Part shown: one piece after another, positions 1-38,055 of the stretch
Layout of the letters: the number at the start of each line of letters is the position of its first letter
Position numbering within the stretch: the first letter of the stretch is position 1
Source: a virus
DNA: 38,055 nucleotides
UHGV virus genome: UHGV-0022456
Strand: one strand, 5' to 3'
The notes under the pieces: generated by a model
Told to the model about the DNA's origin: nothing
The model's database searches: none
Seen by the model: only the letters and a program-made list of their open reading frames with translations
Made by a program: the position numbers and the translations under genes

Positions 1-20
1 ACCCGCTTCGGCGGGTTTTT
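1..20 (+). terminator. Rho-independent terminator-like hairpin at window edge
   Basis: ACCCGC(1-6)-TTCG-GCGGGT(11-16) stem-loop followed by TTTTTCATCTTTT; the gene it would terminate lies outside the window. Confidence 0.45.
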
Positions 21-47
21 CATCTTTTACGCAATCTGTTACAATTC

Positions 48-61
48 CTGGAATATTCCAG
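48..61. promoter_or_regulatory. Perfect 14-bp palindrome CTGGAATATTCCAG, candidate operator
   Basis: 48-61 equals its own reverse complement; located between the hairpin at 1-20 and the SD/ATG at 115. Confidence 0.35.
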
Positions 62-114
62 TTATTCACTCAAAGACAGGCGTGTACCCTATAGTAGGAA
101 GAAAGGGGGTGCAT

Positions 115-432
115 ATGCCAAACAGGATGAACATGTCTACACTCGAAGAGCGACTGACGAAAGTTGAGACTAATCTTGCGAACCTTGCAGATGCACAAAG
201 GGATGTGGGCCAGGCTCTAAATCGGGTGTCGGAGTCTATCCACGCCATCCAGATAAGCATTGAGCGACAAAACTCCAGCATTCAGAAGATAGTTGAATTG
301 CGACGTGACGTTGATGAAATGTCGAAGGATGTAGAGAAGCTAAAAGGGAAGGTGTGGTGGCTAGGCGGCGTGACTGCCGCCTGTACGTTCATTATTGTGA
401 ACTTCTCGCGCCTGAAAGACTTCTTTCACTGA
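115..432 (+). CDS. Hypothetical coiled-coil protein with C-terminal transmembrane segment
   Basis: Track ORF 82-432 trimmed to ATG 115 preceded by AAGGGGG; heptad-rich N-terminus; hydrophobic C-terminus VWWLGGVTAACTFIIVNF. Confidence 0.5.
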   Translation: MPNRMNMSTLEERLTKVETNLANLADAQRDVGQALNRVSESIHAIQISIERQNSSIQKIVELRRDVDEMSKDVEKLKGKVWWLGGVTAACTFIIVNFSRLKDFFH

Positions 433-555
433 TGCGGATTATATCCATATCGCGCATGGTTGTATGACGCGCGCGGGCGAAGTAGTAGCGAGCAAAGCAA
501 ACCCCTCTGCGTCGAAGTCCATTGCTAAAATACCACCTCTCAATCAGCCACCATC

Positions 556-687
556 TCATTTCGCTCTCCCCAGGTAGAAACATATCCCAGCAGCACTAAG
601 GTACACGGCCGCAGATATGTCGCGGTTGATAGCTGCCGAGAATATTGCTGACAGCACCAGGAATAGCATTGGCATCCATTTAATCAT
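556..687 (-). CDS. Small hydrophobic peptide (43 aa, two predicted membrane segments), absent from supplied ORF track
   Basis: Minus-strand ATG at 687 with GAGGGG 6 nt upstream; translation MIKWMPMLFLVLSAIFSAAINRDISAAVYLSAAGICFYLGRAK; lies in a 350-bp gap with no + strand ORF. Confidence 0.3.
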   Translation of the reverse strand: MIKWMPMLFLVLSAIFSAAINRDISAAVYLSAAGICFYLGRAK

Positions 688-730
688 TTTTGCCCCTCAT
701 CATATTTCGCCTCAAATCCACTTATTGTGG

Positions 731-758
731 TTGACATTACAATGATACATGGTAATCT
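731..758 (+). promoter_or_regulatory. Sigma70-like promoter within GGTTGACAT motif
   Basis: -35 TTGACA 731-736, 16-nt spacer, -10 TAATCT 753-758, then GGGAGG SD and ATG at 784. Confidence 0.5.
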
Positions 759-783
759 GACTCATATCAACACGGGAGGTAGT

Positions 784-900
784 ATGAATCAGCAGAAATT
801 TGAATCAGCGCAACGGGCGGCAAGACTGGCAGTTAAGTGCAGAAGCAAAGGCGCATGGAAAGAGGCGATGCGCCTTCTTAGGGAGGCAATCAATGCTTGA
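784..900 (+). CDS. Small hypothetical protein (38 aa)
   Basis: ATG 784 with GGGAGG SD at 774-779; MNQQKFESAQRAARLAVKCRSKGAWKEAMRLLREAINA; stop overlaps next start (ATGCTTGA). Confidence 0.4.
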   Translation: MNQQKFESAQRAARLAVKCRSKGAWKEAMRLLREAINA

Positions 901-1039
901 CCGTCATTGTCCCATCGATCGAGACGAGCGCATCTACGCCGACAACTGGCAGGATGAGCCAACAGAGGAAGACATCGAGCGTCAGCGCTCAATCATCGAA
1001 GCACAGGCAGATTTAGAGGAGTTATATAATGGCTGGTGA
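893..1039 (+). CDS. Small hypothetical acidic protein (48 aa)
   Basis: ATG 893 preceded by GGGAGG; same frame as track ORF 800-1039 but with a real SD; MLDRHCPIDRDERIYADNWQDEPTEEDIERQRSIIEAQADLEELYNGW. Confidence 0.4.
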   Translation: MLDRHCPIDRDERIYADNWQDEPTEEDIERQRSIIEAQADLEELYNGW

Positions 1040-1202
1040 GTTTGCAGTTTACACATCGGTAGCTGTCGGCGGGAAGAGTGGCCGACAAACAAAGCAAGAA
1101 ACACGCGAGCAGGTCATTGCTCGCAATAGTTTCCCTGGTCCAGACCAGAATCGTTACATTGATAAATTTTTAGCGGAGCAGAAGAAAAATGAAGGAGCAT
1201 AA
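1029..1202 (+). CDS. Small hypothetical protein (57 aa)
   Basis: ATG 1029 preceded by GAGGAG; overlaps previous stop and the methyltransferase start; not in ORF track. Confidence 0.35.
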   Translation: MAGEFAVYTSVAVGGKSGRQTKQETREQVIARNSFPGPDQNRYIDKFLAEQKKNEGA

Positions 1203-2022
1203 CAACAGGAAAAAGGCAGATTCATTGGCAGAGTTCATAACCTCAAAGTCACTAAGGAAATTAGTGGCTAGCAAGGTTCATGAATACATTGGAGACAGGC
1301 CGGTCACTGTATTCGATGGGGCCGTTGGTTCTGGTCAGCTTGAGGAGTTTATAAAATTAAAGCACTTAGTTGGCATTGATATACAACAGGAGTCAATTGA
1401 TGCGCTGACACATAACTTTGGAGGCAGGTGCACGGGGATTGTTGGTGATTTCTTTAATGTTGTGAATGGTGTTGATGGTTTTTTTGATTGCGTTGTAATG
1501 AACCCACCATTTTCACTAAAGTGCACTAAGTCGATAGATTCCATGCCTTACACCAAAAAAACCGGCGTTCTGGACGAGTGTTTCTATGTGCTGGCAAGTA
1601 TGAAAGCAAGACTTTCGTTCTTTATTTGCTTTCCTGGTGTCGGTTATCGAAGGACAGAACAAAAAATGAGGAATTATTTTGGCAATAATGTTGCTGAAAT
1701 AATAACGGTATCTTCAGCATTTGAAGATACATCAATTGATGTGCTTCTTGTGGTGATAGATAAAAATAAGAAGTCGCCGCAAGTGTCTGTTTCTTTGTAT
1801 TCATGCAAGGATGATGAATACAAGGTGCATCCGCATGAAGAGAATCTCGACATAACCAACTGGAACAAGGCAGTAATAGAAATCGAGCGCGAAAAAATAG
1901 ACATCATCTCCCTAACCAATGAGGTAAATGAGCTATCACGTAAAAATCGCAATGCACTTGATTCATTTGATGAACTAGTTAGATCAATGATGACTGACGA
2001 GCAGCTTAAGCAAATTAAGTAA
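1189..2022 (+). CDS. N6-adenine DNA methyltransferase (orphan)
   Basis: SAM-binding motif I-like VFDGAVGSGQL followed by catalytic motif IV VVMNPPFS (NPPF); visibly AT-richer than flanks; no restriction endonuclease candidate adjacent. Confidence 0.65.
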   Translation: MKEHNNRKKADSLAEFITSKSLRKLVASKVHEYIGDRPVTVFDGAVGSGQLEEFIKLKHLVGIDIQQESIDALTHNFGGRCTGIVGDFFNVVNGVDGFFDCVVMNPPFSLKCTKSIDSMPYTKKTGVLDECFYVLASMKARLSFFICFPGVGYRRTEQKMRNYFGNNVAEIITVSSAFEDTSIDVLLVVIDKNKKSPQVSVSLYSCKDDEYKVHPHEENLDITNWNKAVIEIEREKIDIISLTNEVNELSRKNRNALDSFDELVRSMMTDEQLKQIK

Positions 2023-2126
2023 TTCAGCGAAGGATAAAGCAAATGAGCAACTGGCATAACGAACATATCATGCAGTGGTATCGCCGTCGCATTAAGGCAA
2101 TCATTAACACTTATGAGGTTTAAGAA

Positions 2127-2405
2127 ATGGCAAAGACTACATGTAGTCGAGAAGAGCTTGAGCGTCAACTATCAGAATCACGACGCGAGTTCTGGGCAGC
2201 AGATGCGACAATTAACAATCTTGAACTGAAGCTCGCAGACATGGCGGCACAGCTCGCTAACGCAGAGAACAAGTGCAGGGAGCTGGCTGCTGAATTGAGA
2301 GCCGCCAAACTTAGCCAGAATGCCAACAGTGGCATGCTTCAGGATTCCGAACCAGTAACGGATAACACGAATCAGCAATTCGAAAGATTGGCTAAAAGCA
2401 AATAG
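2127..2405 (+). CDS. Hypothetical coiled-coil protein (92 aa)
   Basis: GAGG SD upstream of ATG 2127; heptad-like LELKLADMAAQLANAENKCRELAAELRAAKL. Confidence 0.5.
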   Translation: MAKTTCSREELERQLSESRREFWAADATINNLELKLADMAAQLANAENKCRELAAELRAAKLSQNANSGMLQDSEPVTDNTNQQFERLAKSK

Positions 2406-2467
2406 CACCCGTTCATATTAATTGTCAGTGCGCTCTATGTGGCGCACGCTTTAGTGGAGATGTACGT

Positions 2468-2701
2468 ATGAGCAATAGATATATTTACCATTACCATGCA
2501 ATAACAAAAGGCGGATCGGCTTCAATGTCAGGTATTGCTCAGCTTAACTTCAGGATTAAATCACAAGAAGACCTTGATGTGTTGAAGGGGATGATTAATC
2601 GTGATGGATTCATAGCCCATGCAGTTACGTCTCTCTCATGTCTCGGTCGTGAGAATGACGACGAAGAAACAGAAACACTAACTAGCAATTCGAATCACTA
2701 A
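2468..2701 (+). CDS. Hypothetical protein (77 aa)
   Basis: GGAG SD upstream of ATG 2468; acidic C-terminus. Confidence 0.45.
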   Translation: MSNRYIYHYHAITKGGSASMSGIAQLNFRIKSQEDLDVLKGMINRDGFIAHAVTSLSCLGRENDDEETETLTSNSNH

Positions 2702-2714
2702 GCAGAGGTGATAA

Positions 2715-3119
2715 ATGAACAGACAAATAGCACTGCGCGACATCATAAAGGCCATTGTTATTCTTAAGCCAGGGGTGACGATGGCAGTAATTCAGCGGAT
2801 GATATGGACCAAAACACCAAGCGCAACAATTGGGACCGCGCTGCACTGCATTGTTGCGCAGGGACTATTCACGACACGAAGGGTAGGCAACAAAGGTCAA
2901 CCAGGGTTTAAGTGTAATGCCTACTATCCGACGAAGAAGCTACTGGACTCGTTCACGGTTACTAGCGAGATGCGGGAGTATCTTGGGCTGACGGATGTTG
3001 ACCTGAACCCAGGGAAGGCGAAGCGCAAGTGCAACACTGTCTTTGAGTCATGTAAACAAAGCCCGGCAACGAAACGCATCCTTTGGTTTTATGGGCAGGG
3101 TGAGCTGCCAGCTATATGA
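2715..3119 (+). CDS. Hypothetical protein (134 aa)
   Basis: AGAGGTG SD upstream of ATG 2715; followed by terminator hairpin 3124-3148. Confidence 0.5.
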   Translation: MNRQIALRDIIKAIVILKPGVTMAVIQRMIWTKTPSATIGTALHCIVAQGLFTTRRVGNKGQPGFKCNAYYPTKKLLDSFTVTSEMREYLGLTDVDLNPGKAKRKCNTVFESCKQSPATKRILWFYGQGELPAI

Positions 3120-3123
3120 AATA

Positions 3124-3148
3124 AGGCCCGTAATGGGCCTTTTCTTTT
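3124..3148 (+). terminator. Rho-independent terminator between convergent early genes and terL
   Basis: AGGCCC(3124-3129)-GTAAT-GGGCCT(3135-3140) followed by TTTTCTTTT; may also serve the minus-strand packaging operon. Confidence 0.6.
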
Positions 3149-4553
3149 ACCAGGCGGAAAGGTTGTAGCCGGTGTTGAGTTGAGGCGAGAATGCACAAAC
3201 AAGGGAGTCGGCAAGGTTGTGTGATGGTATTCCGCGCTTCTTGAGTGATTCCTTGCCCTCAACCTTAATCTTACCGTTGGAGTATTCCCGGTTTGGTGCG
3301 GATAGCTCTCCCTTAAGTTTATTCAGTACCTCAGGCGCAATACAGGATGAGTCAATGCTGATGATATTATCCATGTCCACCTCTTTTCCTTCCACGACCG
3401 CCTTGTAGGTATTATGGAACCGGTCGCGCAGATACCACCAGCCCATTGCCTTCATGTTAAGGAAGTGCTGCCCATTGGTGCGCCCTGGCATGTATTCGGA
3501 GTCTGGATTGCATGGTGATTCACTGGCGGTGAATTCAGAGAACGGTACAATTTGACCATGCTGCCCTTTGGACCTCATATCGGTTTCAATCTCGCGGAAT
3601 TTACCCTTAACACCAGCGCCGACGCCGATGTTGTCGTAAATAACGTGCGATATTCCATCCTGAATGGCCTCAGCATAAACACGCTCACCAACAGCAACCG
3701 GGTCGCGGTCCTTCCATTCATCAAGCTGATAGACAATCTGCCCGTCACGGTAGCACCTGGCGTTAAAGTCTTCGCCCTCATCCATCGGGTCAAGGCCGCA
3801 GAACCTGTTTCCGGTGCGTGTTATGCCCAGCTTAAGGTGTGCGTCGATTGCTGCCTCTATCCATGAAGGTTTGATGATTGAAAGCGCGGAGTTAGCGACC
3901 GGCATCCCCAGATAGACGTGCTGGTAAAGCTCGGGGTCGTCATTCTTCATTAGCTCCATATCGATACGCAACTCCTCCGGGAATCGCGGGTTAGCGTCGT
4001 AGTTTATGCAGCGCACGATGCAGTATGGCTTGCCCTTGATGGTATCAGGGTACTTCCGGTTAGTCACGAATCGCTGATAGGTGTCATCCAGTGGCGACTC
4101 TGGGTTAAAGCTAACCCATATCTCTGAGCCTTTTTTACGCAGCGTAGGGATGAGCAGCTTCCAGGAATCTTTTGTTACCTTCGCGGCCTCCTCCACCCAT
4201 GCAGCGTCGAACCCGGCGTACCCCTTCACCTTCTGCTGGTTGCGATGCAGGCCGTCAAATTTAATGATGCCCGTTCCGCGTTTTGCCCTTATTTCAGTTT
4301 TCAGGACGTCAACCATGTCATGCAGGTTTCGGCGCTCAATCTCTTCGATAAACTCCTGGTATACGGAGTCCTCGATAGATTTCATGATTTCACGGAAGCA
4401 GACAAGGCGCCACCCGTGCCAGATGACGTTATTGAGCAGGATGGTTATGAATGTGCGGGTCTTTGCAGAGCCACGCCCACCGTATGCAACCTTGAACCTG
4501 GCTGGCTGCAAAAAGTCACGGTAGGCGCGGAAGATTTCACAGGTTTCACTCAT
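3147..4553 (-). CDS. terL: Terminase large subunit (PBSX/Terminase_3-like)
   Basis: 468 aa; N-terminal P-loop KVAYGGRGSAKT; directly downstream of and overlapping the small-subunit gene. Confidence 0.85.
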   Translation of the reverse strand: MSETCEIFRAYRDFLQPARFKVAYGGRGSAKTRTFITILLNNVIWHGWRLVCFREIMKSIEDSVYQEFIEEIERRNLHDMVDVLKTEIRAKRGTGIIKFDGLHRNQQKVKGYAGFDAAWVEEAAKVTKDSWKLLIPTLRKKGSEIWVSFNPESPLDDTYQRFVTNRKYPDTIKGKPYCIVRCINYDANPRFPEELRIDMELMKNDDPELYQHVYLGMPVANSALSIIKPSWIEAAIDAHLKLGITRTGNRFCGLDPMDEGEDFNARCYRDGQIVYQLDEWKDRDPVAVGERVYAEAIQDGISHVIYDNIGVGAGVKGKFREIETDMRSKGQHGQIVPFSEFTASESPCNPDSEYMPGRTNGQHFLNMKAMGWWYLRDRFHNTYKAVVEGKEVDMDNIISIDSSCIAPEVLNKLKGELSAPNREYSNGKIKVEGKESLKKRGIPSHNLADSLVCAFSPQLNTGYNLSAW

Positions 4554-5151
4554 CAGCGATTTTATATACTGGCGCCTGAGGAGTCATTGAGCCATCCTCA
4601 GACACATGGTTAACGGTTTCCTTGTACCCACCCAGCATCTTGATGAGCATGTCCTGCGCCTTCTGCTGGTCGGCCATTTCAAACTTCGGCCCCATCTTCG
4701 TGAAGGTGATACCTTTGATGAGTCCGCGAATTTCTTCGGGAACCTCGTCAGAGCTCATCTTCACGACCGGAACAGTCATTTCGCCAATCACCTCACCGTC
4801 ATCGTTCACCATCGGGCGCGGCTCCCAACCGATGAACTGAGTCACGTCAGCGAATGCCTGCGCCTGAATCCTGGATGCAATTTCGTCCAGGCTCATGAGT
4901 TTTGACTTGGCAATGAGTCGGCGAGCCTCACGGACGTAGGGTCCGACTTTAGGGTGGGTTAACAATTTGCATCCGGCAACTACGGCAGACTTATATGCCA
5001 CTTCTTCGCCATAGGCATGGAGATATGCTCTAGTTGCGTTACCATTAGCAATATAATGATTAGCAAATGTTAAATGGTCTTTACTCAGTTGAGCCGCCAT
5101 TTCCTCAAGCTCAGGCGTGAAGAAAGGCAGGTTGTCGTCTGCCTCTGCCAT
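4546..5151 (-). CDS. terS: Terminase small subunit
   Basis: 201 aa; N-terminal FANHYIANGNATRAYLHAYG resembles Terminase_2-type small subunits; 8-nt overlap with terL. Confidence 0.75.
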   Translation of the reverse strand: MAEADDNLPFFTPELEEMAAQLSKDHLTFANHYIANGNATRAYLHAYGEEVAYKSAVVAGCKLLTHPKVGPYVREARRLIAKSKLMSLDEIASRIQAQAFADVTQFIGWEPRPMVNDDGEVIGEMTVPVVKMSSDEVPEEIRGLIKGITFTKMGPKFEMADQQKAQDMLIKMLGGYKETVNHVSEDGSMTPQAPVYKIADE

Positions 5152-5152
5152 A

Positions 5153-5353
5153 TCAATCCTCCTCCACCAGCACCAGCTTAAACCGTGAGCGAGCGACTTT
5201 CTCGCCGTAGTTATGGATGGCGCGTGGGTTTGGTGTGTTTAAACTCTTACTGCGGCCGGGAGTAATGAATACATCCTCGCCATTAGCCGCAGCGTCCATT
5301 GCTTCTTTCATGCCGTTACGGATAAAGTCACGCGGGGTAAATTGTTTCATCAT
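5153..5353 (-). CDS. Hypothetical protein (66 aa) in packaging operon
   Basis: ORF ending 1 nt before terS start. Confidence 0.45.
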   Translation of the reverse strand: MMKQFTPRDFIRNGMKEAMDAAANGEDVFITPGRSKSLNTPNPRAIHNYGEKVARSRFKLVLVEED

Positions 5354-5401
5354 TAATCCTTTCCGTTGTTTCCCCTATTATCGCCCCGTAATGAAACAGT
5401 G

Positions 5402-5902
5402 TCAACCTCGGTAAGATTTGATCTCACTGCGCACCCAGTTGCGTGGGATGGAGAATGTGCCCATTTTCTTTCCGGACTCGGACGCCTCTTTGCACATCAG
5501 GCGACCGTCTGAAGGGCGATACTCTGCGTTATTCACCACATCCCGCAGCCAGAAATCGCCGTTCACTTTATGGGTGAATGTACGGACATGCCCATCCACT
5601 TCAACCTCCACTGTCATCTGCACGTTGCGCAGGATGTTCACCACCGTTGCCCAGCTCTTGAACCCGTACTTTTTCATCAGGTCGGTGACGGGTATCAGCT
5701 CCGGGTCAATTTCATGGGCTTTGGCAATAAATGGGGCCATGTCGATTACTGGTGACGCGTCGACTGGTGAGGCATCAGAAGTCTGTGATTTCTTTCCAGA
5801 CTTAAGCGCCTTCACCTGCAGTTTAAGCTCTTTCACTTCGGCGATGAGTTTTTCAACCTGTGCGGCAAGATTATTGTAGTGCGGGGATGGTTTGCGTTTC
5901 AT
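5402..5902 (-). CDS. Hypothetical protein (166 aa), first gene of packaging operon
   Basis: ATG 5902 preceded by AGGAG SD; N-terminal coiled coil; Ser/Asp/Pro-rich linker. Confidence 0.5.
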   Translation of the reverse strand: MKRKPSPHYNNLAAQVEKLIAEVKELKLQVKALKSGKKSQTSDASPVDASPVIDMAPFIAKAHEIDPELIPVTDLMKKYGFKSWATVVNILRNVQMTVEVEVDGHVRTFTHKVNGDFWLRDVVNNAEYRPSDGRLMCKEASESGKKMGTFSIPRNWVRSEIKSYRG

Positions 5903-5935
5903 TTTGGCTTCTCCTGTTGTGTCAAACTTAAGGAG

Positions 5936-5964
5936 AATTTAAAGGTGGAAATGGGGTTTGTCAA
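5936..5964 (-). promoter_or_regulatory. Sigma70-like promoter for the minus-strand packaging operon
   Basis: Minus strand -35 TTGACA (plus 5959-5964), 17-nt spacer, -10 TAAATT (plus 5936-5941), then AGGAG SD and ATG 5902. Confidence 0.55.
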
Positions 5965-6126
5965 TATGCCTATGATTGATTCTCACTCCCTGTAGGATGA
6001 TAGGGGTGGATGGGTGACTACCGTTGACACTCCCGCACCCCCTTCACCTTAACAGGGTGTGAGTTTATCATATTATTTTTATAAAGTCAATAGATGAAAG
6101 GCAAAAACAAAAGATTAAAGTCGTGG

Positions 6127-6155
6127 TTGACATAATCACACCAGGCGGGTAGATT
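6127..6155 (+). promoter_or_regulatory. Sigma70-like early promoter within GGTTGACAT motif
   Basis: -35 TTGACA 6127-6132, 17-nt spacer, -10 TAGATT 6150-6155, AGGAG SD, ATG 6181. Confidence 0.55.
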
Positions 6156-6180
6156 TGTTGGAAACAACAGGAGAAACGAA

Positions 6181-6429
6181 ATGACCGAATTAACCAACGA
6201 ATCAATGACAGAGTACGAAGAAATGCAGCAGCGTCTTATGGATGAGTTCATTAACAACATCTCTCCGTGGATTGACTGGGTTGGCATGTCTGGATTTGAA
6301 GAAAAAATGGCACGATCGGCAGTTCGCAGCCTCATCAGCCTTTCGTATTATGAAGGCACGATGAATGGCATTCGTGTGATGCAGGAGAACATGAAGGAGT
6401 TCCATGATGACGCAGCGCGTGACATTTGA
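6181..6429 (+). CDS. Hypothetical small acidic protein (82 aa), first early gene
   Basis: About 16 Asp/Glu versus 7 basic residues; AGGAG SD. Confidence 0.5.
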   Translation: MTELTNESMTEYEEMQQRLMDEFINNISPWIDWVGMSGFEEKMARSAVRSLISLSYYEGTMNGIRVMQENMKEFHDDAARDI

Positions 6430-6440
6430 GGTGTGAAGCT

Positions 6441-6623
6441 ATGAGGCTTTATCAGTGCTATCGCTGCGGAGAATCTAAAGACTGGTATCGCTTCAATCCC
6501 GGGCAGAAGTATTGGGCAAGGCAGTGCATCAGATGCGAAATGACGCCAGCCGGGATGATGCCAGTCCCGCAAGAAAGCGAACACAGGTTCAGGTGTAAAA
6601 AGATTATGAGGGCGTGCAAATGA
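6441..6623 (+). CDS. Small zinc-ribbon protein
   Basis: Track ORF 6426-6623 trimmed to ATG 6441 with GAGGTG SD; CxxC (CYRCG) and CxxC (CIRCE) pairs. Confidence 0.4.
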   Translation: MRLYQCYRCGESKDWYRFNPGQKYWARQCIRCEMTPAGMMPVPQESEHRFRCKKIMRACK

Positions 6624-6892
6624 AAAGCAGCAGAGAGCAGTTTGAAGAGTGGTATTCAAAGGCTTCCGGTCTTTGCGATATGGACCTTGAAAGCGAGTTC
6701 AACGTTGACGATAACGGAGAATATATTTACTCGGGCGCTAGAGATGCGTGGGAAGCATGGCAGGCCAGCCGTGCGGCGATTGAGATTGAATTGCCATCAA
6801 GGGAAGATCCGGCAAATTTCTTCTGTGAAGTTTATGACTGTGAGCTGGTTCATGAATCGCTGGCGAATTGCGGACTAAAGGTAAAAGCATGA
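6620..6892 (+). CDS. Hypothetical acidic protein
   Basis: ATG 6620 overlapping previous stop (ATGA); acidic composition. Confidence 0.5.
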   Translation: MKSSREQFEEWYSKASGLCDMDLESEFNVDDNGEYIYSGARDAWEAWQASRAAIEIELPSREDPANFFCEVYDCELVHESLANCGLKVKA

Positions 6893-7125
6893 ACATCTTC
6901 AGCATCATCAACATGGCGCAGGCGGCTAATCCGAAAGCCGACGTCACTATCCGAAGCGGTGGGCATGACCAAATACTAATCATCTGGCATTGGGAGGGTC
7001 ATTATCTGAACCGTCGCTATTGCAAGGCTCGCATGACCGGGCATCACTACGGCGAATATGAGGCATGGCGAATTGCATTCCATGCAGCCGCTCAGATTAT
7101 GGGCGTAGTGGAGTGCGCGAAATGA
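6889..7125 (+). CDS. Hypothetical protein
   Basis: ATG 6889 overlapping previous stop (ATGA); in frame with track ORF 6868-7125. Confidence 0.45.
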   Translation: MNIFSIINMAQAANPKADVTIRSGGHDQILIIWHWEGHYLNRRYCKARMTGHHYGEYEAWRIAFHAAAQIMGVVECAK

Positions 7126-7778
7126 TTATCTGGTCACTATTTGACGGTTCAGGAATTATGGGACAGCCGTGGGCGGAAGCCGGTCACACGGTTTATTGCT
7201 TCAACTACGACGGTGCTGACCACGGTGTATACGAAATGCGCGTGGAGCACGAAAACATCGTATATGTGAATAAGTTCATCACACCTGATTCCTGTTTCTC
7301 CGACTTCCCGGAACCGGATATTATTTTCGCATTCCCTAGTTGCACAGACTTAGCTGGATGCGGTGAGAAACACCAAAGGCAACAACCTGCAGTAAATACC
7401 GCTGTTGCCACCGCTAAGGTTGCTGAACGGTTAGGCAACGTGTACGGGGTTCCGTGGATGGTAGAAAACCCGGTAGGTAAGCTGTCCACGTTGTGGCGTA
7501 AGCCTGACCACTATTTCCACCCATTCGAATATGGTGGATATATGTCTGGAGAAGAAAATACATTTCACCCACGCATGCCTGCGCGTGACGCATACACGAA
7601 GAAAACTTGCCTGTGGACAGGAAACGGTTTTGTCATGCCTGAGCCTAAGCCGGTTCCGCACATCGGTAAGTTTTGGGGATGGGCTTATCTTGGTGGGAAG
7701 TCAGAAAAAACCAAGCAGTTACGAAGCCTGACCCCGCGAGGATTTGCACGCGCAGTATTTGAGGCCAACAAAGGTTGA
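7122..7778 (+). CDS. DNA (cytosine-5)-methyltransferase-like protein (short, orphan)
   Basis: Track ORF 7065-7778 trimmed to ATG 7122 (ATGA overlap); motif I-like LFDGSG, PC-like AFPSCTDLAG, ENV-like MVENPVG; no obvious target-recognition domain. Confidence 0.5.
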   Translation: MIIWSLFDGSGIMGQPWAEAGHTVYCFNYDGADHGVYEMRVEHENIVYVNKFITPDSCFSDFPEPDIIFAFPSCTDLAGCGEKHQRQQPAVNTAVATAKVAERLGNVYGVPWMVENPVGKLSTLWRKPDHYFHPFEYGGYMSGEENTFHPRMPARDAYTKKTCLWTGNGFVMPEPKPVPHIGKFWGWAYLGGKSEKTKQLRSLTPRGFARAVFEANKG

Positions 7779-7833
7779 CCCATCGATAACGGGGCGGGAT
7801 GATAGCCGCCCCATTCACCTGGAATAAATCATC

Positions 7834-9438
7834 ATGGCAGAAGAACAAATAAACAGCCTCGTTAACCTGGCGGCTGAGCAATCACTTATCGGCGGCGTGC
7901 TGCTACTCGGATTCGATGCGGATTTTCGCGAGCGTACGGACTACGTTTTCCAGAATGTACGGGAATCTGATTTCTATTCTTCCGCACATAAAATCATCTG
8001 GCGTGAAATCTGTGCGATGACCGACAAGGCGAAGTCGGTGGATGTAATTACCCTGTTCGACATTATCGAAAGCAAGGGGATGGGTGAAAAGATAGGCGGG
8101 TTCGCATACCTGTCAGAGATAGCAAAAGGCACACCAAGCGCCGCAAACATCAACGCCTATGCTGATATTGTGGTCGAGCGCTCAAATGCGCGTGAGGTTC
8201 TGCGCCGGATGAATGCCGCCCGTGAAATCATCACCAAAGAGGATGGTCGGTCGCTGGCTATCCGCCTGGCAGAAGCGAGTGACATTACCGCAGGCATCGA
8301 CCAGATATCAGCGGGCCGTATGCTGTTTAATCCTGTCGATGTGATCACCTCGCAGCTGGAGACCATTGATGAAGACTATTCCCTTATCGAGAAGATTTTC
8401 AATGAATGTATTAAGCACAAAGATATTACTCTGCTTACTGGCGCTGGCGGTACGGGTAAATCCTGGCTCACCATCAAACTTGGCATTTCTGTCGCGCTCG
8501 GGCGTCCCGCACTTGGCGGGAAATACAATTTCCTCACTCCCGTGGAGCAGGGGGTAGTTGTCTTCCTGATTGGCGAGGATAGCGTTGATGACTACCGGCA
8601 TCGCCTGGATAAGCTGATTAAGGCGGCGGGCATGACCCGTGATGAAAAGGCGCAGATTCTTTCGTCAATCCTGTTCGTTCCTTTGCGTGATAAGGATATT
8701 CGCCTGATTAAGCGTGAGCGTGGGGGCGACCTGGAGCAGACCGGGGTTATCCGCAATCTTGCCGCATCACTGAAGGCGTGTAACTGCCGCCTCGCCATTC
8801 TGGACCCGATGAACAAATTTGCCAGCGGTGAGGAGAACAGTAACAACGAGGCAAACGTATTTATCAACGCTGTACGGCGCGTGGTTGATTTATCCGGCTC
8901 GGCGGTGCTGATGGTCCACCACTCATCAAAAAACGACCCAGGAGGCTCGCGCGGGGCTTCTGCGCTGGTGGATGGGGCGCGTTGTCATCTAGCACTGGCA
9001 ACCATGTCGCAGCTTAAAGGCGAGAAGGCAGAACAAGGGGATGATGATGTTATCCGCCTGACCATGCCGAAGCATAACAACTTTAAAGGATGGGATGGCC
9101 CGGTGTGGCTCAAGCGAAGTGACGCTGGCGACATGCTGACGATTGACCCACCAGAGATGATTGGTACAGGAGCTATCGCCAAGCGCTTTCATGTGGATAC
9201 AACGCGCGTTAAATCGCTCATTATTGAATGCATCCGCAGCAACTCCAGACCGACAAGCACCAGCGAGTTTATTAACGCCTTCATCGAAGGGCCAGGCAAA
9301 GAGCTGTGCCCTAACTATGGTAAGGCAAAGGACATCATCGGCGAAATGCTTAACGACGGCATTCTGGAAGAAGGCACGATGTTCAATCGCAAGGTGTTGC
9401 TGGTGGCTGAGCGCGAGAGTGATAATTTCACCTGGTGA
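7834..9438 (+). CDS. Replication protein with DnaB-like N-terminal domain and RecA/RepA-like P-loop ATPase
   Basis: 534 aa; N-terminal region resembles DnaB helicase N-domain; Walker A LLTGAGGTGKS. Confidence 0.65.
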   Translation: MAEEQINSLVNLAAEQSLIGGVLLLGFDADFRERTDYVFQNVRESDFYSSAHKIIWREICAMTDKAKSVDVITLFDIIESKGMGEKIGGFAYLSEIAKGTPSAANINAYADIVVERSNAREVLRRMNAAREIITKEDGRSLAIRLAEASDITAGIDQISAGRMLFNPVDVITSQLETIDEDYSLIEKIFNECIKHKDITLLTGAGGTGKSWLTIKLGISVALGRPALGGKYNFLTPVEQGVVVFLIGEDSVDDYRHRLDKLIKAAGMTRDEKAQILSSILFVPLRDKDIRLIKRERGGDLEQTGVIRNLAASLKACNCRLAILDPMNKFASGEENSNNEANVFINAVRRVVDLSGSAVLMVHHSSKNDPGGSRGASALVDGARCHLALATMSQLKGEKAEQGDDDVIRLTMPKHNNFKGWDGPVWLKRSDAGDMLTIDPPEMIGTGAIAKRFHVDTTRVKSLIIECIRSNSRPTSTSEFINAFIEGPGKELCPNYGKAKDIIGEMLNDGILEEGTMFNRKVLLVAERESDNFTW

Positions 9439-9444
9439 TTGTGG

Positions 9445-9472
9445 TTGACATTATTAAGTAAAGTGGTAAGGT
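9445..9472 (+). promoter_or_regulatory. Promoter-like element within GGTTGACAT motif upstream of helicase gene
   Basis: -35 TTGACA 9445-9450, 16-nt spacer, -10-like TAAGGT 9467-9472; GGGAG SD, ATG 9503. Confidence 0.35.
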
Positions 9473-9502
9473 TTGAACGGATTTTTAGCGGGAGCAAAAG
9501 AA

Positions 9503-11251
9503 ATGAAACAGCCACGCCCATATCAACAGGAAGCCATTAACTCCACTATCGAGGAGATTAAAAAATATGCCAAGCAGGGGAAATCAGCCCACCTGATTAT
9601 TGATGCAGGGCCTGGAGCGGGGAAGACATTGCTTATGGCTTTTTTGGCTAAGCATGTATTTGAGAGAGGTGGCCGTGTTGTGCAACTGGCTCGCCAGCCG
9701 ATACTGGCAAAGCAGAACTATGACGAGATGTACGAGTGCGGCATACCAGCCGCGCTTTACGCAGCAAAGTTCAACCGCCGTCAGGTTGCGCAGGTTACTG
9801 TTGCAACGGAGGGCACAATAGCCAATTCTCTGCATGACATGAATAAGCCGGTGGATCTTCTACTTTTGGATGAGTGTCACACTCTTAGTCCGGATGATGA
9901 AGATACGCAGATGAACACTATCATTCGACACCTGGATGATGTGACTACAAAAGCCGGCAGAAAGATGCACGTTGTCGGCCTCACGGGAAGCCCGTTCCGT
10001 GGGGTTACTCCATTAACCAGTTTCGATTTCTGGCACGATACGGTATTCAATATTGGCACTGATAAGCTGACGGAACTGGGTTACTTGTCAGTTCCTGTTT
10101 TCGGGTTCGCCGATGCCGATGATGATGCCCTGGACTTCTCCGGCGTAAACACTCGCAGCGGCTCATGGGAGTTCAGCGAGAAGGAACTCGACGAAATCGC
10201 CATGTCCGACGCAGGCAAGAAAAAACTTGTCCGCATTCTGATGCAGGTCATTGAAAAGACCAAAGACCGAAATCAGCGGATAGTCTTTGCATCTACCAAG
10301 CGACACGCCAGGGAGATTCGCCGCATCCTGATTGCCCTGGGCATCGACAAAAGCAAGATTGGCCTTGTCACTGACGATTCCAGCGAGGCAGAGAAAGACC
10401 GCGTTATCAAGCTGTCGAAGGAAGGCAAATTAGACTGGCTGATTAACGTGTCGGTGCTGACCACTGGCTTTAACTCGCCCCTGATTGACGTGGTGGTGTA
10501 CCTGCGCCCGATTGGTTCACTGGTGTTGCTGATTCAGTCAATGGGGCGAGGTGCTCGCCTGCTGGAAGACTGGATGAAAGAGGCTGGATTCCACAAAGAG
10601 AACTATCTGGTGCTGGACTATGCCGGGGTATTCGACCGGCTGGGGCATTTGCTGGATGACCCGACTACCGGCGAGGCGCTTGCTCAGCGTGATAAGTCTC
10701 GCGGAGAAGATAAACCATGCCCGCGCTGCCATGAGATGAACAGCAAGGCGGCTCGTCGCTGCCGGGCAAGGGATGAGTCTGAGCCTGATAAACGCTGTTC
10801 ATTTTTTTGGACGTCACAGATTTGCCCCGACTGCCAGACTGAAAATGACATTGCAGCTACTGAATGCCGTAATCCGTCATGCAGGCGAGAACTAAGGGAC
10901 TCAAATAAGGCTCTGCTGCATCATCCGTATTCAGATGAGGAAATGGTTGGCGTTAAGAAGATGGACGTGCTGAATACGAAAGGAGGTGCGCTAATGGTGC
11001 GCTTCACCCTGGAAGGCGACGAGCGACAACCGTACCTGATATTCCCGATGGGTGGCGATTTATCGAGGCGCATTCTGAAAAAGGAATTTGTCGATGTGTA
11101 CGTACAACCTGGCTGGCGCGGAAGGGTGGCGTCCATGAAAACAGCCGAGCAGATTGTGAAGATGGCGGGCGCATTCATGACGCCGAAGGCTATCGCATAC
11201 CGCATCAACGGCAATAACAAATATGTAGTTGGTCGCAGGAAATTCTCATGA
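9503..11251 (+). CDS. SF2 DEAH-box DNA helicase with C-terminal zinc-ribbon region
   Basis: Track ORF 9473-11251 trimmed to ATG 9503; Walker A GPGAGKT; box II LLLLDECH; C-terminal CPRCH...CRARD and CPDCQ...CRNPSC. Confidence 0.75.
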   Translation: MKQPRPYQQEAINSTIEEIKKYAKQGKSAHLIIDAGPGAGKTLLMAFLAKHVFERGGRVVQLARQPILAKQNYDEMYECGIPAALYAAKFNRRQVAQVTVATEGTIANSLHDMNKPVDLLLLDECHTLSPDDEDTQMNTIIRHLDDVTTKAGRKMHVVGLTGSPFRGVTPLTSFDFWHDTVFNIGTDKLTELGYLSVPVFGFADADDDALDFSGVNTRSGSWEFSEKELDEIAMSDAGKKKLVRILMQVIEKTKDRNQRIVFASTKRHAREIRRILIALGIDKSKIGLVTDDSSEAEKDRVIKLSKEGKLDWLINVSVLTTGFNSPLIDVVVYLRPIGSLVLLIQSMGRGARLLEDWMKEAGFHKENYLVLDYAGVFDRLGHLLDDPTTGEALAQRDKSRGEDKPCPRCHEMNSKAARRCRARDESEPDKRCSFFWTSQICPDCQTENDIAATECRNPSCRRELRDSNKALLHHPYSDEEMVGVKKMDVLNTKGGALMVRFTLEGDERQPYLIFPMGGDLSRRILKKEFVDVYVQPGWRGRVASMKTAEQIVKMAGAFMTPKAIAYRINGNNKYVVGRRKFS

Positions 11252-11736
11252 TTACTCAAGAAGAGCTAAAGAAGGCATTGAATTACGATCCATTAACTGG
11301 AATTTTCACCAGGAATATGAGGGCATCAAATCAAGTTCCTGGACAAGTTGTTGGCTCTAAAGATAGCGGTGGTTACTTGGTTGCAATGATTAACGGGAAA
11401 AGGTACTCACTACACAGGATGGCCTGGCTTTATTTTTATGGAAGGATACCAGTTGGAGATATAGACCACATAAACGGCGTTAGGGACGATAACCGAATTG
11501 TAAACCTCAGGGAATGCAGCCGTAGCAAGAATTGCATGAACAAAAAGATAAATAAAAACAACATGTCAGGAGTTAAAGGGGTTGGCTGGCATAAGCAAAG
11601 CGGCAAGTGGAGAGCAAGGATAATGATAGACGGAGAGTCTATTCATATCGGTGAATTTAAATCAATAGGTGATGCCGAGTCAGCAATATCAGAAGCAAGA
11701 GATAAAATACATAAGCAATTCGCGAGGCATTCATGA
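11248..11736 (+). CDS. HNH endonuclease with AP2-like DNA-binding domain (paralog 1)
   Basis: HRMAWLYFYG...DHINGVRDDNRIVNLR HNH core followed by SGVKGVGWHKQSGKWRARI AP2-like segment; AT-rich; ATGA overlap with helicase stop. Confidence 0.7.
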   Translation: MITQEELKKALNYDPLTGIFTRNMRASNQVPGQVVGSKDSGGYLVAMINGKRYSLHRMAWLYFYGRIPVGDIDHINGVRDDNRIVNLRECSRSKNCMNKKINKNNMSGVKGVGWHKQSGKWRARIMIDGESIHIGEFKSIGDAESAISEARDKIHKQFARHS

Positions 11737-12149
11737 TAAGGAAAAATCAAAGCCATGACGGTTATTTTATTTACTGGGATGATGAGGCAAAGGGAGATTG
11801 CCGACTTGAGGTATCAGAGCAGATTGACGCTATGGCATGGCTGAAGGAGTTTTACCCGGATGCCAGGAAGGTGACTTTTCATGTACCGAACGAGAGCGAT
11901 TCTAAGCCTCAGTACAGGGCATCTCTTCAGCAGCAAGGGGTAACGTCAGGCGTTAGCGATATCGTTACGCTGTGGGGAACTGGTGCGGTTTTTGAGATGA
12001 AGCGGGCCATCAAGTCGAAGTCATCCGTTAGCAAAGAGCAGCGGGAGTTTCTGAGGCTGTCCCATCAGCAAGGGAAGTTTGCCGCATTGTGCTACGGAGC
12101 TTCAGCTTTTAAGCAGGCATGGGTTGACTATCTCGCCACTTTTAATTAA
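11733..12149 (+). CDS. VRR-NUC domain nuclease
   Basis: 138 aa; PD-(D/E)xK-like GVSDIVTLWGTGAVFEMKRAIK; ATGA overlap with upstream HNH gene. Confidence 0.6.
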   Translation: MIRKNQSHDGYFIYWDDEAKGDCRLEVSEQIDAMAWLKEFYPDARKVTFHVPNESDSKPQYRASLQQQGVTSGVSDIVTLWGTGAVFEMKRAIKSKSSVSKEQREFLRLSHQQGKFAALCYGASAFKQAWVDYLATFN

Positions 12150-12177
12150 GGTTGACATAATACAAGGAGGGAACACA

Positions 12178-12387
12178 ATGAACCGCGAAGAATTTATTCA
12201 GAAAAATATCAAGAAGATTTTAATCAGCGAAGGCTTCAGCCATGAGGCGGCTGAGGTTGGCGCAGATGCTGCGCTGGATTTGTACCTGAGAAAGTCAGAC
12301 TTTCCGAACGGAAAGGCTTTCGACTTCTGCCTGATGAATGCACGCCGTGAAGCCAAGATGAAGCAGTCAGCAATGAGGATTAAGTAA
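12178..12387 (+). CDS. Hypothetical protein (69 aa)
   Basis: Track ORF 12079-12387 trimmed to ATG 12178 with AGGAGG SD at 12165-12170. Confidence 0.45.
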   Translation: MNREEFIQKNIKKILISEGFSHEAAEVGADAALDLYLRKSDFPNGKAFDFCLMNARREAKMKQSAMRIK

Positions 12388-12451
12388 TGACTTTACCTTG
12401 CTCAACTTGTGGCCTAAGATTAATTTTTAAAAAGCAGATTGAGGATAATTT

Positions 12452-12958
12452 ATGTTTCACCCAACAGGTCTAAGTCACGATGAAATATGTAGTCTTTTTG
12501 ACTACGACCCAGAGACAGGAGAAATAAAGAGAAAGTTCAAGGTTAGAGGCTCAAGATCTGATGGTAAAACAGGGGGAATGGGCGGACACAAGTACATAAG
12601 GATAGGATTCAGAGGTTTTAGGATTTACGCGCACAGGCTTGCATGGTTCATCTATCACGGTCATCTGGACCGGGACATTGAAATAGACCACCTGAATGGA
12701 AATGGATATGACAACAGAATTTGCAACTTAAGGCTTGCCACTAGCCAGCAAAATTCATTCAACATAAAAAAACATGCAGATAATCAATCTGGTTATAAGT
12801 GGGTTTACTTTGACAAAAGAAGGCAGAAGTTTTCTTCAAGGGTTTCAGTTAACGGAAGGTCAATGTTTCTTGGTTACTACATAAACCCAGAGGATGCACA
12901 TATGGCGGCGCTAAAGGTAGCCATGGCAGTGCACAAAGAATTTTTCAGGAGCAAATAG
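12452..12958 (+). CDS. HNH endonuclease with AP2-like domain (paralog 2)
   Basis: HRLAWFIYHG...DHLNGNGYDNRICNLR then SGYKWVYFDKRRQKFSSRV; AT-rich; GAGG SD. Confidence 0.7.
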   Translation: MFHPTGLSHDEICSLFDYDPETGEIKRKFKVRGSRSDGKTGGMGGHKYIRIGFRGFRIYAHRLAWFIYHGHLDRDIEIDHLNGNGYDNRICNLRLATSQQNSFNIKKHADNQSGYKWVYFDKRRQKFSSRVSVNGRSMFLGYYINPEDAHMAALKVAMAVHKEFFRSK

Positions 12959-12959
12959 C

Positions 12960-13901
12960 ATGAACTACTTACCAGCACTAAAACCAGCACATGATTTGAT
13001 TCTTTCACAAGAAAGTTCATTCATGTCGATACTTTCTGATGAAAAAATTAATTTTCATAAGGAAATGAATTTTGCAATGCAGCAGCTTTCAGGAAATGAC
13101 TTCTTGCTTAAAGTGGCAATGCAAAACCCACAATCACTAAAGGATGCAATATTAAACCTTGCAGCATTCGGTCTAAGTCTTAATCCTGCACTTAAGCATG
13201 CTTATCTGGTTCCAAGAAAAGGTAAGATATGCCTTGATGTTGGTTATCTTGGCATGGAATACATAGCCATAGACTCAGGAAGCGTGCTATGGGTTCAAAG
13301 CAAGATTGTTTATTCAAATGATACATATGAGTCAATGGGGATAGACAAGGCTCCAGAGCACAGATATAGCGCGTTCGGAAGTAGAGGCTCAATTGTAGGG
13401 GCTTATTGCGTTGCAAAGGTTCACGATGGCTCATTCCTTACCGAAGAGATGAATATAGAGGAAATATATAAAATAAGGTCTCGTTCTGAATCGTTCTCAA
13501 AGGGAAGCATGTCTCCTTGGAAAACTGACGAAGGCGAGATGATAAAGAAGACAGTTATAAAGAGAGCAAGCAAAGGGTGGCCGAAGTGCGACCGACTGCA
13601 AAGTGTTATTAGTTTCGCCAATGAGAATGAGGGCATTGACTTCCAGCGTGAGCGAGCACCAGTGCGCGAGAAGGCTATCAGCCCGGCAACGGAAGAGCAG
13701 GTTAAGACAATCCGTGAAGGCCTGGAGTTTATCAGCCGACCGGAAGAGGCCTTCCTGAAATACTTCTCTGGCAGCATAGCCAAGCGCGTTATTGAGTCCA
13801 TTGAGGAGCTGACCGAGGAGGAGGCAATCAAGGCTATCAGCACCATCCAGAGCATCATGGATAAGCAGGCAGAGAAGCAATCAAATAGAGAGGTATTCTG
13901 A
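12960..13901 (+). CDS. recT: RecT-family single-strand annealing protein
   Basis: 313 aa; pairs with downstream YqaJ-type exonuclease; 5' two-thirds AT-rich, 3' third GC-normal. Confidence 0.65.
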   Translation: MNYLPALKPAHDLILSQESSFMSILSDEKINFHKEMNFAMQQLSGNDFLLKVAMQNPQSLKDAILNLAAFGLSLNPALKHAYLVPRKGKICLDVGYLGMEYIAIDSGSVLWVQSKIVYSNDTYESMGIDKAPEHRYSAFGSRGSIVGAYCVAKVHDGSFLTEEMNIEEIYKIRSRSESFSKGSMSPWKTDEGEMIKKTVIKRASKGWPKCDRLQSVISFANENEGIDFQRERAPVREKAISPATEEQVKTIREGLEFISRPEEAFLKYFSGSIAKRVIESIEELTEEEAIKAISTIQSIMDKQAEKQSNREVF

Positions 13902-14434
13902 TGGGAAGGAGACCTTCTGACATAGATGATGACATGGTTTCTGAGCTTAGAGACAGATTAAATTATGACCCTAATACAGGAATTCTTACATGGAAGAAAG
14001 TCAGAAAAAGAAAACTGATAGGTTCCGAGGCTGGGTTCATGATGAATTCTGGATACATGGCCCTCAAGATTGGGACAAGAAGGATTCAATGCCATAGGGT
14101 TGCCTATGCAATAGTTAACGGAGCAATAGGTGATGGGGTAGAAATCGACCACATTAATGGTGTTAAGCATGATAATAGGATTTTAAATCTTCGTGCATGC
14201 TCTGCATCTCAAAACAGAATGAACGTAGCACTGATGAAAAATAACACATCAGGTGTTAAAGGCGTAAGTTTTTGCAGATCGAGCGGTAAATACAGGGCAG
14301 AAATAATGGTTAATTATAAATCTTACTATCTAGGAGAGTTTTCTAGCATAGATGAGGCATCAAAAGCTGTCTCATCAGTTAGAGCCAATATTCATAAAGA
14401 ATACTCTAATCATGGGGAATTCAAAAAATGCTGA
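13901..14434 (+). CDS. HNH endonuclease with AP2-like domain (paralog 3)
   Basis: HRVAYAIVNG...DHINGVKHDNRILNLR then SGVKGVSFCRSSGKYRAEI; AT-rich; overlaps recT stop by 1 nt and exonuclease start by 7 nt. Confidence 0.7.
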   Translation: MGRRPSDIDDDMVSELRDRLNYDPNTGILTWKKVRKRKLIGSEAGFMMNSGYMALKIGTRRIQCHRVAYAIVNGAIGDGVEIDHINGVKHDNRILNLRACSASQNRMNVALMKNNTSGVKGVSFCRSSGKYRAEIMVNYKSYYLGEFSSIDEASKAVSSVRANIHKEYSNHGEFKKC

Positions 14435-15111
14435 TTGATGACTTGAGGGCTAGGCTTTCTGCATTCAATGATGTTTTCAACCATGACATGCTAACAGTTC
14501 AGCAGCGTGATTATATGTGGTTTAAGTGTCGTCTTGGTGTGATCACCGCATCAAGCATATCAGGCGTACTGGCAAAGACAGGAAGCGCTGCCCGTGATGG
14601 AATAATGGCTGAGTTAATCGCAGAGATTGCCACAGGATCTCCTGGTGAGCCGGTAAGCGCTAAGGCATTGCAGCATGGTATCGACAACGAACCATTCGCC
14701 ATAGAATCATACTCCTTTGCGACCGGTGAAATCGTCAACCAGATACCTTTCGTTTACCGTGATGAAACGATGCGATGCGGATGCTCCCCGGACGGCGTAA
14801 CAGAAAAGAAAACCATTGAGTGCAAAGCTCCGTGGAATACCAGGTATCACATCGAGGCCATTGTTGATGGTAGAATTAAGAAGGAGTACCAGGAACAGGT
14901 TCAGTTCCAGATGTGGGTGTGCGGCACGGAGTCGGTGGACTTCGTTTCATTCGACCCGCGCATGTTGAAGCATAACTTCTTTATGACGACAGTCGAACGC
15001 TCAGACGCGTTCATGAAGAGGTTCGACGACGCCATCCCGCAATTCATCAAGGAAATGGATGCCAAACTGGAACGGCTTGGCTTCAGGTTCGGTGAGCAAT
15101 TCAAAGTATGA
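14428..15111 (+). CDS. YqaJ-like (lambda Exo-type) recombination exonuclease
   Basis: 227 aa; N-terminal WFKCRLGVITASSISGV typical of YqaJ; partner of RecT. Confidence 0.7.
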   Translation: MLIDDLRARLSAFNDVFNHDMLTVQQRDYMWFKCRLGVITASSISGVLAKTGSAARDGIMAELIAEIATGSPGEPVSAKALQHGIDNEPFAIESYSFATGEIVNQIPFVYRDETMRCGCSPDGVTEKKTIECKAPWNTRYHIEAIVDGRIKKEYQEQVQFQMWVCGTESVDFVSFDPRMLKHNFFMTTVERSDAFMKRFDDAIPQFIKEMDAKLERLGFRFGEQFKV

Positions 15112-15114
15112 GAA

Positions 15115-15132
15115 AGGGGCCGATTGGCCCCT
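15115..15132. terminator. Bidirectional terminator between convergent early and tail operons
   Basis: AGGGGCC(15115-15121)-GATT-GGCCCCT(15126-15132); T-rich on both flanks. Confidence 0.6.
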
Positions 15133-15136
15133 CTAT

Positions 15137-15613
15137 TCATTCTGCTGGAGCGGAAGGCCAACTAACATGCTCAGGGTCGGTTGTTACATCAACAGCTTTA
15201 ACCTCGTTTTTGTAGGCCAGCCACGCAGACAGCTTCGACTTGTTGTCGTCGCTGATTTCACCAAGCATCAGTTCTGTTCGCCAATCCAGCATAACAGAGT
15301 CGGCATTGGACAGTAGTTGCTGACGAACCTGCTCTGCGGCAGAAATCAACTCATCCCGTGTGGGTGGTGGAATATCCACCCACGCTGGCATCCCATCAGA
15401 ACCCACGCCAATAGTTTTTCCTTCCGGTGGCTGCCCGGTAAATTCTGCTGATACCTCATCAGAAACATCGATACCATCTTCCGGCCACATGCCACTTTCC
15501 TGATATTCTGTTTTAAGGGCATAAGACAGCAGGCGCACATTCTTTACATCCCAGATAAAACCATGAATGCGGGGCGGTTCCGGAAGAGTCTTATCTTCAT
15601 TTTTAGTCGTCAT
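15137..15613 (-). CDS. Tail fibre assembly protein (Tfa-like)
   Basis: 158 aa immediately downstream of tail fibre gene; C-terminal LSAWLAYKNEVKAVDVTTDPEHVSWPSAP resembles Tfa chaperones. Confidence 0.65.
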   Translation of the reverse strand: MTTKNEDKTLPEPPRIHGFIWDVKNVRLLSYALKTEYQESGMWPEDGIDVSDEVSAEFTGQPPEGKTIGVGSDGMPAWVDIPPPTRDELISAAEQVRQQLLSNADSVMLDWRTELMLGEISDDNKSKLSAWLAYKNEVKAVDVTTDPEHVSWPSAPAE

Positions 15614-15615
15614 GA

Positions 15616-16266
15616 TTAATATCCAATAGCCAGAAAAAAAACATCAGAAAGATTAGAGTCATGACTTGTGCCGGATGTCAGGCACGTCACAGCGTCAAAC
15701 CCAGTATTTGTTACGCTCTCACAAGACGTAACAATCTGTGCAAATGTCAACTTAGTGGCAAATACTCCCCAAACACCAGTCGGAAATGGTGTCGGATAGG
15801 TGACAGGGATTGTTGTCGGTATGCCAATTAATGTTGAGTTAGATAGCCTACGCCGAAAGACCTGGGTAATTAAACCATTTGGAAGTTTAGCTAACAGATT
15901 GTCAGTGCCTTTCCCTGTAAGCTGGAAATAACTCATATCAGGTATTTCAAGCGATTGAGTATTACCGACATCACGGCCAGATGCTGTCCCGAGATCTCCC
16001 AAACCAAGATTCTCGAGAGCCTTAGCGATTGCTGCCGGACCATCAGCTTTAATGTCTCCGAATGGGTCTGTTCTTTGTAGCTTATTTGAATACAGCCATT
16101 GAGATTTCAGGTCTGATAAATTTTGCAGATAACTGAAGTCATTTTTAGTTGGGGGGGTTGCCCCAACAAATTCCCAACCCTTTGCATAGTTAACATCACC
16201 GATTGGCGTCAATCCACCAGTGGCGGTAGAACCGAAAATCTTGCTGAAATCTGCTGGCAGAGCCAT
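15616..16266 (-). CDS. Tail fibre protein (short)
   Basis: 216 aa; Gly/Thr/Ser-rich; position between baseplate genes and tfa. Confidence 0.5.
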   Translation of the reverse strand: MALPADFSKIFGSTATGGLTPIGDVNYAKGWEFVGATPPTKNDFSYLQNLSDLKSQWLYSNKLQRTDPFGDIKADGPAAIAKALENLGLGDLGTASGRDVGNTQSLEIPDMSYFQLTGKGTDNLLAKLPNGLITQVFRRRLSNSTLIGIPTTIPVTYPTPFPTGVWGVFATKLTFAQIVTSCESVTNTGFDAVTCLTSGTSHDSNLSDVFFLAIGY

Positions 16267-16277
16267 GCGATCACCTC

Positions 16278-16928
16278 TTAGTTAATAAAATGCCCGACAC
16301 CAAAACCTTTCATTCCAGGCTGGTCTGCAAATCCGAAGATGTTGCCGTCACCACTGAAGAACAGGTTAACCTTTACGCCAGCAGCTCTTGGTATGATGTC
16401 CGACCCGTTCAGTATAGACTTAATGTTATCACTAACCAGGCCGATGATGTAGACATTGAACTCTGCTGTTCCACCCTGGTAAACCAGAACCTGGTCTGCC
16501 TGAGTCATATTCAACACTGATGTTGCAACGCCGACTTCTGAAACATCACCATAGTTTCTGGCTATCTGCCCAATGATAACCACGCGGTAATCATCATCAT
16601 TAAGAACGGATGATGCCGTGGTCTTATCATCCAGCTCCCTAAATCTTGCCTGTCCGAATCCAGTCGTATTAGGCTGGTCATCGAAGCCGAAGAATACTGG
16701 CTGAATCTCCTTCTCGAAAACCCGGCTTACACCAACAATATCGCCAATGAGATCAAGCCAAACGCCGCGAGCATTGAGGATATTAATGTTTTTGGCGATG
16801 TAATCATAGATATCGCTGGCCTCATCAAAGTCCTCAGCCAGCAAGCGAATAACCTCGATGTAGTTAGGTGACTCGCGCAACTGGTTTTCAATCAGCTGTA
16901 GCGATGATTTCTGATAAAACGTACTCAT
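16278..16928 (-). CDS. Baseplate protein (gpI-like by position)
   Basis: 216 aa; synteny after J-like gene. Confidence 0.45.
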   Translation of the reverse strand: MSTFYQKSSLQLIENQLRESPNYIEVIRLLAEDFDEASDIYDYIAKNINILNARGVWLDLIGDIVGVSRVFEKEIQPVFFGFDDQPNTTGFGQARFRELDDKTTASSVLNDDDYRVVIIGQIARNYGDVSEVGVATSVLNMTQADQVLVYQGGTAEFNVYIIGLVSDNIKSILNGSDIIPRAAGVKVNLFFSGDGNIFGFADQPGMKGFGVGHFIN

Positions 16929-18091
16929 GGCGTCACCGTGATAGTGATGTCTGCATCAGTAATATTCAGGCGTTGATATGCTGTCAGGCCAATGCGGTCT
17001 GTCCCATTAATCGTTAACGAGTTTATATCGACACCGGCGACAAGGTTGACGGGCGTATAAAGTCGGCTGGCATAAAGCAGCTTGCCAATCGGCCAGGAAT
17101 TAACGAATTTGACCACCTCATCCTTGATAAGCTGCTGCCCATCGGTGGGGAAGTTTGCATCCGTGCTGATGTTGATTGCAATTGTCGCCGTGGTGTTTGT
17201 TGGTCTTACAAACCAGACCATCACCGGTTGTCCATTTGCAGGGTTAACTACCGAAACGCTTTCCCACGTTGCCGCCGGTATGTCTGAAGACGTAGTAAAC
17301 TGGATTCCTGCGGCGCGCGTCTCAAGAATGGCAATCGCTACTTCATTGTCATCGCCACCGTCTACCACCGGCATTATTGAGTGCGGAGGCATTCCGGCGT
17401 CATTAGTTGTGTCGGTGAAGTTCTCCAGCACCGACGCATATGTCACGCCATCCACCTGACTGATTGCAGTGTAAATCCCTTCAGGTGTGCCACTGGCTGC
17501 TGATGATGTCTGAAGCATGCGGAATCGCAGCTGAGCGTCTGTCTCACGCGCACGTCCCAGCGTCCCATCGTTTGGGTTTGTGACCGATACGACACCATAC
17601 ACGCCAGACTCAATAACCGTGATAGTTCCGGCAGCAGGTTTGTAATCGCTGGCCTCAATAGCTTCAGCCAGCACCACTCCTGACCCATTTGGCGCAATGA
17701 TTAGCCGCTGAGTGGTGGCGAACTTTTTGGTACGGTCCAGCGATGAAGAAACAATGGTGCCATCAGGAACATCTGCCCCATTCAGGTCTGCGTTAAATTG
17801 CAGCGTTACCTGGCTGTAGATGCGTGGCAGGCGACGCTTGTTCATCAATGGCGCAAGATTTGATAGCTGCGCACCGATGGCAGTGAACGGGCTGAATGAG
17901 TTAAGGATATACTCAGCCTTTGCGTTCAGGTTGTCATGGATTGCTGACTGGATGGAGATGATGCGCCCTGCAACTCGCGGAGTGCTGGTGTCCATGTCAG
18001 GGAATGAGTCATTCCAGCGCTTGGCGTTTTCCTCGCGCACATCCTGATACCTGTCTCGCTGGAAGCCAGTTTCATCAATAGTCGTTGCCAT
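16925..18091 (-). CDS. Baseplate J-like protein
   Basis: 388 aa; size and position in baseplate block. Confidence 0.5.
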   Translation of the reverse strand: MATTIDETGFQRDRYQDVREENAKRWNDSFPDMDTSTPRVAGRIISIQSAIHDNLNAKAEYILNSFSPFTAIGAQLSNLAPLMNKRRLPRIYSQVTLQFNADLNGADVPDGTIVSSSLDRTKKFATTQRLIIAPNGSGVVLAEAIEASDYKPAAGTITVIESGVYGVVSVTNPNDGTLGRARETDAQLRFRMLQTSSAASGTPEGIYTAISQVDGVTYASVLENFTDTTNDAGMPPHSIMPVVDGGDDNEVAIAILETRAAGIQFTTSSDIPAATWESVSVVNPANGQPVMVWFVRPTNTTATIAINISTDANFPTDGQQLIKDEVVKFVNSWPIGKLLYASRLYTPVNLVAGVDINSLTINGTDRIGLTAYQRLNITDADITITVTP

Positions 18092-18120
18092 GCATCCCCC
18101 GATAATTTTTGTTCATTATA

Positions 18121-18480
18121 TCACGTCCCTATTGATGAGCCGAAAATCTCACCGTTATCGGTGACGCCTTCAAATTCACAGGTGGCAATAGCTGAATCAG
18201 TATCAACTGCAACCTCGACCCTGGTAAGCTCAATGGCCCCAGGGGTGCTCATAATCACATCCCGAATGATCTGCTTCTTGGCAGCAATGCTAACCTGTGG
18301 GCTTACCATATCGGTCAACCACGGCATTCCTATTCTGTTGTCGTCGAACACCTCACCCTGGATAAGCTGAAGTGAAAATTTGCTGTCCTGGGACGTCATG
18401 GCGGCATTTTCAACGATGCCAATATCATCGGTGATGACCAGGTCCCATGAATTGCTATCAAGTAATAAATCGCTTCTCAT
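18121..18480 (-). CDS. Small baseplate protein (gpW/gp25-like by position)
   Basis: 119 aa between spike-like and J-like genes. Confidence 0.4.
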   Translation of the reverse strand: MRSDLLLDSNSWDLVITDDIGIVENAAMTSQDSKFSLQLIQGEVFDDNRIGMPWLTDMVSPQVSIAAKKQIIRDVIMSTPGAIELTRVEVAVDTDSAIATCEFEGVTDNGEIFGSSIGT

Positions 18481-19175
18481 GAAGTCGGTCCTCCTGATGT
18501 TCCGCCTCCGGTCTCTACGCCGGTATGTTTATGCGTGTCGAACGGAATGCCGTTAATCGTCGCGCCATTTGGCATGGTGACAGGTACGCCGAAGTTTACA
18601 CCTGAAGCCGTTGCAGTCATGGTGTTAGTCCCGCCAACAGACAGTGAGTAATTAGATGCCGTCATGGTGTGGGTAGAATCACCAACCTTTGCCGTGATGG
18701 ATGACGCATTTACATGCAGGCTTACAGAGCCATCAAGCGATCGAACATCAATGCCATCCTGCACCCCGCCCACAGCATCAGGAAACGCATTCAGGCCGAA
18801 GTAGGCCACGGCATCATTCATGTTATGGTGCTGGGTGCTTTTCGGGTCAACGATGCCGCCGGTTAGCTTCCATTTAGAGATGTTGCGGTCGCTTATCAGC
18901 AGCATACAGACATCACCAGGGGAAGGATTATGGGTTATGACGAACCCACCAGCCTGATAGAATCCTACCGGCACATCTTTTATCGGCGGGATGTTGCTGA
19001 CATTGCCGTCAATGTTGGTCTGCAGTAACGGCTGTACGGTGACGCAGTTTCGCCCCGCATCAAATGAAACGCATTCTGCGAGCATCATTGTACGCAGGGT
19101 TAGCGCGTTCTGATCCATTGAGTACAGGAGAGATTCGTCGCTCTCCATCTCGTGCATTGAGGTATCAAGTAGCAT
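18477..19175 (-). CDS. Baseplate spike-like protein (gpV-like by position)
   Basis: 232 aa; Gly-rich C-terminus GVETGGGTSGGPTS. Confidence 0.4.
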   Translation of the reverse strand: MLLDTSMHEMESDESLLYSMDQNALTLRTMMLAECVSFDAGRNCVTVQPLLQTNIDGNVSNIPPIKDVPVGFYQAGGFVITHNPSPGDVCMLLISDRNISKWKLTGGIVDPKSTQHHNMNDAVAYFGLNAFPDAVGGVQDGIDVRSLDGSVSLHVNASSITAKVGDSTHTMTASNYSLSVGGTNTMTATASGVNFGVPVTMPNGATINGIPFDTHKHTGVETGGGTSGGPTS

Positions 19176-20115
19176 CTGGTAACTCTATCGTTTCAAGCCT
19201 GCATTCAAATGGGCCGCCAGCGTTATTACCAACGAATTGCACTGACTGGCAGATATAAAATCCATTATAATCTTTGCCGCGCTCTACAGGGTAAGTCTTT
19301 TCCTTTTGCACCTGCTGAGTCTTTCCACTCTTTTTATCTTTCTTTACCTGCGTGCCATCCATCACGCCAGTGCCACCGGAATCAACGGTCCACGATGAAG
19401 ATTCAAGTTTCACCACCTTGCCCGGCCTCAAATCGGGGTGAAGCTGACAACGTATATTTACACCCTTCTCCGACACCGAAGGTGCTTCCAGTAGGCCGGA
19501 TGATGAATCCAGTACGATAGCCTCGCCATCAATCGGCTTAGTAATTGGTGTAACCTGTAATTCGTTATCCTGAATAGACCACTCCCCACCGGCATTCCTG
19601 ACAACCTGGTCAAGTGCTAGCTGCGACTTACCATGCAGGGTGATTGAACCATCAAGTAACCCTTTGAGGATATTGGCTGACTCTTTCAGGGCAATACCCA
19701 TATCACGCGCCGTCTGCTCAACTATAGTCCTGATTGGCGTTCCTGCTGCGTAGTTCCTGCTGGTAATAGACTGGCTGAATGAGCGGAAGCCATCCCCGGC
19801 TTTAATCTCGGTCTTCCAGTCAACATCCTCTTTCACCGTCGAAACGAATACGACATCACCCACGAAGATGAGCTTGTTATCGCCATTGTAACCCGCGTAC
19901 AGCCGAACGGATTTGGCATCACGCTCAATGCGCCTGCGGTCTGTTTCCGCCAGGTTATAAATCGCAATGACTCCCTGATTTGGCGTCTTGCTGCGACTCA
20001 TCTTTATATCGAAATCAACCTGCAACATGCGTCCGGCGTCATTCTTCTGGTCGTAAACGACAGCCTCGTTTTCGTAGATGACCTCTAGATATGCCTCGCC
20101 CTTGAAATACCTCAT
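19165..20115 (-). CDS. Baseplate hub / gpD-like tail protein
   Basis: 316 aa; position downstream of tape measure block. Confidence 0.4.
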   Translation of the reverse strand: MRYFKGEAYLEVIYENEAVVYDQKNDAGRMLQVDFDIKMSRSKTPNQGVIAIYNLAETDRRRIERDAKSVRLYAGYNGDNKLIFVGDVVFVSTVKEDVDWKTEIKAGDGFRSFSQSITSRNYAAGTPIRTIVEQTARDMGIALKESANILKGLLDGSITLHGKSQLALDQVVRNAGGEWSIQDNELQVTPITKPIDGEAIVLDSSSGLLEAPSVSEKGVNIRCQLHPDLRPGKVVKLESSSWTVDSGGTGVMDGTQVKKDKKSGKTQQVQKEKTYPVERGKDYNGFYICQSVQFVGNNAGGPFECRLETIELPDAT

Positions 20116-20501
20116 CGCGCGTACCCAATATCATGAACAAATTCATCGTAGTTGACTTTTGGCACGTACAGCAGCAGATGATCAACGCCGAACGACTCAA
20201 ACGTTAACTCCTTTTGCTCTGGCGTTACCGGGACGAGAAACATGCCACCAAGCGATGCCTGAGCGTGAGGCTCAAGAATGTCGCACCCGCCTGTGATGAC
20301 GATGCCGTAAGCCTCAAATTCATCGTTTGAGATGTCCATATTCCAGCAGCCTTCCGGAACCCAACCATCATCAGCGGCGAGAGCTGAAAGGCTTTCATCG
20401 AAATCAGACCAGTACAGGCGAATGGTTGTCGGCTTTCCGTCCAGGTCCATGCGCATAGTCTGGTCCGGGTACTGCTCAATTGGGATAAGGATATTGTCCA
20501 T
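20112..20501 (-). CDS. Hypothetical tail protein (129 aa)
   Basis: Overlapping reading frames within tail operon. Confidence 0.35.
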   Translation of the reverse strand: MDNILIPIEQYPDQTMRMDLDGKPTTIRLYWSDFDESLSALAADDGWVPEGCWNMDISNDEFEAYGIVITGGCDILEPHAQASLGGMFLVPVTPEQKELTFESFGVDHLLLYVPKVNYDEFVHDIGYAR

Positions 20502-21190
20502 CAGTTAAGCCACCCATTAATTTTTTTGGCGCCCCACTCTCCGGATTGCAGAAGCCATGATTTCGACTTCTCTGGCGTAGCAGCGCCGACCTTCTTCCCA
20601 GCTGCGTTAATCTGGCCTGCGGTATTCGATTTCTTGCCAACATCCTTTTTCGGAGCCATTTTCTTCGACCCGCCGTTTTTGTTGTCGCTCATTGCGCTGG
20701 CAGGAACCTGCGTGGTTCGTGCTGAGATGATATTGATGCCGGTTAGCGTGGCAGTGAAGAAAAGCGCATCACTGGTCGTCAGGTCACGATTAACGGTGAT
20801 AGGCCCGTCGAAGAACATGTTTTTGTAAGTGCCGAGCGATGTCACCAGTGTAAACGGCTCGCGCATCTTGCGAATCTCATGCAGCTTGGCGAGCTTGTCT
20901 TCCCATGTGCTCATGGTGGACGGGGTAAACCCGTCATCCAGCGCTGACTGAACAAGTTCAATTCCCTTATTCAGTAGTGACTGGTCAGTGAAAATTCCCT
21001 GAATGGTCACACTGTCAGGCTCAATCAGGATATTATCTGAGATTGTCGCCCCGTCCTGCACTGGTTTACGGGTGATGGTGTGGTTAAACGTATGCGTTTC
21101 AACCTGAGTCACATCAATCGGGATGACTGAAATCTGGTTGTAGTCGCTGCCAAACAGCTTGCGCAGTACGCCTGGTTCGAAGATAAGCAT
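20501..21190 (-). CDS. Hypothetical tail protein (229 aa)
   Basis: Immediately downstream of tape measure gene; Lys/Gly-rich C-terminus. Confidence 0.35.
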   Translation of the reverse strand: MLIFEPGVLRKLFGSDYNQISVIPIDVTQVETHTFNHTITRKPVQDGATISDNILIEPDSVTIQGIFTDQSLLNKGIELVQSALDDGFTPSTMSTWEDKLAKLHEIRKMREPFTLVTSLGTYKNMFFDGPITVNRDLTTSDALFFTATLTGINIISARTTQVPASAMSDNKNGGSKKMAPKKDVGKKSNTAGQINAAGKKVGAATPEKSKSWLLQSGEWGAKKINGWLN

Positions 21191-22794
21191 CAGTATTTAA
21201 CCCCCGTATCAGTCCCCTTCGTTCTTAAGGCGTTGTCTCTTCGTAGCTCCTGCCGTATAGCCTGCGCGGTTGCCACCGGATTTTCAGCGCCATTGACAAT
21301 AATCTCGCCAACTGTAGTGTTCCCGCTGTTGGTGGTAATAACATTTCCCCGACCAGCATTAGCCTGAGCCATGCCCTGCGCCATTGTCGGAGGGGCGGTT
21401 ACGGTTATGCGTGGAGGAACAAGAACCTGCGGCGCAGTAATGCCATGACCAGGAATTTCAGGTTGCCTGTTTTCACCTTTTACTATTTCTGCGTAACCCG
21501 GGATGCGCTCATGACCTGGAATGTCATGCTGTAGATTACTTTGCGTTTTGGGATTCCTGTTTGGGTTGTACGACCCGCCAGAAGCAAACGTCATAAGTTT
21601 CTGCGCCCATTCAGGCATGGCGTTGTAAATGGCTTTGTCTATCCTTCCCAGTGCATCGATGATGTAATTTACAAGCCCGTCCCATATTCCCCTGATGCTG
21701 GTGTCCATTCCTTTAAAACTTTCAATGATGCGACCTGTAACCGAGTCGCCACCAGTGAAGTAGGTATATACATCCTGAATGGCAAGAATGAGCGCGCCAA
21801 TTGCAAGCCCTACCAGTGCAGGGCCAGCAGCCGCAGCCGCCCACGCCAGCAGAGCGCCAACCCGCATTGTGGCAAACGCTGTTGTTAGCGCATTGGTTAG
21901 CGCGATTAGTTTGGCCCATGACGCTATTGCGGCAGATCCGATCAGGTAAGGCATGGCAATAGCTGCGGCTATGCCCAGGTATTTGATGGAGGCAATGAGT
22001 CCATTAATAGCAGCGGTAAGGCCGTTAACTATCTCATCGCCGTGAAGGTCGAAAAACTCCTTCATCTGGCGAGTTATTCGCGTGAATATCGGCAGCAGGT
22101 TGGAGGCGACGATATTCCACAGGCCTTTAATGCGAGCCTGCAGGGAATCCATCTCGCGGGTATATTCCCGCGCCATGTCGAGATTCTCCTGGCTAATTAC
22201 CAGCCCGGACTCTCTCGCCTGCTTCTGAAGTTCCGCGATTTTTTCGGATGTCTGCGCGAAAAATTCACCGCCAACATCTGCAAGCCCACCGCCGAAAAGG
22301 GCATCAGCAAGGAATTGCCGTTTGCCCTGCTCTTTAACCTCGCTCAGCTTATTCCTGACAAGCCTAAAAAGCCCTTCGATATTGTTTCCGTACTGTTTAA
22401 CCTGGGCCTGCGTGATGCCGATTTCGCCAAACGCATCCGCATTAGCCTTCCCGTCCAGCGCAAACTCGCCAGCCCGCATCGACAACTCTTTCATGCCGTC
22501 TGCAAGCTGGTCTTGTTCAATACCAAATGATTTTGCGGCGAATGCCGTGGCCTGAAACGCCTCAGCATTGACGTTCAGGCGCTTGGTTAGCTGGTCAATC
22601 TCTGTTGCGGTATTGGCGAAGTCGTTAACCATCGCATAAGCCGCACCGGTGACCGCTGTAGCCGCCGATGCTGCAATGGTGATAAGGCCAGCCATGACCT
22701 TAGTAACGTCCTTAACGGACTGCTCAGCTTCGTTAAATGAGGCATCATCAACATCGAGGCCGATGTAACCCAAAAGCTCAGTAACAAATGCCAT
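21190..22794 (-). CDS. Tail tape measure protein
   Basis: 534 aa; helical N-terminal half, central hydrophobic Ala/Gly/Leu-rich segments; directly follows chaperone frameshift. Confidence 0.7.
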   Translation of the reverse strand: MAFVTELLGYIGLDVDDASFNEAEQSVKDVTKVMAGLITIAASAATAVTGAAYAMVNDFANTATEIDQLTKRLNVNAEAFQATAFAAKSFGIEQDQLADGMKELSMRAGEFALDGKANADAFGEIGITQAQVKQYGNNIEGLFRLVRNKLSEVKEQGKRQFLADALFGGGLADVGGEFFAQTSEKIAELQKQARESGLVISQENLDMAREYTREMDSLQARIKGLWNIVASNLLPIFTRITRQMKEFFDLHGDEIVNGLTAAINGLIASIKYLGIAAAIAMPYLIGSAAIASWAKLIALTNALTTAFATMRVGALLAWAAAAAGPALVGLAIGALILAIQDVYTYFTGGDSVTGRIIESFKGMDTSIRGIWDGLVNYIIDALGRIDKAIYNAMPEWAQKLMTFASGGSYNPNRNPKTQSNLQHDIPGHERIPGYAEIVKGENRQPEIPGHGITAPQVLVPPRITVTAPPTMAQGMAQANAGRGNVITTNSGNTTVGEIIVNGAENPVATAQAIRQELRRDNALRTKGTDTGVKY

Positions 22795-23060
22795 TAGTCG
22801 GCCTCATAAAGTGACTCGTTGATTCTGCGGTTAATCTCAGCCTCGACGTGAAGTGATTCACAGCAGTCCAGGAACATATGGTACGACCATTTATTCAGCA
22901 CGTCATCCGGGCTGGAGTAATATGCTTTTGCTACGCGCATCACTGCCGCCATCTCATCAGAGTATGACGGCTGGATGTCACGCGTGTAAATCAGCTTTCC
23001 GCCGACACGGAGTTCTCCGCCATCTTGCGTTGAAACATAGCGGTCGCCTTCCCCAAAAAA
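22794..23060 (-). CDS. -1 frame extension of tail assembly chaperone (G-T type fusion)
   Basis: -1 frame open for 88 codons from slippery heptamer T_TTT_TTG (plus 23054-23060) to TAA overlapping tape measure ATG (TAATG). Confidence 0.55.
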   Translation of the reverse strand, partial: FFGEGDRYVSTQDGGELRVGGKLIYTRDIQPSYSDEMAAVMRVAKAYYSSPDDVLNKWSYHMFLDCCESLHVEAEINRRINESLYEAD

Positions 23061-23335
23061 CTCGGGTACATCTCCTTAACGTAAGCAAAGAAAACGGTAT
23101 CGGCGAGGTCAATCTGGCCTTCGAAGAACTTGTCGAAATCAAGCGGCTGATTATCGACTTCCGCACCGTTCAGCATGGATTTCAGCAGGTCGTATTGCTC
23201 ATCACCTTGCAGCTTGCCCTGATAGGTCAGCGCCGCGATGTTCATGAGCTTGGCCTGGATGCGAAAGCCTTCGCGGGTGGTTGGCATGACTACGCTGAAA
23301 GTGTGTTCGCCTGCTTTGATGTCTTTGAGTTGCAT
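22991..23335 (-). CDS. Tail assembly chaperone (zero-frame product)
   Basis: 114 aa immediately upstream of tape measure; GGAG SD; contains slippery site at codons 92-94. Confidence 0.6.
   Translation of the reverse strand: MQLKDIKAGEHTFSVVMPTTREGFRIQAKLMNIAALTYQGKLQGDEQYDLLKSMLNGAEVDNQPLDFDKFFEGQIDLADTVFFAYVKEMYPSFLGKATAMFQRKMAENSVSAES
23054..23060 (-). other. Programmed -1 ribosomal frameshift slippery heptamer TTTTTTG
   Basis: X_XXY_YYZ = T_TTT_TTG in zero frame (AGT TTT TTG); downstream -1 frame open to tape measure start. Confidence 0.55.
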
Positions 23336-23362
23336 GATTGGTCTCCGTGTTTGGTTGACATA

Positions 23363-23368
23363 ATTATA
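23363..23368 (-). promoter_or_regulatory. Consensus -10 TATAAT (minus strand) upstream of chaperone gene
   Basis: Minus strand GTTATAATTATGTC, then ACGGAGA SD and ATG 23335; -35 weak (TTTTCA) and overlaps terminator T-run. Confidence 0.4.
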
Positions 23369-23387
23369 ACACGGAGGGAGTGGAATG

Positions 23388-23407
23388 AAAAAAGCCCCGT
23401 GAGGGGC
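23388..23407 (-). terminator. Rho-independent terminator closing the moron cassette
   Basis: Minus strand GCCCC-TCAC-GGGGC followed by TTTTTT immediately after DUF551-like stop. Confidence 0.65.
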
Positions 23408-23608
23408 CTATTCTGTTGGTGGTGCTGGCGTATCAAACCACATTGCAACTTCACCTACATACTGATGCTTTGTTTGATGGTAACTAGCCAGTAACCACGA
23501 GCCTTGGTGGTTTAATCTACCAATCCACTGCCTACCATCAGAAAGAAGAACGGGTACGTCTCTGTATTTTTCCGGCAACCGATCACTGCATTTAATCCAT
23601 TCGCTCAT
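23408..23608 (-). CDS. DUF551-like small phage protein
   Basis: Track ORF 23408-23611; MSEWIKCSDRLPE...VPVLL...WIGR N-terminus characteristic of DUF551. Confidence 0.5.
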   Translation of the reverse strand: MSEWIKCSDRLPEKYRDVPVLLSDGRQWIGRLNHQGSWLLASYHQTKHQYVGEVAMWFDTPAPPTE

Positions 23609-23611
23609 CAC

Positions 23612-23740
23612 TCAATCCTCATCTTCATAATCAGAAAAACACTTAGCAGAAAGGTTATCCCCATCGCAAAGCGTTGCTTTTCCGTACATCTCAAATATCC
23701 ATTTTGCAAAATCCAGCGTAACTTTGTCATATGCTGTCAT
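23612..23740 (-). CDS. Small acidic ORF (42 aa), not in ORF track
   Basis: ATG overlaps stop of upstream TM2-like gene (ATGA); MTAYDKVTLDFAKWIFEMYGKATLCDGDNLSAKCFSDYEDED. Confidence 0.3.
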   Translation of the reverse strand: MTAYDKVTLDFAKWIFEMYGKATLCDGDNLSAKCFSDYEDED

Positions 23741-24036
23741 TTCTTCACCCCATATTTCCGGTTGATTTCCTGCTCACTGGTACATAGCAGGATAATGAAC
23801 TCGATAAACGCCACGAAAAAGTTAATACCAGTCCAGCAGAACAGAATGTACATTACGCCTGAAAACGGGCGCCCCAAGTAGAAGCGGTGGATGCCAATGA
23901 ATCCGAAGAAGAAGCACAGCAGCACGGCGGTAACTTTGCTCTTTGTGTAAACCTGTTGCTTAGAGCCACAGTTAGGGCAGCTGGTGGCTGATTCGTGGAT
24001 TTGCGCTCCGCAGGCGCGGCAGTAGATGTTGCTCAT
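23737..24036 (-). CDS. Zinc-ribbon / TM2-domain-like membrane protein
   Basis: Track ORF 23737-24060 trimmed to ATG 24036 with AAGGAGAG SD; CRACG...CPNCG zinc ribbon then two hydrophobic helices with GIHRFYLGRP. Confidence 0.55.
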   Translation of the reverse strand: MSNIYCRACGAQIHESATSCPNCGSKQQVYTKSKVTAVLLCFFFGFIGIHRFYLGRPFSGVMYILFCWTGINFFVAFIEFIILLCTSEQEINRKYGVKK

Positions 24037-24046
24037 TTCTCTCTCC

Positions 24047-24214
24047 TTATCGCGCAGCAATCATTGCTTGCCAGATGAACACGACGGCATCCTGCAATTG
24101 CTCGTCATCTAATCCATCCTCCAATCCCGGAACGTCCTCCAGTAACTGCTTAATGCCAGCTTGAATTTGTTCATCTGTTGGCTGGAGTGCCACTTCAAAT
24201 TTAGGTAATGACAT
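24047..24214 (-). CDS. Small acidic protein (55 aa), not in ORF track
   Basis: ATG at 24214 with GAGAGGAAA SD; MSLPKFEVALQPTDEQIQAGIKQLLEDVPGLEDGLDDEQLQDAVVFIWQAMIAAR. Confidence 0.4.
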   Translation of the reverse strand: MSLPKFEVALQPTDEQIQAGIKQLLEDVPGLEDGLDDEQLQDAVVFIWQAMIAAR

Positions 24215-24407
24215 TTCAATTTCCTCTCTGTGGTGTTATTGGTGGGGTGGCGTGCTTCGTCGGTAGCCTCGGTTCAGTAACCGCACTAGCGTTCTCCGTT
24301 TCCGGTAGTGTGTGCGTTCTGGCCTCACGGTTGGGAATCCTGACACTACGATCAAGCCCCTGCGTTGCTCCTCTCCTGCTGCATCCTGCCGCCTCCCTAT
24401 GTGTTGA

Positions 24408-24435
24408 ACTATACACTCTATTTATATTGTGTCAA
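24408..24435 (-). promoter_or_regulatory. Strong sigma70-like promoter driving the moron cassette
   Basis: Minus strand -35 TTGACA (plus 24430-24435) inside GGTTGACAC, 16-nt spacer, -10 TATAGT (plus 24408-24413); leader of about 186 nt to ATG 24214. Confidence 0.55.
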
Positions 24436-24446
24436 CCATTAGGCGC

Positions 24447-24469
24447 GTAAAAAAGGGGCCGAAGCCCCT
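24447..24469 (-). terminator. Rho-independent terminator after tail tube gene
   Basis: Minus strand AGGGGC-TTCG-GCCCCT followed by TTTTTT. Confidence 0.65.
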
Positions 24470-24474
24470 ATTAA

Positions 24475-24888
24475 TTAATCCAGTGCTTGCCCGGTATGGA
24501 TAATGTAACCCTTAACGAACTTAAATGTGTACTGGACAATGGTCAATTCCTGGGTCTTCACTAGCGCAGGAGGTCGTGCCAGCATGGCCTCTTTCGCACC
24601 AGCAACTTCGCCTGTGCTGTTTCTGTCCAGTAAAAGCAATGGCAGCGGTTTGCCAGCCTCATACAATGCCTGCCATGCGGCTTTTGTTGGGCTTACGTCC
24701 TGCAGAGAAACGACGCACGTCCCAGATTCATCCAGCGAGCGAATGAACGCACCGCCAGACTTAATGGAAGGATAAGTATTCCAGATATCATTGTTAAATG
24801 TGAAATTGAACATTTCACCATTAGCAACTGCGCGAGCTGCAACCCCACCCCAGGAAAGGGTAACTTTATTCGGATCGTAAATTGGCAC
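24475..24888 (-). CDS. Tail tube protein (by position)
   Basis: 137 aa immediately downstream of sheath-sized gene. Confidence 0.5.
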   Translation of the reverse strand: MPIYDPNKVTLSWGGVAARAVANGEMFNFTFNNDIWNTYPSIKSGGAFIRSLDESGTCVVSLQDVSPTKAAWQALYEAGKPLPLLLLDRNSTGEVAGAKEAMLARPPALVKTQELTIVQYTFKFVKGYIIHTGQALD

Positions 24889-24890
24889 GA

Positions 24891-26363
24891 TTAGATACCC
24901 CCAATTGACCAGGTACCGCGAACAACCCAGCCATCAATGGCGGAGTTCAGCGTTGCCTGATATACGTCGTTGAATGTTGCCTGCCCGGATTTACGCACAG
25001 ATGCAGGAATGCTGTCAGGGTCTGGAAGTGACACGGTGTAATCTTCCAGGATAACCCGGCGGTCTACCGCTCGCTCCAGCCACTCACGAATCAGCGCCTC
25101 AACATCCGTGAACGTTTCCTCATCGAATGCCATCAGCGGCGTGCGGAATGCGTAATTCGCCAGGCTTGCTTGCAGATTGTTATCCACCCAGTCTGCACCC
25201 CACTGAATACGGATTTCACGGTCGGTACAGGTGCGACCCTTATACAGGTGCGTAAACGTTGTGTTCGTGAATGTTTCCACGAAGTTGTAACCCTTAGCAC
25301 GAAGGTTATTCTGCTCTGTTGGGCTTAAGCCTGAGTCGCTGGCAGTGGTCAGGGTTTTATAATCCCACTGCTGCGCGCCCGGGTCAGTCCAGAGCATTCG
25401 CCCAAGAATTGCAGCATCAGGACGCTGACCTGTCATGTCTACACCATTAACCACACCGGTAGGATGATAGATAGCTGACGACCGCTCCATGCTGGTATTG
25501 CGCAACTGATAGCCGATGTCACTCGTTGCAGTATTAAGGACAGCATTCGGGTCGGTAGTCATGAACATGGCCTGAGCCTTGTTCTCCGCGCTCGACTGAA
25601 CCCATTCCGCGATTGTTTTCTGGTCCGCAATAGCACCAGCATTTACGCCAGCGTAGGCATAGAAATAAGCGTTGCCGCCTCGAGCGTAGAAATCATTCAT
25701 TACATCAGGGAATGACTCGCCAATGGTTTGAGCGGTTCCGGCAGTTGACGCCGAGCCAGCAGATGTCGCCAGTTTCATCGCCTGTGACAGATCGGTATCA
25801 CCGCCAGTGATGATGACGCTTGATGTGCTGCCAGTTGTCGCTGAGGTTACGATAAACTGCGCTGTTCCTGCCGCCCATGCAACGGTGGCCACAGGCGTGG
25901 TCTTGTTGTTCAGTTCGGTGGCAACATCATCCATAGAAGCGACACTGGAAAGGTCAACTCCAGTAATGGCCTTTGGCGTGCCGTCGATGGTCAGGCTCAT
26001 AGCGCCATCACTAATGCCGGTGAACTTTGCCAGCTCCTGCTCTTCAGAAGAAAGCACGCCGCCGGTGAGTTTGCCAGCAGTGGCCGGAGTATTGACGGCA
26101 GTCTTGTTCCAGTAAATCACTGCAACGTCAGCAGGTGCGCCACCTTCCTGCGAGAAGTGGGTCTGCAGCCACTTGAACTCAACAGGATGCGACACCGCAT
26201 CAACCTCGTCAGCATAGGAATCAGGAGTGAGGATGCGATAACGCTCACCGCTGAATAAGTCATTGGTTGTGATAAAGCCTGCGCGGTTCAGCACATCGAC
26301 AGTGGCTACTTTATCGTTCAGCAGCGTATCGACCGCGAAACGGCGGCGAATCGGAGTAGGCAT
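24891..26363 (-). CDS. Tail sheath protein (by size and position)
   Basis: 490 aa, Thr/Ala/Gly-rich; sheath-tube-chaperone-tape measure order. Confidence 0.5.
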   Translation of the reverse strand: MPTPIRRRFAVDTLLNDKVATVDVLNRAGFITTNDLFSGERYRILTPDSYADEVDAVSHPVEFKWLQTHFSQEGGAPADVAVIYWNKTAVNTPATAGKLTGGVLSSEEQELAKFTGISDGAMSLTIDGTPKAITGVDLSSVASMDDVATELNNKTTPVATVAWAAGTAQFIVTSATTGSTSSVIITGGDTDLSQAMKLATSAGSASTAGTAQTIGESFPDVMNDFYARGGNAYFYAYAGVNAGAIADQKTIAEWVQSSAENKAQAMFMTTDPNAVLNTATSDIGYQLRNTSMERSSAIYHPTGVVNGVDMTGQRPDAAILGRMLWTDPGAQQWDYKTLTTASDSGLSPTEQNNLRAKGYNFVETFTNTTFTHLYKGRTCTDREIRIQWGADWVDNNLQASLANYAFRTPLMAFDEETFTDVEALIREWLERAVDRRVILEDYTVSLPDPDSIPASVRKSGQATFNDVYQATLNSAIDGWVVRGTWSIGGI

Positions 26364-26413
26364 GTTTAAATCCTCGTTTTGGCAAGTACTTGCCTGGTAA
26401 TAATATCACAGCC

Positions 26414-26941
26414 TCAAGGCGCTGGCGAAACCGGCGCTACTGTTTCAATAGTAAGCACATCGTCAGTTGATACCCACTGCCCTGTGACGTAAAACTGGCG
26501 CAGTCGGTAATCGTCAAATTCCGTCATTGGCGAGATATGGAAAACAACGTCTGACTGCCAGCGGGTGCGGTAAGCCTCATCGCCTAACTCGGAAAGATTT
26601 CTGGCCTGACCGATGGTGATTAGCGCCATGCCTTCAGCCGCTAGTGCGCCGCGCGCCTCATAATAGTTTTTTAGTCCATGAAGCCCCATCAGCAAAGAGT
26701 GCCCGCCGGGGCCATAAGCATTGACGCTAACGGTTAGCTCTGAGTGGAACCAGTTTGTTTCCGTGAATGTCTCGTTATCTGACTGCAACACTCGCTTCTT
26801 CATCGGGCTGCGCTGCGGGATGATCGCCATTGGCTGAAACGTCATGTATACGCCAGTTGGACGCGGACCGTTGTATGGCGCTTGCTTAACGACAGGAGTG
26901 AGGCGCTTAAGGAGTGCAGTCAATGCTGATTCAATGCTCAC
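26414..26941 (-). CDS. Neck / tail completion protein (hypothetical)
   Basis: 175 aa between capsid and sheath genes. Confidence 0.35.
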   Translation of the reverse strand: MSIESALTALLKRLTPVVKQAPYNGPRPTGVYMTFQPMAIIPQRSPMKKRVLQSDNETFTETNWFHSELTVSVNAYGPGGHSLLMGLHGLKNYYEARGALAAEGMALITIGQARNLSELGDEAYRTRWQSDVVFHISPMTEFDDYRLRQFYVTGQWVSTDDVLTIETVAPVSPAP

Positions 26942-27330
26942 ACGTCCCCCTGAATTTTTCGCACGGTGGCCTTGTAATAGTTGCCGAGGATGTCGCGGGT
27001 TTCCACCTTGATAACCTCGTATTCCTGACCTTCAAACTGGAAGCGGTCAGCATTAACCTCATCAGTCCTGACGCGAACCGGAAAGGAGGTATAAATCTTC
27101 TGGATGTCCTGAATCTTCTGCCCGTCCGTGAACTGCATCAGCTCCTTTTCATTCAGTGGCTGCGGCGGCATTCCCTGGATTGTTTGCGTGGTCGATGTGC
27201 CGGGAACGTAAACCCCTTCGGCATTATCAGCCCCGGCAGAATATCTGATAAGGGTGTAATCAATAAACTGATCGCCCCATACCTGATTAAAATCAAATAG
27301 CATTATTCCTCCGGCTTGACGTATGCCCAT
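26938..27330 (-). CDS. Neck / head-tail joining protein (hypothetical)
   Basis: 130 aa; overlapping frames in structural operon. Confidence 0.35.
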   Translation of the reverse strand: MGIRQAGGIMLFDFNQVWGDQFIDYTLIRYSAGADNAEGVYVPGTSTTQTIQGMPPQPLNEKELMQFTDGQKIQDIQKIYTSFPVRVRTDEVNADRFQFEGQEYEVIKVETRDILGNYYKATVRKIQGDV

Positions 27331-27833
27331 CGAATTGAGCTGACCAGTTGACCGGTGTCAACCAGTGGGTTATCTGATTTCTTCTTCTCAATGGTGCTTT
27401 GTGCGTTTGGCGGTGACTTCAGTTGCACGATTGCCTGCTGAACATCCTGTTGCGCAACCTCGCCAAGCCTGCCCATTGCCTGCCGCAGGTTATAATTCTC
27501 TTCATTCATCACGCGAGCGGTAATCTTGCCGAGAATCTGGATGTACTTCACTTTCTCTTTCGCAAATGTCGGTCTCAGCGTCGGGCGCTCAGGAATACGC
27601 GATGTGCCGAACTCGTTCCACCAGTACACCTCTGCGACCGTTTCCCCCGTGGCATGTCCCTGCTCATCCTTGTGCGCTCCAGCGTCACTATGAACCCCAA
27701 CAGCTACAGCGTGCGCGCCAATGCGGCGCTGAATATCACGTATGGCGTTAGGATTGCGGATCACCAGCCTATTTCTAGCAGCCATACAGATTCGCCGATT
27801 GAGTGAGGTACGGACCAGCGCCAAAGATGGCAA
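27303..27833 (-). CDS. Head-tail connector-like protein (hypothetical)
   Basis: 176 aa; structural operon position. Confidence 0.35.
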   Translation of the reverse strand: MPSLALVRTSLNRRICMAARNRLVIRNPNAIRDIQRRIGAHAVAVGVHSDAGAHKDEQGHATGETVAEVYWWNEFGTSRIPERPTLRPTFAKEKVKYIQILGKITARVMNEENYNLRQAMGRLGEVAQQDVQQAIVQLKSPPNAQSTIEKKKSDNPLVDTGQLVSSIRWAYVKPEE

Positions 27834-28164
27834 TCAGGTTTTTGAACATCTGCCCGTAGGTTGTGCCATCCCACATTGAGCCGTCCGAGCCAACGCCAAT
27901 TGCCTGCCCTGATACGCTGACGTCACCAACCGATCGCCCGGTAGTGACTACTGTTACTGCTCCGCCACCAGACTGACCAGTGGTCAGGTTGTAATTTGTC
28001 GCCAGCATGTGCGCCACATAGTAACCCTGCAGCGCGTCGTAATATTCACCATAGAATCCGGTATATAAAACCGTGAACTCAGCAAGGTATCGCTGAATCA
28101 CTGCATCCGGTACGTTAACAAATTCGGGGTATGAAGCCCGGAATTGCGCAAGGTCTAGTGCCAT
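27775..28164 (-). CDS. Head completion protein (hypothetical)
   Basis: 129 aa; structural operon position. Confidence 0.35.
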   Translation of the reverse strand: MALDLAQFRASYPEFVNVPDAVIQRYLAEFTVLYTGFYGEYYDALQGYYVAHMLATNYNLTTGQSGGGAVTVVTTGRSVGDVSVSGQAIGVGSDGSMWDGTTYGQMFKNLIAIFGAGPYLTQSANLYGC

Positions 28165-28221
28165 ATTCCACCTGTAAAAAAGGGACGCCGCAGCATCCCT
28201 TTATTTTAACACGTCACCGGA

Positions 28222-28404
28222 TTATTTCTTAATCACGATGTGACCGGCATCAACGAGGTGCTTTTCGTTGCTTTCGATGAACGCCAGTTGCTCGGCAGTC
28301 ACTTCGGTTTCAACGCCAGGAAGCAGGCGCAGGTCGCCGGAATAGTGAATGTTTGCGCGCTGGTTGGTAACGGTCACTTTCTTGGTTGCTTTTACTTCAG
28401 CCAT
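28222..28404 (-). CDS. Small structural protein (60 aa)
   Basis: Immediately downstream of major capsid gene. Confidence 0.4.
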   Translation of the reverse strand: MAEVKATKKVTVTNQRANIHYSGDLRLLPGVETEVTAEQLAFIESNEKHLVDAGHIVIKK

Positions 28405-28406
28405 GA

Positions 28407-29435
28407 TTAAATCCCTTTGGTTACAGTCACGGACAGCGGGAAGTATACCACAACGCCAGCGGTTGCCAGGTAGCCATCCACCACGGTTGCCAGGTTGCGA
28501 GCTTCTGGCGGCATCATGGTAAACGGTTTTGGAACCTCAACGCCGAGTTTCTCGGAATCGTTGCGATAGTGAATCATCGCGCTGGTAGTCTGGCCAGTTC
28601 CCTTCGGCCCTAACCACTCCACGGTTTCAACCGTGATTTCCGGATAGGATTTCTTGAAGCGCTCCATCGCATTCTCGCCGGTGTTATCGGTGAAGAATGT
28701 GGTGCGGGCACGCTCATAGCTCGCAGAGGTCATGACGACGGTATCAGGACGCTCAGCGCCAAGTGTGTCTGTCGCCTGCTGGGTGATTGGGTAAACCAGG
28801 TCAGCATAGATTTCTTCCGCAGTTTTATCCGCCCAGGTCGATTTAGTAGACGCGCCGTTTGGTGCGGTGCGAGTGGTAACGTTCGGAGCGTTATACAGGC
28901 CGGTCAGGCCAGTTTCAGCATCACCAACCCAGATAATCTGGTCCAGCTTCTGCTCTGCTGCATTTCGGATCGCCATACCCTTACGGTCAACGATATTCAT
29001 GCCGGCAACGGTCGCTTTGGCGATTTCAAATACGCTGTAAATAATCGAGCCACCAAATGCACGGATGTTTACAACCATCTTCTCGCCAGTAACCTCGATG
29101 TTTGGCAGGTCGTCGGCGTAGTTGGTGATGTGCTCCAGCATACCAACGCGGTCAGCGACAACGTAGGCAAACTCTTCAGCACCGAATGGAGCTTCGTTCT
29201 GCATAGGCAGCAGGTTTTTACCCTTGAATTGCGGGTATGCCTTCTCGCGGATGCGGTTGGACATCGCCTGAAGCTGTTGTGCAAAGATGACACCGGTTGC
29301 GGCATCAGCACGGAAGCCAAGCTGTTGCACATCCAGTGCCTTAGATACCAGGTTCGCCAGCATGGTAGGGGTGGTTTCCCAGCCCGCATCCAGCTTCACG
29401 CCCTTAAGATGGTCCAGTCGTAAATTGATATTCAT
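28407..29435 (-). CDS. Major capsid protein
   Basis: 342 aa; follows scaffold and small structural gene, precedes neck genes; family not verified. Confidence 0.7.
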   Translation of the reverse strand: MNINLRLDHLKGVKLDAGWETTPTMLANLVSKALDVQQLGFRADAATGVIFAQQLQAMSNRIREKAYPQFKGKNLLPMQNEAPFGAEEFAYVVADRVGMLEHITNYADDLPNIEVTGEKMVVNIRAFGGSIIYSVFEIAKATVAGMNIVDRKGMAIRNAAEQKLDQIIWVGDAETGLTGLYNAPNVTTRTAPNGASTKSTWADKTAEEIYADLVYPITQQATDTLGAERPDTVVMTSASYERARTTFFTDNTGENAMERFKKSYPEITVETVEWLGPKGTGQTTSAMIHYRNDSEKLGVEVPKPFTMMPPEARNLATVVDGYLATAGVVVYFPLSVTVTKGI

Positions 29436-29447
29436 TATTATCCCCTG

Positions 29448-29918
29448 TTAGGCAGCTGGTGTGGTGGCAGGTTTCAGGTTGACAATCGCAACGCCTGCAC
29501 CAGTAGTGGAGGTGTCGAAGATGCCGACCGGACGCGTTGCTGCTGAGGCTGCAACATTGGTGAAGCCAGTGCCATTGGTGAGAGCGTAGGCCAGTTCACC
29601 CTGCTTCACGGCAACAGTTACCGGAACCCACACCGGGCCATCGGTCACGACAGAAACGTCTTTGCCGATTGCGTGAACCTGCTCTGTTGCGCCATCAGCG
29701 GCAACCCAGGTGGCTTCCCAGCGAACCACGCCGATAACCACATCGTCGGCAGCAGATACCGGTTTAACTTTGTGGTCGTTGTTATCACGCACAGCGGCCT
29801 GACCTGCGTTGATAGCAGCAGATGCGATGCGGCTGACTGTCTGCGTCAATCGTGCGTCCGCAACCATGCCAGGGGCATACGGCTGTGGAGTTAAGGAGTA
29901 GGTGTTATTGAGCGCCAT
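29448..29918 (-). CDS. Capsid-associated structural protein (decoration-like, hypothetical)
   Basis: 156 aa Ala/Val/Thr-rich, between scaffold and capsid genes. Confidence 0.4.
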   Translation of the reverse strand: MALNNTYSLTPQPYAPGMVADARLTQTVSRIASAAINAGQAAVRDNNDHKVKPVSAADDVVIGVVRWEATWVAADGATEQVHAIGKDVSVVTDGPVWVPVTVAVKQGELAYALTNGTGFTNVAASAATRPVGIFDTSTTGAGVAIVNLKPATTPAA

Positions 29919-31183
29919 TATGCTTTCCCCGCGTAGAATTTAGCGTTGTATGCGGCCTGTCCAGACTCTTCGCGAGAGTTGAACACACCATCAAGATTCA
30001 GACCCTGGCGCTGAGTGCGCAGGCTATCGGTGCGATTCTTCAGGCCATCTACTGCGGCATCGAATCGACCGCTGATATAGGCATCGGACTTGCCATCAGC
30101 ATTGAAGCCGGATTTTGCGGCAATGAGCGCTTCAACCTGAATTTCGCGAGCGGTTTTCACGCGCTTGCCATCCATGTGGCTGATTCCAGGTTTCAGTTTT
30201 TTGGCATCCTCGATGATTCGCAGCATTTTGCTGAGGGAGTCGGTTTTCTGCTCCGGGTCGGTGTCTTCATCCACCTTGTCCGGGTCTTCTTCATCCATTA
30301 AGGAATCAGGAGTGTCGCCGTTTACCGCGTCAGCCAGTTCATCAAGCTGAGCCTGGAGGGTGTCTACCGCTTCGGAAACGCTGGCTACTGCGTTCTCAAC
30401 CGCAGGAACATCGACTTCTACCACTTCTTTGTTCTCGTCGTCGGCATCTTTAATGATGTCGTCAGCGTCTAGCTTAAGTTTCGGAGCGATGGCTTTGACC
30501 AGCTTTTTAAGTTGACCTGTAGCGGAATCAAGGCGCTTGCCCTGCTTCGCCAGCGCCGCGTTGATGGTCGCTGCTGTAGCTGCGTCTGCAACTTCAACAG
30601 TGCCGCCGCCGGGCAGTTTGATTTGAGTCATTGATTTATCCTCGTTATTCGGCACATTTGCGCCATCAAAACGCAGTGAACAGATTGAGCCTCCTCGCGC
30701 GGCATCCACGATGGCCTGATGGTTATAACGCCGATTGCGCTGAACACGGTCATACTTCTGGCCCTGCCATTCACCCGGCGTCTCATCGAGGTCAACGGAA
30801 TAACCCGGAGAAAGCTCACATACACCGTCGTATTCTACCGCATGTAAAGCCTCGTTGCCAATTACCAGCATTGACGCGACAAGATTGTCACCGTCACGCT
30901 TTGGCATCCCGTTAACGCTGCCCTGTGAATACTCTTTGTAATTGGATGGCGTAATCATTACGGGAGGGTGCTGCAAAGTCACCGGAGCGCCAGCCAAGGA
31001 CTTTAGCGATTCCTCATCAAACAACGTTTCCTCTGGCACAAATTCACGGATAATCGTGCCATCTTCTTCCATATATTCAAGAATGCCGACATGCGCCACC
31101 ACGCCATCAATGCGCAGGTATCCGTTTTCGTCAATCTTTGAGGTTATGCGACCGCCCTTGTCGATGCGATAATCTTTTCTCAT
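29918..31183 (-). CDS. Capsid scaffolding / maturation protein (DUF2213-like N-terminus)
   Basis: 421 aa; highly acidic coiled-coil C-terminal half (DEEDPDKVDEDTDPEQ); upstream of capsid gene. Confidence 0.55.
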   Translation of the reverse strand: MRKDYRIDKGGRITSKIDENGYLRIDGVVAHVGILEYMEEDGTIIREFVPEETLFDEESLKSLAGAPVTLQHPPVMITPSNYKEYSQGSVNGMPKRDGDNLVASMLVIGNEALHAVEYDGVCELSPGYSVDLDETPGEWQGQKYDRVQRNRRYNHQAIVDAARGGSICSLRFDGANVPNNEDKSMTQIKLPGGGTVEVADAATAATINAALAKQGKRLDSATGQLKKLVKAIAPKLKLDADDIIKDADDENKEVVEVDVPAVENAVASVSEAVDTLQAQLDELADAVNGDTPDSLMDEEDPDKVDEDTDPEQKTDSLSKMLRIIEDAKKLKPGISHMDGKRVKTAREIQVEALIAAKSGFNADGKSDAYISGRFDAAVDGLKNRTDSLRTQRQGLNLDGVFNSREESGQAAYNAKFYAGKA

Positions 31184-31195
31184 TTAAATTTCTCT

Positions 31196-32041
31196 TTAAA
31201 ATTCAATGACGTTAGCAGCGTAACACCTGCAGTTTATTGCCTGCCCAGGGAATTTGTCGCGAGCACCAGCACCATCAGACCAGTTGTACGTCTTGCCGTT
31301 ACGCGCATAATGCGACGGCTTAGCTTTCGGGTAAAGCCCTGACGGATTTCCTCGCACCCGCTGGTCTTCCATCGTGCGCCAGACGAATTGTTTGATTTCC
31401 AGGTCTGCCGCACGTTGCTTCGTGACCTGCATATTCATGGTGGCAACCTGGTCGCGGGCAATCAGGTCGGCGCGTCGTTTCGCAACCCCGGTTTCGGCCC
31501 GAATGTTTTTGCTGATGTCACGCCATGACAGGCCATCACGGAATCCTGAGTTAACGGCAGTTGTAATCTTGCTCAAATAACTTTGCGTCAGATTAGTAAT
31601 CAACGCCGTGTTTTCCTCAGCCCATGCGTCAATGTTGGCGCTCATGTCGGTTCCGGGCAGTGCCACGTTGACACCGATAGCTTGGTTGATCGCTTTCTGC
31701 CAGTTTCCGTCAATTGCTGAACGAATAGAGTCGCCAATGTTGCGCACGAATGACAGTCCCGGAATATTACCCGTAGCCAGAGAGCGAATAGCCCGCAGAA
31801 CCGCCGACAGGTCATCAGCCCGATAACCATCCTTACGCGCCGCAATCTCTGCTTTTAATTCATCAGCAATGCGGGTTTTTAGTTCGGCATTAATGCCATC
31901 AATGATGCCGCGCAGCATCTTCGCGTACTGCTGTTCAATCCGTACAGGGTGACGGGCTGGCAGCAGGACTTTACGCTTCCGCTTGTCCGGCTTCAGTGCT
32001 TCCAGTTGTTTCTGAAATTCCGTTCGTGCCATTTTCGCCAC
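31196..32041 (-). CDS. Head morphogenesis protein (Mu F / SPP1 gp7 family)
   Basis: 281 aa; conserved C-terminal HYARNGKTYNWSDG...QAINCRCY; directly downstream of portal. Confidence 0.75.
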   Translation of the reverse strand: MAKMARTEFQKQLEALKPDKRKRKVLLPARHPVRIEQQYAKMLRGIIDGINAELKTRIADELKAEIAARKDGYRADDLSAVLRAIRSLATGNIPGLSFVRNIGDSIRSAIDGNWQKAINQAIGVNVALPGTDMSANIDAWAEENTALITNLTQSYLSKITTAVNSGFRDGLSWRDISKNIRAETGVAKRRADLIARDQVATMNMQVTKQRAADLEIKQFVWRTMEDQRVRGNPSGLYPKAKPSHYARNGKTYNWSDGAGARDKFPGQAINCRCYAANVIEF

Positions 32042-33359
32042 CGAGTAAGTTAAGACCTAACAGGTCATCATTCGAATTGCCATCATCTTCCGGCAACTCT
32101 TCCAGAGAGAACAGGCCTGAGTCGTTAGCCAGGTTGCGCACCTCGTTAGGCGTGAGCGCCGCAGATTGCTCAAGCGTTGAAATTGCCGTCGCAACCGATG
32201 CCATCGACGTTGCTTTCTTGTCTGGTGACATAGCACTAAGCTCTGCCCACTTCCAGTCAAAGTCCAGTCCAGTCTGCATCTTCACGTTATCAATACATGA
32301 CTGCACCAGCGCAGACGGATCCCCTTCCTGAATCGCGGCAATCTTGTCGTAGTAAACCGACAGGATTTCTTCCTGGCTGGCGTTGAGGCCTGCCGGAGAT
32401 TTGCCGAACAGCATCATCTCAGAAAGGCCGGTCGCGCCAGCTACCGCAGTGGCAAAGCGGTCAACGAAGTCGGGGATGCCCTGGAGTGAGCGGTTAACGA
32501 ACTCGAACTTCTCTTCTTTGTCGACAACCGCCGCCCGGTAGATGGACTTGCCCTGATTGAAGGCGTTTGCACGGTTCATGACCGCCTGAGATGCCGTCAT
32601 GCCCATTGATTGTGCCGCTGTCAGGTTTGGCACGGAAAGGATGCCAACCCCTGACTCTTTCAGCAGGAATGATGCATCCTGCAGTGTCTCGTTATATGCG
32701 GCAATTGCCGACCATGCCATCGCTACATATGAGCCACCCCATCCCTGCAATTCAATCTGGGTATCGTATGGAACCGGGCAGCCATAGAAAGGCGCAATGC
32801 GGTCACGGTGATACGTCACGCCGTTGCGAGCCACATAATTAAGCGCGCGCCCATAATGCGGGGATTCAGGGTCAAGGTCGATTTCATCAACGCTTAATGA
32901 CCAGCGGTCTAGCGGTACCAGGTCGATGATGGCCGCTGTTTCTGATGGAGGTGATTCTGGCGGGCGAGAATCGTCATAAACCTTCAGCACACCAGCGCCA
33001 CCGAACAGGCGGGACCAGGCGATACCCTTTCGCACGGATGCACGCAGTCCCATCTCGTCCAGCATGGACTCGATGCGCTTTTTGTCCTCGCCATCCACCC
33101 CTGTTATTTCGATAAACTTACGGGTGGCGTCCTCAGCGGGAAGGTCACAGATTTTACGCGCCAGCCAGTCAGACAGATAGATATTAGTCAGCACCTGCTG
33201 ATTGTTATGCAGCAAATGCGAGAATGCAGGTGACAGAACCTGCCCGAGGCTCTTATCGATGCCCGGCATACCCTGCCCGGAGATGGGGTTAGCCCACGCA
33301 TCCACGCGGTACGACAGACTGCCGTCATTGTGCAGCTTTAGGTGAGGCTTCTTGGCCAT
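31971..33359 (-). CDS. Portal protein
   Basis: 462 aa with acidic C-terminal tail (EELPEDDGNSNDD); immediately upstream of MuF-like gene; overlaps MuF-like ORF by about 70 nt. Confidence 0.7.
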   Translation of the reverse strand: MAKKPHLKLHNDGSLSYRVDAWANPISGQGMPGIDKSLGQVLSPAFSHLLHNNQQVLTNIYLSDWLARKICDLPAEDATRKFIEITGVDGEDKKRIESMLDEMGLRASVRKGIAWSRLFGGAGVLKVYDDSRPPESPPSETAAIIDLVPLDRWSLSVDEIDLDPESPHYGRALNYVARNGVTYHRDRIAPFYGCPVPYDTQIELQGWGGSYVAMAWSAIAAYNETLQDASFLLKESGVGILSVPNLTAAQSMGMTASQAVMNRANAFNQGKSIYRAAVVDKEEKFEFVNRSLQGIPDFVDRFATAVAGATGLSEMMLFGKSPAGLNASQEEILSVYYDKIAAIQEGDPSALVQSCIDNVKMQTGLDFDWKWAELSAMSPDKKATSMASVATAISTLEQSAALTPNEVRNLANDSGLFSLEELPEDDGNSNDDLLGLNLLGGENGTNGISETTGSTEAGQAEA

Positions 33360-33410
33360 TATGAATCCCTCATGAAGTTAAAGTCAGTATATCACGGAGG
33401 ATTGGATAAG

Positions 33411-33431
33411 AAAAAACCCGCCGGAGCGGGT
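33411..33431 (-). terminator. Rho-independent terminator after tRNA-like gene
   Basis: Minus strand ACCCGC-TCCG-GCGGG followed by TTTTTT. Confidence 0.6.
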
Positions 33432-33440
33432 CTTATGATT

Positions 33441-33515
33441 TGGCGGGAAGGCATGGACTCGAACCATGATAAAAGAGTTAACAGCTCTCCGTAATAACCT
33501 TTATACGACCTACCC
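33441..33515 (-). tRNA. tRNA-Asn (anticodon GTT) candidate, phage-encoded
   Basis: Hand-folded cloverleaf: acceptor GGGTAGG/CCTTCCC (one U-U mismatch), D-loop with GG, anticodon stem GAGAG/CTCTT, loop CTGTTAA, T-arm CATGG-TTCGAGT-CCATG, discriminator G, encoded CCA. Confidence 0.55.
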
Positions 33516-33545
33516 GTTGCTGGTTTAAGCATTGCCAGCATGCTT

Positions 33546-33626
33546 CTTAATATCCAGCCCCGTAATCCCTGCATACCCCTACACATGATTGCGGAAAATT
33601 GTTTTCAATTAATGCTGGATATTAAG
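33546..33626. repeat. Perfect 13-bp inverted repeat flanking a 55-bp spacer
   Basis: CTTAATATCCAGC (33546-33558) and GCTGGATATTAAG (33614-33626); noncoding stretch upstream of tRNA. Confidence 0.5.
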
Positions 33627-33735
33627 TGTTGTGTGCCGGTCTTTCCCGTCTGTCATTTACACCACAACGGGGTCAGCGTTGCTTTGAGGCTATCCAATGC
33701 TAGCAAGGTTAGTATTGCCAAATCGTGGAGCTATG

Positions 33736-34011
33736 TCAATCTATTGGTTTCCCCAGTGCGTGCATATCCCCGGATGATTTCGATAATATATCAGCCAGCC
33801 TTCCGAGCTGCCCAGCTATGTCAGATAGATTTTCATTTATCTGCTGTATTTCCTCTTTCAGTGTTGAGCCGCCACCGTAAGGAGTCATGCCAAGCTGCAT
33901 GGCTATAGCCTCAAGAAACTTCGGGGTGTCGTCGCTATCGGTAACACCAAGCCCGCGAGAAATCACGGACACCAATGAATGCAGGTCTTCATTTGTTGTT
34001 TTGTTTTTCAT
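33736..34011 (-). CDS. Hypothetical protein (91 aa)
   Basis: ORF downstream of Arc-like ORF; acidic, Gly-rich centre. Confidence 0.45.
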   Translation of the reverse strand: MKNKTTNEDLHSLVSVISRGLGVTDSDDTPKFLEAIAMQLGMTPYGGGSTLKEEIQQINENLSDIAGQLGRLADILSKSSGDMHALGKPID

Positions 34012-34153
34012 TTTTTCTTTCCATTCTGATGATGTAGTCTGTCACTATGATGTCAAGCATAGAAGGGGCAGACCTGTTATCTTCAGCTGCAAGCCTTCTA
34101 ATCTTGTCCAGCGTCGTTCTTCTGATTGTCATTGAAGCGAAGTTTGGATGCAT
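33989..34153 (-). CDS. Arc-like ribbon-helix-helix DNA-binding protein (54 aa), not in ORF track
   Basis: ATG at 34153 with GGTGA SD; MTIRRTTLDKIRRLAAEDNRSAPSMLDIIVTDYI parallels P22 Arc (LDLVRKVAEENGRSVNSEIYQRV). Confidence 0.45.
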   Translation of the reverse strand: MHPNFASMTIRRTTLDKIRRLAAEDNRSAPSMLDIIVTDYIIRMERKNEKQNNK

Positions 34154-34158
34154 TGCTG

Positions 34159-34356
34159 TCACCACTGCTTCAGCATGGCAATGGCAACCCTCAGGCGGAG
34201 TATCGCAAGCGGCTCAAACCTGAAAGTCCTGACGTGGTAATATCTGGCGCAAGAGTTTAGCTCATCCCTGGTGTTTAACTTAGGCTTTCTGTCAGCGGGA
34301 ATTTGCTTCTGAACCATTTCTGCAAATTCACAGATTAAATCTTTGTTGGCACCCAT
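34159..34356 (-). CDS. Hypothetical protein (65 aa)
   Basis: ORF just downstream of palindrome-rich region 34382-34464. Confidence 0.4.
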   Translation of the reverse strand: MGANKDLICEFAEMVQKQIPADRKPKLNTRDELNSCARYYHVRTFRFEPLAILRLRVAIAMLKQW

Positions 34357-34381
34357 TGTGGTAATGTCTCACTATTTGATT

Positions 34382-34464
34382 AAAAATAACGCCGATGTTG
34401 GCAGCACCGGCGAATGTTTAAAACGTTTTGGCATTCAATTCTTTTGGTGTTACTAGCACCAAAA
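34382..34464 (-). promoter_or_regulatory. Palindrome-rich control region (candidate operators and weak terminator)
   Basis: 10-bp palindrome AAAACGTTTT (34420-34429); inverted repeat TTTTGGTG-7nt-CACCAAAA (34442-34464); minus-strand hairpin CGCCG..CGGCG (34390-34412) plus TTATTTTT. Confidence 0.4.
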
Positions 34465-34480
34465 TAAAAGGAGTATGGTT

Positions 34481-34511
34481 ATTGTTATGTATGCCACTGG
34501 CAATGTCAACC
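34481..34511 (-). promoter_or_regulatory. Promoter-like GGTTGACAT copy at 3' end of lysis cassette
   Basis: Minus strand GGTTGACAT (plus 34503-34511); -35 TTGACA, 17-nt spacer, weak -10 AACAAT. Confidence 0.3.
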
Positions 34512-34736
34512 TTTACTGTCTGGCATTTTGTCGCCGTTACACTTTTTCTTCCATGTTTCGTTGTGGGCCAGAATCTGGCGCAGCGTGCCATCGGTCATGT
34601 GGTCGATTTCACCGGCATCCATCCAGATTGGGCGAACCCAGTAGCAAGACGTGTCAATTACCTGGACGGGTCCATTCGTCGCGCAGCTTGTCGCGGACAG
34701 AGCCAGGATTGCTGCGCATAACTTCATCTTTAACAT
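34506..34736 (-). CDS. o-spanin (Rz1-like lipoprotein) overlapping i-spanin gene
   Basis: Internal start in track ORF 34506-34868; MLKMKLCAAILALSATSCATNGP signal/lipobox-like with Cys; different frame overlapping 3' end of Rz-like gene. Confidence 0.45.
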   Translation of the reverse strand: MLKMKLCAAILALSATSCATNGPVQVIDTSCYWVRPIWMDAGEIDHMTDGTLRQILAHNETWKKKCNGDKMPDSKG

Positions 34737-34917
34737 CGTTTGCCACCTTAACGGATTCTGTGCGGGCTTTCTCTTGCTCCACGGATTGCTGCGCCTGCTG
34801 GATATCGGATTTAGCTTTCTGCTCGGACTTGCCGCGAGACTTGCCACCGAACCACAGCCCGACAGCACCGATGATTAGCGCGGTGATTGCGCCGATGATT
34901 GTGCTGAGGGTTATCAT
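34654..34917 (-). CDS. i-spanin (Rz-like)
   Basis: 87 aa; N-terminal TM helix ITLSTIIGAITALIIGAVGLWF then charged coiled coil; follows holin. Confidence 0.55.
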   Translation of the reverse strand: MITLSTIIGAITALIIGAVGLWFGGKSRGKSEQKAKSDIQQAQQSVEQEKARTESVKVANDVKDEVMRSNPGSVRDKLRDEWTRPGN

Positions 34918-34950
34918 TTATCAGCCTCCTGAAGCCATGCTGCCTGCCAG

Positions 34951-35175
34951 TTATCCAGAGGTCGAATCATCTTTCTTTTCCCTCACCGCAATCAGCTTAT
35001 TGACAGAGTTGCCAGCCACGACGACGGCGAGATAGATGCCGAACATCTCGGTCGTCAGTGTGTTCTGATATGCCTGCCAGACGATGACGCCTGACGCAAT
35101 CACTACGCCGATGAACTGGCACGTTTTTGACAGAGAGAAGTCGCCGACGGGCGAGGTGAGCAGGTCTTTAATCAT
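34951..35175 (-). CDS. Holin-like small membrane protein
   Basis: Track ORF 34951-35196 (TTG start) trimmed to ATG 35175 with GGGGAA SD; two hydrophobic helices; charged C-terminus; between endolysin and spanins. Confidence 0.5.
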   Translation of the reverse strand: MIKDLLTSPVGDFSLSKTCQFIGVVIASGVIVWQAYQNTLTTEMFGIYLAVVVAGNSVNKLIAVREKKDDSTSG

Positions 35176-35243
35176 CGGTTCCCCAGAATAGCGCAAGCAG
35201 TATGACCACTACTGTAGCACCAATGCAGATCTCGACCAAACAA

Positions 35244-35792
35244 TCATAGGGAAATGCGATTGGCAATCCAGCCATAAGCGAAAGCCTCGTTCTTCTGGTT
35301 GGCCTCTGCCAGCTCGATATACCGCGCACCCTGAAGGCAGTTCAGCGCCTTGAGCATCACGGTTTCACCTTGCTTGCCACGCGCACCAAGATAGCTTTTC
35401 AGTGCTGATGCAGTAGCCGGCCCGACCTTTCCATCGACAGCAATATCAGCGTATGCCTTGCCCTGGTTGTTAAAGGCGTTCAGGCATCGCTGAAGGAACT
35501 TTCCCGCCACAGATGGCCCCATGTTCACGCCGGTATCAATCACCTCGGCAGCGATGGATTCAGACAGCGGTAGCAGCAGGTCAAACTTCGGTTTCGAAAC
35601 GTATTGAGTGTAGTAGATGTTTTCGGCAAGTGAGATAGGCAGGTCTTTCATTGCCCCGGTGTAGCCATTGGAAACAGCTACCGCTTTGGTAATGCCGTAC
35701 ATCGTTTCGCCGCCGGAGTCATTTGGGTTATTTGAGTAACCACCTTCGGCTTTGATGATGTCATCAATAATTGACTTTACAGCCGGGGTCAT
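35244..35792 (-). CDS. Endolysin, GH108-type N-acetylmuramidase with C-terminal peptidoglycan-binding region
   Basis: Track ORF 35244-35870 (GTG) trimmed to ATG 35792 with GAGG SD; hallmark EGGYSNNPNDSGGETMYGIT. Confidence 0.75.
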   Translation of the reverse strand: MTPAVKSIIDDIIKAEGGYSNNPNDSGGETMYGITKAVAVSNGYTGAMKDLPISLAENIYYTQYVSKPKFDLLLPLSESIAAEVIDTGVNMGPSVAGKFLQRCLNAFNNQGKAYADIAVDGKVGPATASALKSYLGARGKQGETVMLKALNCLQGARYIELAEANQKNEAFAYGWIANRISL

Positions 35793-35894
35793 AAAAACCT
35801 CATTATTAAGTTTTGGCTCGATTCGCAACCAGTGGGCCGCCGAGGCATACTTGCCTGTCGGCGTTGCCACGCTGCCACCCTTGGAAGCGTAGCC

Positions 35895-35923
35895 AATTTA
35901 ACATATAAAAAAGCAAAAGTCAA
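35895..35923 (-). promoter_or_regulatory. Sigma70-like promoter for lysis cassette
   Basis: Minus strand -35 TTGACT (plus 35918-35923), 17-nt spacer, -10 TAAATT (plus 35895-35900). Confidence 0.5.
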
Positions 35924-35970
35924 AAGAGAGAGCACAAAATGACACTGGTGAAAATAGATTGATATAGTGG

Positions 35971-35998
35971 TTGACATTAGGTGTGGGTGAGGTAAGAT
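35971..35998 (+). promoter_or_regulatory. Sigma70-like promoter within GGTTGACAT motif for right-end + strand genes
   Basis: -35 TTGACA 35971-35976, 16-nt spacer, -10 TAAGAT 35993-35998, GAGAGGAGAAAG SD, ATG 36029. Confidence 0.5.
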
Positions 35999-36028
35999 TT
36001 AGCCATCAACAGCGAGAGGAGAAAGAAG

Positions 36029-36364
36029 ATGAAAGAGTTTAAAGGTACGCGGGGGCCGTGGGTAGCAGATATTCGAGGTGGTTGCGCAGCCATTTACCCA
36101 TCTTGTCGGTCTGATGATACGCCAGGTTGTCATTGTGACGATGAAAGAAATATAGCCTTCTCTAGCAAGGGCGCTAAATACAACGGCATGCATTGGGAAA
36201 TTGATGGCAGCGTTGAACATGACTTCAATTTAATGTCCGCAGCGCCTGAGTTGCTGGAGGCTTTGCAGGAAACAATCAATGAAGCTGGGATTTGGCTTTC
36301 AACACAGAAACCAGAACTGAAGGAAAAAATTGAATCAGCAATCAACAAAGCGCTGGGAGAATAA
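36029..36364 (+). CDS. Hypothetical protein (111 aa)
   Basis: Strong SD; Cys/His-containing N-terminus (CAAIYPSC, CHCDDE). Confidence 0.5.
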   Translation: MKEFKGTRGPWVADIRGGCAAIYPSCRSDDTPGCHCDDERNIAFSSKGAKYNGMHWEIDGSVEHDFNLMSAAPELLEALQETINEAGIWLSTQKPELKEKIESAINKALGE

Positions 36365-36365
36365 A

Positions 36366-36524
36366 GTGCAATGCAAAAACTGCGGTGAGCCAATGGAAGG
36401 CGACGGATATACAGACGTAATCCACTGCCCTAATATCGCGTTACCGGCATTGGCTACGAGCCTGATGCAAACCCTGTTTACTGTGAAGAGGAAGAAGAAT
36501 GAAACTTATCGACTTACTGGTTAA
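36366..36524 (+). CDS. Small zinc-ribbon protein (GTG start, tentative)
   Basis: In frame with track ORF 36330-36524; GTG 36366 directly after previous stop with GGGAG upstream; CKNCG...HCPN. Confidence 0.35.
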   Translation: MQCKNCGEPMEGDGYTDVIHCPNIALPALATSLMQTLFTVKRKKNETYRLTG

Positions 36525-37245
36525 AGAATTGCCGAAGCGTGGTGGATGGCCTGATGGTGCGCTAAATGCCACGCAAGATAAAGATGGCCAGGTGTGCTTT
36601 TCTGCCGGTGCAGTCCCTGAATTTGGCTACGTTGCCTGGGAGGGCGGCGACTGGCTCGGGAATGAGTTTTACGCCACTAGGGCAAGCGACTACGCATATG
36701 CCATCATCACCTGCGAACAATACGAATCAGCACTGGCAGCCAGCAAAGCCGTTGTTGGCCATGACGGCTGGATTCAATGGCATGGCGGTGAGTGCCCTGT
36801 TGATAGTGACGCAATTGTTGAGGTCAAATTCCGAAATCAGAACCGGGACAAAATCAATAGTGACAGAGCCGGAGATTTTTACTGGCCGCATGATGGCCTT
36901 GGATATGACATCATCGCCTACCGGCTGCAACAGCAGACGAAATCAGAACAGGCTTGCGATGACGCTGCGGAAGCTGATGACGAAGCCGACCTGAATGAGT
37001 GCATTGGTCATGATTTTGACGTAGTTAACCATCCATCTCACTACACACAAGGCAGTATAGAGTGTATCGACGCTATTAAAGCTGCGCTAGGTGAAGAGCA
37101 ATATGAGGGGTACTTACGCGGCGCTTGCATTAAGTACCTGTGGCGATATAAAATGAAATCTGGAGTTGAGTCATTGAAAAAATCAGAGTGGTATCTGAAA
37201 AGGTTAATCGAACTTAATGAAGAGATTGAATCCAGAAACAAATAG
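36499..37245 (+). CDS. DUF3310-like phage protein
   Basis: 248 aa; C-terminal HYTQGSIECIDAIKAALGEEQYEGYLRGACIKYLWRYKMKSGVESLKKSEWYLKRLIE matches the remembered DUF3310 signature; GAGGAAG SD. Confidence 0.5.
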   Translation: MKLIDLLVKELPKRGGWPDGALNATQDKDGQVCFSAGAVPEFGYVAWEGGDWLGNEFYATRASDYAYAIITCEQYESALAASKAVVGHDGWIQWHGGECPVDSDAIVEVKFRNQNRDKINSDRAGDFYWPHDGLGYDIIAYRLQQQTKSEQACDDAAEADDEADLNECIGHDFDVVNHPSHYTQGSIECIDAIKAALGEEQYEGYLRGACIKYLWRYKMKSGVESLKKSEWYLKRLIELNEEIESRNK

Positions 37246-37930
37246 ACCTTACGTTTTGGGCGAGTACAACCCGGACACGGGGTTGTACTTCAGAGCATAT
37301 GTAAAAACCATCGTCAAATCTGATGGGTACTTTAAAGAAGCGTGGTTATCCCATGATGCTCTCGAAAGATTCATAGCTCGACAAAGGTTATCTGCCAGAA
37401 AATGTCAAATCAGGCGTAATGAGGAGAATCGTAAATGGATTAACGACTATAAAATATCAAAAGGGTGTAGCGTTTGTGGATATAAATCTCACGCTGCTGC
37501 ATTAGATTTTGACCATTTGGAAAGATCAGATAAAAAATTCACGATTGGGAGACGTTTGGGTGGATTGTCGAAAGAGAGGCTGCTTGCTGAAATTGAGAAA
37601 TGCAGAATACTCTGCGCCAATTGTCACAGGGTGAAAACTTTCGAGAATAATGAGCACGGAAGAATAAGAAATGATAATTTACTGGAGAGTGCAATAATCG
37701 AGAGTCGAATAGAAAAATCAAGACAAATAAATAAGTTCAGAAGTAAATTCTACACGACGAAAACGAAAAGTAGACTGAAAAATGTATACCTTTCAAAATC
37801 GGGATTGTACTTCGTGAGAAAACAAATCGGACGGGTAAGAACGTGCGCAGGGTGCTTTGACAACATATTCGATGCGGCATGCTGTCTGATTGGGGAGCAT
37901 CAACTGAAACCGTTATGCGATGGTGAGTGA
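37217..37930 (+). CDS. HNH endonuclease (distinct family from the HNH-AP2 paralogs)
   Basis: CSVCGYKSHAAALDFDHLERSD...CRILCANCHRVKTFEN; AT-rich; 5' end overlaps DUF3310-like gene by 29 nt. Confidence 0.65.
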   Translation: MKRLNPETNRPYVLGEYNPDTGLYFRAYVKTIVKSDGYFKEAWLSHDALERFIARQRLSARKCQIRRNEENRKWINDYKISKGCSVCGYKSHAAALDFDHLERSDKKFTIGRRLGGLSKERLLAEIEKCRILCANCHRVKTFENNEHGRIRNDNLLESAIIESRIEKSRQINKFRSKFYTTKTKSRLKNVYLSKSGLYFVRKQIGRVRTCAGCFDNIFDAACCLIGEHQLKPLCDGE

Positions 37931-37957
37931 TGAGCGGCTTAAACAATTCAACACTAC

Positions 37958-38036
37958 TTAATTGCCTACGTGAAAAGGGTGTAGAAAGGCTAAGTGGTAT
38001 CTCAACAAATTAATCTCTGAACTGGAGTCAAAATAA
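37958..38036 (+). pseudogene. Degenerate 3' remnant of a second DUF3310-like gene
   Basis: Frame A ...NCLREKGVERL, then after an apparent 1-nt loss KAKWYLNKLISELESK-stop, paralleling ...KSGVESLKKSEWYLKRLIELNEE of the intact gene; shared GTGGTATCT core. Confidence 0.35.
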
Positions 38037-38055
38037 TGGCAAGTCGTGGCGTTAA
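38037..38055 (+). CDS. 5' end of an ORF truncated by window boundary
   Basis: ATG 38037 directly after TAA with GGAG upstream; only 6 codons visible. Confidence 0.3.

Follow-up and report, generated by a model that had tools for sequence, protein, structure and literature searches.

A probable lineage-specific extended -35 box at about eight predicted promoters of a small Escherichia coli myovirus

Introduction

The E. coli sigma-70 promoter joins a TTGACA -35 hexamer to a TATAAT -10 hexamer across 17 bp, and the extended Hawley-McClure consensus, tcTTGACat, carries a weak preference for tc ahead of the -35 hexamer. T4 early promoters have GTTTAC in the -35 region together with upstream A-tracts, and the strong early promoters A3 of T7 and PL of lambda read ...cGGTTGACAac... 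and ...gtGTTGACATaaa..., respectively. A pairing of -35-dependent with extended -10 promoters accompanies anti-sigma-region-4 factors in T4 (AsiA) and in the Thermus phage P23-45 (gp39).

Here we describe the motif GGTTGACAY in a window of 38,055 nucleotides (the whole stretch of DNA analysed), which represents a phage of ~38 kb and a close relative of Escherichia phage BUCT618, the only GenBank genome of a lineage whose next capsid relatives fall below 30% identity. The motif shares with the E. coli sigma-70 promoter a perfect TTGACA followed by a pyrimidine (in most cases T), a 16-17 bp spacer, a TAnnnT -10, an occasional TGn and short leaders that carry a Shine-Dalgarno sequence, but it has GG where the extended consensus has tc, and its -10 boxes are poor. 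As in T4 early promoters, many non-orthologous host-polymerase promoters of a virulent phage share positions outside the hexamers; unlike in T4, the extra information consists of two bases beside a canonical -35, and it is known here from sequence alone. T7 A3 and lambda PL are likewise strong host-polymerase phage promoters with (G)GTTGACA(T/A) and a cATCA start-site context, but they are single promoters whose G residues are not known to have a role, whereas the motif described here forms a genome-wide family, and the lambda flanks are operator sites with a dyad symmetry that is absent here. The switching of T4 AsiA and P23-45 gp39 is resembled by a perfect -35 with a weak -10 at replication and early genes and by TGnTATAAT at structural modules, although no AsiA- or gp39-like protein was found in this phage and its terminase operon falls in the -35 class. 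Like the linkers of lambdoid mosaic junctions, the boxes are short conserved border sequences that coincide with recombination junctions, except that the shared sequence is a promoter element and that only the junction 34503/33733 is precisely bounded by repeats.

Results

The 9-mer GGTTGACAT occurs seven times in the window, each copy at the position and on the strand given in a preliminary description, which had put the chance expectation at about 0.3; dinucleotide shuffles give 0.35, none of 100 shuffles reaches seven copies, and the k-mer counts thus bear out the enrichment over shuffled controls. The variant GGTTGACAC that had been placed at 24429-24437(-) is also present, along with two copies absent from the earlier list, at 5399-5407(-) and 27355-27363(-), and GGTTGACAY as a whole occurs ten times. 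Under an order-3 Markov model, GGTTGACA, GGTTGACAT and TGGTTGACAT are the top over-represented 8-, 9- and 10-mers of the window. Every motif copy contains a perfect TTGACA, its ninth base being T, C or A, and GG precedes 11 of the 25 TTGACA hexamers in the window, at a background GG frequency of 0.048. A -10-like hexamer, defined by A at position 2 and T at position 6 and located 16-18 bp downstream of the -35, accompanies 8 of 11 GGTTGACA sites, compared with 0.119 at random positions and with only 4 of the 14 TTGACA hexamers that lack GG. A consensus promoter scan of the left half of the window returned no more sites than shuffled sequence, so the case rests on the specific motif and its conservation.

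All promoter calls are sequence-based and draw on sequence, spacing, orientation and evolutionary footprint. Seven copies (729, 5407-, 6125, 9443, 24437-, 34511-, 35969) place a perfect -35 at 16-17 bp before a TAnnnT-type -10, in agreement with the earlier proposal that TTGACA serves as a -35 hexamer in most copies. These canonical copies lie between genes or at a gene end and are directed at a downstream gene or RNA, each facing a gene start 17-35 nt past the predicted start site, or else a leader RNA or a tRNA, an arrangement that copy 23353 does not share; their orientation and position support the view that such copies mark the starts of transcription units. The -10 boxes of these promoters, which we call class A, are consistently poor, with 3-4 of 6 matches. 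A T4-type middle promoter, with a MotA box at -30, was rejected as a candidate identity: the -35 is canonical and AsiA/MotA matches are absent.

P729 (729..758, plus strand) combines GGTTGACAT (729-737), a 16-bp spacer and a TGg-TAATCT -10 (753-758), and is predicted to drive genes 784..3119 from a leader of ~19 nt; in BUCT618, L003 and L004 its box and -10 are retained around a different spacer. A conserved antisense promoter, TTGATA(770-765)-N17-TATCAT(747-742), overlaps it and has its start site inside the motif. P5407 (5377..5407, minus strand; GGTTGACAC, 17-bp spacer, GATAAT, 11/12 match), predicted to drive a 66-aa gene and the terminase genes (5353..3147), supplies the upstream gene's TGA stop codon from within its TTGACA and is fully conserved in BUCT618, L003 and L004. 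On the plus strand, P6125 (6125..6155; GGTTGACAT, 17-bp spacer, TAGATT) is predicted to drive 6181..9438, its orthologs carrying GTTTGACAT in BUCT618 and L004 and a different spacer in L003, and P9443 (9443..9472; GGTTGACAT, 16-bp spacer, TGg-TAAGGT) is an internal promoter 4 nt past the stop codon of a DnaB-like helicase, predicted to drive 9512..12149; five orthologs keep its box and -10, and in L002 homology stops just past the promoter. P24437 (24408..24437, minus strand; GGTTGACAC, 16-bp spacer, TATAGT, 11/12 match) follows a terminator at 24469-24454 and is predicted to drive a structured leader RNA and a small-gene cassette (24214..23408); its box shows no change in 13 relatives, which diverge after it between TATAGT with the leader and TATGCT with other genes. 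P35969 (35969..35998, plus strand; GGTTGACAT, 16-bp spacer, TAAGAT) would drive the early rightward genes from 36029, and seven orthologs share its box (as GTTTGACAT in BUCT618) and its TAAGAT, with spacers that vary.

Ortholog alignments covered about 18 related genomes or loci, including BUCT618, four IMG/VR genomes and nine metagenome contigs. TTGACA is unchanged in every ortholog and the -10 is kept, while the spacer diverges in sequence at a fixed length; on these alignments, fixed hexamers around a drifting spacer are the classic footprint of a promoter. The GG is less constrained than TTGACA, being altered in just five orthologs (three times to GT, once each to TG and GA), and the flanks differ from promoter to promoter. 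GG stands on 8 of the 9 promoter groups of the clade, across non-orthologous promoters, and on 67 of its 147 distinct TTGACA contexts, compared with none of the 20 in coliphage Rogue1, which served as control; by this comparison the prefix is specific to this phage lineage. Three promoters lack it: P5964 (TTGACA(5964-5959)-N17-TAAATT(5941-5936), minus strand), a conserved resident promoter with the prefix TA or TG, and the promoters 33739 and 34056, which lie at the edge of or within inserted foreign DNA.

P34511 (34481..34511, minus strand; GGTTGACAT, 17-bp spacer, AACAAT) is a hybrid in which a resident upstream half and box are fused to a foreign spacer and -10. Its TTGACA contains the TGA stop codon of an upstream 43-aa ORF, and homology to every relative stops precisely where the box ends on its 3' side. 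The other half of the ancestral promoter has been displaced to 33739 (33711..33739, minus strand; (ga)TTGACAT, 17-bp spacer, AATACT), whose spacer, -10 and downstream sequence align with the GGTTGACAY promoter of the relatives and which leads to a hairpin and a tRNA-Asn gene (33515-33441). Between 34503 and 33733 lies a 770-bp insert with TTGACAT direct repeats at both borders. Homology with relatives also breaks off at or inside the promoters 24437, 9443 (in L002) and 12150.

The remaining copies depart from this arrangement. The unusual geometry noted earlier for two of them is as described: copy 12150 (12150..12158, plus strand; GGTTGACAT) overlaps the TAAGGT of TTGACT(12124-12129)-N17-TAAGGT(12147-12152) and can itself also be read as TGaCATAAT, and copy 23353 (23353..23361, plus strand; GGTTGACAT) covers the point where a promoter of the opposite strand starts. 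Copy 12150 directly follows the VRR-NUC stop codon, 20 nt before the ATG at 12178, and has a CACAAT at -10 spacing that is not conserved. At the same place, directly past the VRR-NUC stop, L004 and L005 have GGTTGACAC-N16-TATGAT driving an extra small gene, and the L002 box has degenerated to GGTTGACTC; judged from these orthologs, copy 12150 is a promoter remnant. Copy 23353 is an orphan on the strand opposite all neighbouring genes, with no -10 found at 16-18 bp and no plus-strand ORF found beyond it, and it is invariant in 13 relatives except for one TGTTGACAT. The minus-strand promoter TTTTCA(23391-23386)-N17-TGtTATAAT(23371-23363) is predicted to drive the tail chaperone and tape-measure genes; since the motif begins 2 nt downstream of its TGtTATAAT and spans ~+1 to +10, copy 23353 covers its start site.

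A degenerate copy, GTTTGACAC (5919..5927, minus strand), sits 8 nt downstream of the P5964 -10, with the ATG at 5902 following ~20 nt later; at this site L003 and L004 carry GGTTGACAC and BUCT618 carries GCATGACAC, so it is weakly constrained. Copies 5925 (in L003 and L004) and 12150 stand ~20 nt ahead of a start codon, a position from which a -35 box could not drive that gene. Two intragenic copies without a -10 partner, GGTTGACAC within a structural gene (27355..27363, minus strand) and GGTTGACAA (29477-29485, plus strand), the latter kept in relatives as coding sequence, are most likely coding or chance occurrences.

Structural-gene modules carry a second class of promoter, TGnTATAMT extended -10 elements that lack a -35 and in many cases are fused to the terminator before them. 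Five of these, at 37(+), 33394(-), 28450(-), 23371(-) and 18123(-), combine TGn and a near-consensus -10 with no -35 consensus, and they are conserved in relatives even where the upstream sequence is non-homologous. The two classes suggest a temporal switch from -35-dependent to -35-independent transcription.

Discussion

We consider GGTTGACAY most probably (a probability of about 0.7) to be the -35 element of a family of strong host sigma-70 promoters, with two lineage-specific G residues added at -37/-36; neither an RNA polymerase gene nor a sigma gene was found in the phage. The motif is a real yet largely ordinary signal, a lineage-specific extended -35 box at about eight promoters, and a separate regulator superimposed on these promoters is possible but unsupported. 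A perfect -35 paired with a mediocre TAnnnT -10 at 16-17 bp, sometimes aided by TGn, would start the early and middle units, which comprise replication and recombination genes, the terminase operon, the small-gene cassette and a tRNA. Binding of sigma region 4 to TTGACA would supply most of the recruitment energy, with the GG contributing either intrinsically to polymerase binding or as a contact for some factor. Because identical short sequences stand at module boundaries, the boxes may double as recombination junctions, which would account for both the hybrid promoter 34511/33739 and the relic at 12150.

Two observations are left unexplained by -35 function, namely the GG common to independent promoters of this lineage alone and the wrong-strand orphan 23353, invariant in 13 relatives. 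The preliminary description had preferred a regulator site to a plain -35 box; copy 12150, as a promoter remnant, no longer speaks for that preference, and only copy 23353 survives scrutiny, keeping the idea alive as an invariant site with neither a -10 partner nor a gene to drive. We regard it as unlikely that the motif is additionally or instead bound by a phage or host protein (a repressor, an activator or a partner of sigma region 4) that reads GG+TTGACA, coordinates the early promoters and, through the orphan, holds back the tail-gene promoter until -35-dependent binding is off. The lineage-specific GG on non-orthologous promoters, the invariant orphan covering the start of a promoter on the other strand, the like geometry at 729 with its conserved antisense promoter starting inside the motif, the coexistence of -35-dependent and extended -10 classes and the many small early proteins without known function are all consistent with such a protein. 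However, the sites have no surrounding dyad or direct-repeat symmetry, and their flanks differ; inverted repeats occur at 729 (ATTGT/ACAAT) and at 23353 (CCGTGTT/AACACGG), each peculiar to its site and coinciding with other signals, the 5-bp repeats around 729 being absent at other sites. The GG tolerates G-to-T or G-to-A in five orthologs, the motif occurs on just one of the five extended -10 promoters, copy 12150 is decaying or left over from a deletion, and copy 5925 lacks conservation. Pfam and PHROGs searches detected no DNA-binding, sigma or anti-sigma family and, among early genes, no sigma, RNA polymerase, AsiA-like, helix-turn-helix or repressor family; PDB sequence searches for a cognate protein were empty and AlphaFold single-sequence models were poor. 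An RHH-like 54-aa ORF (33989-34153) sits in a window-specific insert and so cannot serve the whole clade. A more specific proposal, that a phage protein, working on sigma-70 region 4 or together with it, reads GG+TTGACA, sets the phage's own -35-dependent promoters apart from those of the host and joins the hand-over to extended -10 structural promoters via orphan 23353 and the antisense promoter at 729, seems quite improbable; if true, it would amount to a new, small circuit of sigma appropriation or anti-sigma action in a T1-related lineage of myoviruses.

It is very unlikely that the box is kept mainly as a recombination linker at module boundaries for RecT/YqaJ cassette swaps, with promoter activity secondary. 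The phage does encode RecT and a YqaJ-type exonuclease, TTGACAT repeats bound the 770-bp insert (34503-33733) with ancestral promoter halves on either side, and homology breaks coincide with four of the sites described above; yet 7-9 bp is a very small stretch to direct exchange by homology, every mosaic phage can be expected to have junctions at its gene boundaries, the conserved -10 boxes and 16-17 bp spacing are needless for recombination, and the motif is, with one exception, strictly co-oriented with transcription. That orientation, with the dispersal of the copies and their tie to gene starts and to -10 boxes at fixed spacing, also makes it highly improbable that the motif is the target of a non-transcriptional DNA process such as methylation or restriction, replication from iterons or packaging: the phage encodes at least two DNA methyltransferases, and GTTGAC fits the GTYRAC recognition pattern, but the clustering expected of iterons or of a pac site is absent.

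The reading of GGTTGACAY as an extended -35 box does not overturn current understanding, and it gives the small E. coli myoviruses of this barely studied lineage a usable transcription map of ~eight -35-dependent and five extended -10 promoters. A lineage-specific GG beside a perfect -35 poses a question of promoter recognition, namely whether it acts with pure sigma-70 holoenzyme or in infected cells only, and the TTGACAT-bounded insert offers a concrete case of promoter boxes as junctions of phage mosaicism. In practical terms, these sequences may furnish compact, strong promoters for E. coli. Separately from the motif, the structured RNA leader downstream of P24437 is supported by covariation, absent from Rfam and common to many unrelated coliphages; apparently undescribed, it is the more surprising of the two.

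Probable promoters formed by the repeated box

The preliminary description had listed seven copies of GGTTGACAT in the window, and all seven are borne out, against 0.35 expected, although it had overlooked 5399-5407(-), a copy that makes a good promoter, and two more that lie inside genes. With a pyrimidine at the end (GGTTGACAY) the motif occurs ten times and as GGTTGACA eleven times, and these words head the over-represented 8-, 9- and 10-mers of the window. GG, which makes up 4.8 % of dinucleotides, precedes 11 of the 25 TTGACA hexamers.

At seven copies TTGACA stands 16-17 bp upstream of a -10-type hexamer: 729 (TAATCT, with a TGn extension), 5407(-) (GATAAT), 6125 (TAGATT), 9443 (TAAGGT, with a TGn extension), 24437(-) (TATAGT), 34511(-) (AACAAT) and 35969 (TAAGAT). 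Such a hexamer accompanies 8/11 GGTTGACA sites, as compared with 12 % of random positions. The canonical copies aim at a gene start 17-35 nt past the predicted start site, except for 24437, followed by a leader of 160 nt, and 34511/33739, two halves of one ancestral promoter that lead to a hairpin and a tRNA. At 5402-5404 and 34506-34508 the box includes the TGA that ends the gene upstream, whose last sense codon is GGT; a stop codon inside a TTGACA -35 box is extreme signal packing. We consider the motif to be, with a probability of about 0.7, an extended -35 box that is specific to this lineage and belongs to promoters of the sigma-70 type. Its novelty is low, as it adds to an already known kind of signal, and literature searches with the motif strings matched only primers and unrelated papers.

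Conservation and the GG prefix

We aligned the window with BUCT618 (L001), IMG/VR genomes L002-L005 and L017-L020, and metagenome contigs L021-L029. At orthologous promoters TTGACA is unchanged throughout and the -10 is conserved, with a spacer that is fixed in length and drifts in sequence, as seen at the promoter P35969 (taaggcatagatgcgg, taggatgtgggtgcgg, ttaggtgtgggtgagg). The GG prefix is nearly always retained, the departures being GT three times and TG and GA once each, and the ninth base of the motif is T, C or A. This pattern is the evolutionary signature of a promoter, and the core motif is therefore GGTTGACA rather than the 9-mer.

Within this clade, GG is present in 8/9 non-orthologous promoter groups with a perfect TTGACA; the one group without it is the conserved promoter before gene 5902 (TTGACA(5964-5959)-N17-TAAATT), where TA or TG stands instead. 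GG likewise stands on 67/147 distinct TTGACA contexts clade-wide, whereas it is found at 0/20 TTGACA hexamers of Rogue1, an E. coli phage that uses the host polymerase, and the window's TTGACAT promoters in or at the edge of a foreign insert, 34056 and 33739, do not carry it. By these comparisons, GG belongs to the lineage's own promoters and not to E. coli promoters at large, its conservation having been assessed within the clade reached by metagenome and IMG/VR scans (relatives 76-98 % identical in the query protein). On the 5' side of GG only a weak T/A preference is seen, with gtGG in four plus-strand early promoters. The prefix may aid the polymerase directly, provide a contact for a factor, or be inherited.

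Copies outside the canonical promoters and the case for a regulator

The preliminary description had proposed a regulator site superimposed on promoters, pointing to 12150 and 23353 as copies that overlap other promoter elements. For 12150 this proposal is superfluous. The VRR-NUC stop codon abuts the box, and the ATG at 12178 comes 20 nt after the box; at the same position L004 and L005 carry GGTTGACAC-N16-TATGAT, a small cysteine-rich extra gene and, next, the 12178 ortholog, and L002 carries GGTTGACTC. The window copy is therefore best read as a -35 that an insertion or deletion left over or has yet to complete, and TTGACT-N17-TAAGGT or TGaCATAAT, both overlapping the box, may act as the promoter of the 12178 gene. 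A third copy of this kind, 5925(-), is weakly constrained: the window has GTTTGACAC, BUCT618 has GCATGACAC, and GGTTGACAC stands in L003 and L004. The copy at 23353 lies on the plus strand amid minus-strand genes, with neither a -10 at the right distance nor an ORF downstream, and is invariant in 13 relatives with the single exception of TGTTGACAT. It sits 2 nt downstream of a minus-strand TGtTATAAT, on the start site of the tail chaperone/tape-measure promoter; its plus strand also reads TGaCATAAT, an extended -10-like sequence that overlaps the minus-strand box in the palindrome ATAATTAT, and the minus-strand leader here (TCAACC...ACGGAG) resembles other leaders. What keeps it conserved may be the start region and leader of the minus strand, a twin promoter in divergent orientation, or a true regulatory site.

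A regulator retains some standing because GG is unexplained and the orphan 23353 is invariant. Positive support is absent: no dyad or repeat symmetry was found at the motif sites of the window, Pfam and PHROGs searches of ~40 ORFs revealed no regulator, sigma or anti-sigma factor, and PDB sequence searches with three candidate early proteins gave no match. AlphaFold single-sequence models of a 134-aa protein (2715-3119) and a 166-aa protein (5402-5902) reached pLDDT 52 and 41, the former displaying an H-H-H-strand-strand pattern that offers a hint at most. We consequently regard a superimposed regulator as improbable, and favor the extended -35 box.

We also rejected a mini-ORF or plus-strand gene at 23353, as the Shine-Dalgarno-like sequence is not conserved, ATG-AAA-AAA is the complement of a terminator U-run, and no ORF follows. 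The geometry of 23353 recurs at 729: the start of a conserved antisense promoter, TTGATA(770-765)-N17-TATCAT(747-742), falls within the motif. This element, 742-770(-), lies wholly within the promoter P729 and has TATTAT instead of TATCAT in L003 and L004; each of the two promoters has its -35 box on the predicted start site of the other, and the antisense one would drive a small ORF that begins near 680 on the minus strand.

Promoter boxes as probable recombination junctions

Homology with all relatives stops precisely where GGTTGACAT has its 3' end, at 34503, and the relatives' spacer, -10 (AATACT) and hairpin resume 770 bp on, after a second TTGACAT at 33739-33733. The intervening 770 bp are therefore an insert flanked by direct repeats of the box, and the ancestral promoter is cut into two hybrids. 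Other junctions fall in or just after promoters: at 12150, at 9443 in L002, and at 24437, where TATAGT and the leader alternate with TATGCT and other genes. As the phage encodes RecT and YqaJ, short identical boxes could plausibly serve for exchange, and we regard such recombination as a consequence of the identity of the boxes, not as the reason for their existence.

The insert, 33733-34511(-), is specific to the window and holds its own promoter (34056) and three small ORFs, including an RHH-like one of 54 aa (33989-34153). It begins with a promoter followed ~85 nt on by an intrinsic terminator, and this stretch (~34475 to 34390) could be a small RNA or attenuator. The split promoter is that of the lone tRNA gene, a tRNA-Asn (GTT) at 33441-33515(-); BUCT618 has a tRNA-Ile (30390-30463) in the same position, and in both phages the gene lies downstream of the same promoter. 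Next to the tRNA, 33517-33620 matches Salmonella and E. coli siphophages.

A structured leader RNA

The transcript from the 24437 promoter (GGTTGACAC) opens with an element of ~160 nt, 24402-24242(-), for which 172 GenBank phage records have an unannotated intergenic counterpart of 79-97 % identity. These come from unrelated genera (Dhillonvirus, Tempevirinae, Murrayvirus, Sortsnevirus and others), and in every case a -10-like box stands just before the element and differing genes follow it. Clear covariation supports a GNRA-type hairpin, a helix that encloses it and shows at least 8 different sequence pairs, and a closing helix that joins the ends, with double changes at every pair in two helices. 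A covariance model of 31 instances scored 0.344, against 0.145 for shuffles (0/500 as high), and slid controls did not exceed 0.094. No conserved ORF was found in the leader, a search of Rfam 15 recognized the tRNA alone, and literature searches returned one coincidental guide-RNA match and nothing on Dhillonvirus RNAs. The element may be an undescribed cis-acting RNA, either riboswitch-like or a put-like processive antiterminator.

A second promoter class

Extended -10 boxes (TGnTATAMT) with no -35 consensus precede five units. Four boxes are on the minus strand: 33394-33386 before the portal and head module, 28450-28442 before a small gene that follows the capsid gene, 23371-23363 before the tail module, and 18123-18115 before the baseplate module. 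The fifth, 37-45(+), precedes gene 115-432. Three of the five are joined to a preceding intrinsic terminator, whose U-run gives a weak TTTTCA/TTTTCT at -35, and relatives keep these boxes even beside non-homologous upstream sequence. Some phages change promoter class by blocking sigma region 4, as T4 does with AsiA and P23-45 with gp39. The division here between -35-dependent promoters and extended -10 promoters of structural genes resembles those systems, but no such protein was found and the terminase operon is on the -35 class; by analogy, we can only hypothesize that the two classes point to a temporal switch.

Start regions and a divergent control region

The sequence (A)TCAAC(A/C) is frequent in predicted start regions, and leaders read CAACA(n)GGAG right before the start codon; examples are 765-772, 24403-24407, 36005-36010, 23355-23359 and the leaders of other promoters. 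TCAAC lies within 10 nt of the -10 at 4/16 promoters, its per-position frequency being 0.0015, and may be a common initial transcribed sequence or a translation-enhancer context. Pairing of GGTTGA at the -35 with downstream TCAAC as an inverted-repeat operator was rejected, given a spacing of 29-37 bp and the lack of TCAAC at half of the promoters. A 280-bp divergent control region, 5903-6180, contains several further conserved promoter-like elements and, between the leftward P5964 and rightward P6125, an invariant AT-rich block (TTATCATATTATTTTTATAAAGTCAAT), which could be a UP element or additional promoters.

Genome content

The 38,055-bp window is a nearly complete phage genome whose sole close GenBank relative is Escherichia phage BUCT618 (38,270 bp, ~89 % identity in mosaic blocks); for the capsid, the next GenBank relatives are <30 % identical. 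Plus-strand genes run from 35969 via the window end to ~15100 and encode a DnaB-like helicase, a SNF2/DEAD helicase, VRR-NUC, RecT, YqaJ exonuclease, methyltransferases and several HNH endonucleases; minus-strand genes, ~35870 to 15137, encode lysis, head and contractile-tail proteins, with the terminase genes in a minus-strand unit of their own (5902-3147). Pfam and PHROGs detected no RNA polymerase, sigma factor, integrase or repressor families among the ~40 ORFs, and the structural region is without a match across 5,426 complete E. coli genomes, from which we infer a virulent phage reliant on host RNA polymerase; lysogeny operators were rejected on the lack of integrase, repressor and genomic matches. 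Four HNH endonuclease genes (11248-11736, 12452-12958, 13901-14434 and 37217-37930), two of them with AP2-like domains, lie in blocks that have no BUCT618 counterpart and break up the replication and recombination module, and they look like free-standing homing endonuclease insertions.

Follow-up and report, generated by a model that had tools for sequence, protein, structure and literature searches.

The gene at 7122–7778 of the window, by which we mean the whole 38,055-nucleotide stretch of viral DNA analysed here, probably codes for a DNA (cytosine-5) methyltransferase that is active, depends on SAM and is complete in itself, and that belongs to the compact phage 'Dcm-like' family (PHROG 757). 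The enzyme would follow the standard C5 mechanism, be expressed with the early and replication genes and likely serve in anti-restriction; we put the probability of this reading at roughly 0.78. The gene is a typical representative of the unusually small DNA cytosine methyltransferases of phages, a very common family. That family is abundant, widely annotated in GenBank and, through one functional study, already partly characterised, and little is left to gain on what the protein is.

The gene and its family

The reading frame and its local signals are:

7110–7113, plus strand: GGAG, Shine-Dalgarno-like, 8 nt 5′ of the ATG, as read from the sequence
7122–7778, plus strand: compact orphan DNA (cytosine-5) methyltransferase gene, PHROG 757; open reading frame of 218 codons, 218 aa
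7791–7812: GC-rich hairpin of 7 bp (GGGGCGG/CCGCCCC, 8-nt loop) within the 55 nt that separate the methyltransferase gene from the helicase gene

The first-pass annotation had called a 218-aa ORF at exactly these coordinates, and they stand. The ATG at 7122 overlaps the stop codon of an upstream 85-aa ORF (6868–7125) in the sequence ATGA, an arrangement that suggests translational coupling between the two genes. An alternative in-frame ATG at 7065 would overlap the same ORF; as the 7065 reading runs through that ORF and the homologues begin MIIWSLFDGSG, we take 7122 as the correct start. The hairpin downstream was considered as a signal and rejected, since it is without a T-run and folds no more stably than shuffled sequences (z = −1.7).

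The protein matched PHROG 757, which is labelled DNA methyltransferase, with E = 2.4e-82, residues 1–217 falling on profile positions 15–219 of 247. In tblastn searches it was matched in 1,499 of 50,697 phage records, spanning Drexlerviridae, Webervirus, Kagunavirus, Vequintavirinae-like, Krischvirus and Jedunavirus phages as well as Campylobacter and Vibrio phages, and many of these matches are already annotated as 'DNA methyltransferase' or 'Dcm-like C5 cytosine methyltransferase'. A word-indexed protein search returned 3,973 proteins, several of them in enterobacterial genomes and named 'DNA cytosine methyltransferase' by NCBI, and an exhaustive search of 50%-identity representatives returned 1,026 clusters at E ≤ 1e-3. 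All aligned family members are 200–260 aa long; thus, the short length of the present single-domain protein (218 aa) is a property of the family and not a truncation.

General sequence models perform poorly on these proteins. The Pfam DNA_methylase model (PF00145) scores the protein at 11.6 bits, below its gathering threshold of 22, and detects only 1 of 89 family members at E ≤ 0.01, so that domain-based surveys of phage methyltransferases will undercount the family. An NCBIfam search with the 218-aa protein gave no match and a PDB sequence search with the single protein gave no significant match; searching the PDB with the family profile yielded only sub-threshold alignments over motifs I–IV, to DNMT2 and M.HaeIII. 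The C5 methyltransferase assignment is therefore barely made by sequence models, but it emerges clearly from conservation and structure.

Catalytic motifs and predicted fold

Conservation was counted in an 89-sequence family alignment, the members of which are 33–80% identical to the protein. The conserved elements are:

7137–7154, plus strand: motif I (FxGxG), the SAM-binding loop LFDGSG (residues 6–11), which aligns with the same motif in DNMT2, M.HaeIII and E. coli Dcm
7329–7343, plus strand: motif IV, AFPSC (residues 70–74), with the predicted catalytic nucleophile Cys74
7464–7472, plus strand: motif VI (ENV in the superfamily), here ENP (residues 115–117)
7593–7622, plus strand: YTKKTCLWTG (residues 158–167), a conserved strand in place of motif VIII (QxRxR)
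7722–7769, plus strand: C-terminal conserved helix, R201-S-L-T-P-R-G-F-A-R-A-V-F-E-A-N216

Eight residues are invariant in the alignment: C74 (89/89), G81, E115, P117, P134, Y158, W165 and P173. Conserved in at least 90% of the sequences are L6 (83/89), W17, G21, P72, N116 (86/89), F132, K160 and T162 (88/89 each), R201 (88/89), P205 (82/89), G207 (87/89) and A211 (84/89); within motif I, D8 is kept in 73 and G11 in 70 of the 89. In profile alignments, Cys74 falls on the cysteine of the Pro-Cys dipeptide in DNMT2, M.HaeIII and Dcm. The first-pass annotation had picked out LFDGSG, AFPSC and ENP in the right order, and the family matches place this arrangement far beyond chance. The YTKKT strand may be the equivalent of motif VIII, judging from motif order, secondary structure and a published superposition on DNMT3A of a model of the phage K42 homologue described below. 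At the C terminus, where AlphaFold places helices at 195–201 and 206–216, the segment 201–216 would resemble motifs IX/X.

The AlphaFold model has a pLDDT of 91.9 and a pTM of 0.90. In a Foldseek search of the PDB, DNMT3B, DNMT3A and M.HaeIII make up all of the top 50 hits, and fold comparison gives matches to DNMT3B/3A, M.HhaI and M.HaeIII, with DNA methyltransferases scoring above DNMT2 (13.6 to 10.1). The protein is thus predicted to have a class I SAM-methyltransferase fold of the C5 type. Structure prediction had been proposed earlier as a check, and what it returns is a C5 DNA methyltransferase, not a non-methyltransferase fold.

Allele exchange in a sister phage and genomic mobility

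Among phages, the sole close relative is Escherichia phage BUCT618 (OM735461.1, 38,270 bp), which is colinear with the window and shows ~81–98% nucleotide identity in shared blocks; megablast against complete E. coli genomes gave no match, indicating that the element is not a common E. coli prophage. Within the methyltransferase gene, the two phages differ in one segment:

7227–7720, plus strand: central gene segment (residues ~36–200), a different allele in BUCT618 (OM735461.1, ~5077–5597)

Nucleotide identity to BUCT618 is 37–63% in this segment versus 82–97% in the gene ends and flanks, the conserved ends comprising the first 105 and last 55 nt of the gene. At the protein level, the BUCT618 allele shares 59% identity with the present one and 73% with the AugustePiccard type, and it carries PPC. 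Comparison of the two genes thus indicates that the putative DNA-contacting core was exchanged by recombination within conserved gene ends. In the BUCT618 record, the 'putative DNA cytosine C5 methyltransferase' CDS (5007–5654) is annotated with a start 12 codons late, which omits motif I; the ORF from 4971 (4971–5654) encodes 227 aa, begins MIIWSLFDGSGLM and has the same ATGA overlap with its upstream gene.

The window encodes a second methyltransferase:

1189–2022, plus strand: N6-adenine-type DNA methyltransferase gene, 277 aa; Pfam N6_Mtase E = 1.4e-7, 31.6 bits against a cutoff of 20.4; PHROG 6380 E = 4.7e-53

The earlier mention of a companion N6-methyltransferase is upheld by this above-cutoff Pfam match. 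The gene sits in a block (1193–2040) without a BUCT618 counterpart, and the 620-aa 'site-specific DNA-methyltransferase' of BUCT618 (36396–38258) has no tblastn match in the window. These sister phages carry different DNA-contacting alleles and different N6 cassettes, which marks methyltransferase content as the fast-changing component of their genomes. A further mosaic difference lies in the large-terminase region of the window (3120–4606; ORF 3147–4553, 468 aa), which has no megablast match to BUCT618, where the annotated terminase has 789 aa. Four HNH endonuclease ORFs (Pfam HNH_3 or PHROG HNH; 11248–11736, 12452–12958, 13901–14434 and 37217–37930) are interspersed in replication and recombination genes, in segments without megablast match to BUCT618, and look like homing-endonuclease insertions.

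Over the whole window, GATC is strongly depleted: composition predicts ~149 sites and a Markov model 180, but only 35 are present (O/E 0.24 and 0.19). Also low are GGWCC (24 sites, with 72 predicted by composition), GGNCC and CTAG; no depletion is seen for CCWGG, GCGC and GCWGC. Such scarcity of GATC suggests selection against systems that cut at this site, and that the N6 enzyme is perhaps not a GATC methylase of the Dam type.

The C5 methyltransferase gene lies in a rightward early/replication block preceded by candidate promoters:

6049–6155, plus strand: promoter-like sites ahead of the block, with 10/12 matches at 6049–6076 and 6127–6155

Between 5800 and 8000, nine promoter-like sites, which are consensus matches only, were found versus 3.0 expected. 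The block consists of three small ORFs, the methyltransferase gene and a DnaB-N/AAA_25 helicase gene (7834–9438), with DEAD-box helicase, HNH, VRR-NUC, RecT and YqaJ genes further downstream. Among the flanking ORFs scanned there is no restriction nuclease, EcoRII-type or Vsr, and two upstream ORFs match no family. Likewise, no conserved partner subunit was found among the neighbouring small ORFs of four backbones (the window, Jedunavirus, KarlJaspers and AugustePiccard). The gene had been called an orphan on first inspection, and it is one: it has neither a cognate nuclease nor a conserved partner, and its neighbours differ in every backbone examined. In a Jedunavirus an 82%-identical gene lies within the structural module, by itself and on the opposite strand, in the manner of a moron, and in an Enc34-like metagenomic phage an 80–82%-identical homologue lies between the genes for DNA polymerase A and an SNF2 helicase. 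From these placements, the gene appears to behave as a mobile orphan accessory gene.

An anti-restriction purpose is the conventional rationale for such genes; it is plausible here and fits the mobility of the gene. In the BASEL study, restriction resistance did not follow in any simple way from the presence of such methyltransferase genes. An active C5 DNA methyltransferase might instead serve mainly to mark DNA for replication, packaging or expression, or to perturb host DNA or a host sensor. The position of the gene in the replication module beside helicases, here and in other backbones, speaks for a role of this kind, as does the lack of CCWGG depletion in the genome; E. coli hosts often methylate CCWGG themselves. 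The Jedunavirus copy in a structural module, however, argues against a fixed tie to replication genes, and movement between unrelated backbones together with allele swapping in sister phages is as expected of an arms-race accessory gene. We therefore regard a main role outside anti-restriction as unlikely, though it is the strongest of the competing readings, and retain anti-restriction as the probable one.

Serine in place of the motif IV proline

The first-pass annotation had remarked on PSC where PC is expected. In profile alignments, the family consensus F-P-P-C aligns on motif IV of DNMT2 (SPPCQ), M.HaeIII (GPPCQ) and E. coli Dcm (GFPCQ). With F-P-P-C aligned on (G/P)-(F/P)-P-C, the canonical proline of the Pro-Cys dipeptide corresponds to Ser73, so that the remark was correct. 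Position 73 is Pro in 65 of the 89 aligned sequences and S, D, E or V in the remainder. Of the 126 sequences that share at least 60% identity with the protein, 114 have Ser or Asp there (PSC/PDC), and the substitution is a clade character. A large clade, including the present protein, thus dispenses with the 'invariant' proline of the motif.

Selection on the clade was estimated from pS and pN between the gene and its PSC-type relatives in a Klebsiella Jedunavirus and in an unrelated metagenomic phage. In these comparisons, pS is 0.80–0.90, which is saturated, versus a pN of 0.12–0.14. A dN/dS of 0.13 against BUCT618 was dropped, as dS is saturated, the central segment being a different allele. 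Strong purifying selection of this kind argues against an inactive relic.

These observations bear on the possibility, raised in the first-pass annotation, of an inactive derivative, that is, a catalytically dead or crippled protein that has lost the proline of Pro-Cys and is kept for DNA binding or as a decoy. Such a protein could be read from Ser73 itself and from the score below the Pfam threshold. Nevertheless, Cys74, Glu115, motif I and K160 are retained, Cys74 and Glu115 being invariant, and PSC/PDC is the rule in a large clade under strong purifying selection. Moreover, a 1995 FEBS Lett study by Kossykh et al. is said to have found that Pro-to-Ala and Pro-to-Ser mutants of M.EcoRII kept partial activity; our literature search for Pro-to-Ser changes in the Pro-Cys motif returned nothing usable. 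A dead or crippled derivative is accordingly quite improbable, and an active enzyme remains the preferred reading.

A characterised homologue in phage K42

Functional evidence within the family comes from phage K42, which is related to BASEL phage KarlJaspers (Bas06) at 95% identity (10.1101/2023.08.16.553469). The study is a preprint, and it has since been cited in its published version. All four K42 mutants that escaped retron Ec86 had mutations disrupting or potentially disrupting a 711-bp 'dcm' gene, and K42 Dcm expressed alone was toxic only in retron-carrying cells, making it the trigger of retron Ec86 (10.1101/2023.08.16.553469). By LC-MS, 5mC in msDNA was raised with K42 Dcm, and a C82A/E128A/K175A/K176A mutant was inert (10.1101/2023.08.16.553469). 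The Dcm-like gene of KarlJaspers is likewise 711 bp long, and in pairwise alignment its product is 52% identical to the present protein over the full length. K42 residues C82, E128, K175 and K176 align with C74, E115, K160 and K161. The host used for K42 Dcm, MG1655, is dcm-positive. Control msDNA in this host nevertheless contained little 5mC (10.1101/2023.08.16.553469), and thus the phage enzyme is no simple duplicate of host Dcm.

The C5 fold, the invariant Cys and Glu, and a K42 homologue whose four functional residues are all kept support the first of the options that had been offered for this gene, a minimal DNA methyltransferase. Formation of 5mC within the family was recorded by LC-MS for the 52%-identical K42 enzyme only, and by analogy the present protein would be expected to form the same product. 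The option of another chemistry would keep the same fold with a different substrate or reaction: a DNMT2-like RNA or tRNA m5C activity, transfer of a non-methyl group, or 5mC as a precursor of hypermodification. DNA methyltransferases outscore DNMT2 in the fold comparison, the K42 enzyme yields 5mC in DNA, and neither the 16 window ORFs scanned nor the BUCT618 annotation contains a TET/5mYOX, glycosyltransferase or other hypermodification gene. This option is thus unsupported and about as improbable as a dead enzyme. Least credible of all is a split methyltransferase in which target recognition would come from a second subunit, a small protein encoded beside this one: the protein is very short and its start overlaps the stop of the 85-aa ORF, the function of which is unassigned, but the small ORFs on either side are not related from one backbone to another (the window, Jedunavirus, KarlJaspers and AugustePiccard), and K42 Dcm is sufficient when expressed alone.

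Recognition segment and target specificity

The 200–260-aa enzymes of the family work without a normal recognition domain. At the place of the domain the protein has:

7617–7721, plus strand: short variable segment, residues 166–200

The interval between the invariant W165 and the nearly invariant R201 is 35 residues long, compared with 28–53 across the family, which bears out the first impression that the protein is too short for a normal target-recognition domain. Conservation is low at residues 170–194 (0.43), and the pLDDT of blocks 181–190 and 191–200 is 76 and 80. A six-way alignment resolves two allele types. The PSC type, comprising the present protein and those of the Jedunavirus and the metagenomic phage, has a shorter post-Cys loop and a near-identical segment MPE(P/K)KPVPHIGKFWGWAYLGGKS; the PPC type, found in BUCT618, AugustePiccard and KarlJaspers, has loops that differ from those of the PSC type. 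Given these differences, the target motif of the present enzyme may not be that of K42.

For K42, CCWGG specificity was carried over from published work on E. coli Dcm, the one test being mutation of the CCTGG in the msDNA stem (10.1101/2023.08.16.553469). CCWGG is a candidate target of the present enzyme as well, although a doubtful one. The genome holds 99 CCWGG sites, with an O/E of 1.38 by composition and 0.78 by a Markov model, and site statistics over the whole window gave no clear avoidance of CCWGG, CCGG or GCGC and are uninformative on specificity. A literature search for a mapped methylation motif in the PHROG 757 family returned nothing usable. A more speculative and rather less likely reading is that the PSC/PDC sub-type, without the canonical proline and with its own conserved 35-residue segment, has a specificity unlike that of the K42 type, maybe for a 2–4-bp motif, and that the ~500-nt swap acts as a cassette for specificity or defence sensing. 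If so, these proteins would rank with the smallest C5 DNA methyltransferases that read sequence on their own, and would offer a natural case of modular specificity exchange.

Proposed function

We infer activity, specificity and an anti-restriction role for the protein along the following lines. The gene would be transcribed with the early and replication genes. Motif I would bind SAM and the target cytosine would be flipped out; Cys74 would then attack C6, Glu115 protonate N3, and the methyl group pass to C5. K160 and K161, segment 166–200 and the post-Cys74 loop may stand in for the large target-recognition domain in reading a short DNA motif. As there is no cognate nuclease, the most likely benefit is that phage DNA is methylated as it replicates, ahead of any attack by restriction enzymes that C5 methylation blocks, and a likely cost is recognition by methylation-sensing defences such as retron Ec86/Eco1. 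The gene predicts both retron Ec86/Eco1-type sensitivity and phage DNA that is partly protected from certain restriction enzymes.

Comparison with known systems

DNMT3A and DNMT3B, which are among the top structures in the fold search, are only 12–19% identical to the protein in sequence. They are ~280-residue domains of large multidomain proteins and form oligomers with DNMT3L, whereas the phage protein shows no sign of CpG specificity or oligomerisation. The bacterial enzymes M.HhaI and M.HaeIII (PF00145), at ~325–330 aa, carry QxRxR as motif VIII and recognise DNA through a small domain of its own; the phage protein has a 35-residue recognition region, YTKKT at the presumed position of motif VIII and a sub-threshold PF00145 score.

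E. coli Dcm and M.EcoRII resemble the protein in that motifs I, IV and VI align and the same chemistry is expected, and the phage genes are conventionally named after Dcm. Dcm itself has 472 aa, and an hhalign comparison with the family aligned 125 N-terminal columns with Dcm residues 88–232, covering motifs I–VI, at E = 0.07. The same profile comparison found no similarity to Dcm in the recognition domain; CCWGG therefore cannot be read across by homology, and 'Dcm-like' is a name only.

The nearest characterised system is K42/KarlJaspers Dcm, which belongs to the same family and is likewise a single-domain protein (236 vs 218 aa) encoded by an orphan gene in the early/replication region. It differs in having the canonical PPC, a post-Cys loop five residues longer, and different residues at 141–155 and 170–190, which are likely DNA contacts.

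Follow-up and report, generated by a model that had tools for sequence, protein, structure and literature searches.

Three predicted free-standing HNH endonuclease genes at stop/start junctions of a coliphage-like replication/recombination operon

How did three endonuclease genes of one family come to lie within a single replication/recombination operon of a phage? The DNA analyzed here (the window; UHGV-0022456, 38,055 nucleotides) is a complete coliphage-like metagenomic contig of about 38 kb that is collinear with the isolated Escherichia phage BUCT618, from which all three genes are missing. Three open reading frames reported in an earlier note are present on the plus strand at 11248–11736, 12452–12958, and 13901–14434, and encode proteins of 162, 168, and 177 residues designated HNH1, HNH2, and HNH3, respectively. 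The identities of the neighboring genes, all on the plus strand, were confirmed. These are an SF2 helicase (9473–11251; Pfam ResIII/DEAD/Helicase_C), a VRR-NUC-like nuclease gene located 3′ of HNH1 (11733–12149; a weak Pfam VRR_NUC match, E 7.9e-4, below the cut-off, with the BUCT618 counterpart annotated as VRR-NUC), recT, and the YqaJ-type exonuclease gene exo (14428–15111; Pfam YqaJ E 7.6e-20), which is the last gene of the operon and the partner of RecT. A small conserved gene of 70 residues with no family lies on the same strand at 12175–12387, and relatives are 93–97% identical right up to 12393. A GC-rich hairpin after exo (15115–15132, plus strand), located by a consensus scan, is a probable operon terminator; the call is weak because the overall site counts were not above those of shuffled controls.

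Exactly three family copies were found in the window by a six-frame HMM search. Each protein scores above the Pfam gathering threshold for HNH_3 (E 6e-17, 1.6e-13, and 1.9e-13 for HNH1, HNH2, and HNH3, respectively) and carries the motif (I/L)DH(I/L)NGxxxDNRIxNLR. The D-H…N…N active-site residues of the I-HmuI type, whose absence would have refuted the reading of the earlier note, are intact in all three sequences upon alignment. They are predicted to be D73-H74, N82, N86, N95, and N98 in HNH1; D79-H80, N88, N92, N101, and N104 in HNH2; and D83-H84, N92, N96, N105, and N108 in HNH3. The architecture proposed for all three genes therefore holds for the HNH core, but the C-terminal AP2-like SGVKGV segment does not extend to HNH2, which reads SGYKWV and in which AP2 was not detected by the Pfam search. 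The AP2 matches of HNH1 and HNH3 are below the cut-off (HNH3 E 5.8e-5). The family profile matches I-HmuI (PDB 1U3E) at E 7e-9, with D74-H75, N87, and N96 of I-HmuI aligned to columns that are invariant among 41 family members, and it also matches AP2/ERF structures at E-values from 3.5e-8 to 5e-3. When the AF2 model of HNH3 (pLDDT 91.6) was searched with Foldseek, the top fold matches were I-HmuI and then AP2 domains, at weak E-values (best 2.5e-3). At the level of the family profile and the predicted fold, an AP2-like domain is thus suggested. No intron family was detected, and the HNH genes are regarded as free-standing. The three proteins are best explained as predicted HNH_3 endonucleases of the I-HmuI-like "HNN" family with an AP2-type DNA-binding domain. 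In a set of 50,697 phage records, over 3,200 carry homologs of this family, and the annotated phage homologs are all less than 50% identical to the HNH proteins of the window.

The window was compared with about 25 related genomes, all of which are metagenome assemblies except BUCT618. The comparison with insert-less relatives called for earlier could be made directly, as BUCT618 and several metagenomic relatives (L003, L004, L184, and L186) are empty at all three positions. The insertion points are exact and coincide with the stop/start junctions TCATGA (site B, helicase/VRR-NUC), TAATGAC (site C, directly 5′ of recT), and TGATG (site D, recT/exo); none of the empty-site sequences occurs in the window. 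HNH1 alone is found in L173, L002/L144, and L182; HNH2 alone in L164, L165, and L167–L171; and HNH3 alone in L137, L174, L175, L179, and L181. In L177 and L178, HNH3 is accompanied by a fourth family member at the DnaB/helicase junction (site A). Among these genomes all three genes occur together only in the window, and the genes assort independently. Because related phages have none, one, or two of them, the HNH genes are mobile. No relative was found with the same three genes at identical positions and of normal composition, and the distribution supports the earlier suggestion of repeated invasion by free-standing homing endonucleases. Strains occurring together might conceivably have been assembled into a chimera with this triple combination, although the window contig is on record for four samples.

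The nucleotide diversity of the cassettes is 0–0.014 inside and 0.04–0.22 immediately outside, and the drop begins at the insertion point. Most carriers were identified by an exact-protein look-up, and zero amino acid diversity inside the HNH genes is therefore partly by construction. The synonymous sites, the 690-nt low-diversity extension past HNH2, and the diverged backbones are still informative under this sampling. In the flanks, particular tracts accompany each HNH gene, the pattern predicted if putative cleavage by the enzymes led to homing with co-conversion or to marker exclusion. The association between gene and flank allele gives a Fisher p of about 1e-6 for sites C and D, with the genomes counted as independent of ancestry.

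At site B, the ATG of HNH1 overlaps the TGA stop of the helicase, and at the empty site the same TCATGA overlap connects the helicase straight to VRR-NUC. HNH1 is 100% identical in L173 and is not found at site B in most relatives; an ortholog of 78% identity occupies the same site in L002/L144 and in L182. The comparison of HNH1 with this ortholog gave dN/dS≈0.09, which shows purifying selection on HNH1, its function apparently being maintained. The divergence between the window and L173 is 0–0.01 within HNH1 and 0.04–0.20 upstream. That the helicase diverges from its BUCT618 counterpart reflects different alleles and has nothing to do with HNH1, because L137 and L171 match the window at 90–96% as far as the helicase stop, yet are without HNH1. 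The 5′ end of VRR-NUC (11733–11762, plus strand) is recoded in linkage with the exact HNH1 allele, and reads MIRKNQSHDG rather than MIVKKQHADG. Over nucleotides 1–30, the window differs from the genomes without HNH1 at 10.1 of 30 positions, compared with about 2–5 in later bins, and those genomes differ among themselves at 0.8 of 30. This tract is a candidate for the immune half of the target of HNH1. Site B can be occupied without recoding, since L002 and L182 carry the diverged HNH1 ortholog and retain the unrecoded VRR-NUC start.

At site C, the ancestral start of recT was overlapped by the TAA of the 70-residue gene (TAATGAC), and this overlap is the left edge of the HNH2 cassette. A vestigial recT start (ATGAC) is found at 12387–12391, 5′ of HNH2, and its ATG is changed to ATA in L169. 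An AT-rich spacer (12388–12451, plus strand; GC 0.31) containing the HNH2 ribosome-binding site GAGGATAATTTATG is present in all HNH2 carriers. The exact HNH2 protein, in which the AP2-like C-terminal part is diverged, appears on at least 22 other contigs, always 5′ of a 313-residue RecT, and is missing in 15 relatives. The 5′ two-thirds of recT (12960–13650, plus strand; about residues 1–230, including the whole Pfam RecT core) is AT-rich and foreign, as judged by identity, GC, and diversity, and travels with an HNH gene at site C. Its nucleotide identity is 51–78% between carriers and genomes without an HNH gene at site C, 98–100% among HNH2 carriers, and 82–92% among non-carriers. The mean GC is lower in carriers than in non-carriers in every 60-nt bin (0.25–0.51 versus 0.47–0.56). 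Diversity among HNH2 carriers is 0.000–0.014 from 12390 to 13590 and 0.06–0.12 from 13650. The 3′ third (13651–13901, plus strand; about the C-terminal 85 residues) is native and has ordinary population diversity; identity is about 90% whether genomes of one carrier class or of different classes are compared. RecT is a chimera, and HNH2 arrived with about 690 nt of foreign AT-rich recT. In L185 the AT-rich recT segment is 96–99% identical but a different HNH gene lies upstream, and the segment is therefore not tied to HNH2 specifically.

The GC contents of HNH1, HNH2, and HNH3 are 0.407, 0.414, and 0.382, respectively, compared with 0.494 for the window, and the genes fall in the lowest 1–7% of 500-bp windows. 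The claim that all three are AT-richer than their neighbors thus stands relative to the window and fails for HNH2, which is not AT-richer than recT on its 3′ side. The first 240 nt of recT have a GC of 0.350 and a GC3 of 0.275; the AT-rich tract therefore spans 12388 to about 13440, through the first half of recT.

HNH3 fills the recT–exo junction at site D with overlaps of 1 and 7 nt, as had been described. The TGA of recT overlaps the ATG of HNH3 by 1 nt at 13901, the insertion lying within the recT-stop/exo-start TGATG, and the first 7 nt of exo (14428–14434) are also the last 7 of HNH3. The junction at the 3′ end of recT, GAGAGGTATTCTGATG, is kept in all genomes compared, and the 3′ end of HNH3 provides the ribosome-binding site and ATG of exo. 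The exact HNH3 protein was found on 17 contigs and a 98% version in L137; it is missing from site D in 17 relatives. Diversity is 0–0.014 within HNH3 and 0.06–0.17 just upstream. The first 30 nt of exo (14428–14457, plus strand) read ATGCTGATTGATGACTTGAGGGCTAGGCTT in HNH3 carriers and ATGTTAATCGACGAACTACGCACGCGCCTG in non-carriers, and constitute a candidate immune allele of the HNH3 target. Carriers differ from non-carriers with the same exo allele at 13.8 of 30 positions in this interval, compared with about 2–5 in later bins; of the codon changes, 7 are synonymous and 2 non-synonymous. Between non-carriers whose exo genes belong to two deeply diverged alleles, only 1.4 of 30 positions differ in this interval. 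The exo start is recoded in 8 of 8 HNH3 carriers and in 0 of 17 non-carriers.

These observations are probably explained, with good confidence, by free-standing homing endonuclease cassettes that spread by gene conversion ("intronless homing") and are accompanied by immune target alleles. Each gene entered the helicase/VRR-NUC/recT/exo operon exactly where one reading frame stops and the next starts, so that expression of the downstream gene is preserved. Upon co-infection with a relative having an empty junction, whose sequence is conserved in genomes without the corresponding HNH gene, the enzyme would bind through its AP2 and N-terminal domains and nick or cut at or near the junction. The break would be repaired by recombination with the carrier genome as the template, and the HNH gene would be copied into the recipient along with a segment, variable in length, of the gene downstream (co-conversion, or localized marker exclusion). 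The carrier genome would be protected in two ways: the inserted gene interrupts the site, and the downstream 5′ end is recoded. The nuclease activity, the targets, the repair pathway, and the choice between a nick and a double-strand cut are inferred.

Genomes of this phage group are strongly mosaic also where no HNH gene is involved: the helicase has two deep alleles (about 68% versus 83–97%), as does exo (about 71% versus 95% amino acid identity), a 52% variant of VRR-NUC occurs, and the same junctions can house a ParB-like gene or further small ORFs. The HNH genes could accordingly be "morons", passive cargo that moves between related phages whenever gene boundaries recombine, homologously or illegitimately, with an endonuclease that is inactive or cuts elsewhere, and the recT allele of L185 with its different HNH gene is in keeping with this. 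The linked flank alleles would then be whichever module variant adjoins each gene. This explanation is unlikely, as it does not account for recoding confined to 30 nt beside the insertion and mostly synonymous at exo, for the conserved empty-site island across diverged exo alleles (1.4/30 versus 7–15/30), or for the invariant catalytic residues and the low dN/dS of HNH1. Identical cassettes in backbones differing by 6–17% also require frequent recent transfer, as endonuclease drive provides. A domesticated function, such as nicking to start RecT/exo recombination-dependent replication, AP2 regulation of the operon, or help in packaging like that given by the terminase-associated HNH of HK97, is very improbable: each HNH gene is dispensable, since any or all of them are missing from complete genomes of relatives, the isolated BUCT618 among them; the terminase genes (3147–5151) are about 6 kb away on the minus strand; and the AT-rich composition and backbone-independent distribution point to foreign mobile DNA. 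In its favor are the location of the genes in a replication/recombination operon, translationally coupled to essential-looking genes, the purifying selection on HNH1 (dN/dS 0.09), and the domestication of similar nucleases, e.g., the HK97 HNH protein (PMC10448857).

The term "paralogous" used previously is appropriate in that the genes form one family, but not in the sense of local duplication. The pairwise identities of HNH1, HNH2, and HNH3 are 33–46%, or 30–45% when more sequences are aligned, and homologs from Jerseyvirus and Felixounavirus are as distant from each copy as the copies are from one another. Being no closer mutually than to outside homologs, the copies look like independent arrivals. 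That one ancestral HNH gene was duplicated within the operon and diverged in place has scarcely any probability: no relative has all three genes and each is found alone in different backbones, HNH2 shares only 30–35% identity with the rest of the family in these phages and came with foreign recT sequence, and homologs in unrelated phages reach 46–49%, as close as the window copies are mutually. Within the lineage a copy may have moved ectopically once or twice, because HNH1, HNH3, and the site A gene of L177 are 45–50% identical to each other versus 35–47% to most outside homologs, HNH3 and the site A gene have a nearly identical 3′ end, and empty sites B and D agree at 16–17 of 30 ATG-anchored positions (top 0.4–0.9% of the background).

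The HNH cassettes of the window are a well-known kind of element. I-HmuI of Bacillus phage SPO1 is the best sequence-profile and structural match; the N-terminal beta region and the D-H…N…N His-Me finger align, the catalytic and metal-binding positions being conserved, although the identity is only about 22%. I-HmuI lies inside a group I intron and has another C-terminal DNA-binding module, whereas the window genes are free-standing with an AP2-type domain. The HNH enzymes MobA, MobE, and I-HmuI nick DNA (PMC2988022), and by analogy the window enzymes probably nick one strand. Both homing with co-conversion and marker exclusion are on record for free-standing phage endonucleases (PMC2988022). 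SegF/SegG (GIY-YIG) and MobA/MobE (HNH) of T4 are likewise encoded by genes inserted between conserved genes; their targets are in or beside the neighboring gene, flanking markers are co-converted, and sequence differences protect the carrier (PMC2988022; PMC2790892). Intronless homing and marker exclusion in T4 is a model that fits the flank and diversity patterns of the window. The T4 Seg enzymes are GIY-YIG proteins and the Mob C-terminal regions are of the zinc-finger type (PMC10448857), whereas the window enzymes appear to be of the AP2 type; activity and homing were demonstrated experimentally for T4 and are deduced for the window.

HNH plus AP2 is a recognized family of phage homing endonucleases (PMC10448857; PMC2248197). 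The "HNN-AP2" or "IPA-HNH" endonucleases of Xanthomonas phages Xp10/OP1/Xop411, T1, T5, Rtp, RB16/RB43, and ICP1 (gp59/gp209) have the same architecture as the window genes, an HNN-type HNH followed by AP2. As in the window, there are several copies per genome, the positions vary among close relatives, and the genes tend to adjoin replication and other essential genes (PMC2248197; PMC10448857). Around the Xanthomonas phage genes, the authors found no conserved flanking sequence and suggested sequence-independent transfer (PMC2248197); for the window genes, by contrast, the insertion points are exact, the empty sites are conserved, and the population reveals recoded candidate immune alleles. 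The terminase-assisting HNH proteins of the HK97 gp74 type are also small phage proteins, but this class is conserved throughout its phage group and is encoded beside the cos site and the terminase genes, whereas the HNH genes of the window are dispensable.

In the window, a DnaB-like/AAA_25 protein (7834–9438) is encoded upstream of an SF2 helicase (9473–11251, + strand), which is followed by HNH1 (11248–11736, + strand, 162 aa), a VRR-NUC-like gene with a weak Pfam match (11733–12149, + strand), a 70-aa gene (12175–12387, + strand), HNH2 (12452–12958, + strand, 168 aa), RecT (12960–13901, + strand; Pfam RecT domain at aa 36–211), HNH3 (13901–14434, + strand, 177 aa), and the YqaJ exonuclease, exo (14428–15111, + strand). 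A hairpin is found 3′ of exo at 15115–15132. The three HNH reading frames that the earlier note had listed were recovered at the same positions, and the 1-nt and 7-nt overlaps by which HNH3 was said to separate recT from exo are correct. HNH1–3 are separate reading frames with their own start and stop codons, placed at gene junctions, and are regarded as free-standing because no Rfam intron family was matched in the window. No fourth HNH copy was returned by a six-frame HMM search of the window. No promoter or terminator could be assigned to the HNH genes themselves, the site counts being equal to those of shuffled controls. The GC contents of HNH1, HNH2, and HNH3 are 0.407, 0.414, and 0.382, respectively, compared with 0.494 for the window. 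The three genes had also been described as AT-richer than their neighbors; they are AT-rich, but the opening 240 nt of recT exceed them in this respect (GC 0.350, GC3 0.275), and the GC content of recT is back up to 0.48 only within the last third of the gene.

The three proteins can be aligned over their full length (33–46% identity) and share the HNH core (I/L)DH(I/L)NGxxxDNRIxNLR noticed earlier. Matches to Pfam PF13392 (HNH_3) were obtained at 61.4, 50.5, and 50.3 bits for HNH1, HNH2, and HNH3, respectively, with a cut-off of 24.8. The catalytic residues are D73/H74/N95 in HNH1, D79/H80/N101 in HNH2, and D83/H84/N105 in HNH3. The Asp-His and Asn columns are invariant among 41 family members and align with D74, H75, and N96 of I-HmuI, whose roles were reportedly described by Shen et al. 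in 2004. The set D74-H75, N87, and N96 of I-HmuI corresponds to D83, H84, N96, and N105 of HNH3, and equivalents are present in HNH1 and HNH2. The AP2-like C-terminus that had been proposed stands as profile-level homology, but no single protein reaches the Pfam cut-off for PF00847 (33.3): HNH1 scores 19.7 bits, HNH3 23.8 bits, and HNH2 gives no match to this family.

A profile of the 41 members was run against the sequences of solved structures. The N-terminal and HNH part matched I-HmuI of phage SPO1 (1U3E) with an E-value of 7e-9, and the C-terminal part matched the plant AP2/ERF proteins WRI1 (7WQ5, 3.5e-8), TEM1 (7ET4, 2e-6), and AtERF1 (1GCC, 4.7e-3). The 41-sequence profile was needed, as a single-sequence search of the PDB sequences with HNH3 returned nothing meaningful. 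A structure was predicted for HNH3 using AlphaFold (AF2; pLDDT 91.6), and HNH2, the most diverged copy, was aligned to HNH3. The top Foldseek match of the model, considered with regard to a beta-beta-alpha-metal fold, is 1U3E (probability 1.00 over 109 columns), a weak match by E-value (2.5e-3), TM score (0.41), and rmsd (5.0), and AP2 domains rank after I-HmuI, also with weak Foldseek E-values. The predicted AP2 part consists of strands 122–125, 130–137, and 140–147 and a helix at 150–164, and superposes on AtERF1 (1GCC) with an rmsd of 1.4 Å over 49 columns. Judged from the profiles and the predicted fold, the label HNH-AP2 is correct at the family level. HNH1 and its ortholog at the same site are 75% identical in DNA and 78% identical in protein (pN 0.14, pS 0.68, dN/dS ~0.09), and therefore the protein is maintained by selection.

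The window is an entire contig from a metagenome (ENA ERZ27287279 k141_237837, 38,055 bp), collinear with Escherichia phage BUCT618 at ~70–90% DNA identity. In BUCT618, the genes for the helicase, VRR-NUC, the small protein, RecT, and exo are directly joined and there is no HNH gene at the three sites. Approximately 25 related genomes or contigs (L-numbers) were gathered from IMG/VR, metagenome assemblies, and exact-protein look-ups. Comparison with insert-free relatives, as suggested in the earlier note, shows that the helicase/VRR-NUC junction (site B, HNH1), the position upstream of recT (site C, HNH2), and the recT/exo junction (site D, HNH3) are each occupied in some genomes and empty in others, within a single phage group of ~70–90% DNA identity. 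The three genes assort independently among these genomes. None of the three is present in BUCT618, L003, L004, L184, L186, and L187. HNH1 alone is found in L173 (100% identical) and, as a 78% ortholog, in L002/L144 and L182; HNH2 alone in L164, L165, and L167–L171; and HNH3 alone in L137 (98%), L174, L175, L179, and L181. HNH3 is accompanied by a fourth family member at the DnaB/helicase junction (site A) in L177 and L178, a different member is located at the HNH2 site in L185, and all three genes are combined only in the window. In a less biased subset anchored on VRR-NUC (n = 9), an HNH1-type gene is present in 2/9, an HNH gene at site C in 1/9, and HNH3 in 0/9; carriers obtained by exact-protein look-up necessarily show no amino-acid differences in the HNH gene. 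Every relative other than BUCT618 is a metagenome assembly, so that in principle the three genes may have been brought together by chimeric assembly. The window contig is on record for four samples, and HNH3 is joined to a window-type RecT independently in L180. Complete E. coli genomes matched the window only in tail-fibre genes, so the window is no known E. coli prophage, and a scan of genome contigs gave one irrelevant match, to Verrucomicrobiota.

Each insertion point was located at a stop/start junction. HNH1 lies within the TCATGA stop/start overlap of the helicase and VRR-NUC genes, and this overlap is recreated at the 3′ end of HNH1. HNH2 is preceded by TAATGAC, in which the stop codon of the 70-aa gene is joined to bases 1–5 of the ancestral recT; an AT-rich spacer of 64 nt with a ribosome-binding site separates TAATGAC from HNH2, and HNH2 ends 1 nt short of the new recT start. 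The vestigial recT start, ATGAC, opens a 28-codon reading frame (12387–12473) that terminates out of frame within the 5′ end of HNH2; it is probably nonfunctional because the ATG is ATA in L169. HNH3 lies within the TGATG overlap of recT and exo and its ribosome-binding site is that of recT. The last codons of HNH3, GGGGAATTCAAAAAATG, supply the ribosome-binding site and the ATG of exo.

Sequence diversity among carriers (π) falls starting at the insertion point for all three genes. For the six carriers of HNH2, π is 0.04–0.22 upstream, 0.000–0.014 within the cassette (12390–13590), and 0.06–0.12 downstream from 13650. For the seven carriers of HNH3, the corresponding values are 0.06–0.17 at the 3′ end of recT and 0–0.014 in the cassette (13901 to ~14440), followed by a slow rise along exo. 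For HNH1, compared between the window and L173, they are 0.04–0.20, 0–0.01, and 0.03–0.25, respectively. The drop does not result from purifying selection, because synonymous sites are frozen too, and the low-diversity blocks reach past the HNH genes.

Between non-carriers and HNH3 carriers with the same exo allele, the first 30 nt of exo show 13.8 differences, compared with ~2–5 in later 30-nt bins; the codon changes comprise seven synonymous and two nonsynonymous ones. Between non-carriers of the two deep exo alleles, the same 30 nt differ at 1.4 positions, versus 7–15 elsewhere. Therefore, the empty junction is an island of conservation and the occupied junction an island of recoding, which is what a homing site and its candidate immune allele should look like in sequence. 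The recoded 5′ end is present in 8/8 HNH3 carriers and 0/17 non-carriers (p ~9e-7, ignoring kinship and ascertainment). In the first 30 nt of VRR-NUC, 10.1 differences are tied to the exact HNH1 allele, versus 0.8 among non-carriers. Carriers of the diverged HNH1 ortholog retain the unrecoded VRR-NUC 5′ sequence, so insertion alone may suffice to protect a carrier. With up to 3 mismatches allowed, the window contains no copy of any of the three empty-site sequences.

At site C, the altered tract extends through most of recT. Identity over recT nt 1–690 is 51–78% between carriers and non-carriers, 98–100% among HNH2 carriers, and 82–92% among non-carriers, and every bin has a lower GC content in carriers. 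Over the last 250 nt, identity is ~90% whichever groups are compared. RecT is thus a chimera of a foreign core (aa 1–230) and the native C-terminal tail. The AT-rich recT segment is found in 9/9 genomes with an HNH gene at site C and 0/15 others (p ~8e-7, ignoring kinship and ascertainment). HNH2 and the 5′ part of recT were considered as one inseparable cassette, and this was rejected: in L185, this recT segment is found with another HNH gene, so the segment is linked to an HNH gene at site C and not to HNH2 itself. This gene (L185:5160–5672) is 35% identical to HNH2 and precedes this AT-rich recT allele; ~20 nt ahead of the HNH stop codon, homology to the window resumes, and the endonuclease at site C has been swapped. 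A tract of ~300 nt at the 3′ end of the helicase, diverged from BUCT618, was likewise considered as linked to HNH1 and discarded, as L137 and L171, which lack HNH1, match the window at 90–96% across this tract and L144 has the HNH1 ortholog behind a BUCT618-type helicase allele.

By analogy with the Seg and Mob endonucleases of T4, for which intronless homing is established (PMC2988022; PMC2790892), intronless homing is the best-supported reading for HNH1–3. In a mixed infection, the HNH enzyme would nick or cut the other phage at its empty junction, repair would copy the HNH gene and a downstream stretch out of the carrier, and the carrier's own site would be protected. [quoted passage not shown] Passive mosaic recombination could also distribute the HNH genes, in a phage group that is itself mosaic, with two deep alleles each of helicase and exo, and in which other small reading frames and a ParB-like gene occupy the same junctions. 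We consider it improbable, since it accounts neither for the recoding, which is localized and mostly synonymous, nor for the conservation of the empty site, the intact active site, or the purifying selection. That the proteins have been domesticated and serve the phage itself is very unlikely, given that the genes are dispensable in complete relatives. A terminase-associated HNH protein of the HK97 gp74 type is excluded: the gp74 gene adjoins the terminase genes or cos site and is conserved within its phage group, whereas the terminase genes of the window (3147–5151, minus strand) do not adjoin the HNH genes, which are dispensable in relatives and not kept across the group.

The three genes had been called paralogous. 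They do belong to one family, but duplication in place is without support, as they are 30–46% identical to each other and up to 46–49% identical to their best matches in annotated phages (Jerseyvirus, Felixounavirus, Pectobacterium and Pseudomonas phages). HNH2, which arrived together with foreign recT sequence, is the outlier. Identities within the trio of HNH1, HNH3, and the site-A gene are marginally higher (45–50%), and the site-A gene has its 3′ end in common with HNH3; a single ectopic move within the lineage may have occurred.

The site-A gene (L177:2092–2634, also in L178) is an HNH_3 and AP2 gene directly upstream of the helicase, encoding 180 aa with 50% identity to HNH3, and its 3′ end, AATCATGGGAAATTCAAAAAATG, is almost identical to that of HNH3. 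Site A is empty in the window (~9439–9502) and holds a 257-aa ParB-HTH protein in L165, L167, and L175. Small reading frames without a Pfam family fill sites C and D in relatives that lack an HNH gene there: a 73-aa frame (L165:9450–9671; also L168, L170, and L173), a 47-aa frame (L169:1692–1835), and a 56-aa frame (L173:7141–7311); in L137, ~247 nt lie between the 70-aa gene and recT. The exo gene downstream of such frames retains the unrecoded 5′ sequence. The 73-aa frame resembles the HRLAW…EID box of HNH family members only faintly (hhalign probability 24%), and the 56-aa frame, checked as a remnant, gave no match to the family. These frames could be endonuclease remnants or unrelated insertions that likewise split the target. 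The empty sites B and D (L164:7271–7300 and L164:9440–9469), ATTCTCATGATAGTC and ATTCTGATGTTAATC, match at 16–17 of 30 ATG-anchored positions, which is within the top 0.4–0.9% of the ATG-anchored 30-mers of the window, a marginal value from a post hoc comparison. With 45% identity between them, HNH1 and HNH3 may have related target preferences.

HNH-AP2 proteins are a recognized family of phage homing endonucleases, often present in multiple copies and tending to adjoin replication genes (PMC2248197; PMC10448857). Homologs are found in >3,200 of 50,697 phage records, and these genes are among the commonest phage accessory genes. Their transfer was concluded to look sequence-independent (PMC2248197), and their targets and mobility are undefined in both reports (PMC2248197; PMC10448857). 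The population data provide an insertion point, a conserved empty site, and a recoded candidate immune allele for three or four family members. Putative homing endonucleases are in this way converted to directly testable enzyme/target pairs, for which BUCT618 is a cultured insert-free recipient. Site C offers a clear case from nature of a co-conversion tract linked to an endonuclease, one that yields a chimeric recombinase. The current understanding of how such elements work is unchanged.

A wider reading, which we advance tentatively and regard as somewhat doubtful, is that the cassettes, beyond propagating themselves, drive allele replacement in the recombination machinery of the phage that carries them, the operon being an arena of competing gene drives. 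The site-C cassette may have spread the foreign RecT core (aa 1–230) while sparing the native C-terminal ~85 aa. In lambda Red-beta, the C-terminal tail makes contact with the partner exonuclease, and by analogy the tail of RecT would contact its own partner. A reusable 3′ adaptor, consisting of a ribosome-binding site and an ATG, may permit insertion at any stop/start overlap with no polar effects. Such an adaptor would explain the colonization of at least four junctions of one operon by one family and the replacement of one member by another at a single site, as in L185. If this reading is true, the persistence of particular recombinase alleles in natural phage populations is shaped by competing gene drives.

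The operon seems to be targeted by a second class of homing element as well. The SF2 helicase is split in two relatives (L174:1498–4398 and L167:4401–7283) into a 243-aa N-terminal part and a C-terminal part of ~505–514 aa; the window helicase (9473–11251) is uninterrupted. The gap in L174 contains a 182-aa reading frame matching LAGLIDADG_2 (E 5.7e-5, just below cut-off), and a faint Intein_splicing match is on record for L167. No group I intron was matched in the split helicases in Rfam at gathering level. Deep alleles are observed among the relatives for the helicase (~68% versus 83–97% aa identity, independent of the HNH genes), for exo (~71% versus 95%, with the allele boundary ~45 nt into the gene), and for VRR-NUC (52% in L137 and L187). 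These alleles recombine freely among backbones, independently of the HNH genes.

The large terminase of the window (3147–4553, minus strand, 468 aa, Terminase_3) is not similar at the DNA level to its 790-aa counterpart in BUCT618, and the adjacent small terminase gene is homologous; in a genome that is otherwise collinear, this suggests the exchange of a module. An AT-rich island at 1189–2022 (+ strand, GC ~0.37–0.42), missing from BUCT618, encodes a 277-aa N6 DNA methylase (Pfam N6_Mtase, E 1.4e-7). BUCT618 also lacks a counterpart of two other AT-rich stretches: 37217–37930 (+ strand, GC 0.36–0.40), which encodes a 237-aa protein without a Pfam match, and ~33631–34504. A tRNA gene is present at 33444–33515 (minus strand; Rfam tRNA, 54 bits), and BUCT618 has a tRNA-Ile at the corresponding position.

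Follow-up and report, generated by a model that had tools for sequence, protein, structure and literature searches.

The window, by which is meant the whole 38,055-nt stretch of viral DNA analysed here, has a GC content of 0.494. Around its recT gene lie three genes for HNH-type endonucleases, and the features of this region are as follows:

11248-11736, plus strand: HNH1, HNH_3/AP2-like endonuclease gene (162 aa), independent of the other two and flanked by the helicase gene and the VRR-NUC-like gene
12181-12387, plus strand: small conserved gene, 69 aa as called in relatives (phrog_4439, function not assigned); putative left homology arm
12388-12451, plus strand: AT-rich spacer, 64 nt, GC 0.31, which travels with HNH2 according to the junction alignment
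12452-12958, plus strand: HNH2, a free-standing HNH_3-type endonuclease gene (168 aa), GC 0.414
12960-13628, plus strand: recT core allele A, codons 1-223, predicted ssDNA-annealing domain, GC 0.398, GC3 0.24-0.50; part of the HNH2 cassette
13629-13901, plus strand: recT tail allele c1, codons 224-313, native backbone, GC 0.531
13901-14434, plus strand: HNH3, an independent free-standing HNH_3/AP2-like endonuclease gene (177 aa; Pfam)
14428-15111, plus strand: YqaJ-type exonuclease gene, the RecT partner (Pfam YqaJ, E=7.6e-20)

The HNH2 protein matches Pfam HNH_3 (PF13392, E=1.6e-13) and phrog_99 (E=1e-53), and retains the catalytic motif EIDHLNG...N...N, with His80 in EIDH(80)LNGNGYDNRICNLRLATSQQN. 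Its C-terminal region gives a weak AP2-like match of 15.7 bits (E=0.019), which is under the Pfam cutoff of 33.3 bits, as are the AP2 matches of HNH1 (19.7 bits) and HNH3 (23.8 bits, E=5.8e-5). The HNH_3 domain is found in both of these as well (E=6.2e-17 and E=1.9e-13, respectively). Since the three proteins share only 31-46% identity, close paralogy was rejected, and the name that the initial annotation gave to HNH2, 'HNH paralog 2', is misleading. Among 5.8 billion proteins HNH2 forms only one 90% cluster, with the next relative 44% identical, and a sequence search of the PDB gave no homolog of the nuclease.

HNH2 is present in more than 20 loci, and absent from Escherichia phage BUCT618 and from loci L049, L007-9, L070-75, and L081. 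More than 40 contigs carry it. Where it is absent, recT starts at the stop codon of the upstream gene, or another small ORF occupies the slot; four types of HNH gene are seen upstream of recT in this phage group. BUCT618, on which no paper was found in the literature, served as the HNH-free comparator, with the gene order small gene-recT-exonuclease. The small gene is 90.5% identical to BUCT618 up to 12391. The spacer that follows is missing in BUCT618 and L049, where recT begins at the corresponding ATG: the spacer opens with ATGAC, which is what is left of the recT start, and in genomes with an empty site that start overlaps the stop codon of the gene upstream. At its 3' end the spacer carries GAGGA, the ribosome-binding site of HNH2. 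A cassette-borne promoter was sought, and promoter- and terminator-like sites proved no more common in the region than in shuffled sequences. Domain, position, presence/absence pattern, and footprint all point to HNH2 being a free-standing HNH homing endonuclease, with cleavage activity predicted.

The RecT protein is matched by Pfam RecT (PF03837) over aa 36-211 (E=2.2e-30; 106 bits, cutoff 24) and by phrog_148 (E=3.3e-65). The AF2 model has a mean pLDDT of 86 and a confident core, and its best Foldseek match is LiRecT 7ub2 (E=1.4e-7), to which phmmer also aligns the sequence (E=8.6e-5). The tail consists of a conserved EGIDFQRE segment, a disordered linker (aa 231-240, pLDDT <50), and a three-helix C-terminal domain, which Foldseek superposes on 6m9k and 8tg7 (target-normalised TM 0.82-0.87, rmsd 1.1-1.3 A). 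Profile, modelled core fold, and the adjacent partner exonuclease gene place the protein in the RecT family, with predicted annealing activity. The exonuclease gene abuts recT directly in BUCT618, while in the window HNH3 alone separates the two. The exonuclease allele does not co-vary with the C-terminal domain of RecT: tail c1 pairs with exonuclease alleles that have only 70-98% identity to one another.

By eye, the initial annotation had likened the low-GC 5' part of recT to the HNH gene upstream and its last part to the rest of the genome, with a step near 13560. The quantitative profile agrees. GC and GC3 are 0.388 and 0.345 in 12960-13559 versus 0.520 and 0.632 in 13560-13901, and GC3 in successive thirds of the gene (12960-13901) is 0.27, 0.42, and 0.63. 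The best GC3 split falls at codon 177 (nt 13491; 0.32 versus 0.62, z=5.21). None of 5000 codon shuffles matched this step (shuffle maximum 4.64), and of the window's 24 ORFs with 200 codons or more, none has a larger one. The log-likelihood ratio of codon usage (HNH-like versus backbone) is +0.20 and +0.13 per codon in two 5' segments of recT and -0.46, on the backbone side, in the tail, where 100-codon stretches of backbone serve as the reference (mean -0.31, sd 0.15, maximum 0.14). The recT gene of BUCT618 (9796-10746) has a uniform GC of 0.51, without a step. By its low GC, the A core stands out as foreign to the present backbone. Because GC climbs gradually along recT, 'about 13560' was a fair estimate by eye; the evolutionary breakpoint obtained by comparison is sharper, and lies at 13628-13631.

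The recombination junction that had been suspected inside recT is indeed there, and the gene is a real chimera whose two parts have separate histories. Genome-wide identity to BUCT618 is 88-91%, and the tail is at this backbone level, with 92% nucleotide and 99% amino acid identity. In the core, nucleotide identity is 61% (distance 0.39) and synonymous sites are saturated; third-position identity is mostly about 0.25, and 0.3-0.5 from about nt 13374 on. The maximum chi-square breakpoint is at nt 13628 in comparisons with BUCT618, L007, and L011, and at 13631 with L045, and the statistic was reached in none of 500 permutations. Neighbour-joining trees of core and tail disagree. Of the core alleles A to D, which are mutually 33-43% divergent, A, B, and D all occur with one and the same tail type, the combinations seen being A+c1, A+c2, B+c1, B+c2, and D+c1. 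Codons 224-313 (13629-13901) are thus phage backbone, and codons 1-223 (12960-13628) are part of an AT-rich block linked to HNH2. In the protein, the junction is at the end of the annealing core, ahead of the disordered linker and the Red-beta-CTD-like helical domain.

This linkage is seen in 21 metagenomic HNH2 loci from independent samples, the window included: in every one of them the same recT core follows HNH2. Pi is about 0.01 across 12375-13624, which spans HNH2 and the recT core, versus 0.08-0.11 in both flanks; in the recT tail of HNH2 carriers it is 0.08-0.12. Core identity is 97-100% in nearly all 100-nt bins of the 16 carriers tabulated, with two lower bins of 96% (L061/L063) and 93% (L046). 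Between the window and L045 there are 7 differences in 12355-13630 (0.55%), compared with 19/178 and 20/271 in the flanks (Fisher p = 6e-13 and 1e-10). Carriers of the B core, taken as a control, are equally diverse in core (0.127) and tail (0.120). The HNH2 carriers vary in their helicase and exonuclease alleles and in the presence of HNH1 and HNH3.

The two edges of the block differ in shape. On the left, pi among carriers drops from 0.09 to 0.04 and 0.03 over 12250-12399, and the differences between the window and L045 cease at 12354. The diversity of the small gene is lowered in its last 35-60 nt, which is consistent with the end of a co-conversion tract. The right edge is very sharp, polymorphism being back at 13631 with no long decay into the tail; this requires either that recipients already had an A-type core, or that the cleavage site lies at the junction. 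Variable tract ends and patches also occur, such as the patch at 13508-13535 in L046 and the haplotype switch near 13230 in L003. The A core is found beside other HNH genes (L003, L047) or a non-HNH ORF of 86 aa (L004-6) as well, and must predate the linkage to HNH2 that is seen today. The AT-rich allele is not intrinsically bound to HNH2, and A cores without HNH2 have 86-91% nucleotide identity to that of the window.

A second low-diversity block, at about 13850-14749, comprises HNH3 and the 5' part of the exonuclease gene. Nine HNH3 carriers are 96-100% identical per 50-nt bin over this interval (mostly 98-100%), versus 84-98% in the flanks. Of these carriers, five are without HNH2 and encode a B-type RecT of 316/317 aa; the others end too near upstream for HNH2 to be judged, and L076 among them has an A core. 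According to the identity tables the exonuclease gene is itself a mosaic, with some 107 codons tied to HNH3 at its start and backbone sequence at its 3' end, and its GC3 step is the second-largest in the window (z=4.03). As a cause of the window-type exonuclease allele, HNH3 is only partly supported, since similar alleles (84-100% nucleotide identity) occur without it in L051, L054, L064, L066, and L068. The near-identity block of HNH1 (11228-11788) is barely longer than the gene: L081, which has HNH1 and neither HNH2 nor HNH3, differs from the window at 2 sites within it and is 5-10% divergent beyond. The three endonuclease genes assort independently.

The compositional step, the chimera with its breakpoint, and the near-identity across diverged backbones of a block strictly linked to HNH2 are probably best explained by intronless homing of HNH2, which would have carried a divergent recT core along. 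The AT-rich block measures 1.24 kb (12392-13628), and is made up of the spacer, HNH2, and recT codons 1-223. During co-infection, HNH2 would nick or cut a related, HNH2-free genome in its recT region, and the broken ends would be resected until they reached sequence in common with the donor. On the left, this would be the last part of the small gene upstream (about 12330-12391), and on the right the conserved EGIDFQRE-coding stretch from 13628. Repair would copy the whole interval, so that HNH2 and the linked core are inherited together. The divergent core is probably without the HNH2 target and would serve as a resistant allele, and the chimeric product would work because the junction is at a domain boundary.

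Here we infer the endonuclease activity, the position of the target, and the resistance of the A core. A caveat against homing, also raised in PMC10448857, is that an HNH_3 protein may be inactive or have been domesticated, and cleavage by HNH2 is a prediction. The initial annotation had tied the AT-rich part of recT to the HNH gene upstream and suggested co-conversion in the course of homing. The tie is evident at all 21 loci. Co-conversion is supported too, in a modified form, in which not a few flanking polymorphisms but a whole heterologous, domain-sized block was copied.

An identical trough of diversity would be left if strong selection had swept a favourable RecT core allele across backbones by way of ordinary homologous recombination, with HNH2 merely hitchhiking. 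The advantage might lie, for instance, in evading an abortive-infection system of the host that detects the single-strand annealing proteins of phages. Escape from the lactococcal AbiK system maps to phage sak genes. Selection for function would also favour a junction at the domain boundary, and the A core persists whatever lies upstream of it (at least three different HNH genes and one non-HNH ORF). However, the trough starts exactly at the insertion point of HNH2, with HNH2 and the spacer equally near-identical, and the older A-core haplotypes without HNH2 are diverse (p-distance 0.09-0.14 from the window core), the HNH2-linked haplotype alone being homogeneous. Moreover, the pattern repeats for HNH3 with a different gene, and for HNH1 with almost no flanking gene sequence, which makes the endonuclease genes the common factor. 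A sweep is therefore rather unlikely.

Very unlikely, in our view, is passive modular mosaicism, in which one old illegitimate or microhomology recombination joined a foreign core, together with an HNH gene that has since become inert, to the native tail. All carriers would descend from that ancestor, the core remaining clonal for want of a homologous partner in B-type genomes while the flanks were reshuffled. The chimera itself does appear to be old, because the A+c1 junction is common to the HNH-free L004-6, with a uniform identity of about 87% across it, and the divergence among core alleles A to D blocks homologous exchange inside the core. Yet A-type partners exist, and the patch in L046 and the switch in L003 show exchange with them, so that recombination does reach the core. 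The block is about 1% diverse versus 8-11% in the adjoining 100 nt on each side, at 21 loci from unrelated samples, and its common ancestor must be far younger than that of any flank; the HNH2 ORF and motif are, moreover, intact in all carriers. The window is a metagenome-assembled contig (ena:ERZ27287279:k141_237837, 38,055 bp), in which the reads of two phages could in principle have been fused inside recT. The chance of this is negligible, and an artefact was rejected, since more than 20 assemblies, made independently in different studies and with different assemblers, show the identical junction; the contig as such was recovered from 4 samples.

One conceivable, though rather doubtful, extension is that HNH2 and the recT core together form a natural 'cleave-and-rescue' unit. 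HNH2 may target recT at or beside the core/tail junction (about 13600-13640 in B-type alleles), and the heavily recoded AT-rich core may be the uncleavable replacement. The element may also parasitise the same RecT/Exo module that mends the break, and its end may be held at the domain linker, so that every transfer yields a working domain-swapped RecT. If this were true, then, with HNH3 and the 5' part of the exonuclease gene, the recombination module would consist of independently driving half-gene cassettes.

The lineage from which the A core and HNH2 came was not found. A tblastn search of 50,697 phage records returned nothing closer to the A core than BUCT618 (68% aa) and nothing above 47% aa for HNH2, and among 5.8 billion proteins both occur in the same phage group only, with the next relative of the core 74% identical.

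The recT-HNH2 case is a clear new example of a phenomenon that is already known. It offers a nucleotide-resolved natural example of free-standing homing endonucleases building mosaic phage genes: what moves is the endonuclease gene together with a domain-sized stretch of the gene next to it, and the junction falls where homology resumes and the protein tolerates the swap. Since the affected gene is the phage's own recombinase, the phage group provides a natural series of RecT core/CTD chimeras. These come with different partner exonucleases, and could inform the design of recombineering proteins and studies of SSAP-exonuclease specificity. Caution is needed with recT and exonuclease trees, which here track the traffic of endonuclease-linked cassettes and not phage phylogeny.

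Among characterised proteins, LiRecT (7ub2) is matched by the core of this RecT in both fold and Pfam family, and the CTD of Red-beta (6m9k, in complex with lambda Exo) superposes on its three-helix C-terminal domain. The Red-beta CTD itself binds lambda Exo and the SSB tail. Unlike LiRecT and Red-beta, the present phage group shows both domains in varied natural combinations.

The I-HmuI-like HNH enzymes of Bacillus phages SPO1/SP82 and lactococcal Skunavirus likewise have an HNH_3 catalytic domain, followed by a C-terminal DNA-binding region to which the weakly AP2-like part of HNH2 may correspond; they cause marker exclusion against related phages, and vary in number and location among close relatives (PMC12724721; PMC2988022). 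I-HmuI is, however, intron-encoded, whereas HNH2 is free-standing and has little sequence similarity to any enzyme that has been characterised. Nuclease genes have been described as marking the boundaries of genetic exchange between phages, in a study that dealt with ICP1 and further groups of phages (Barth, Dunham and Seed 2023, PMC10448857). The HEG islands presented there are likewise blocks of high nucleotide similarity between phages that otherwise resemble each other less, with HNH/AP2-type or T5orf172 endonuclease genes inside them or at their boundaries, and one locus tolerates several unrelated HEGs (about 30% identical). The neighbourhoods covered are mostly those of terminase, polymerase, RNR, capsid, and tape-measure genes.

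A close mechanistic parallel is with the Seg and Mob endonucleases of T4, whose cleavage sites lie hundreds of bp from the endonuclease gene; the interval is co-converted, and the donor allele replaces that of the recipient (PMC2988022, PMC2790892). SegF/gene 56, SegG/gene 32, and MobE/nrdB also involve a promoter-less endonuclease gene between conserved genes. In relatives, one slot can hold different endonuclease genes, SegH and Hef replacing mobC and mobE (cited in PMC2988022), which is paralleled by the four HNH types upstream of recT. Homing in T4 was shown by cleavage mapping and crosses, while the evidence for HNH2 is population-genomic. In T4/T2, the co-converted interval is homologous with scattered polymorphisms, whereas the recT block linked to HNH2 is 669 nt long, 39% divergent from the allele that it replaced, and ends at a domain boundary. 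Also unlike the T4 cases, the gene targeted by HNH2 would be the phage's own recombinase.

The replication/recombination module of the window, a tailed-phage genome (38 kb, GC 0.494) to which the metagenomic contig ena:ERZ27287279:k141_237837 is identical, contains three putative free-standing HNH endonuclease genes, HNH1 to HNH3.

Genes of the replication/recombination module (window coordinates)
9473-11251, helicase
11248-11736, HNH1
11733-12149, VRR-NUC-like gene
12181-12387, small conserved gene
12452-12958, HNH2
12960-13901, recT
13901-14434, HNH3
14428-15111, YqaJ-type exonuclease

Each of the three HNH proteins combines an HNH_3 domain with a C-terminus that is AP2-like but below threshold. 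The initial annotation called HNH2 a paralog; the pairwise identity of the three, only 31-46%, argues against recent paralogy and for three different invaders.

The same annotation described a low-GC 5' part of recT resembling HNH2 and a 3' end resembling the rest of the genome, and composition bears this out. GC is 0.388 and GC3 0.345 in 12960-13559, against 0.520 and 0.632 in 13560-13901; the GC of HNH2 is 0.414. By thirds, 5' to 3', the GC3 of recT is 0.27, 0.42 and 0.63, and its best GC3 split, at codon 177 (nt 13491, z=5.21), was reached by none of 5000 codon shuffles. Among the 24 window ORFs of at least 200 codons, this step ranks first. Synonymous codon usage is HNH-gene-like in the 5' part (+0.20 and +0.13 per codon) and backbone-like in the tail (-0.46 per codon; backbone mean -0.31, sd 0.15). 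The step seen in the GC and codon profile, a check that had been proposed, is real and far beyond chance.

Escherichia phage BUCT618 (OM735461), with 88-91% nucleotide identity to most of the window, has the order helicase, VRR-NUC, small gene, recT, exonuclease, no HNH genes, and a recT of uniform GC (0.51). In a codon alignment with this recT, codons 1-223 (the core, 12960-13628) show 46-87% protein identity; third-position identity is saturated (about 0.25) over roughly the first two-thirds of the core and climbs to 0.3-0.5 from about nt 13374. For codons 224-313 (the tail, 13629-13901), identity is at the backbone level, 99-100% in protein and 92% in DNA. The maximum chi-square switch falls at nt 13628 against BUCT618 and two related metagenomic loci, L007 and L011, and none of 500 permutations reached the observed value. 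The breakpoint first placed at about 13560 therefore exists, but that position was about 70 nt too early. An assembly artefact is excluded, since more than 20 independent assemblies contain the same junction.

Protein and contig searches gathered four core alleles, mutually 33-43% different in nucleotides, and three tail alleles (c1, c2, c3).

Core alleles of recT
A, window type, AT-rich
B, BUCT618 type
C, found in L048 and L010
D, found in L011

The pairings seen are A+c1, A+c2 (L047), B+c1, B+c2 (L049) and D+c1 (L011). Separate neighbour-joining trees of core and tail, also proposed at the outset, are incongruent: the window core clusters with A, 0.39 from BUCT618, the window tail lies 0.08 from BUCT618, and the L047 tail clusters with that of L049. 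Breakpoint, trees and mixed pairings agree with the earlier proposal that this RecT is a chimera with an internal recombination junction. All recT alleles converge exactly at the junction, on GAGGGNATCGACTTCCAGCG (encoding EGIDFQRE). Low GC3 is limited to allele A (0.24-0.48 in nearly all bins of codons 1-200, the exception being the first 50 codons of L047, which reach 0.55), with 0.46-0.74 in cores B, C and D; this marks A as compositionally foreign. A tblastn search of 50,697 phage records and a search of 5.8 billion proteins found no donor lineage for the A core or HNH2.

In an AlphaFold model of RecT (mean pLDDT 86), the core is confident and its last helix ends at residue 223, residues 231-240 are disordered, and residues 245-311 form a C-terminal helical domain. 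The core matches LiRecT (7ub2, E=1.4e-7). A segment of 60-64 residues, probably the C-terminal helices, superposes on the Red-beta C-terminal domain (6m9k, 8tg7; target-normalised TM 0.82-0.87, rmsd 1.1-1.3 A). The DNA breakpoint thus coincides with a predicted domain boundary, which would explain the viability of core/tail chimeras. The Red-beta C-terminal domain is where lambda Exo and the SSB tail bind; RecT tail alleles and exonuclease alleles do not co-vary.

At 90% identity all HNH2 sequences fall into one cluster, present on dozens of contigs; the next relative is 44% identical. The AT-rich part of recT had been tied to this gene, and the link is upheld: a 313-aa RecT lies directly 3' of HNH2 in 21/21 loci examined, and nucleotide diversity (pi) among these loci is about 0.01 over 12375-13624, against 0.08-0.11 in the VRR-NUC-like gene, the small upstream gene and recT 13625-13901. 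At the left edge (12250-12450) pi drops from 0.09 through 0.04, 0.03 and 0.017 to 0; at the right edge (13600-13675) it climbs from 0.007 through 0.054 to 0.099. Between the window and the carrier L045, 7 of 1276 sites differ in 12355-13630, against 19 of 178 and 20 of 271 in the flanks (Fisher p = 6e-13 and 1e-10). The carriers otherwise vary in their helicase 5' halves, in exonuclease alleles (70-97% identical in protein) and in the presence of HNH1, HNH3 and other small ORFs. The block of spacer, HNH2 and recT core therefore has a much more recent common ancestor than any surrounding DNA. The trough is not inherent to the recT gene, since core and tail diversity are equal in B-core carriers (0.127 and 0.120).

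Two loci show small-scale exchange in the A core. L046 has an otherwise window-type core with an old-A patch at 4549-4576 (window 13508-13535; seven substitutions in 28 nt), while L003 follows the window haplotype to about 13225-13230 (L003 about 6270) and then an older A haplotype; these are short conversion patches. The HNH gene upstream of recT in L003 differs from HNH2 (40% identical). Allele A also occurs without HNH2 in L047, below the apparent 3' end of a third HNH type, and in L004-6, below an unrelated 86-aa ORF. The A cores of L003, L047 and L004-6 are 86-91% identical to that of the window (p-distance 0.09-0.14). Identity between L004-6 and the window is uniform across the core/tail junction, so the A+c1 chimera predates the present spread of the HNH2-linked haplotype.

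Across relatives, the slot between the small gene and recT holds one of four HNH types (about 40% identical where compared) or of four unrelated small ORFs (86, 192, 81 and 56 aa), and is empty in most B-core genomes; it is a hot spot. Between recT and the exonuclease gene, relatives have either of two HNH types, an ORF of 47, 58, 71 or 73 aa, or no insert.

Slot between the small gene and recT (coordinates on the named locus)
Window, 12388-12959
L003, 5487-5999
L004, 607-867
L010, 3480-3986
L011, 3738-3983
L048, 3409-3987
L081, 3641-3811

Other pieces of the genome also vary. A low-GC island at 1189-2022 (about 0.41), whose product resembles N6 DNA methylases (PF02384, E=1.4e-7), is not in BUCT618 at the equivalent place (alignment gap 1192-2023). 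The stretch 37077-37979 has no counterpart there and holds a low-GC (about 0.40) 237-aa ORF (37217-37930) without a Pfam match. No DNA similarity links the tail-fibre/assembly genes downstream of the exonuclease gene (15145-15990) to BUCT618 or to the majority of relatives. Among HNH2 carriers, the helicase 5' half (9473-10100) falls into two very different allele classes (91-99% identity versus at most 72% or no match). The helicase is intact in the window (9473-11251) and called in two pieces around an insert in L053 (633-1238), L060 (716-1309), L061 (259-807) and L069 (109-807), with faint or weak Intein_splicing or LAGLIDADG_2 matches in products of the inserts or their neighbours; the insert may be a further mobile element of the module, an intron or intein with an endonuclease. 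The whole neighbourhood is strongly modular.

HNH3, as an identical protein, is found on nine other contigs. Five (L070-72, L074, L075) lack HNH2 and have a B-type RecT of 316/317 aa, L076 has an A core, and three are too short upstream to score. Over 13850-14749 (HNH3 and about 107 exonuclease codons), identity in all nine runs at 96-100% per 50-nt bin, mostly 98-100%, with flanks at 84-98%. The exonuclease gene has the second largest GC3 step in the window (0.47 versus 0.75, z=4.03) and is mosaic in the same manner as recT; similar exonuclease alleles are also present without HNH3. The recT tail (13629-13850) is thus native DNA flanked by two blocks, each mobile on its own. L081 has HNH1 but neither of the other two HNH genes; it differs from the window at only 2 sites in the block 11228-11788 and by 5-10% outside, the block edges being poorly defined by two genomes.

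The diversity trough might stem from a selective sweep of the core allele that carried HNH2 along, or from a passively clonal block isolated from recombination. However, neither accounts for the recurrence of the pattern at three different endonuclease genes. The homing and co-conversion put forward in the initial annotation is supported by the trough around HNH2 together with the similar blocks at HNH3 and HNH1.

These observations are consistent with intronless homing in the sense established for the Seg and Mob endonucleases of T4. Those enzymes cut hundreds of bp away from their own genes; resection has to extend to homology that flanks the endonuclease gene in the donor, and co-conversion of the interval leads to localized marker exclusion (PMC2988022, PMC2790892). 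Here the co-converted interval would be the heterologous core, and the tract would be forced to end where homology resumes, at the 3' end of the small upstream gene on the left and the EGIDFQRE-coding segment on the right. We infer the activity of HNH2, the position of its cut and the resistance of the A core. The sharpness of the right edge points to recent recipients in which an A-type core was already present, or to a target at the junction itself. The window also fits a general finding, that nuclease genes sit at the boundaries of phage-phage genetic exchange (PMC10448857). It offers a new instance of a phenomenon already known, clean and well replicated, to which a recombinase as target and a junction at a domain boundary add modest interest.

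Follow-up and report, generated by a model that had tools for sequence, protein, structure and literature searches.

Upstream of the tape measure gene in virus genome UHGV-0022456, analysed as one stretch of 38,055 nucleotides (hereafter the window), a short reading frame is followed by a second, partly overlapping frame, and the question raised by this locus is whether the two encode separate small proteins or a single tail assembly chaperone made in a short and a long form. A first-pass annotation, prepared from the letters of the DNA, had proposed a G/GT-type programmed frameshift, a reading now supported by the layout, its conservation, coding selection in the -1 frame and matches to chaperone families. 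Judging from the sequence, we hold with high confidence that the chaperone region represents a programmed -1 frameshift of the G/GT type (P2 E/E+E'-type) in a contractile-tailed phage, and that the short and long chaperones are very likely made through a -1 slip on TTTTTTG upstream of the tape measure gene. Chaperones of the G/GT type with a programmed -1 frameshift are said to have been treated as a class by Xu, Hendrix and Duda in 2004.

The chaperone gene and its neighbourhood

The zero-frame gene had been put at 114 aa, and its boundaries agree with this: it runs for 114 codons on the minus strand from an ATG at 23335, with GGAG (23346..23343) 7 nt 5' of the start, to a TGA at 22993..22991. 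Its product matches phrog_1613 'tail assembly chaperone' (E 2.7e-4) and Pfam PF21822 (Phage_TAC_15; E 0.0086), residues 41-101 aligning to profile positions 62-126 of 127. This is the part of the profile matched by other members of the chaperone family, 7 of 10 of which match PF21822 (best E 7.5e-8), whereas the window protein itself, at 17 bits, scores under the curated gathering cut-off of 22 bits. A word-indexed protein search returned four close chaperone clusters and nothing further. Against PDB sequences the family profile gave no meaningful match, and no match was obtained in GTDB genome contigs searched with the chaperone alignment, in E. coli complete genomes searched with the 751-bp region, in metagenome contigs searched with query P0009, or in viral contigs searched with queries P0009 and P0011.

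The genes run from sheath and tube through inserted small genes to chaperone and tape measure, followed by those for Dit-like, plug, hub, spike and baseplate proteins (Table 1). The tape measure product matches phrog_8125 and others annotated 'tail length tape measure protein' (E 7.5e-31), as well as Pfam PhageMin_Tail under the cut-off (E 4e-5). The 137-aa gene product is probably the tail tube protein, as suggested by its position and by a match to phrog_280 'virion structural protein' (E 6e-16). The gene pair lies between this putative tube gene and the tape measure gene, with a 1.1-kb insert of small genes, carrying its own promoter- and terminator-like sites, splitting tube from chaperone; in the textbook layout tube and chaperone are contiguous, and the insert departs from it.

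Table 1. Features of the chaperone region, in window coordinates
Feature	Position	Strand	Details
Tail sheath gene	26363..24891	-	Pfam DUF3383 (E 1e-37); phrog_205 'tail sheath'
Putative tail tube gene	24475..24888	-	137 aa; directly 3' of sheath; phrog_280 and position
Terminator-like hairpin	23409..23392	-	Precedes promoter-like site; consensus scan alone
Promoter-like site	23363..23391	-	TTTTCA-17-TATAAT with TG; directly 5' of chaperone gene; consensus scan alone
Zero-frame tail assembly chaperone (G-like)	22991..23335	-	114 aa, 12.9 kDa; ORF and translation
Shine-Dalgarno-like AAGGAG	23072..23077	-	11 nt 5' of heptamer; candidate 5' stimulator
Slippery heptamer T_TTT_TTG	23054..23060	-	X_XXY_YYZ register; codons 92-94, AGT TTT TTG
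Second heptamer T_TTG_GGG	23051..23057	-	In register; overlaps T_TTT_TTG; slip would give ...SFLG|EGD...
-1 frame extension (T-like)	22794..23054	-	86 sense codons and TAA; re-reads base 23054 after slip
Weak predicted hairpin	23017..23043	-	Begins 10 nt past heptamer; unsupported as stimulator
Tape measure protein gene	21190..22794	-	534 aa; ATG overlaps stop of extension (TAATG)

The proposed slip site and the predicted fusion product

Sequence and register both bear out the proposed T_TTT_TTG at codons 92-94 (23060..23054, minus strand), which is unchanged in 8 close relatives. The GGGG run that follows TTTTTTG creates a second heptamer, T_TTG_GGG, overlooked at first pass; a slip on either would yield an identical protein. 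Both heptamers fit the X_XXY_YYZ pattern in the zero-frame register, inside the overlap of the two frames. The heptamer alone is not rare, with 10 copies of TTTTTTG in the window vs 10.4 expected. Across the 78 ORFs that reach 90 aa there are 42 in-register heptamers, and at two of these, the chaperone site and one other, the -1 frame continues for at least 30 codons past the stop.

Directly after a TAA (23078..23076), and 15 nt before the heptamer, the -1 frame becomes open at 23075. Spanning 23075..22794, it shares 82 nt with the 3' end of the zero frame, and it closes, as had been noted, at a TAA (22796..22794) whose final A also begins the tape-measure ATG (TAATG). Two of the earlier counts need correction: from the slip the -1 frame holds 86 sense codons rather than 88, and the zero frame reads 20 sense codons after codon 94 before its stop, not 22. 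The expected fusion length of about 180 aa stands, since 94 + 86 residues give a predicted product of 180 aa (20.6 kDa). An open -1 frame of 86 codons occurred in 235 of 20000 shuffles. ATG, GTG and TTG are all absent from it between 23075 and 22953, the first ATG codons lying at 22952 and 22940, so that the second ORF has no start of its own in its conserved part. The predicted diagnostic tryptic peptides are EMYPSFLGEGDR, across the junction of the fusion, and EMYPSFLGK for the short form.

In the AlphaFold2 (AF2) model of the short protein, residues 1-94 are confident and the C-terminal tail is poor. In that of the fusion, the confident N-terminal domain likewise stops at residue 94, the slip site, and is followed by a disordered linker (96-126) and a confident helical domain (127-180). 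The fusion was modelled from a patchy alignment (A6) of half-length homologues, in which C-terminal tails of short proteins are misaligned to the extension. The best viral-model match of the fusion model is a 'Tape measure chaperone' of Citrobacter phage Moogle (E 1.1e-4), another top match being a 'Tail assembly chaperone' of Arthrobacter phage Kitkat (E 2.3e-4). Among 1.8 billion representative proteins searched, the family is present as chaperone-only and extension-only ORFs, and no fused ORF was found. Separate halves are what gene calling would yield at a frameshift, but no natural in-frame fusion confirms that they function together.

A plus-strand gene at 22853..23494 (213 aa, GTG start) was also considered and rejected; it had already been called spurious, rightly so, because stops interrupt the homologous frame in 5 of 8 relatives. 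A sequencing error or pseudogene was likewise rejected, as both frames are kept by 13 independent sequences.

Conservation and coding selection

The close set comprised 9 sequences, the window and 8 relatives with 76-99% chaperone identity, and all 8 relatives keep the slip site and both frames. The first-pass annotation had let its proposal depend on conservation of the extension in related phages, and the extension is kept in these 8 and in four distant lineages. Beyond the zero-frame stop, codon differences among the 9 close sequences were 580 synonymous vs 144 non-synonymous in the -1 frame, the zero and +1 frames giving 53/685 and 23/730, respectively, indicating that the extension is under protein-coding selection. 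In the 51 nt from the zero-frame stop to the first possible -1 start, 147 synonymous vs 8 non-synonymous codon differences were counted, and 13 of 14 variable sites before that ATG fall at position 3 of the -1 frame. This start-less stretch evolves as -1-frame coding sequence.

The distant set consists of IMG/VR contig L012, Yersinia phage PY100/X1 and Vibrio phages 13VT501A and 1.123.O, four lineages with a homologous -1 extension and chaperone identities of 16-36% (X1 is practically identical to PY100). In tblastn searches with the fusion, the extension was matched in one frame spanning two annotated ORFs of PY100-like phages (45% identity, E 2e-14), and also in two Vibrio phages. Modelled fusions of the family measure 174-187 aa and share the invariant extension residues P-S-Y, V-A, P, W, D, E, V and E, the P-S-Y motif sitting in the start-less stretch upstream of the first ATG. 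A slip heptamer is found at the homologous FP(D/S/K)F position in L012 (T_TTT_TTC), 1.123.O (T_TTT_TTT) and 13VT501A (C_CCA_AAG), the last accompanied by a 3' hairpin (z -3.2). In PY100/X1 the corresponding position reads GAT TTT CGG, without a canonical heptamer. In PY100-like phages U_UUU is followed there by codon CGG and, 6 nt downstream, by an 8-bp G+C-rich stem (z -2.1; arms CUCGUCGC/GCGGCGAG in PY100), a layout that suggests single-tRNA slippage aided by structure. In the Escherichia clade U_UUU_UUG is preceded by a dnaX-like AAGGAG, and no convincing 3' structure was found. Tentatively, the recoding signal may turn over within this small phage family, its position in the protein staying fixed.

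Candidate stimulators

The AAGGAG upstream of the heptamer had been overlooked at first pass. It is invariant in 9/9 close sequences, in a part of the gene where 71 of 93 third codon positions vary, and is absent from the distant relatives, L012 encoding the same K-E residues as AAA GAA. With 21 copies of AAGGAG per 76 kb (both strands), chance placement in a 6-position window comes to ~0.2%, a post hoc estimate. Its distance of 11 nt lies within the 9-14 nt at which Shine-Dalgarno-like elements stimulate -1 shifts (PMC5009743), and it could be a candidate 5' frameshift stimulator.

On the 3' side, a hairpin or pseudoknot had been suggested at first pass; folding that covered structures other than pseudoknots gave nothing convincing: folds of 50-94 nt after the heptamer were no stabler than shuffles (z -0.2 to -1.35), and the consensus fold of the weak hairpin had 9 invariant pairs and zero covariation, because the dual-coding stretch hardly varies. 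An Rfam scan of 22700..24900 gave nothing beyond sub-threshold noise. The lack of a convincing 3' hairpin agrees with the report on P2 (PMC3091744).

Alternative explanations

The most direct alternative is that of two independent genes, the 114-aa chaperone and a small protein starting at ATG 22952 (52 aa) or 22940 (48 aa). Besides the presence of these two ATG codons, it has on its side that two hypothetical proteins are annotated in 17/17 related GenBank phage records found, e.g. BUCT618 and PY100, and that gene callers, including metagenome gene calls, yield ORFs of 47-71 aa at the extension. However, the purifying selection in the -1 frame is strong in the very 51 nt that precede the first ATG, the invariant P-S-Y is encoded ahead of that ATG and, in PY100, ahead of the annotated start, inspection showed no good Shine-Dalgarno motif before 22952 or 22940, and slippery heptamers recur at the homologous position across diverged lineages. 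We therefore consider two separate genes highly improbable. A different question within the frameshift reading is where the ribosome would slip. The same mechanism and product could arise one codon later, on T_TTG_GGG (23057..23051), where the A-site tRNA-Gly would re-pair perfectly (GGG to GGG), and this heptamer is in register and present in 8/9 close sequences. Re-pairing of tRNA-Leu on U_UUU_UUG needs a wobble mismatch, which counts against the proposed slip. Since either heptamer gives the identical protein, selection cannot separate the two sites. Against the later site, relative L003 reads TTG GGA AAG and so loses T_TTG_GGG, gaining the lambda-type G_GGA_AAG, yet keeps T_TTT_TTG; it is the T run and not the G run that is kept in the distant L012 and 1.123.O; and P2 uses T_TTT_TTG followed by TCG. 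A slip on T_TTG_GGG is for these reasons unlikely.

In transcriptional slippage, RNA polymerase would add one U on the T6 run (23060..23055), and the edited mRNA would be normally translated into the long product. The homopolymer is there, and it is T7 in relative 1.123.O, but 13VT501A has C_CCA_AAG at this place, without a homopolymer run, and for the identical site of P2 both annotation and literature give a translational frameshift. Efficient transcriptional slippage in bacteria has moreover been described for runs of ~9 A or T (PMC5009743), as against six here, and we regard slippage by the polymerase as extremely improbable. Our preferred reading remains a programmed -1 frameshift on T_TTT_TTG.

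Proposed mechanism

Under this frameshift model, most ribosomes would translate 23335..22991 to its stop and so yield the 114-aa chaperone, and a minority would slip back by one base on U_UUU_UUG (23060..23054), with tRNA-Phe on UUU and tRNA-Leu on UUG, read 86 codons in the -1 frame and stop at the TAA overlapping the tape-measure start, producing the 180-aa fusion. As modelled, this would consist of the chaperone core (1-94) joined through a flexible linker to a C-terminal domain that is small and helical. If lambda and P2 are a guide, the N-terminal portion common to both products may coat the tape measure protein, and the less abundant C-terminal domain may recruit the tube protein, the slip rate setting the ratio of the two products. 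Pairing of the upstream AAGGAG with 16S rRNA might boost the slip. In this scheme it is the slip itself, its rate and the binding partners that we infer.

Comparison with known systems

The E. coli dnaX gene carries A_AAA_AAG and a strong 3' stem-loop, and ~50% of ribosomes shift there, giving a truncated product. The window resembles it in that a Shine-Dalgarno-like element precedes the heptamer by 11 nt, a spacing within the reported 9-14 nt, but here the 5' element is a candidate that distant relatives lack, and no convincing 3' structure accompanies it.

The closest parallel is phage P2, in which a -1 shift on TTTTTTG yields E and E+E', no hairpin following the site (PMC3091744, citing Christie et al. 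2002 and Xu et al. 2004). Both phages combine a contractile tail with a gene pair that directly precedes the tape measure gene, an extension whose end overlaps the tape-measure start, no convincing 3' hairpin, and one and the same heptamer, T_TTT_TTG, in the register of the E/E+E' site annotated in the P2 record. The proteins, however, have no detectable sequence relationship (0.2% probability in profile comparison). The slip lies 7 codons before the E stop in P2 and 20 codons before the stop in the window phage, the products are of 91/142 and 114/180 aa, respectively, and E directly follows the tube gene FII, whereas the 1.1-kb small-gene cassette intervenes here.

In lambda, a short chaperone (G) and a rare -1 fusion (GT) are made at a fixed ratio and virions contain neither; the tape measure is bound by the portion common to both, and the tube protein by the extension (PMC5009743, summarising Levin et al. 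1993 and Xu et al. 2004, 2013, 2014). The slip rate is ~3.5% in lambda and 2-3 times that in P2 (PMC5009743). We propose the same logic for the window phage, the binding roles being assigned by analogy alone. Lambda differs in its non-contractile tail and its heptamer, G_GGA_AAG, which relative L003 carries in register beside the T run.

Conclusions

The -1 chaperone slip is an ordinary, well-known phage device left unannotated in the public records of this phage group. As the related records list two hypothetical proteins, the gain is one of annotation and not of new biology, and the understanding of frameshifting or of tail assembly is unchanged by it. A literature search for BUCT618 found no paper mentioning this phage. 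The region would be better annotated as a 114-aa chaperone and a joined 180-aa frameshift product, and the same re-annotation applies to BUCT618, PY100, X1, the vB_YenM phages and the two Vibrio phages.

An otherwise orphan small ORF would thereby gain a role, and one more lineage, with an E217/Pam3-like tail module, would join the many tailed phages that set their chaperone ratio by a -1 slip, as a second, unrelated protein family using the TTTTTTG of P2. If turnover of the recoding signal is true, the family would form a compact natural series in which to study how slip site, 5' stimulator and 3' stimulator might be traded off against one another to keep one product ratio.

Layout of the chaperone gene and its probable slip site

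The reading of the chaperone gene as one with a programmed -1 frameshift, proposed in the first-pass annotation, is supported by its layout, its conservation and selection on the -1 frame, and we consider it highly probable that the -1 fusion is made. The zero frame of 114 codons carrying T_TTT_TTG at codons 92-94 (AGT TTT TTG, minus strand 23054-23060) was described accurately, and the TTTTTTG falls in the X_XXY_YYZ register needed for a tandem -1 slip. The -1 frame indeed stays open from the slip to the TAATG, where the last A of its TAA is the A of the tape-measure ATG, but it holds 86 sense codons from the re-read base 23054 rather than the 88 first counted; likewise, the zero frame does stop soon after the slip, after 20 codons rather than 22. 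The predicted fusion has 94 + 86 = 180 aa (20.6 kDa) and the short product is 12.9 kDa. The first reading had overlooked an upstream AAGGAG and a second in-register heptamer, T_TTG_GGG, made by the GGGG after the first; a slip there would give an identical protein.

TTTTTTG is commonplace in the window (10 copies vs 10.4 expected), and an 86-codon open -1 frame was seen in 235 of 20000 shuffles. Of the 42 in-register heptamers found in all 78 window ORFs of at least 90 aa, only two, at the chaperone locus and at one other site, are followed by a -1 frame that stays open for 30 codons or more beyond the zero-frame stop. The rarity belongs to the arrangement, not to TTTTTTG itself. At the other site, seven codons before the TAA of a tail-fibre ORF, the -1 frame leads directly into the tail-fibre-assembly gene (Caudo_TAP, ATG 15613); a slip would thus join the fibre to its chaperone. 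This is probably a chance arrangement; the tail-fibre region is not shared with Escherichia phage BUCT618.

Features of the window discussed in the text
Feature	Position	Strand	Remark
tRNA-Asn (GTT) gene	33441..33515	minus	just upstream of portal gene
Head genes		minus	portal, Mu-F-like protein, DUF2213, cement protein, major capsid, neck terminator, in order
Sheath gene, DUF3383	26363..24891	minus	after neck terminator
137-aa virion protein	24888..24475	minus	tube position; after sheath, before chaperone ORF
Small-gene cassette	23392..24469	minus	between tube and chaperone genes
Terminator-like site	24469..24454	minus	cassette start
Strong promoter-like site	24435..24408	minus	cassette; TTGACA-16-TATAGT
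Shared stretch, ~185 nt	24231..24416	minus	just downstream of promoter-like site
Zinc-ribbon/TM2 membrane protein gene	24060..23737	minus	cassette
DUF551 protein gene	23611..23408	minus	cassette
Terminator-like site	23409..23392	minus	cassette end
Promoter-like site	23391..23363	minus	directly upstream of chaperone gene
Zero-frame chaperone ORF	ATG 23335 to TGA 22993..22991	minus	114 codons; GGAG 7 nt upstream of ATG
TAA in -1 frame	23078..23076	minus	-1 frame open from 23075
Shine-Dalgarno-like AAGGAG	23077..23072	minus	11 nt upstream of heptamer
Heptamer TTTTTTG	23060..23054	minus	codons 92-94
Heptamer T_TTG_GGG	23057..23051	minus	in register
Predicted 9-pair hairpin	23043..23017	minus	from 10 nt past heptamer
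-1-frame TAA	22796..22794	minus	end of predicted fusion
Tape measure protein gene	22794..21190	minus	534 aa; phrog_8125, E 7.5e-31; next after chaperone ORF
Later tail genes		minus	Dit-like, Pam3-gp18-like plug, E217-gp41-like hub, spike, baseplate J, tail fibre, fibre assembly protein, in order
Tail-fibre ORF	16266..15616	minus	T_TTT_TTT in register at 15634..15640

Genome context and identity of the chaperone

The window resembles BUCT618, to which a 4-kb query aligned over 89% of its length with 90% identity, and a search of complete E. coli genomes with the region gave no match. A complete virion module lies on the minus strand, and by its gene order the ORF occupies the usual position of a tail assembly chaperone. 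Unlike the textbook tail layout, however, the window has a 1.1-kb insert of small genes, flanked by terminator-like and promoter-like sites, separating the tube and chaperone genes. Its content varies between relatives, with an HNH endonuclease at that place in two of them (L002 and L003), and it resembles a slot for interchangeable accessory genes within the tail operon. The shared stretch within it recurs at 84-97% identity, mostly in unannotated sequence, in many phages that are otherwise unrelated, among them Alux-21, HeidiAbel_Bas97, Salmonella PT1, Enterobacter Arya, Klebsiella IME279 and the swan01/JK16 group; its sole ORF is Arg-rich (66 aa, GTG start), and it gave neither an Rfam match nor a folding signal (z +0.29).

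Alone, the window chaperone weakly matches Pfam Phage_TAC_15 (17 bits vs a cut-off of 22 bits) and phrog_1613 'tail assembly chaperone' (E 2.7e-4); Phage_TAC_15 is matched by 7/10 aligned family members (best E 7.5e-8). AlphaFold gave reasonable models of the short form (mean pLDDT 84) and the fusion (77), with a confident domain at residues 1-94, ending exactly at the slip site, a disordered segment (96-126) and a confident helical domain (127-180). Top matches of the fusion among predicted viral structures were the 'Tape measure chaperone' of Citrobacter phage Moogle (the best, E 1.1e-4) and the 'Tail assembly chaperone' of Arthrobacter phage Kitkat (E 2.3e-4), at low TM-scores (0.35-0.44), as expected because two domains hang on a loose linker; solved structures yielded uncharacterised proteins only.

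Conservation and selection on the -1 frame

Eight close relatives (BUCT618, three assembled contigs and four IMG/VR contigs; 76-99% chaperone identity) all keep AGT TTT TTG GG and a zero frame of 114 codons, and in each the -1 frame closes on the tape-measure ATG. The extension, whose lack of conservation would have counted against the first-pass reading, is thus kept in all eight and in every distant lineage examined. One of the eight (L003, 2767..2785) reads TTT TTG GGA AAG, a P2-type T_TTT_TTG with an overlapping in-register lambda-type G_GGA_AAG. The plus-strand ORF 22853..23494, a rejected rival rightly called spurious at first pass, has its frame interrupted in 5/8 relatives.

The register of variable sites switches at the slip, from 25/20/71 at zero-frame codon positions 1/2/3 upstream to 11/1/47 at -1-frame positions after the zero-frame stop. 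Past that stop, pairwise codon differences in the -1 frame are 580 synonymous and 144 non-synonymous, compared with 53/685 and 23/730 in the other two frames. In the 51 nt from the zero-frame stop to the first -1-frame ATG (22952) there are 147 synonymous and 8 non-synonymous differences, with 13 of the 14 variable sites at -1-frame position 3. This segment is the decisive one for -1-frame translation: no ATG, GTG or TTG occurs in the -1 frame from 23075 to 22953, so ordinary initiation cannot reach the stretch, and the selection on that frame indicates that it is translated.

Candidate slip signals in distant relatives

A tblastn search of 50,697 phage records with the fusion found the extension in three more groups: 16 PY100-like Yersinia phages (fusion residues 89-178, 45% identity, E 2e-14), in a single reading frame across two annotated hypothetical ORFs, Vibrio phage 13VT501A and Vibrio phage 1.123.O. 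HMMER against 1.8 billion representative proteins gave nine clusters, each chaperone-only or extension-only and none (0/9) with a fused ORF; one led to a distant IMG/VR contig, L012 (36% chaperone identity). In every lineage the -1 frame extends 42-65 codons beyond the chaperone stop, and in L012 and PY100 it also finishes in TAATG on the tape measure gene. Modelled fusions span 174-187 aa, with P-S-Y, V-A, P, W, D, E, V and E invariant in the extension. Fusion residues 89-118 (MYPSFLGEGDRYVSTQDGGELRVGGKLIYT) also match nine repeated stretches of an unrelated 1702-aa library protein, P0012 (E 1.3e-4), a match that is probably an artefact of low complexity or repeats.

The chaperone alignment shows a conserved (F/Y)P(D/S/K)(F/L/V) motif, where the in-register heptamers are located: T_TTT_TTG in the window clade, T_TTT_TTC in L012, T_TTT_TTT in 1.123.O and, one codon earlier, C_CCA_AAG in 13VT501A. 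PY100 and the Yersinia phage X1 have GAT TTT CGG, which is no canonical heptamer. Such varied slippery sequences at a fixed site, in proteins only 16-36% identical, are predicted by a selected frameshift and not by chance.

Current database annotation presents the extension as a separately initiated gene of 48-52 aa. This is contradicted by the -1-frame selection pattern lying upstream of any start and by the conserved P-S-Y, which in the window comes before each possible start codon and in PY100 before the annotated one. Transcriptional slippage could also yield a fusion, but the T6 run is short for that mechanism, which cannot explain C_CCA_AAG in 13VT501A.

Candidate stimulators and known systems

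The first-pass annotation had proposed a search for an RNA hairpin or pseudoknot 5-9 nt past the heptamer; among hairpins, the sole recurrent 3' prediction starts at 10 nt, and covariation is uninformative for it because all its pairs are invariant, while folds of 50-94 nt after the heptamer do not exceed shuffles in stability (z -0.2 to -1.35). This agrees with P2, which has no hairpin after TTTTTTG (PMC3091744). The relatives' slip, unlike that of the Escherichia clade, may rely on 3' structure. In PY100 (3513..3574) and X1, an 8-bp G+C-rich stem, CUCGUCGC/GCGGCGAG, starts 6 nt after TTT (z -2.1), and in 13VT501A (3468..3530) C_CCA_AAG is followed by a hairpin with z -3.2.

The AAGGAG lies at a spacing within the 9-14 nt at which Shine-Dalgarno-like sequences are reported to stimulate -1 shifts (PMC5009743). 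It is invariant in 9/9 close sequences, while 71/93 third positions vary in the same gene part; L012 has AAA GAA for the same two residues, Lys-Glu. From 21 copies per 76 kb we estimate, post hoc, a probability of roughly 0.2% for chance placement, and we regard the motif as a lead to a possible 5' stimulator, not a finding.

Mechanistically, P2 E/E+E' is the closest match, with an annotated -1 shift at GGT TTT TTG in the same register as the window and a gene pair between tube gene FII and tape measure gene T, but the two chaperones have no detectable relationship (0.2% probability in profile comparison). The functional model is lambda G/GT, where many short forms and few fusions sit on the tape measure and the extension recruits tube subunits (PMC5009743); by analogy, the window's short form and fusion would play these roles.

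The window's chaperone pair is an unannotated case of a very well-known phenomenon. It is of value for annotating this phage and about 20 related records correctly, and the alternative slip signals of the family form a modest natural series.

Follow-up and report, generated by a model that had tools for sequence, protein, structure and literature searches.

The window analyzed here (the whole 38,055-nt stretch of UHGV virus genome UHGV-0022456) comes from a PY100-like myophage (a coliphage) of ~38 kb and carries an accessory transcription unit inserted between the tube and tail-chaperone genes. The leader of this unit belongs to an RNA family of ~165 nt that is widespread and unannotated. The RNA is large, has strong covariation support and stands first in early or accessory operons, at their 5' ends. 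Of all the elements of the locus it is the most interesting, and it was missed in the original prediction, which treated the 186-nt leader as plain, passive sequence; it instead belongs to a conserved structured RNA family common to many unrelated phages. As an explanation of the locus as a whole, the best that we can offer, tentatively and at clearly less than even confidence, is an accessory unit led by a cis-acting RNA module, with antitermination as the favored mode of action.

Layout of the unit and comparison with relatives

The unit was expected to be insulated from the surrounding late genes by its own transcription signals, and a consensus scan combined with the ORF list recovered every feature claimed for it, in place and on the minus strand. 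Upstream of the cassette, a terminator-like hairpin (24447-24469, stem 24454-24469; AGGGGCTTCGGCCCCT, with a UUCG loop and a T-run) is the predicted end of the sheath/tube transcription unit. The sigma-70 promoter that follows (TTGACA-16-TATAGT, 24408-24435) agrees with the consensus at 11 of 12 positions and is the top consensus match within the 19-38 kb half of the window; its start site probably lies at ~24400-24403. A second terminator-like hairpin (23384-23409, stem 23392-23409; AGGCCCCTCACGGGGCTT plus TTTT) closes the cassette, its stem beginning at the ORF4 stop codon, and a promoter-like site (TTTTCA-17-TATAAT with an upstream TG, 23363-23391) matches the consensus just 5' of the chaperone gene. 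These promoter and terminator calls are consensus matches whose regional total is only modestly above shuffled expectation; chance origin of these sites is unlikely, because they are strong and exactly placed and recur in other phages around copies of this RNA.

The tail assembly chaperone gene (22991-23335, minus strand, 114 aa) is assigned by a weak match to tail assembly chaperone models. On the upstream side of the cassette, the product of a 137-aa gene matches a virion structural PHROG. This gene adjoins a DUF3383 sheath-like gene, and from that position we take it to be the tail tube gene.

The proposal that the unit is an accessory insertion at the tube/chaperone junction agrees with the gene order of relatives. 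In Vibrio phage 13VT501A, the tube gene is followed directly by the chaperone gene, and PY100 has a single unrelated extra ORF at the junction. Among close relatives, phage BUCT618 and three metagenomic contigs (L013, L069 and L076) keep the promoter and leader, and their gene content differs. The description of the cassette as a moron stands in part: it has its own consensus promoter and terminator between genes that are adjacent in relatives, but a moron in the sense of lysogenic conversion is doubtful, because no integrase was found among the ten larger ORFs scanned in the window (which include terminase, replication, methyltransferase and endolysin genes) and no copy of the leader was found in 5,426 complete E. 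coli genomes. The plasmids searched also contained no copy. Like phage morons of the lambda bor/lom, T1 cor and T5 llp type, the cassette is an insulated promoter-genes-terminator unit amid structural genes, varies among relatives and encodes small membrane proteins. Unlike them, it resides in a phage with no lysogeny module among the ORFs checked, and its promoter-leader module is common to early operons of lytic phages.

Extent and distribution of the leader RNA

The conserved structured leader RNA occupies 24231-24403 on the minus strand, based on a covariance-model match (24239-24403; 147 bits, E = 8e-42) and on megablast homology boundaries; a conserved C/A-rich tail, CACCAAUAAC, carries the homology on to ~24231. 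We identified leader matches in 172 INPHARED phage records from Dhillonvirus, Drexlerviridae, Iiscvirinae and other groups, and the RNA is unannotated in most of these; 38 distinct copies were retrieved. Sequence conservation of the ~165-nt RNA is 80-97% across unrelated phage families, whatever the neighboring genes. Several of the most commonly isolated coliphage groups are carriers, members of the BASEL collection included, and >170 genomes have either spurious ORFs or no annotation over the RNA element, which matters for annotation.

When the whole window was searched with Rfam 15 at the gathering threshold, the only match was a tRNA elsewhere, and a search of 24150-24500 at E up to 10 returned three trivial sub-threshold matches only. 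We found no description of the family in the searchable literature. Looser pattern scans of viral contigs gave chance matches for the most part and only two new variants; locus L102, in an unrelated contig of high GC content, matched the pattern by chance and was rejected as a family member. The three copies of the RNA in phage P-GXEC-L2P5 are uninformative, because that record resembles a concatemer-type assembly.

Fold and covariation

Across 28 distinct sequences from at least nine clades, in alignments that were fitted to the structure by model or by hand, 95.8% of cells pair (31-40% in slid controls), compensatory changes occur at 28 of 46 pairs, and the covariation score is 0.477 versus 0.02-0.06. 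Sequences left out of model building scored 130-152 bits, and unsupervised RNAalifold recovered the helices P2, Px, P4 and P3a. The tested model consists of nine helices, grouped here as at least five named elements. G:U pairs are confined to the sense strand, which fixes the direction of transcription. Thermodynamic stability adds no support, because the minimum free energy (MFE) of the leader is not below that of shuffled sequences (z = 0.08) and the consensus fold is less stable than the MFE fold by ~10 kcal/mol.

All elements of the fold are on the minus strand. The closing helix P1 (24245-24397) pairs GGGAGGCG (24390-24397) with CGCCACCC (24245-24252), and seven of its eight pairs have compensatory changes across clades. 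The 5'-proximal hairpin P2 (24381-24389, GCA-GGA-UGC) has a loop, A(A)GGA(Y), that is present in every variant, and its stem is wholly replaced in locus L136 (GCUAUA-AGGA-UAUAGC). Px (24262-24371) is a long-range helix that pairs GGAGC (24367-24371) with GCU-A-CC (24262-24267) and surrounds P4 and the long arm; an A:U pair is changed to G:C in 11 of the 28 sequences. The P4 domain (24327-24365) is built from ACG/CGU, GGG/CCC and CUUGA/UCAGG and has a conserved 8-nt loop, UCGWAGUG. Within it, a C:G pair is replaced by U:A in L136 and a U:A pair by G:U in locus L063. The long arm P5-P3-P3a (24271-24324) contains an internal loop, asymmetric and conserved (CA / AACGC), as well as a GNRA tetraloop, with as many as five pair types at one position of P3.

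These substitutions bear on whether the leader has any function as RNA, since it could instead be a small protein-coding gene, or passive DNA kept alike by recent recombination. A "hypothetical protein" is placed over the RNA in several GenBank records, and ORFs of 39-80 aa overlap the leader on both strands; however, the annotated ORFs change frame and strand between records, 1-nt indels occur between clades, the TTG start is missing in Dhillonviruses, and the substitutions are compensatory pairs with no three-base pattern. Recent transfer alone would not produce 28 covarying pairs, and we regard a leader with no RNA function as extremely improbable. The indels, the inconsistent frames and strands and the paired substitutions also rule out the 66-, 39- and 80-aa ORFs over the leader as coding sequences.

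A proposed promoter-RNA module at operon heads

In all clades (nine sequence variants examined), the -10 hexamer ends ~7 nt before the RNA, and the promoter sequences differ. The first ORF starts 26-32 nt past P1 in 14 of 17 variants, as read by eye. The RNA lacks its own terminator; downstream of it come the conserved C/A-rich tail and then the ribosome-binding site of whichever gene is first. The genes that come after it are unrelated, encoding TM2 and DUF551 proteins, DUF3987, a MazZ-like pyrophosphohydrolase, VRR-NUC, a lipoprotein-like ORF and unknowns. As for a phage partner protein common to all carriers, an all-against-all comparison of neighborhood ORFs gave only spurious ORFs over the RNA and one helicase-primase, the latter common to three clades (whole genomes were compared for the window only). 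We infer that the promoter and RNA together are a portable module for expression, acting in cis on the operon behind them; the module would rely on a host factor, given that the neighborhood comparison gave no phage protein common to all carriers.

The leader may thus represent a new class of phage riboregulator that moves among Dhillonvirus, Drexlerviridae, Iiscvirinae and PY100-like phages as a portable module of promoter and RNA and that is either a second RNA-only antiterminator or a sensor of host signals; we put the two options together at somewhat below an even chance. As an antiterminator, it would be an RNA-only, processive element, structurally unrelated to the put RNA of phage HK022, that reprograms E. 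coli RNA polymerase. As a sensor, it would read a host factor or signal and turn on early, exclusion or anti-defense genes. If the RNA does sense a host factor, or if it stabilizes early mRNAs, this would explain how early transcription is launched with the host polymerase.

An action in trans would also suit some of these observations. The RNA is conserved at 80-97% across unrelated families independently of the neighboring genes, it is preceded by strong promoters, and in most variants P1 is followed by R-CC-A/U and an A/U-rich stretch, resembling a tRNA 3' end plus an RNase E trailer. It could be an autonomous noncoding RNA gene, with a stable ~170-nt species cut from the 5' end of the mRNA and acting, for example, as a decoy or sponge of a host factor or defense nuclease, while the downstream genes merely share the promoter. 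We find this unlikely, given that the RNA never has its own terminator and never occurs without an ORF directly downstream. In addition, neither ARAGORN nor Rfam identified a tRNA-like or tmRNA-like element in it, and Px and P1 are 9-11 unpaired nt apart, unlike the stack of acceptor and T arms. A tRNA-like or tmRNA-like reading of the leader was rejected on the ARAGORN result; the sole tRNA in the window is a tRNA-Asn at 33441-33515 (ARAGORN, Rfam).

In Dhillonvirus and Iiscvirinae phages, the RNA adjoins primase or helicase-primase genes, as might a replication element whose promoter and G-rich structured transcript prime or activate an origin in the manner of ColE1 RNA II or the T4 and T7 origins. 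Against this, the RNA in the window is part of the tail module and 15 kb away from the replication genes, and in L022-type phages it heads a lipoprotein cassette by a tail-fiber-sized gene; moreover, an ORF always occurs within ~30 nt after the RNA. A role in replication is therefore very unlikely in our judgment.

Antitermination, translational control and sensing as possible functions

To our knowledge, HK022 put is the single known family of RNA-only control of host RNA polymerase, and for that reason a second, unrelated example would be significant. The put RNA binds the zinc-binding domain of the RNA polymerase beta' subunit and suppresses both termination and pausing. The mechanism that we favor for the portable module is that the leader acts in cis on transcribing host RNA polymerase in a manner analogous to, and not homologous with, that of HK022 put; as a specific claim, this is possible but doubtful. 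The nascent RNA would fold behind an E. coli-type RNA polymerase and alter its elongation, and the outcome would be processive anti-pausing or antitermination as with put, achieved by a larger and unrelated fold. In the window, transcripts from the promoter at 24435-24408 would express the four small ORFs and then, by partial read-through of the terminator at 23409-23392, continue into the tail genes.

Operon structure in several carriers is consistent with antitermination. In Dhillonvirus HK578, the RNA heads a ~12-kb leftward replication operon beside the only annotated promoter cluster, which we count in favor of this mechanism. A strong conserved terminator (GGCCCGC..GCGGGCC) follows the first gene in all 13 of the 13 Dhillonvirus loci with enough sequence, and further terminators occur near +3.5 kb in most loci and near +7.2 kb in some. 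In Bas97, in Arya and in this window, the RNA-led genes are followed by a terminator and then by co-directional genes. In loci L022, L071, L149 and L136, however, the RNA-led operon is just 0.6-2.8 kb long, and convergent genes lie beyond the terminator that ends it; antitermination would be unnecessary in these four, and possibly harmful. In JK16, a strong terminator was not found within 3 kb. An operon with an early promoter and internal terminators was thus seen in Dhillonvirus, Bas97, Arya and the window, and not in the four loci with short operons or in JK16.

The leader RNA shares several properties with HK022 put: it is structured, lies close to the promoter and comes first in phage operons that host RNA polymerase transcribes, it has no dedicated phage protein, it occurs in enterobacterial phages only and, in some carriers such as Dhillonvirus, it leads operons with internal terminators. 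putL works without a phage protein and is located immediately after its promoter (PMC9378689). Whereas put is ~70 nt long with two stem-loops (PMC9378689), the leader RNA is ~165 nt long with at least five helices and two junctions, and some of its carriers have short operons without need of antitermination. Homology to putL or putR was rejected, as the best model score with filters off was at noise level (8.9 bits) across the 24-34 kb region of HK022, which we took to hold PL, PR and the put sites that the record leaves unannotated.

A role in translation or mRNA stability fits two features at least as well as antitermination does: the start codon lies at a near-constant distance, and there is a GGA hairpin of the CsrA type. 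In such a leader, a CsrA dimer or the ribosome would bind the 5' A(A)GGA hairpin and a nearby single-stranded GGAGA, thereby shielding the 5' end from RNase E or tuning initiation at the start codon next to the leader; the action of CsrA on the flhDC leader is a precedent. The P2 loop resembles the CsrA SELEX consensus and is invariant while its stem gets replaced. By the CsrA spacing rule, a second GGA lies 10-63 nt from the GGA of a hairpin loop; here the first GGA is in the loop of a short hairpin and the second (GGAGA) is ~12 nt downstream. P1 sets the 5' hairpin beside the ribosome-binding site, with a start codon 26-32 nt past P1 in most variants and a G-poor linker between, and a role of this kind is compatible with short and long operons alike. 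A hairpin-loop GGA near the 5' end with a second GGA in reach of the same dimer is also found in CsrA-bound 5' leaders and CsrB-type RNAs; a CsrB-type sponge has many repeats, however, whereas the leader RNA has one or two candidate sites inside a large conserved fold. Such a site takes up ~12 nt and leaves unexplained the invariant junction strands, the P4 loop and the internal loop of the 165-nt fold, and the other apparent GGA, in P4, is structural, being GAA with a compensating change in L136. On balance, we consider control by CsrA or the ribosome rather unlikely.

The overall build, in which covarying helices surround invariant junction nucleotides in a 5' UTR beside the ribosome-binding site, is typical of riboswitch aptamers, and the tail past P1 is C-rich and G-poor in all clades. 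A riboswitch-like sensor would bind, at its multi-helix junction, a small molecule or ion that reports the state of the host, possibly an immune or stress signal, and would set the expression of early or accessory genes, perhaps through access of Rho or RNase E to the C-rich tail. Unlike riboswitches, however, the leader RNA lacks an expression platform and a coherent regulon, and it matches no Rfam family. There is no terminator/anti-terminator arrangement and no terminator between the RNA and the first ORF, inspection across clades found no consistent pairing that would sequester the Shine-Dalgarno sequence, the downstream genes have no functional theme, and no Rfam riboswitch model matched even at E up to 10. 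Inspection of the region past P1 likewise gave no consistent pairing for an attenuator, which was rejected along with Shine-Dalgarno sequestration. We judge a sensor of this type to be quite unlikely. The RNA element is short, modular and present in tractable E. coli K-12 phages, so its function is directly testable.

Proteins encoded by the cassette

Four small, tightly coupled ORFs lie downstream of the leader on the minus strand. ORF1 (24047-24214) encodes an acidic protein of 55 aa that matches phrog_35278, which is of unknown function. ORF2 (23737-24036, with its ATG at 24036) is predicted to encode a protein of 99 aa that combines a TM2 membrane domain with a zinc ribbon at the N terminus. 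The TM2 assignment had been anticipated from the sequence and is borne out by Pfam (PF05154, E = 5.8e-18, 65.3 bits against a cut-off of 27.9); an N-terminal ribbon was matched as well, as proposed, but with scores at or just under the curated Pfam cut-offs. ORF3 (23612-23740), the start of which overlaps the ORF2 stop as ATGA, encodes an acidic protein of 42 aa that belongs to no family. The product of ORF4 (23408-23608, 66 aa) had been described as DUF551-like and is a DUF551 protein based on Pfam (PF04448, E = 1.7e-7, 32.4 bits against a cut-off of 22). No Pfam family matched ORF1 or ORF3.

The original prediction regarded the four ORFs as a candidate for an undescribed system, and our results do not support this. 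The cassette proteins match PHROGs of unknown function, none of the four ORFs matched a PADLOC defense model at E up to 0.01, and their distribution differs ORF by ORF: only TM2 and DUF551 recur together, and solely in the closest relatives. No molecular function has been established for either the TM2 or the DUF551 family, so membership in them does not explain the cassette. As a portable domain of phages and prophages, DUF551 is present for example in Ea22 variant V2 and in YfdS (PMC10834534, PMC4776307). That the cassette proteins take part in host interaction or exclusion at the membrane is a guess, and the protein cassette by itself is ordinary. ORF3 is conserved in BUCT618, and in genomes like that of Salmonella phage SE1 the early genes begin with a homolog of ORF1.

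Layout of the cassette

The unit at window 24469-23384 is best read as a terminator, a promoter with a conserved leader RNA, four accessory ORFs and a second terminator, all on the minus strand. Its first element is a GC-rich hairpin plus T-run (24469..24454), followed by a promoter with 11/12 matches (TTGACA-16-TATAGT, 24435..24408); between this promoter and ORF1, ~190 nt without a credible gene form the leader RNA region. The ORFs are tightly packed. Based on Pfam profile search, ORF1 (55 aa, 24214-24047) and ORF3 (42 aa, 23740-23612) belong to no family, ORF2 (99 aa, 24036-23737) carries a zinc ribbon and a TM2 domain, and ORF4 (66 aa, 23608-23408) carries DUF551. A second hairpin and T-run (23409..23392) would serve as the cassette terminator, and a TG-extended TATAAT promoter-like site (23391..23363) lies ahead of the tail chaperone gene. 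The original prediction had listed these elements in this arrangement, with zinc-ribbon/TM2 and DUF551 proteins among the products; all of the elements are present, and the profile search bears out both protein assignments. The promoter-like site at 23363-23391 and the cassette terminator are fused back to back, the -35 region of the former overlapping the T-run of the latter.

Profile matches identified a DUF3383 sheath-like protein and a virion structural protein on one flank, and the latter is taken, by position, to be the tail tube. The other flank contains a weak tail-assembly-chaperone match and then a 534-aa ORF in the tape-measure position. A 52-aa ORF (22794-22952, minus strand) lies between these two genes and abuts the start of the second; its BUCT618 counterpart is annotated "X1_78," and it may be a second chaperone product or a frameshift partner. 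Elsewhere in the window, the portal/head module is closely preceded by a tRNA-Asn (GTT) gene (33441-33515, minus strand), after which a bidirectional terminator-like hairpin lies at 33413-33434.

The protein-coding genes form an accessory cassette

Relatives of the tube protein were limited to BUCT618 (90%), Yersinia PY100-like phages (~46%) and two Vibrio phages. In Vibrio phage 13VT501A, chaperone-sized genes directly follow the tube gene, and PY100 has a single unrelated extra ORF at this position. In close relatives, the promoter and leader are retained and the gene content differs: the BUCT618 cassette opens with two different ORFs, followed by TM2, the 42-aa ORF and finally a longer DUF551 protein, whereas the first gene after the leader encodes a TM2 protein in contig L069 and another DUF551-like protein in contig L076. 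In DNA comparisons, only BUCT618 shares the coding part; elsewhere there are fragment matches, namely of ORF4 in ep3-like phages and of ORF1 in Salmonella SE1-like phages, which have it as their first early gene. All four proteins fall into PHROGs of unknown function or into no PHROG, and none matched the PADLOC models. DUF551 is a portable phage/prophage domain with no known mechanism, present in Ea22 variant V2 and YfdS (PMC10834534, PMC4776307). Ten larger window ORFs were scanned (including terminase, helicase-primase, helicase, RecT, methyltransferases and endolysin), and no integrase was among them.

Given the variable content in relatives, the separate fragment matches, the PHROG and PADLOC results and the lack of an integrase among the scanned ORFs, the protein cassette is an ordinary mosaic accessory cassette and not a demonstrable multi-protein system. 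The proposed accessory insertion thus stands, but the proposal of an undescribed system is not supported, and the term "moron" fits the architecture alone.

A widespread leader RNA

In megablast searches with the locus, the whole cassette was shared only with BUCT618, whereas 24416-24231 alone matched ~30 unrelated phages at 83-97%; a more sensitive search identified the element in 172 records. Carriers include Dhillonvirus (HK578 and many BASEL phages), Drexlerviridae (Warwickvirus JK16, tunus and swan01), Iiscvirinae/Jilinvirus-type phages (PT1 and HeidiAbel_Bas97), Arya, IME279, Serratia MQ-4 and PHB17. The element was not found in 5,426 complete E. coli genomes or in PLSDB plasmids, and Rfam searches stayed negative when the E limit was relaxed to 10.

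GenBank, IMG/VR, metagenomes and one MAG together yielded 38 distinct copies. Compensatory changes were already evident in the first alignment: one helix occurs as CGCAC/GUGCG, CUAUC/GAUAG, CCAGG/CCUGG, CAUUGG/CCAAUG and CAUAAC/GUUAUG, and its terminal hairpin as CCG-GAAA-CGG, GCC-GCAA-GGC and CUC-GAAA-GAG. The derived model comprises helices P1, P2, Px, P4 (in three segments) and a long arm, P5-P3-P3a. In two alignments, both fitted to the structure, 94.8% of cells were paired with hand registration (n=22; slid controls 25-40%; compensatory change in 22/41 pairs) and 95.8% with the covariance model (n=28; slid controls 31-40%; 28/46 pairs). The latter had a covariation score of 0.477, against 0.02-0.06 in slid controls, and its three non-training sequences scored 130-152 bits. 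RNAalifold, run on an unsupervised MAFFT alignment, independently recovered P2, Px, P4 and P3a and added ACG/CGU and CU/AG pairs. Thermodynamics gave no support for the fold (z = 0.08; consensus ~10 kcal/mol above the MFE). The covariance model places exactly one copy in the window, at 24239-24403 (147 bits). Read on the opposite strand, the numerous G:U pairs would become A·C mismatches; therefore, the sense strand runs in the same direction as the downstream genes. The leader represents a new RNA family and, as a putative cis-regulatory leader, falls into a general class already known; the family has good covariation support, is widely distributed and is experimentally tractable.

A protein-coding reading of the leader is excluded by 1-nt indels between clades, the absence of an internal TTG start in Dhillonviruses, and annotated ORFs that disagree in frame and strand. 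In most records, the position lacks annotation; others have a short "hypothetical protein" on either strand, as in HeidiAbel_Bas97 (L002 3062-3181, Bas97_0052), PT1 (L183 2990-3196, QIG65642, opposite strand), MatMar, WaterSpirit and others. These inconsistent calls are probably spurious. One 88.6-kb "Dhillonvirus" record (phage P-GXEC-L2P5, PQ843332.1), about twice the usual genome length, has fragmented gene calls and three RNA copies and looks like a concatemer or mis-assembly.

Conserved anatomy and possible function

In all copies, a gap of ~7 nt separates the end of the -10 hexamer from the conserved start (CAYAGGG and variants), and therefore P1 closes the RNA almost at its 5' end. The promoters themselves differ, some with consensus -35 boxes and others with extended -10 elements. 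Every copy has A(A)GGA(Y) as its P2 loop, including those with a fully replaced stem (GCUAUA-AGGA-UAUAGC in locus L136). Invariant strands are GGAGA, AACGC, the P4 loop UCGWAGUG, AACCGUGA, the internal loop CA/AACGC and GACGAAG. The tail after P1 is C/A-rich and G-poor, often R-CC-A/U and then UWAAC, with a Shine-Dalgarno directly after; read by eye, the first start codon lies 26-32 nt past P1 in 14/17 variants. In the stretch at window 24235-24244 (minus strand) and its equivalents in all clades, R-CC-A/U is followed by A/U-rich sequence up to UWAAC in most variants, resembling the 3' end of a tRNA followed by an RNase E trailer and also, being C-rich and G-poor, a short rut site. No copy has its own terminator.

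Downstream genes are unrelated between carriers: the TM2/DUF551 set in the window and, elsewhere, DUF3987, a MazZ-like pyrophosphohydrolase, VRR-NUC, a lipoprotein-like ORF and many unknowns. In HK578, an acidic protein is followed by recombination and replication genes, and the module also heads early operons of lytic siphophages. Neighborhood comparison found no protein common to all clades. Taken together, the features common to all copies point to a portable promoter-leader module that would act in cis and rely on host machinery. A riboswitch is improbable, as there is neither an expression platform nor a coherent regulon. A processed trans-acting RNA, itself rather unlikely, would account for the independence from neighboring genes and for the tRNA-like R-CCA with its A/U-rich trailer, but it would leave the invariable adjacent ORF unexplained.

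Our tentative preference is that the leader acts on elongating RNA polymerase, because of the HK578 operon, the Dhillonvirus terminators, and terminators before co-directional genes in Bas97, Arya and the window. In HK578, the RNA heads a ~12-kb leftward operon with the whole replication module, beside the only annotated promoter cluster. A strong conserved terminator directly follows the first gene in 13/13 Dhillonvirus loci with enough sequence; another lies ~3.5 kb downstream in most loci and a third near 7.2 kb in some, ahead of downstream replication genes. Terminators also follow the RNA-led genes in Bas97, Arya and the window, ahead of co-directional late activator and lysis genes, unassigned ORFs and tail genes, respectively. 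This arrangement recalls the logic of putL in HK022, which likewise sits directly downstream of its promoter and requires no phage protein (PMC9378689). Two points count against antitermination: the fold of the leader bears no relation to that of put, and in four other contexts the RNA-led operon is short, its terminator facing convergent genes. A role in translation or stability, to which the fixed start-codon spacing and a CsrA-type hairpin lend support, is nearly as likely as polymerase action. With an RNA that confers terminator resistance, transcription from the constitutive-looking cassette promoter would also supply the tail-assembly genes; without such resistance, those genes would be served by the downstream TG-TATAAT.

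The serial Dhillonvirus terminators (HK578, L181 23498-35400, minus strand; loci L005-L083) are GGCCCGC..GCGGGCC after gp44, AGCCCGC..GCGGGCU ~3.5 kb downstream and GGCGGGC..GCCCGCC ~7 kb downstream, with stems kept and loops varying.

The RNA adjoins primase/helicase-primase genes in Dhillonvirus and Iiscvirinae (L002 620-2929, Bas97 primase), which may point to some connection with the initiation of replication. An origin-primer role would suit this position in two groups but is at odds with the position in the window, and we consider it very improbable. In HK578, the RNA is also beside a 142-aa gene annotated "transposase" (gp45, L004 2347-2775).

In Enterobacter phage Arya (L016 9962-10720, plus strand), the RNA-led operon encodes a MazZ-like dATP/dGTP pyrophosphohydrolase domain (PF04447), which suggests that phages of this group manipulate the nucleotide pool or modify bases. 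In one Arya-related group (L022 ~2662-2976, plus strand; homologs in L018, L068 and L072), the RNA heads a two-gene unit, in which the first product (104 aa) has a lipoprotein-like signal (LAAVLGC) and the second gene is a 54-aa zinc-ribbon ORF. At the end of this unit is a terminator that faces a 1207-aa gene in convergent orientation; the unit looks like a cor/llp-type exclusion cassette.
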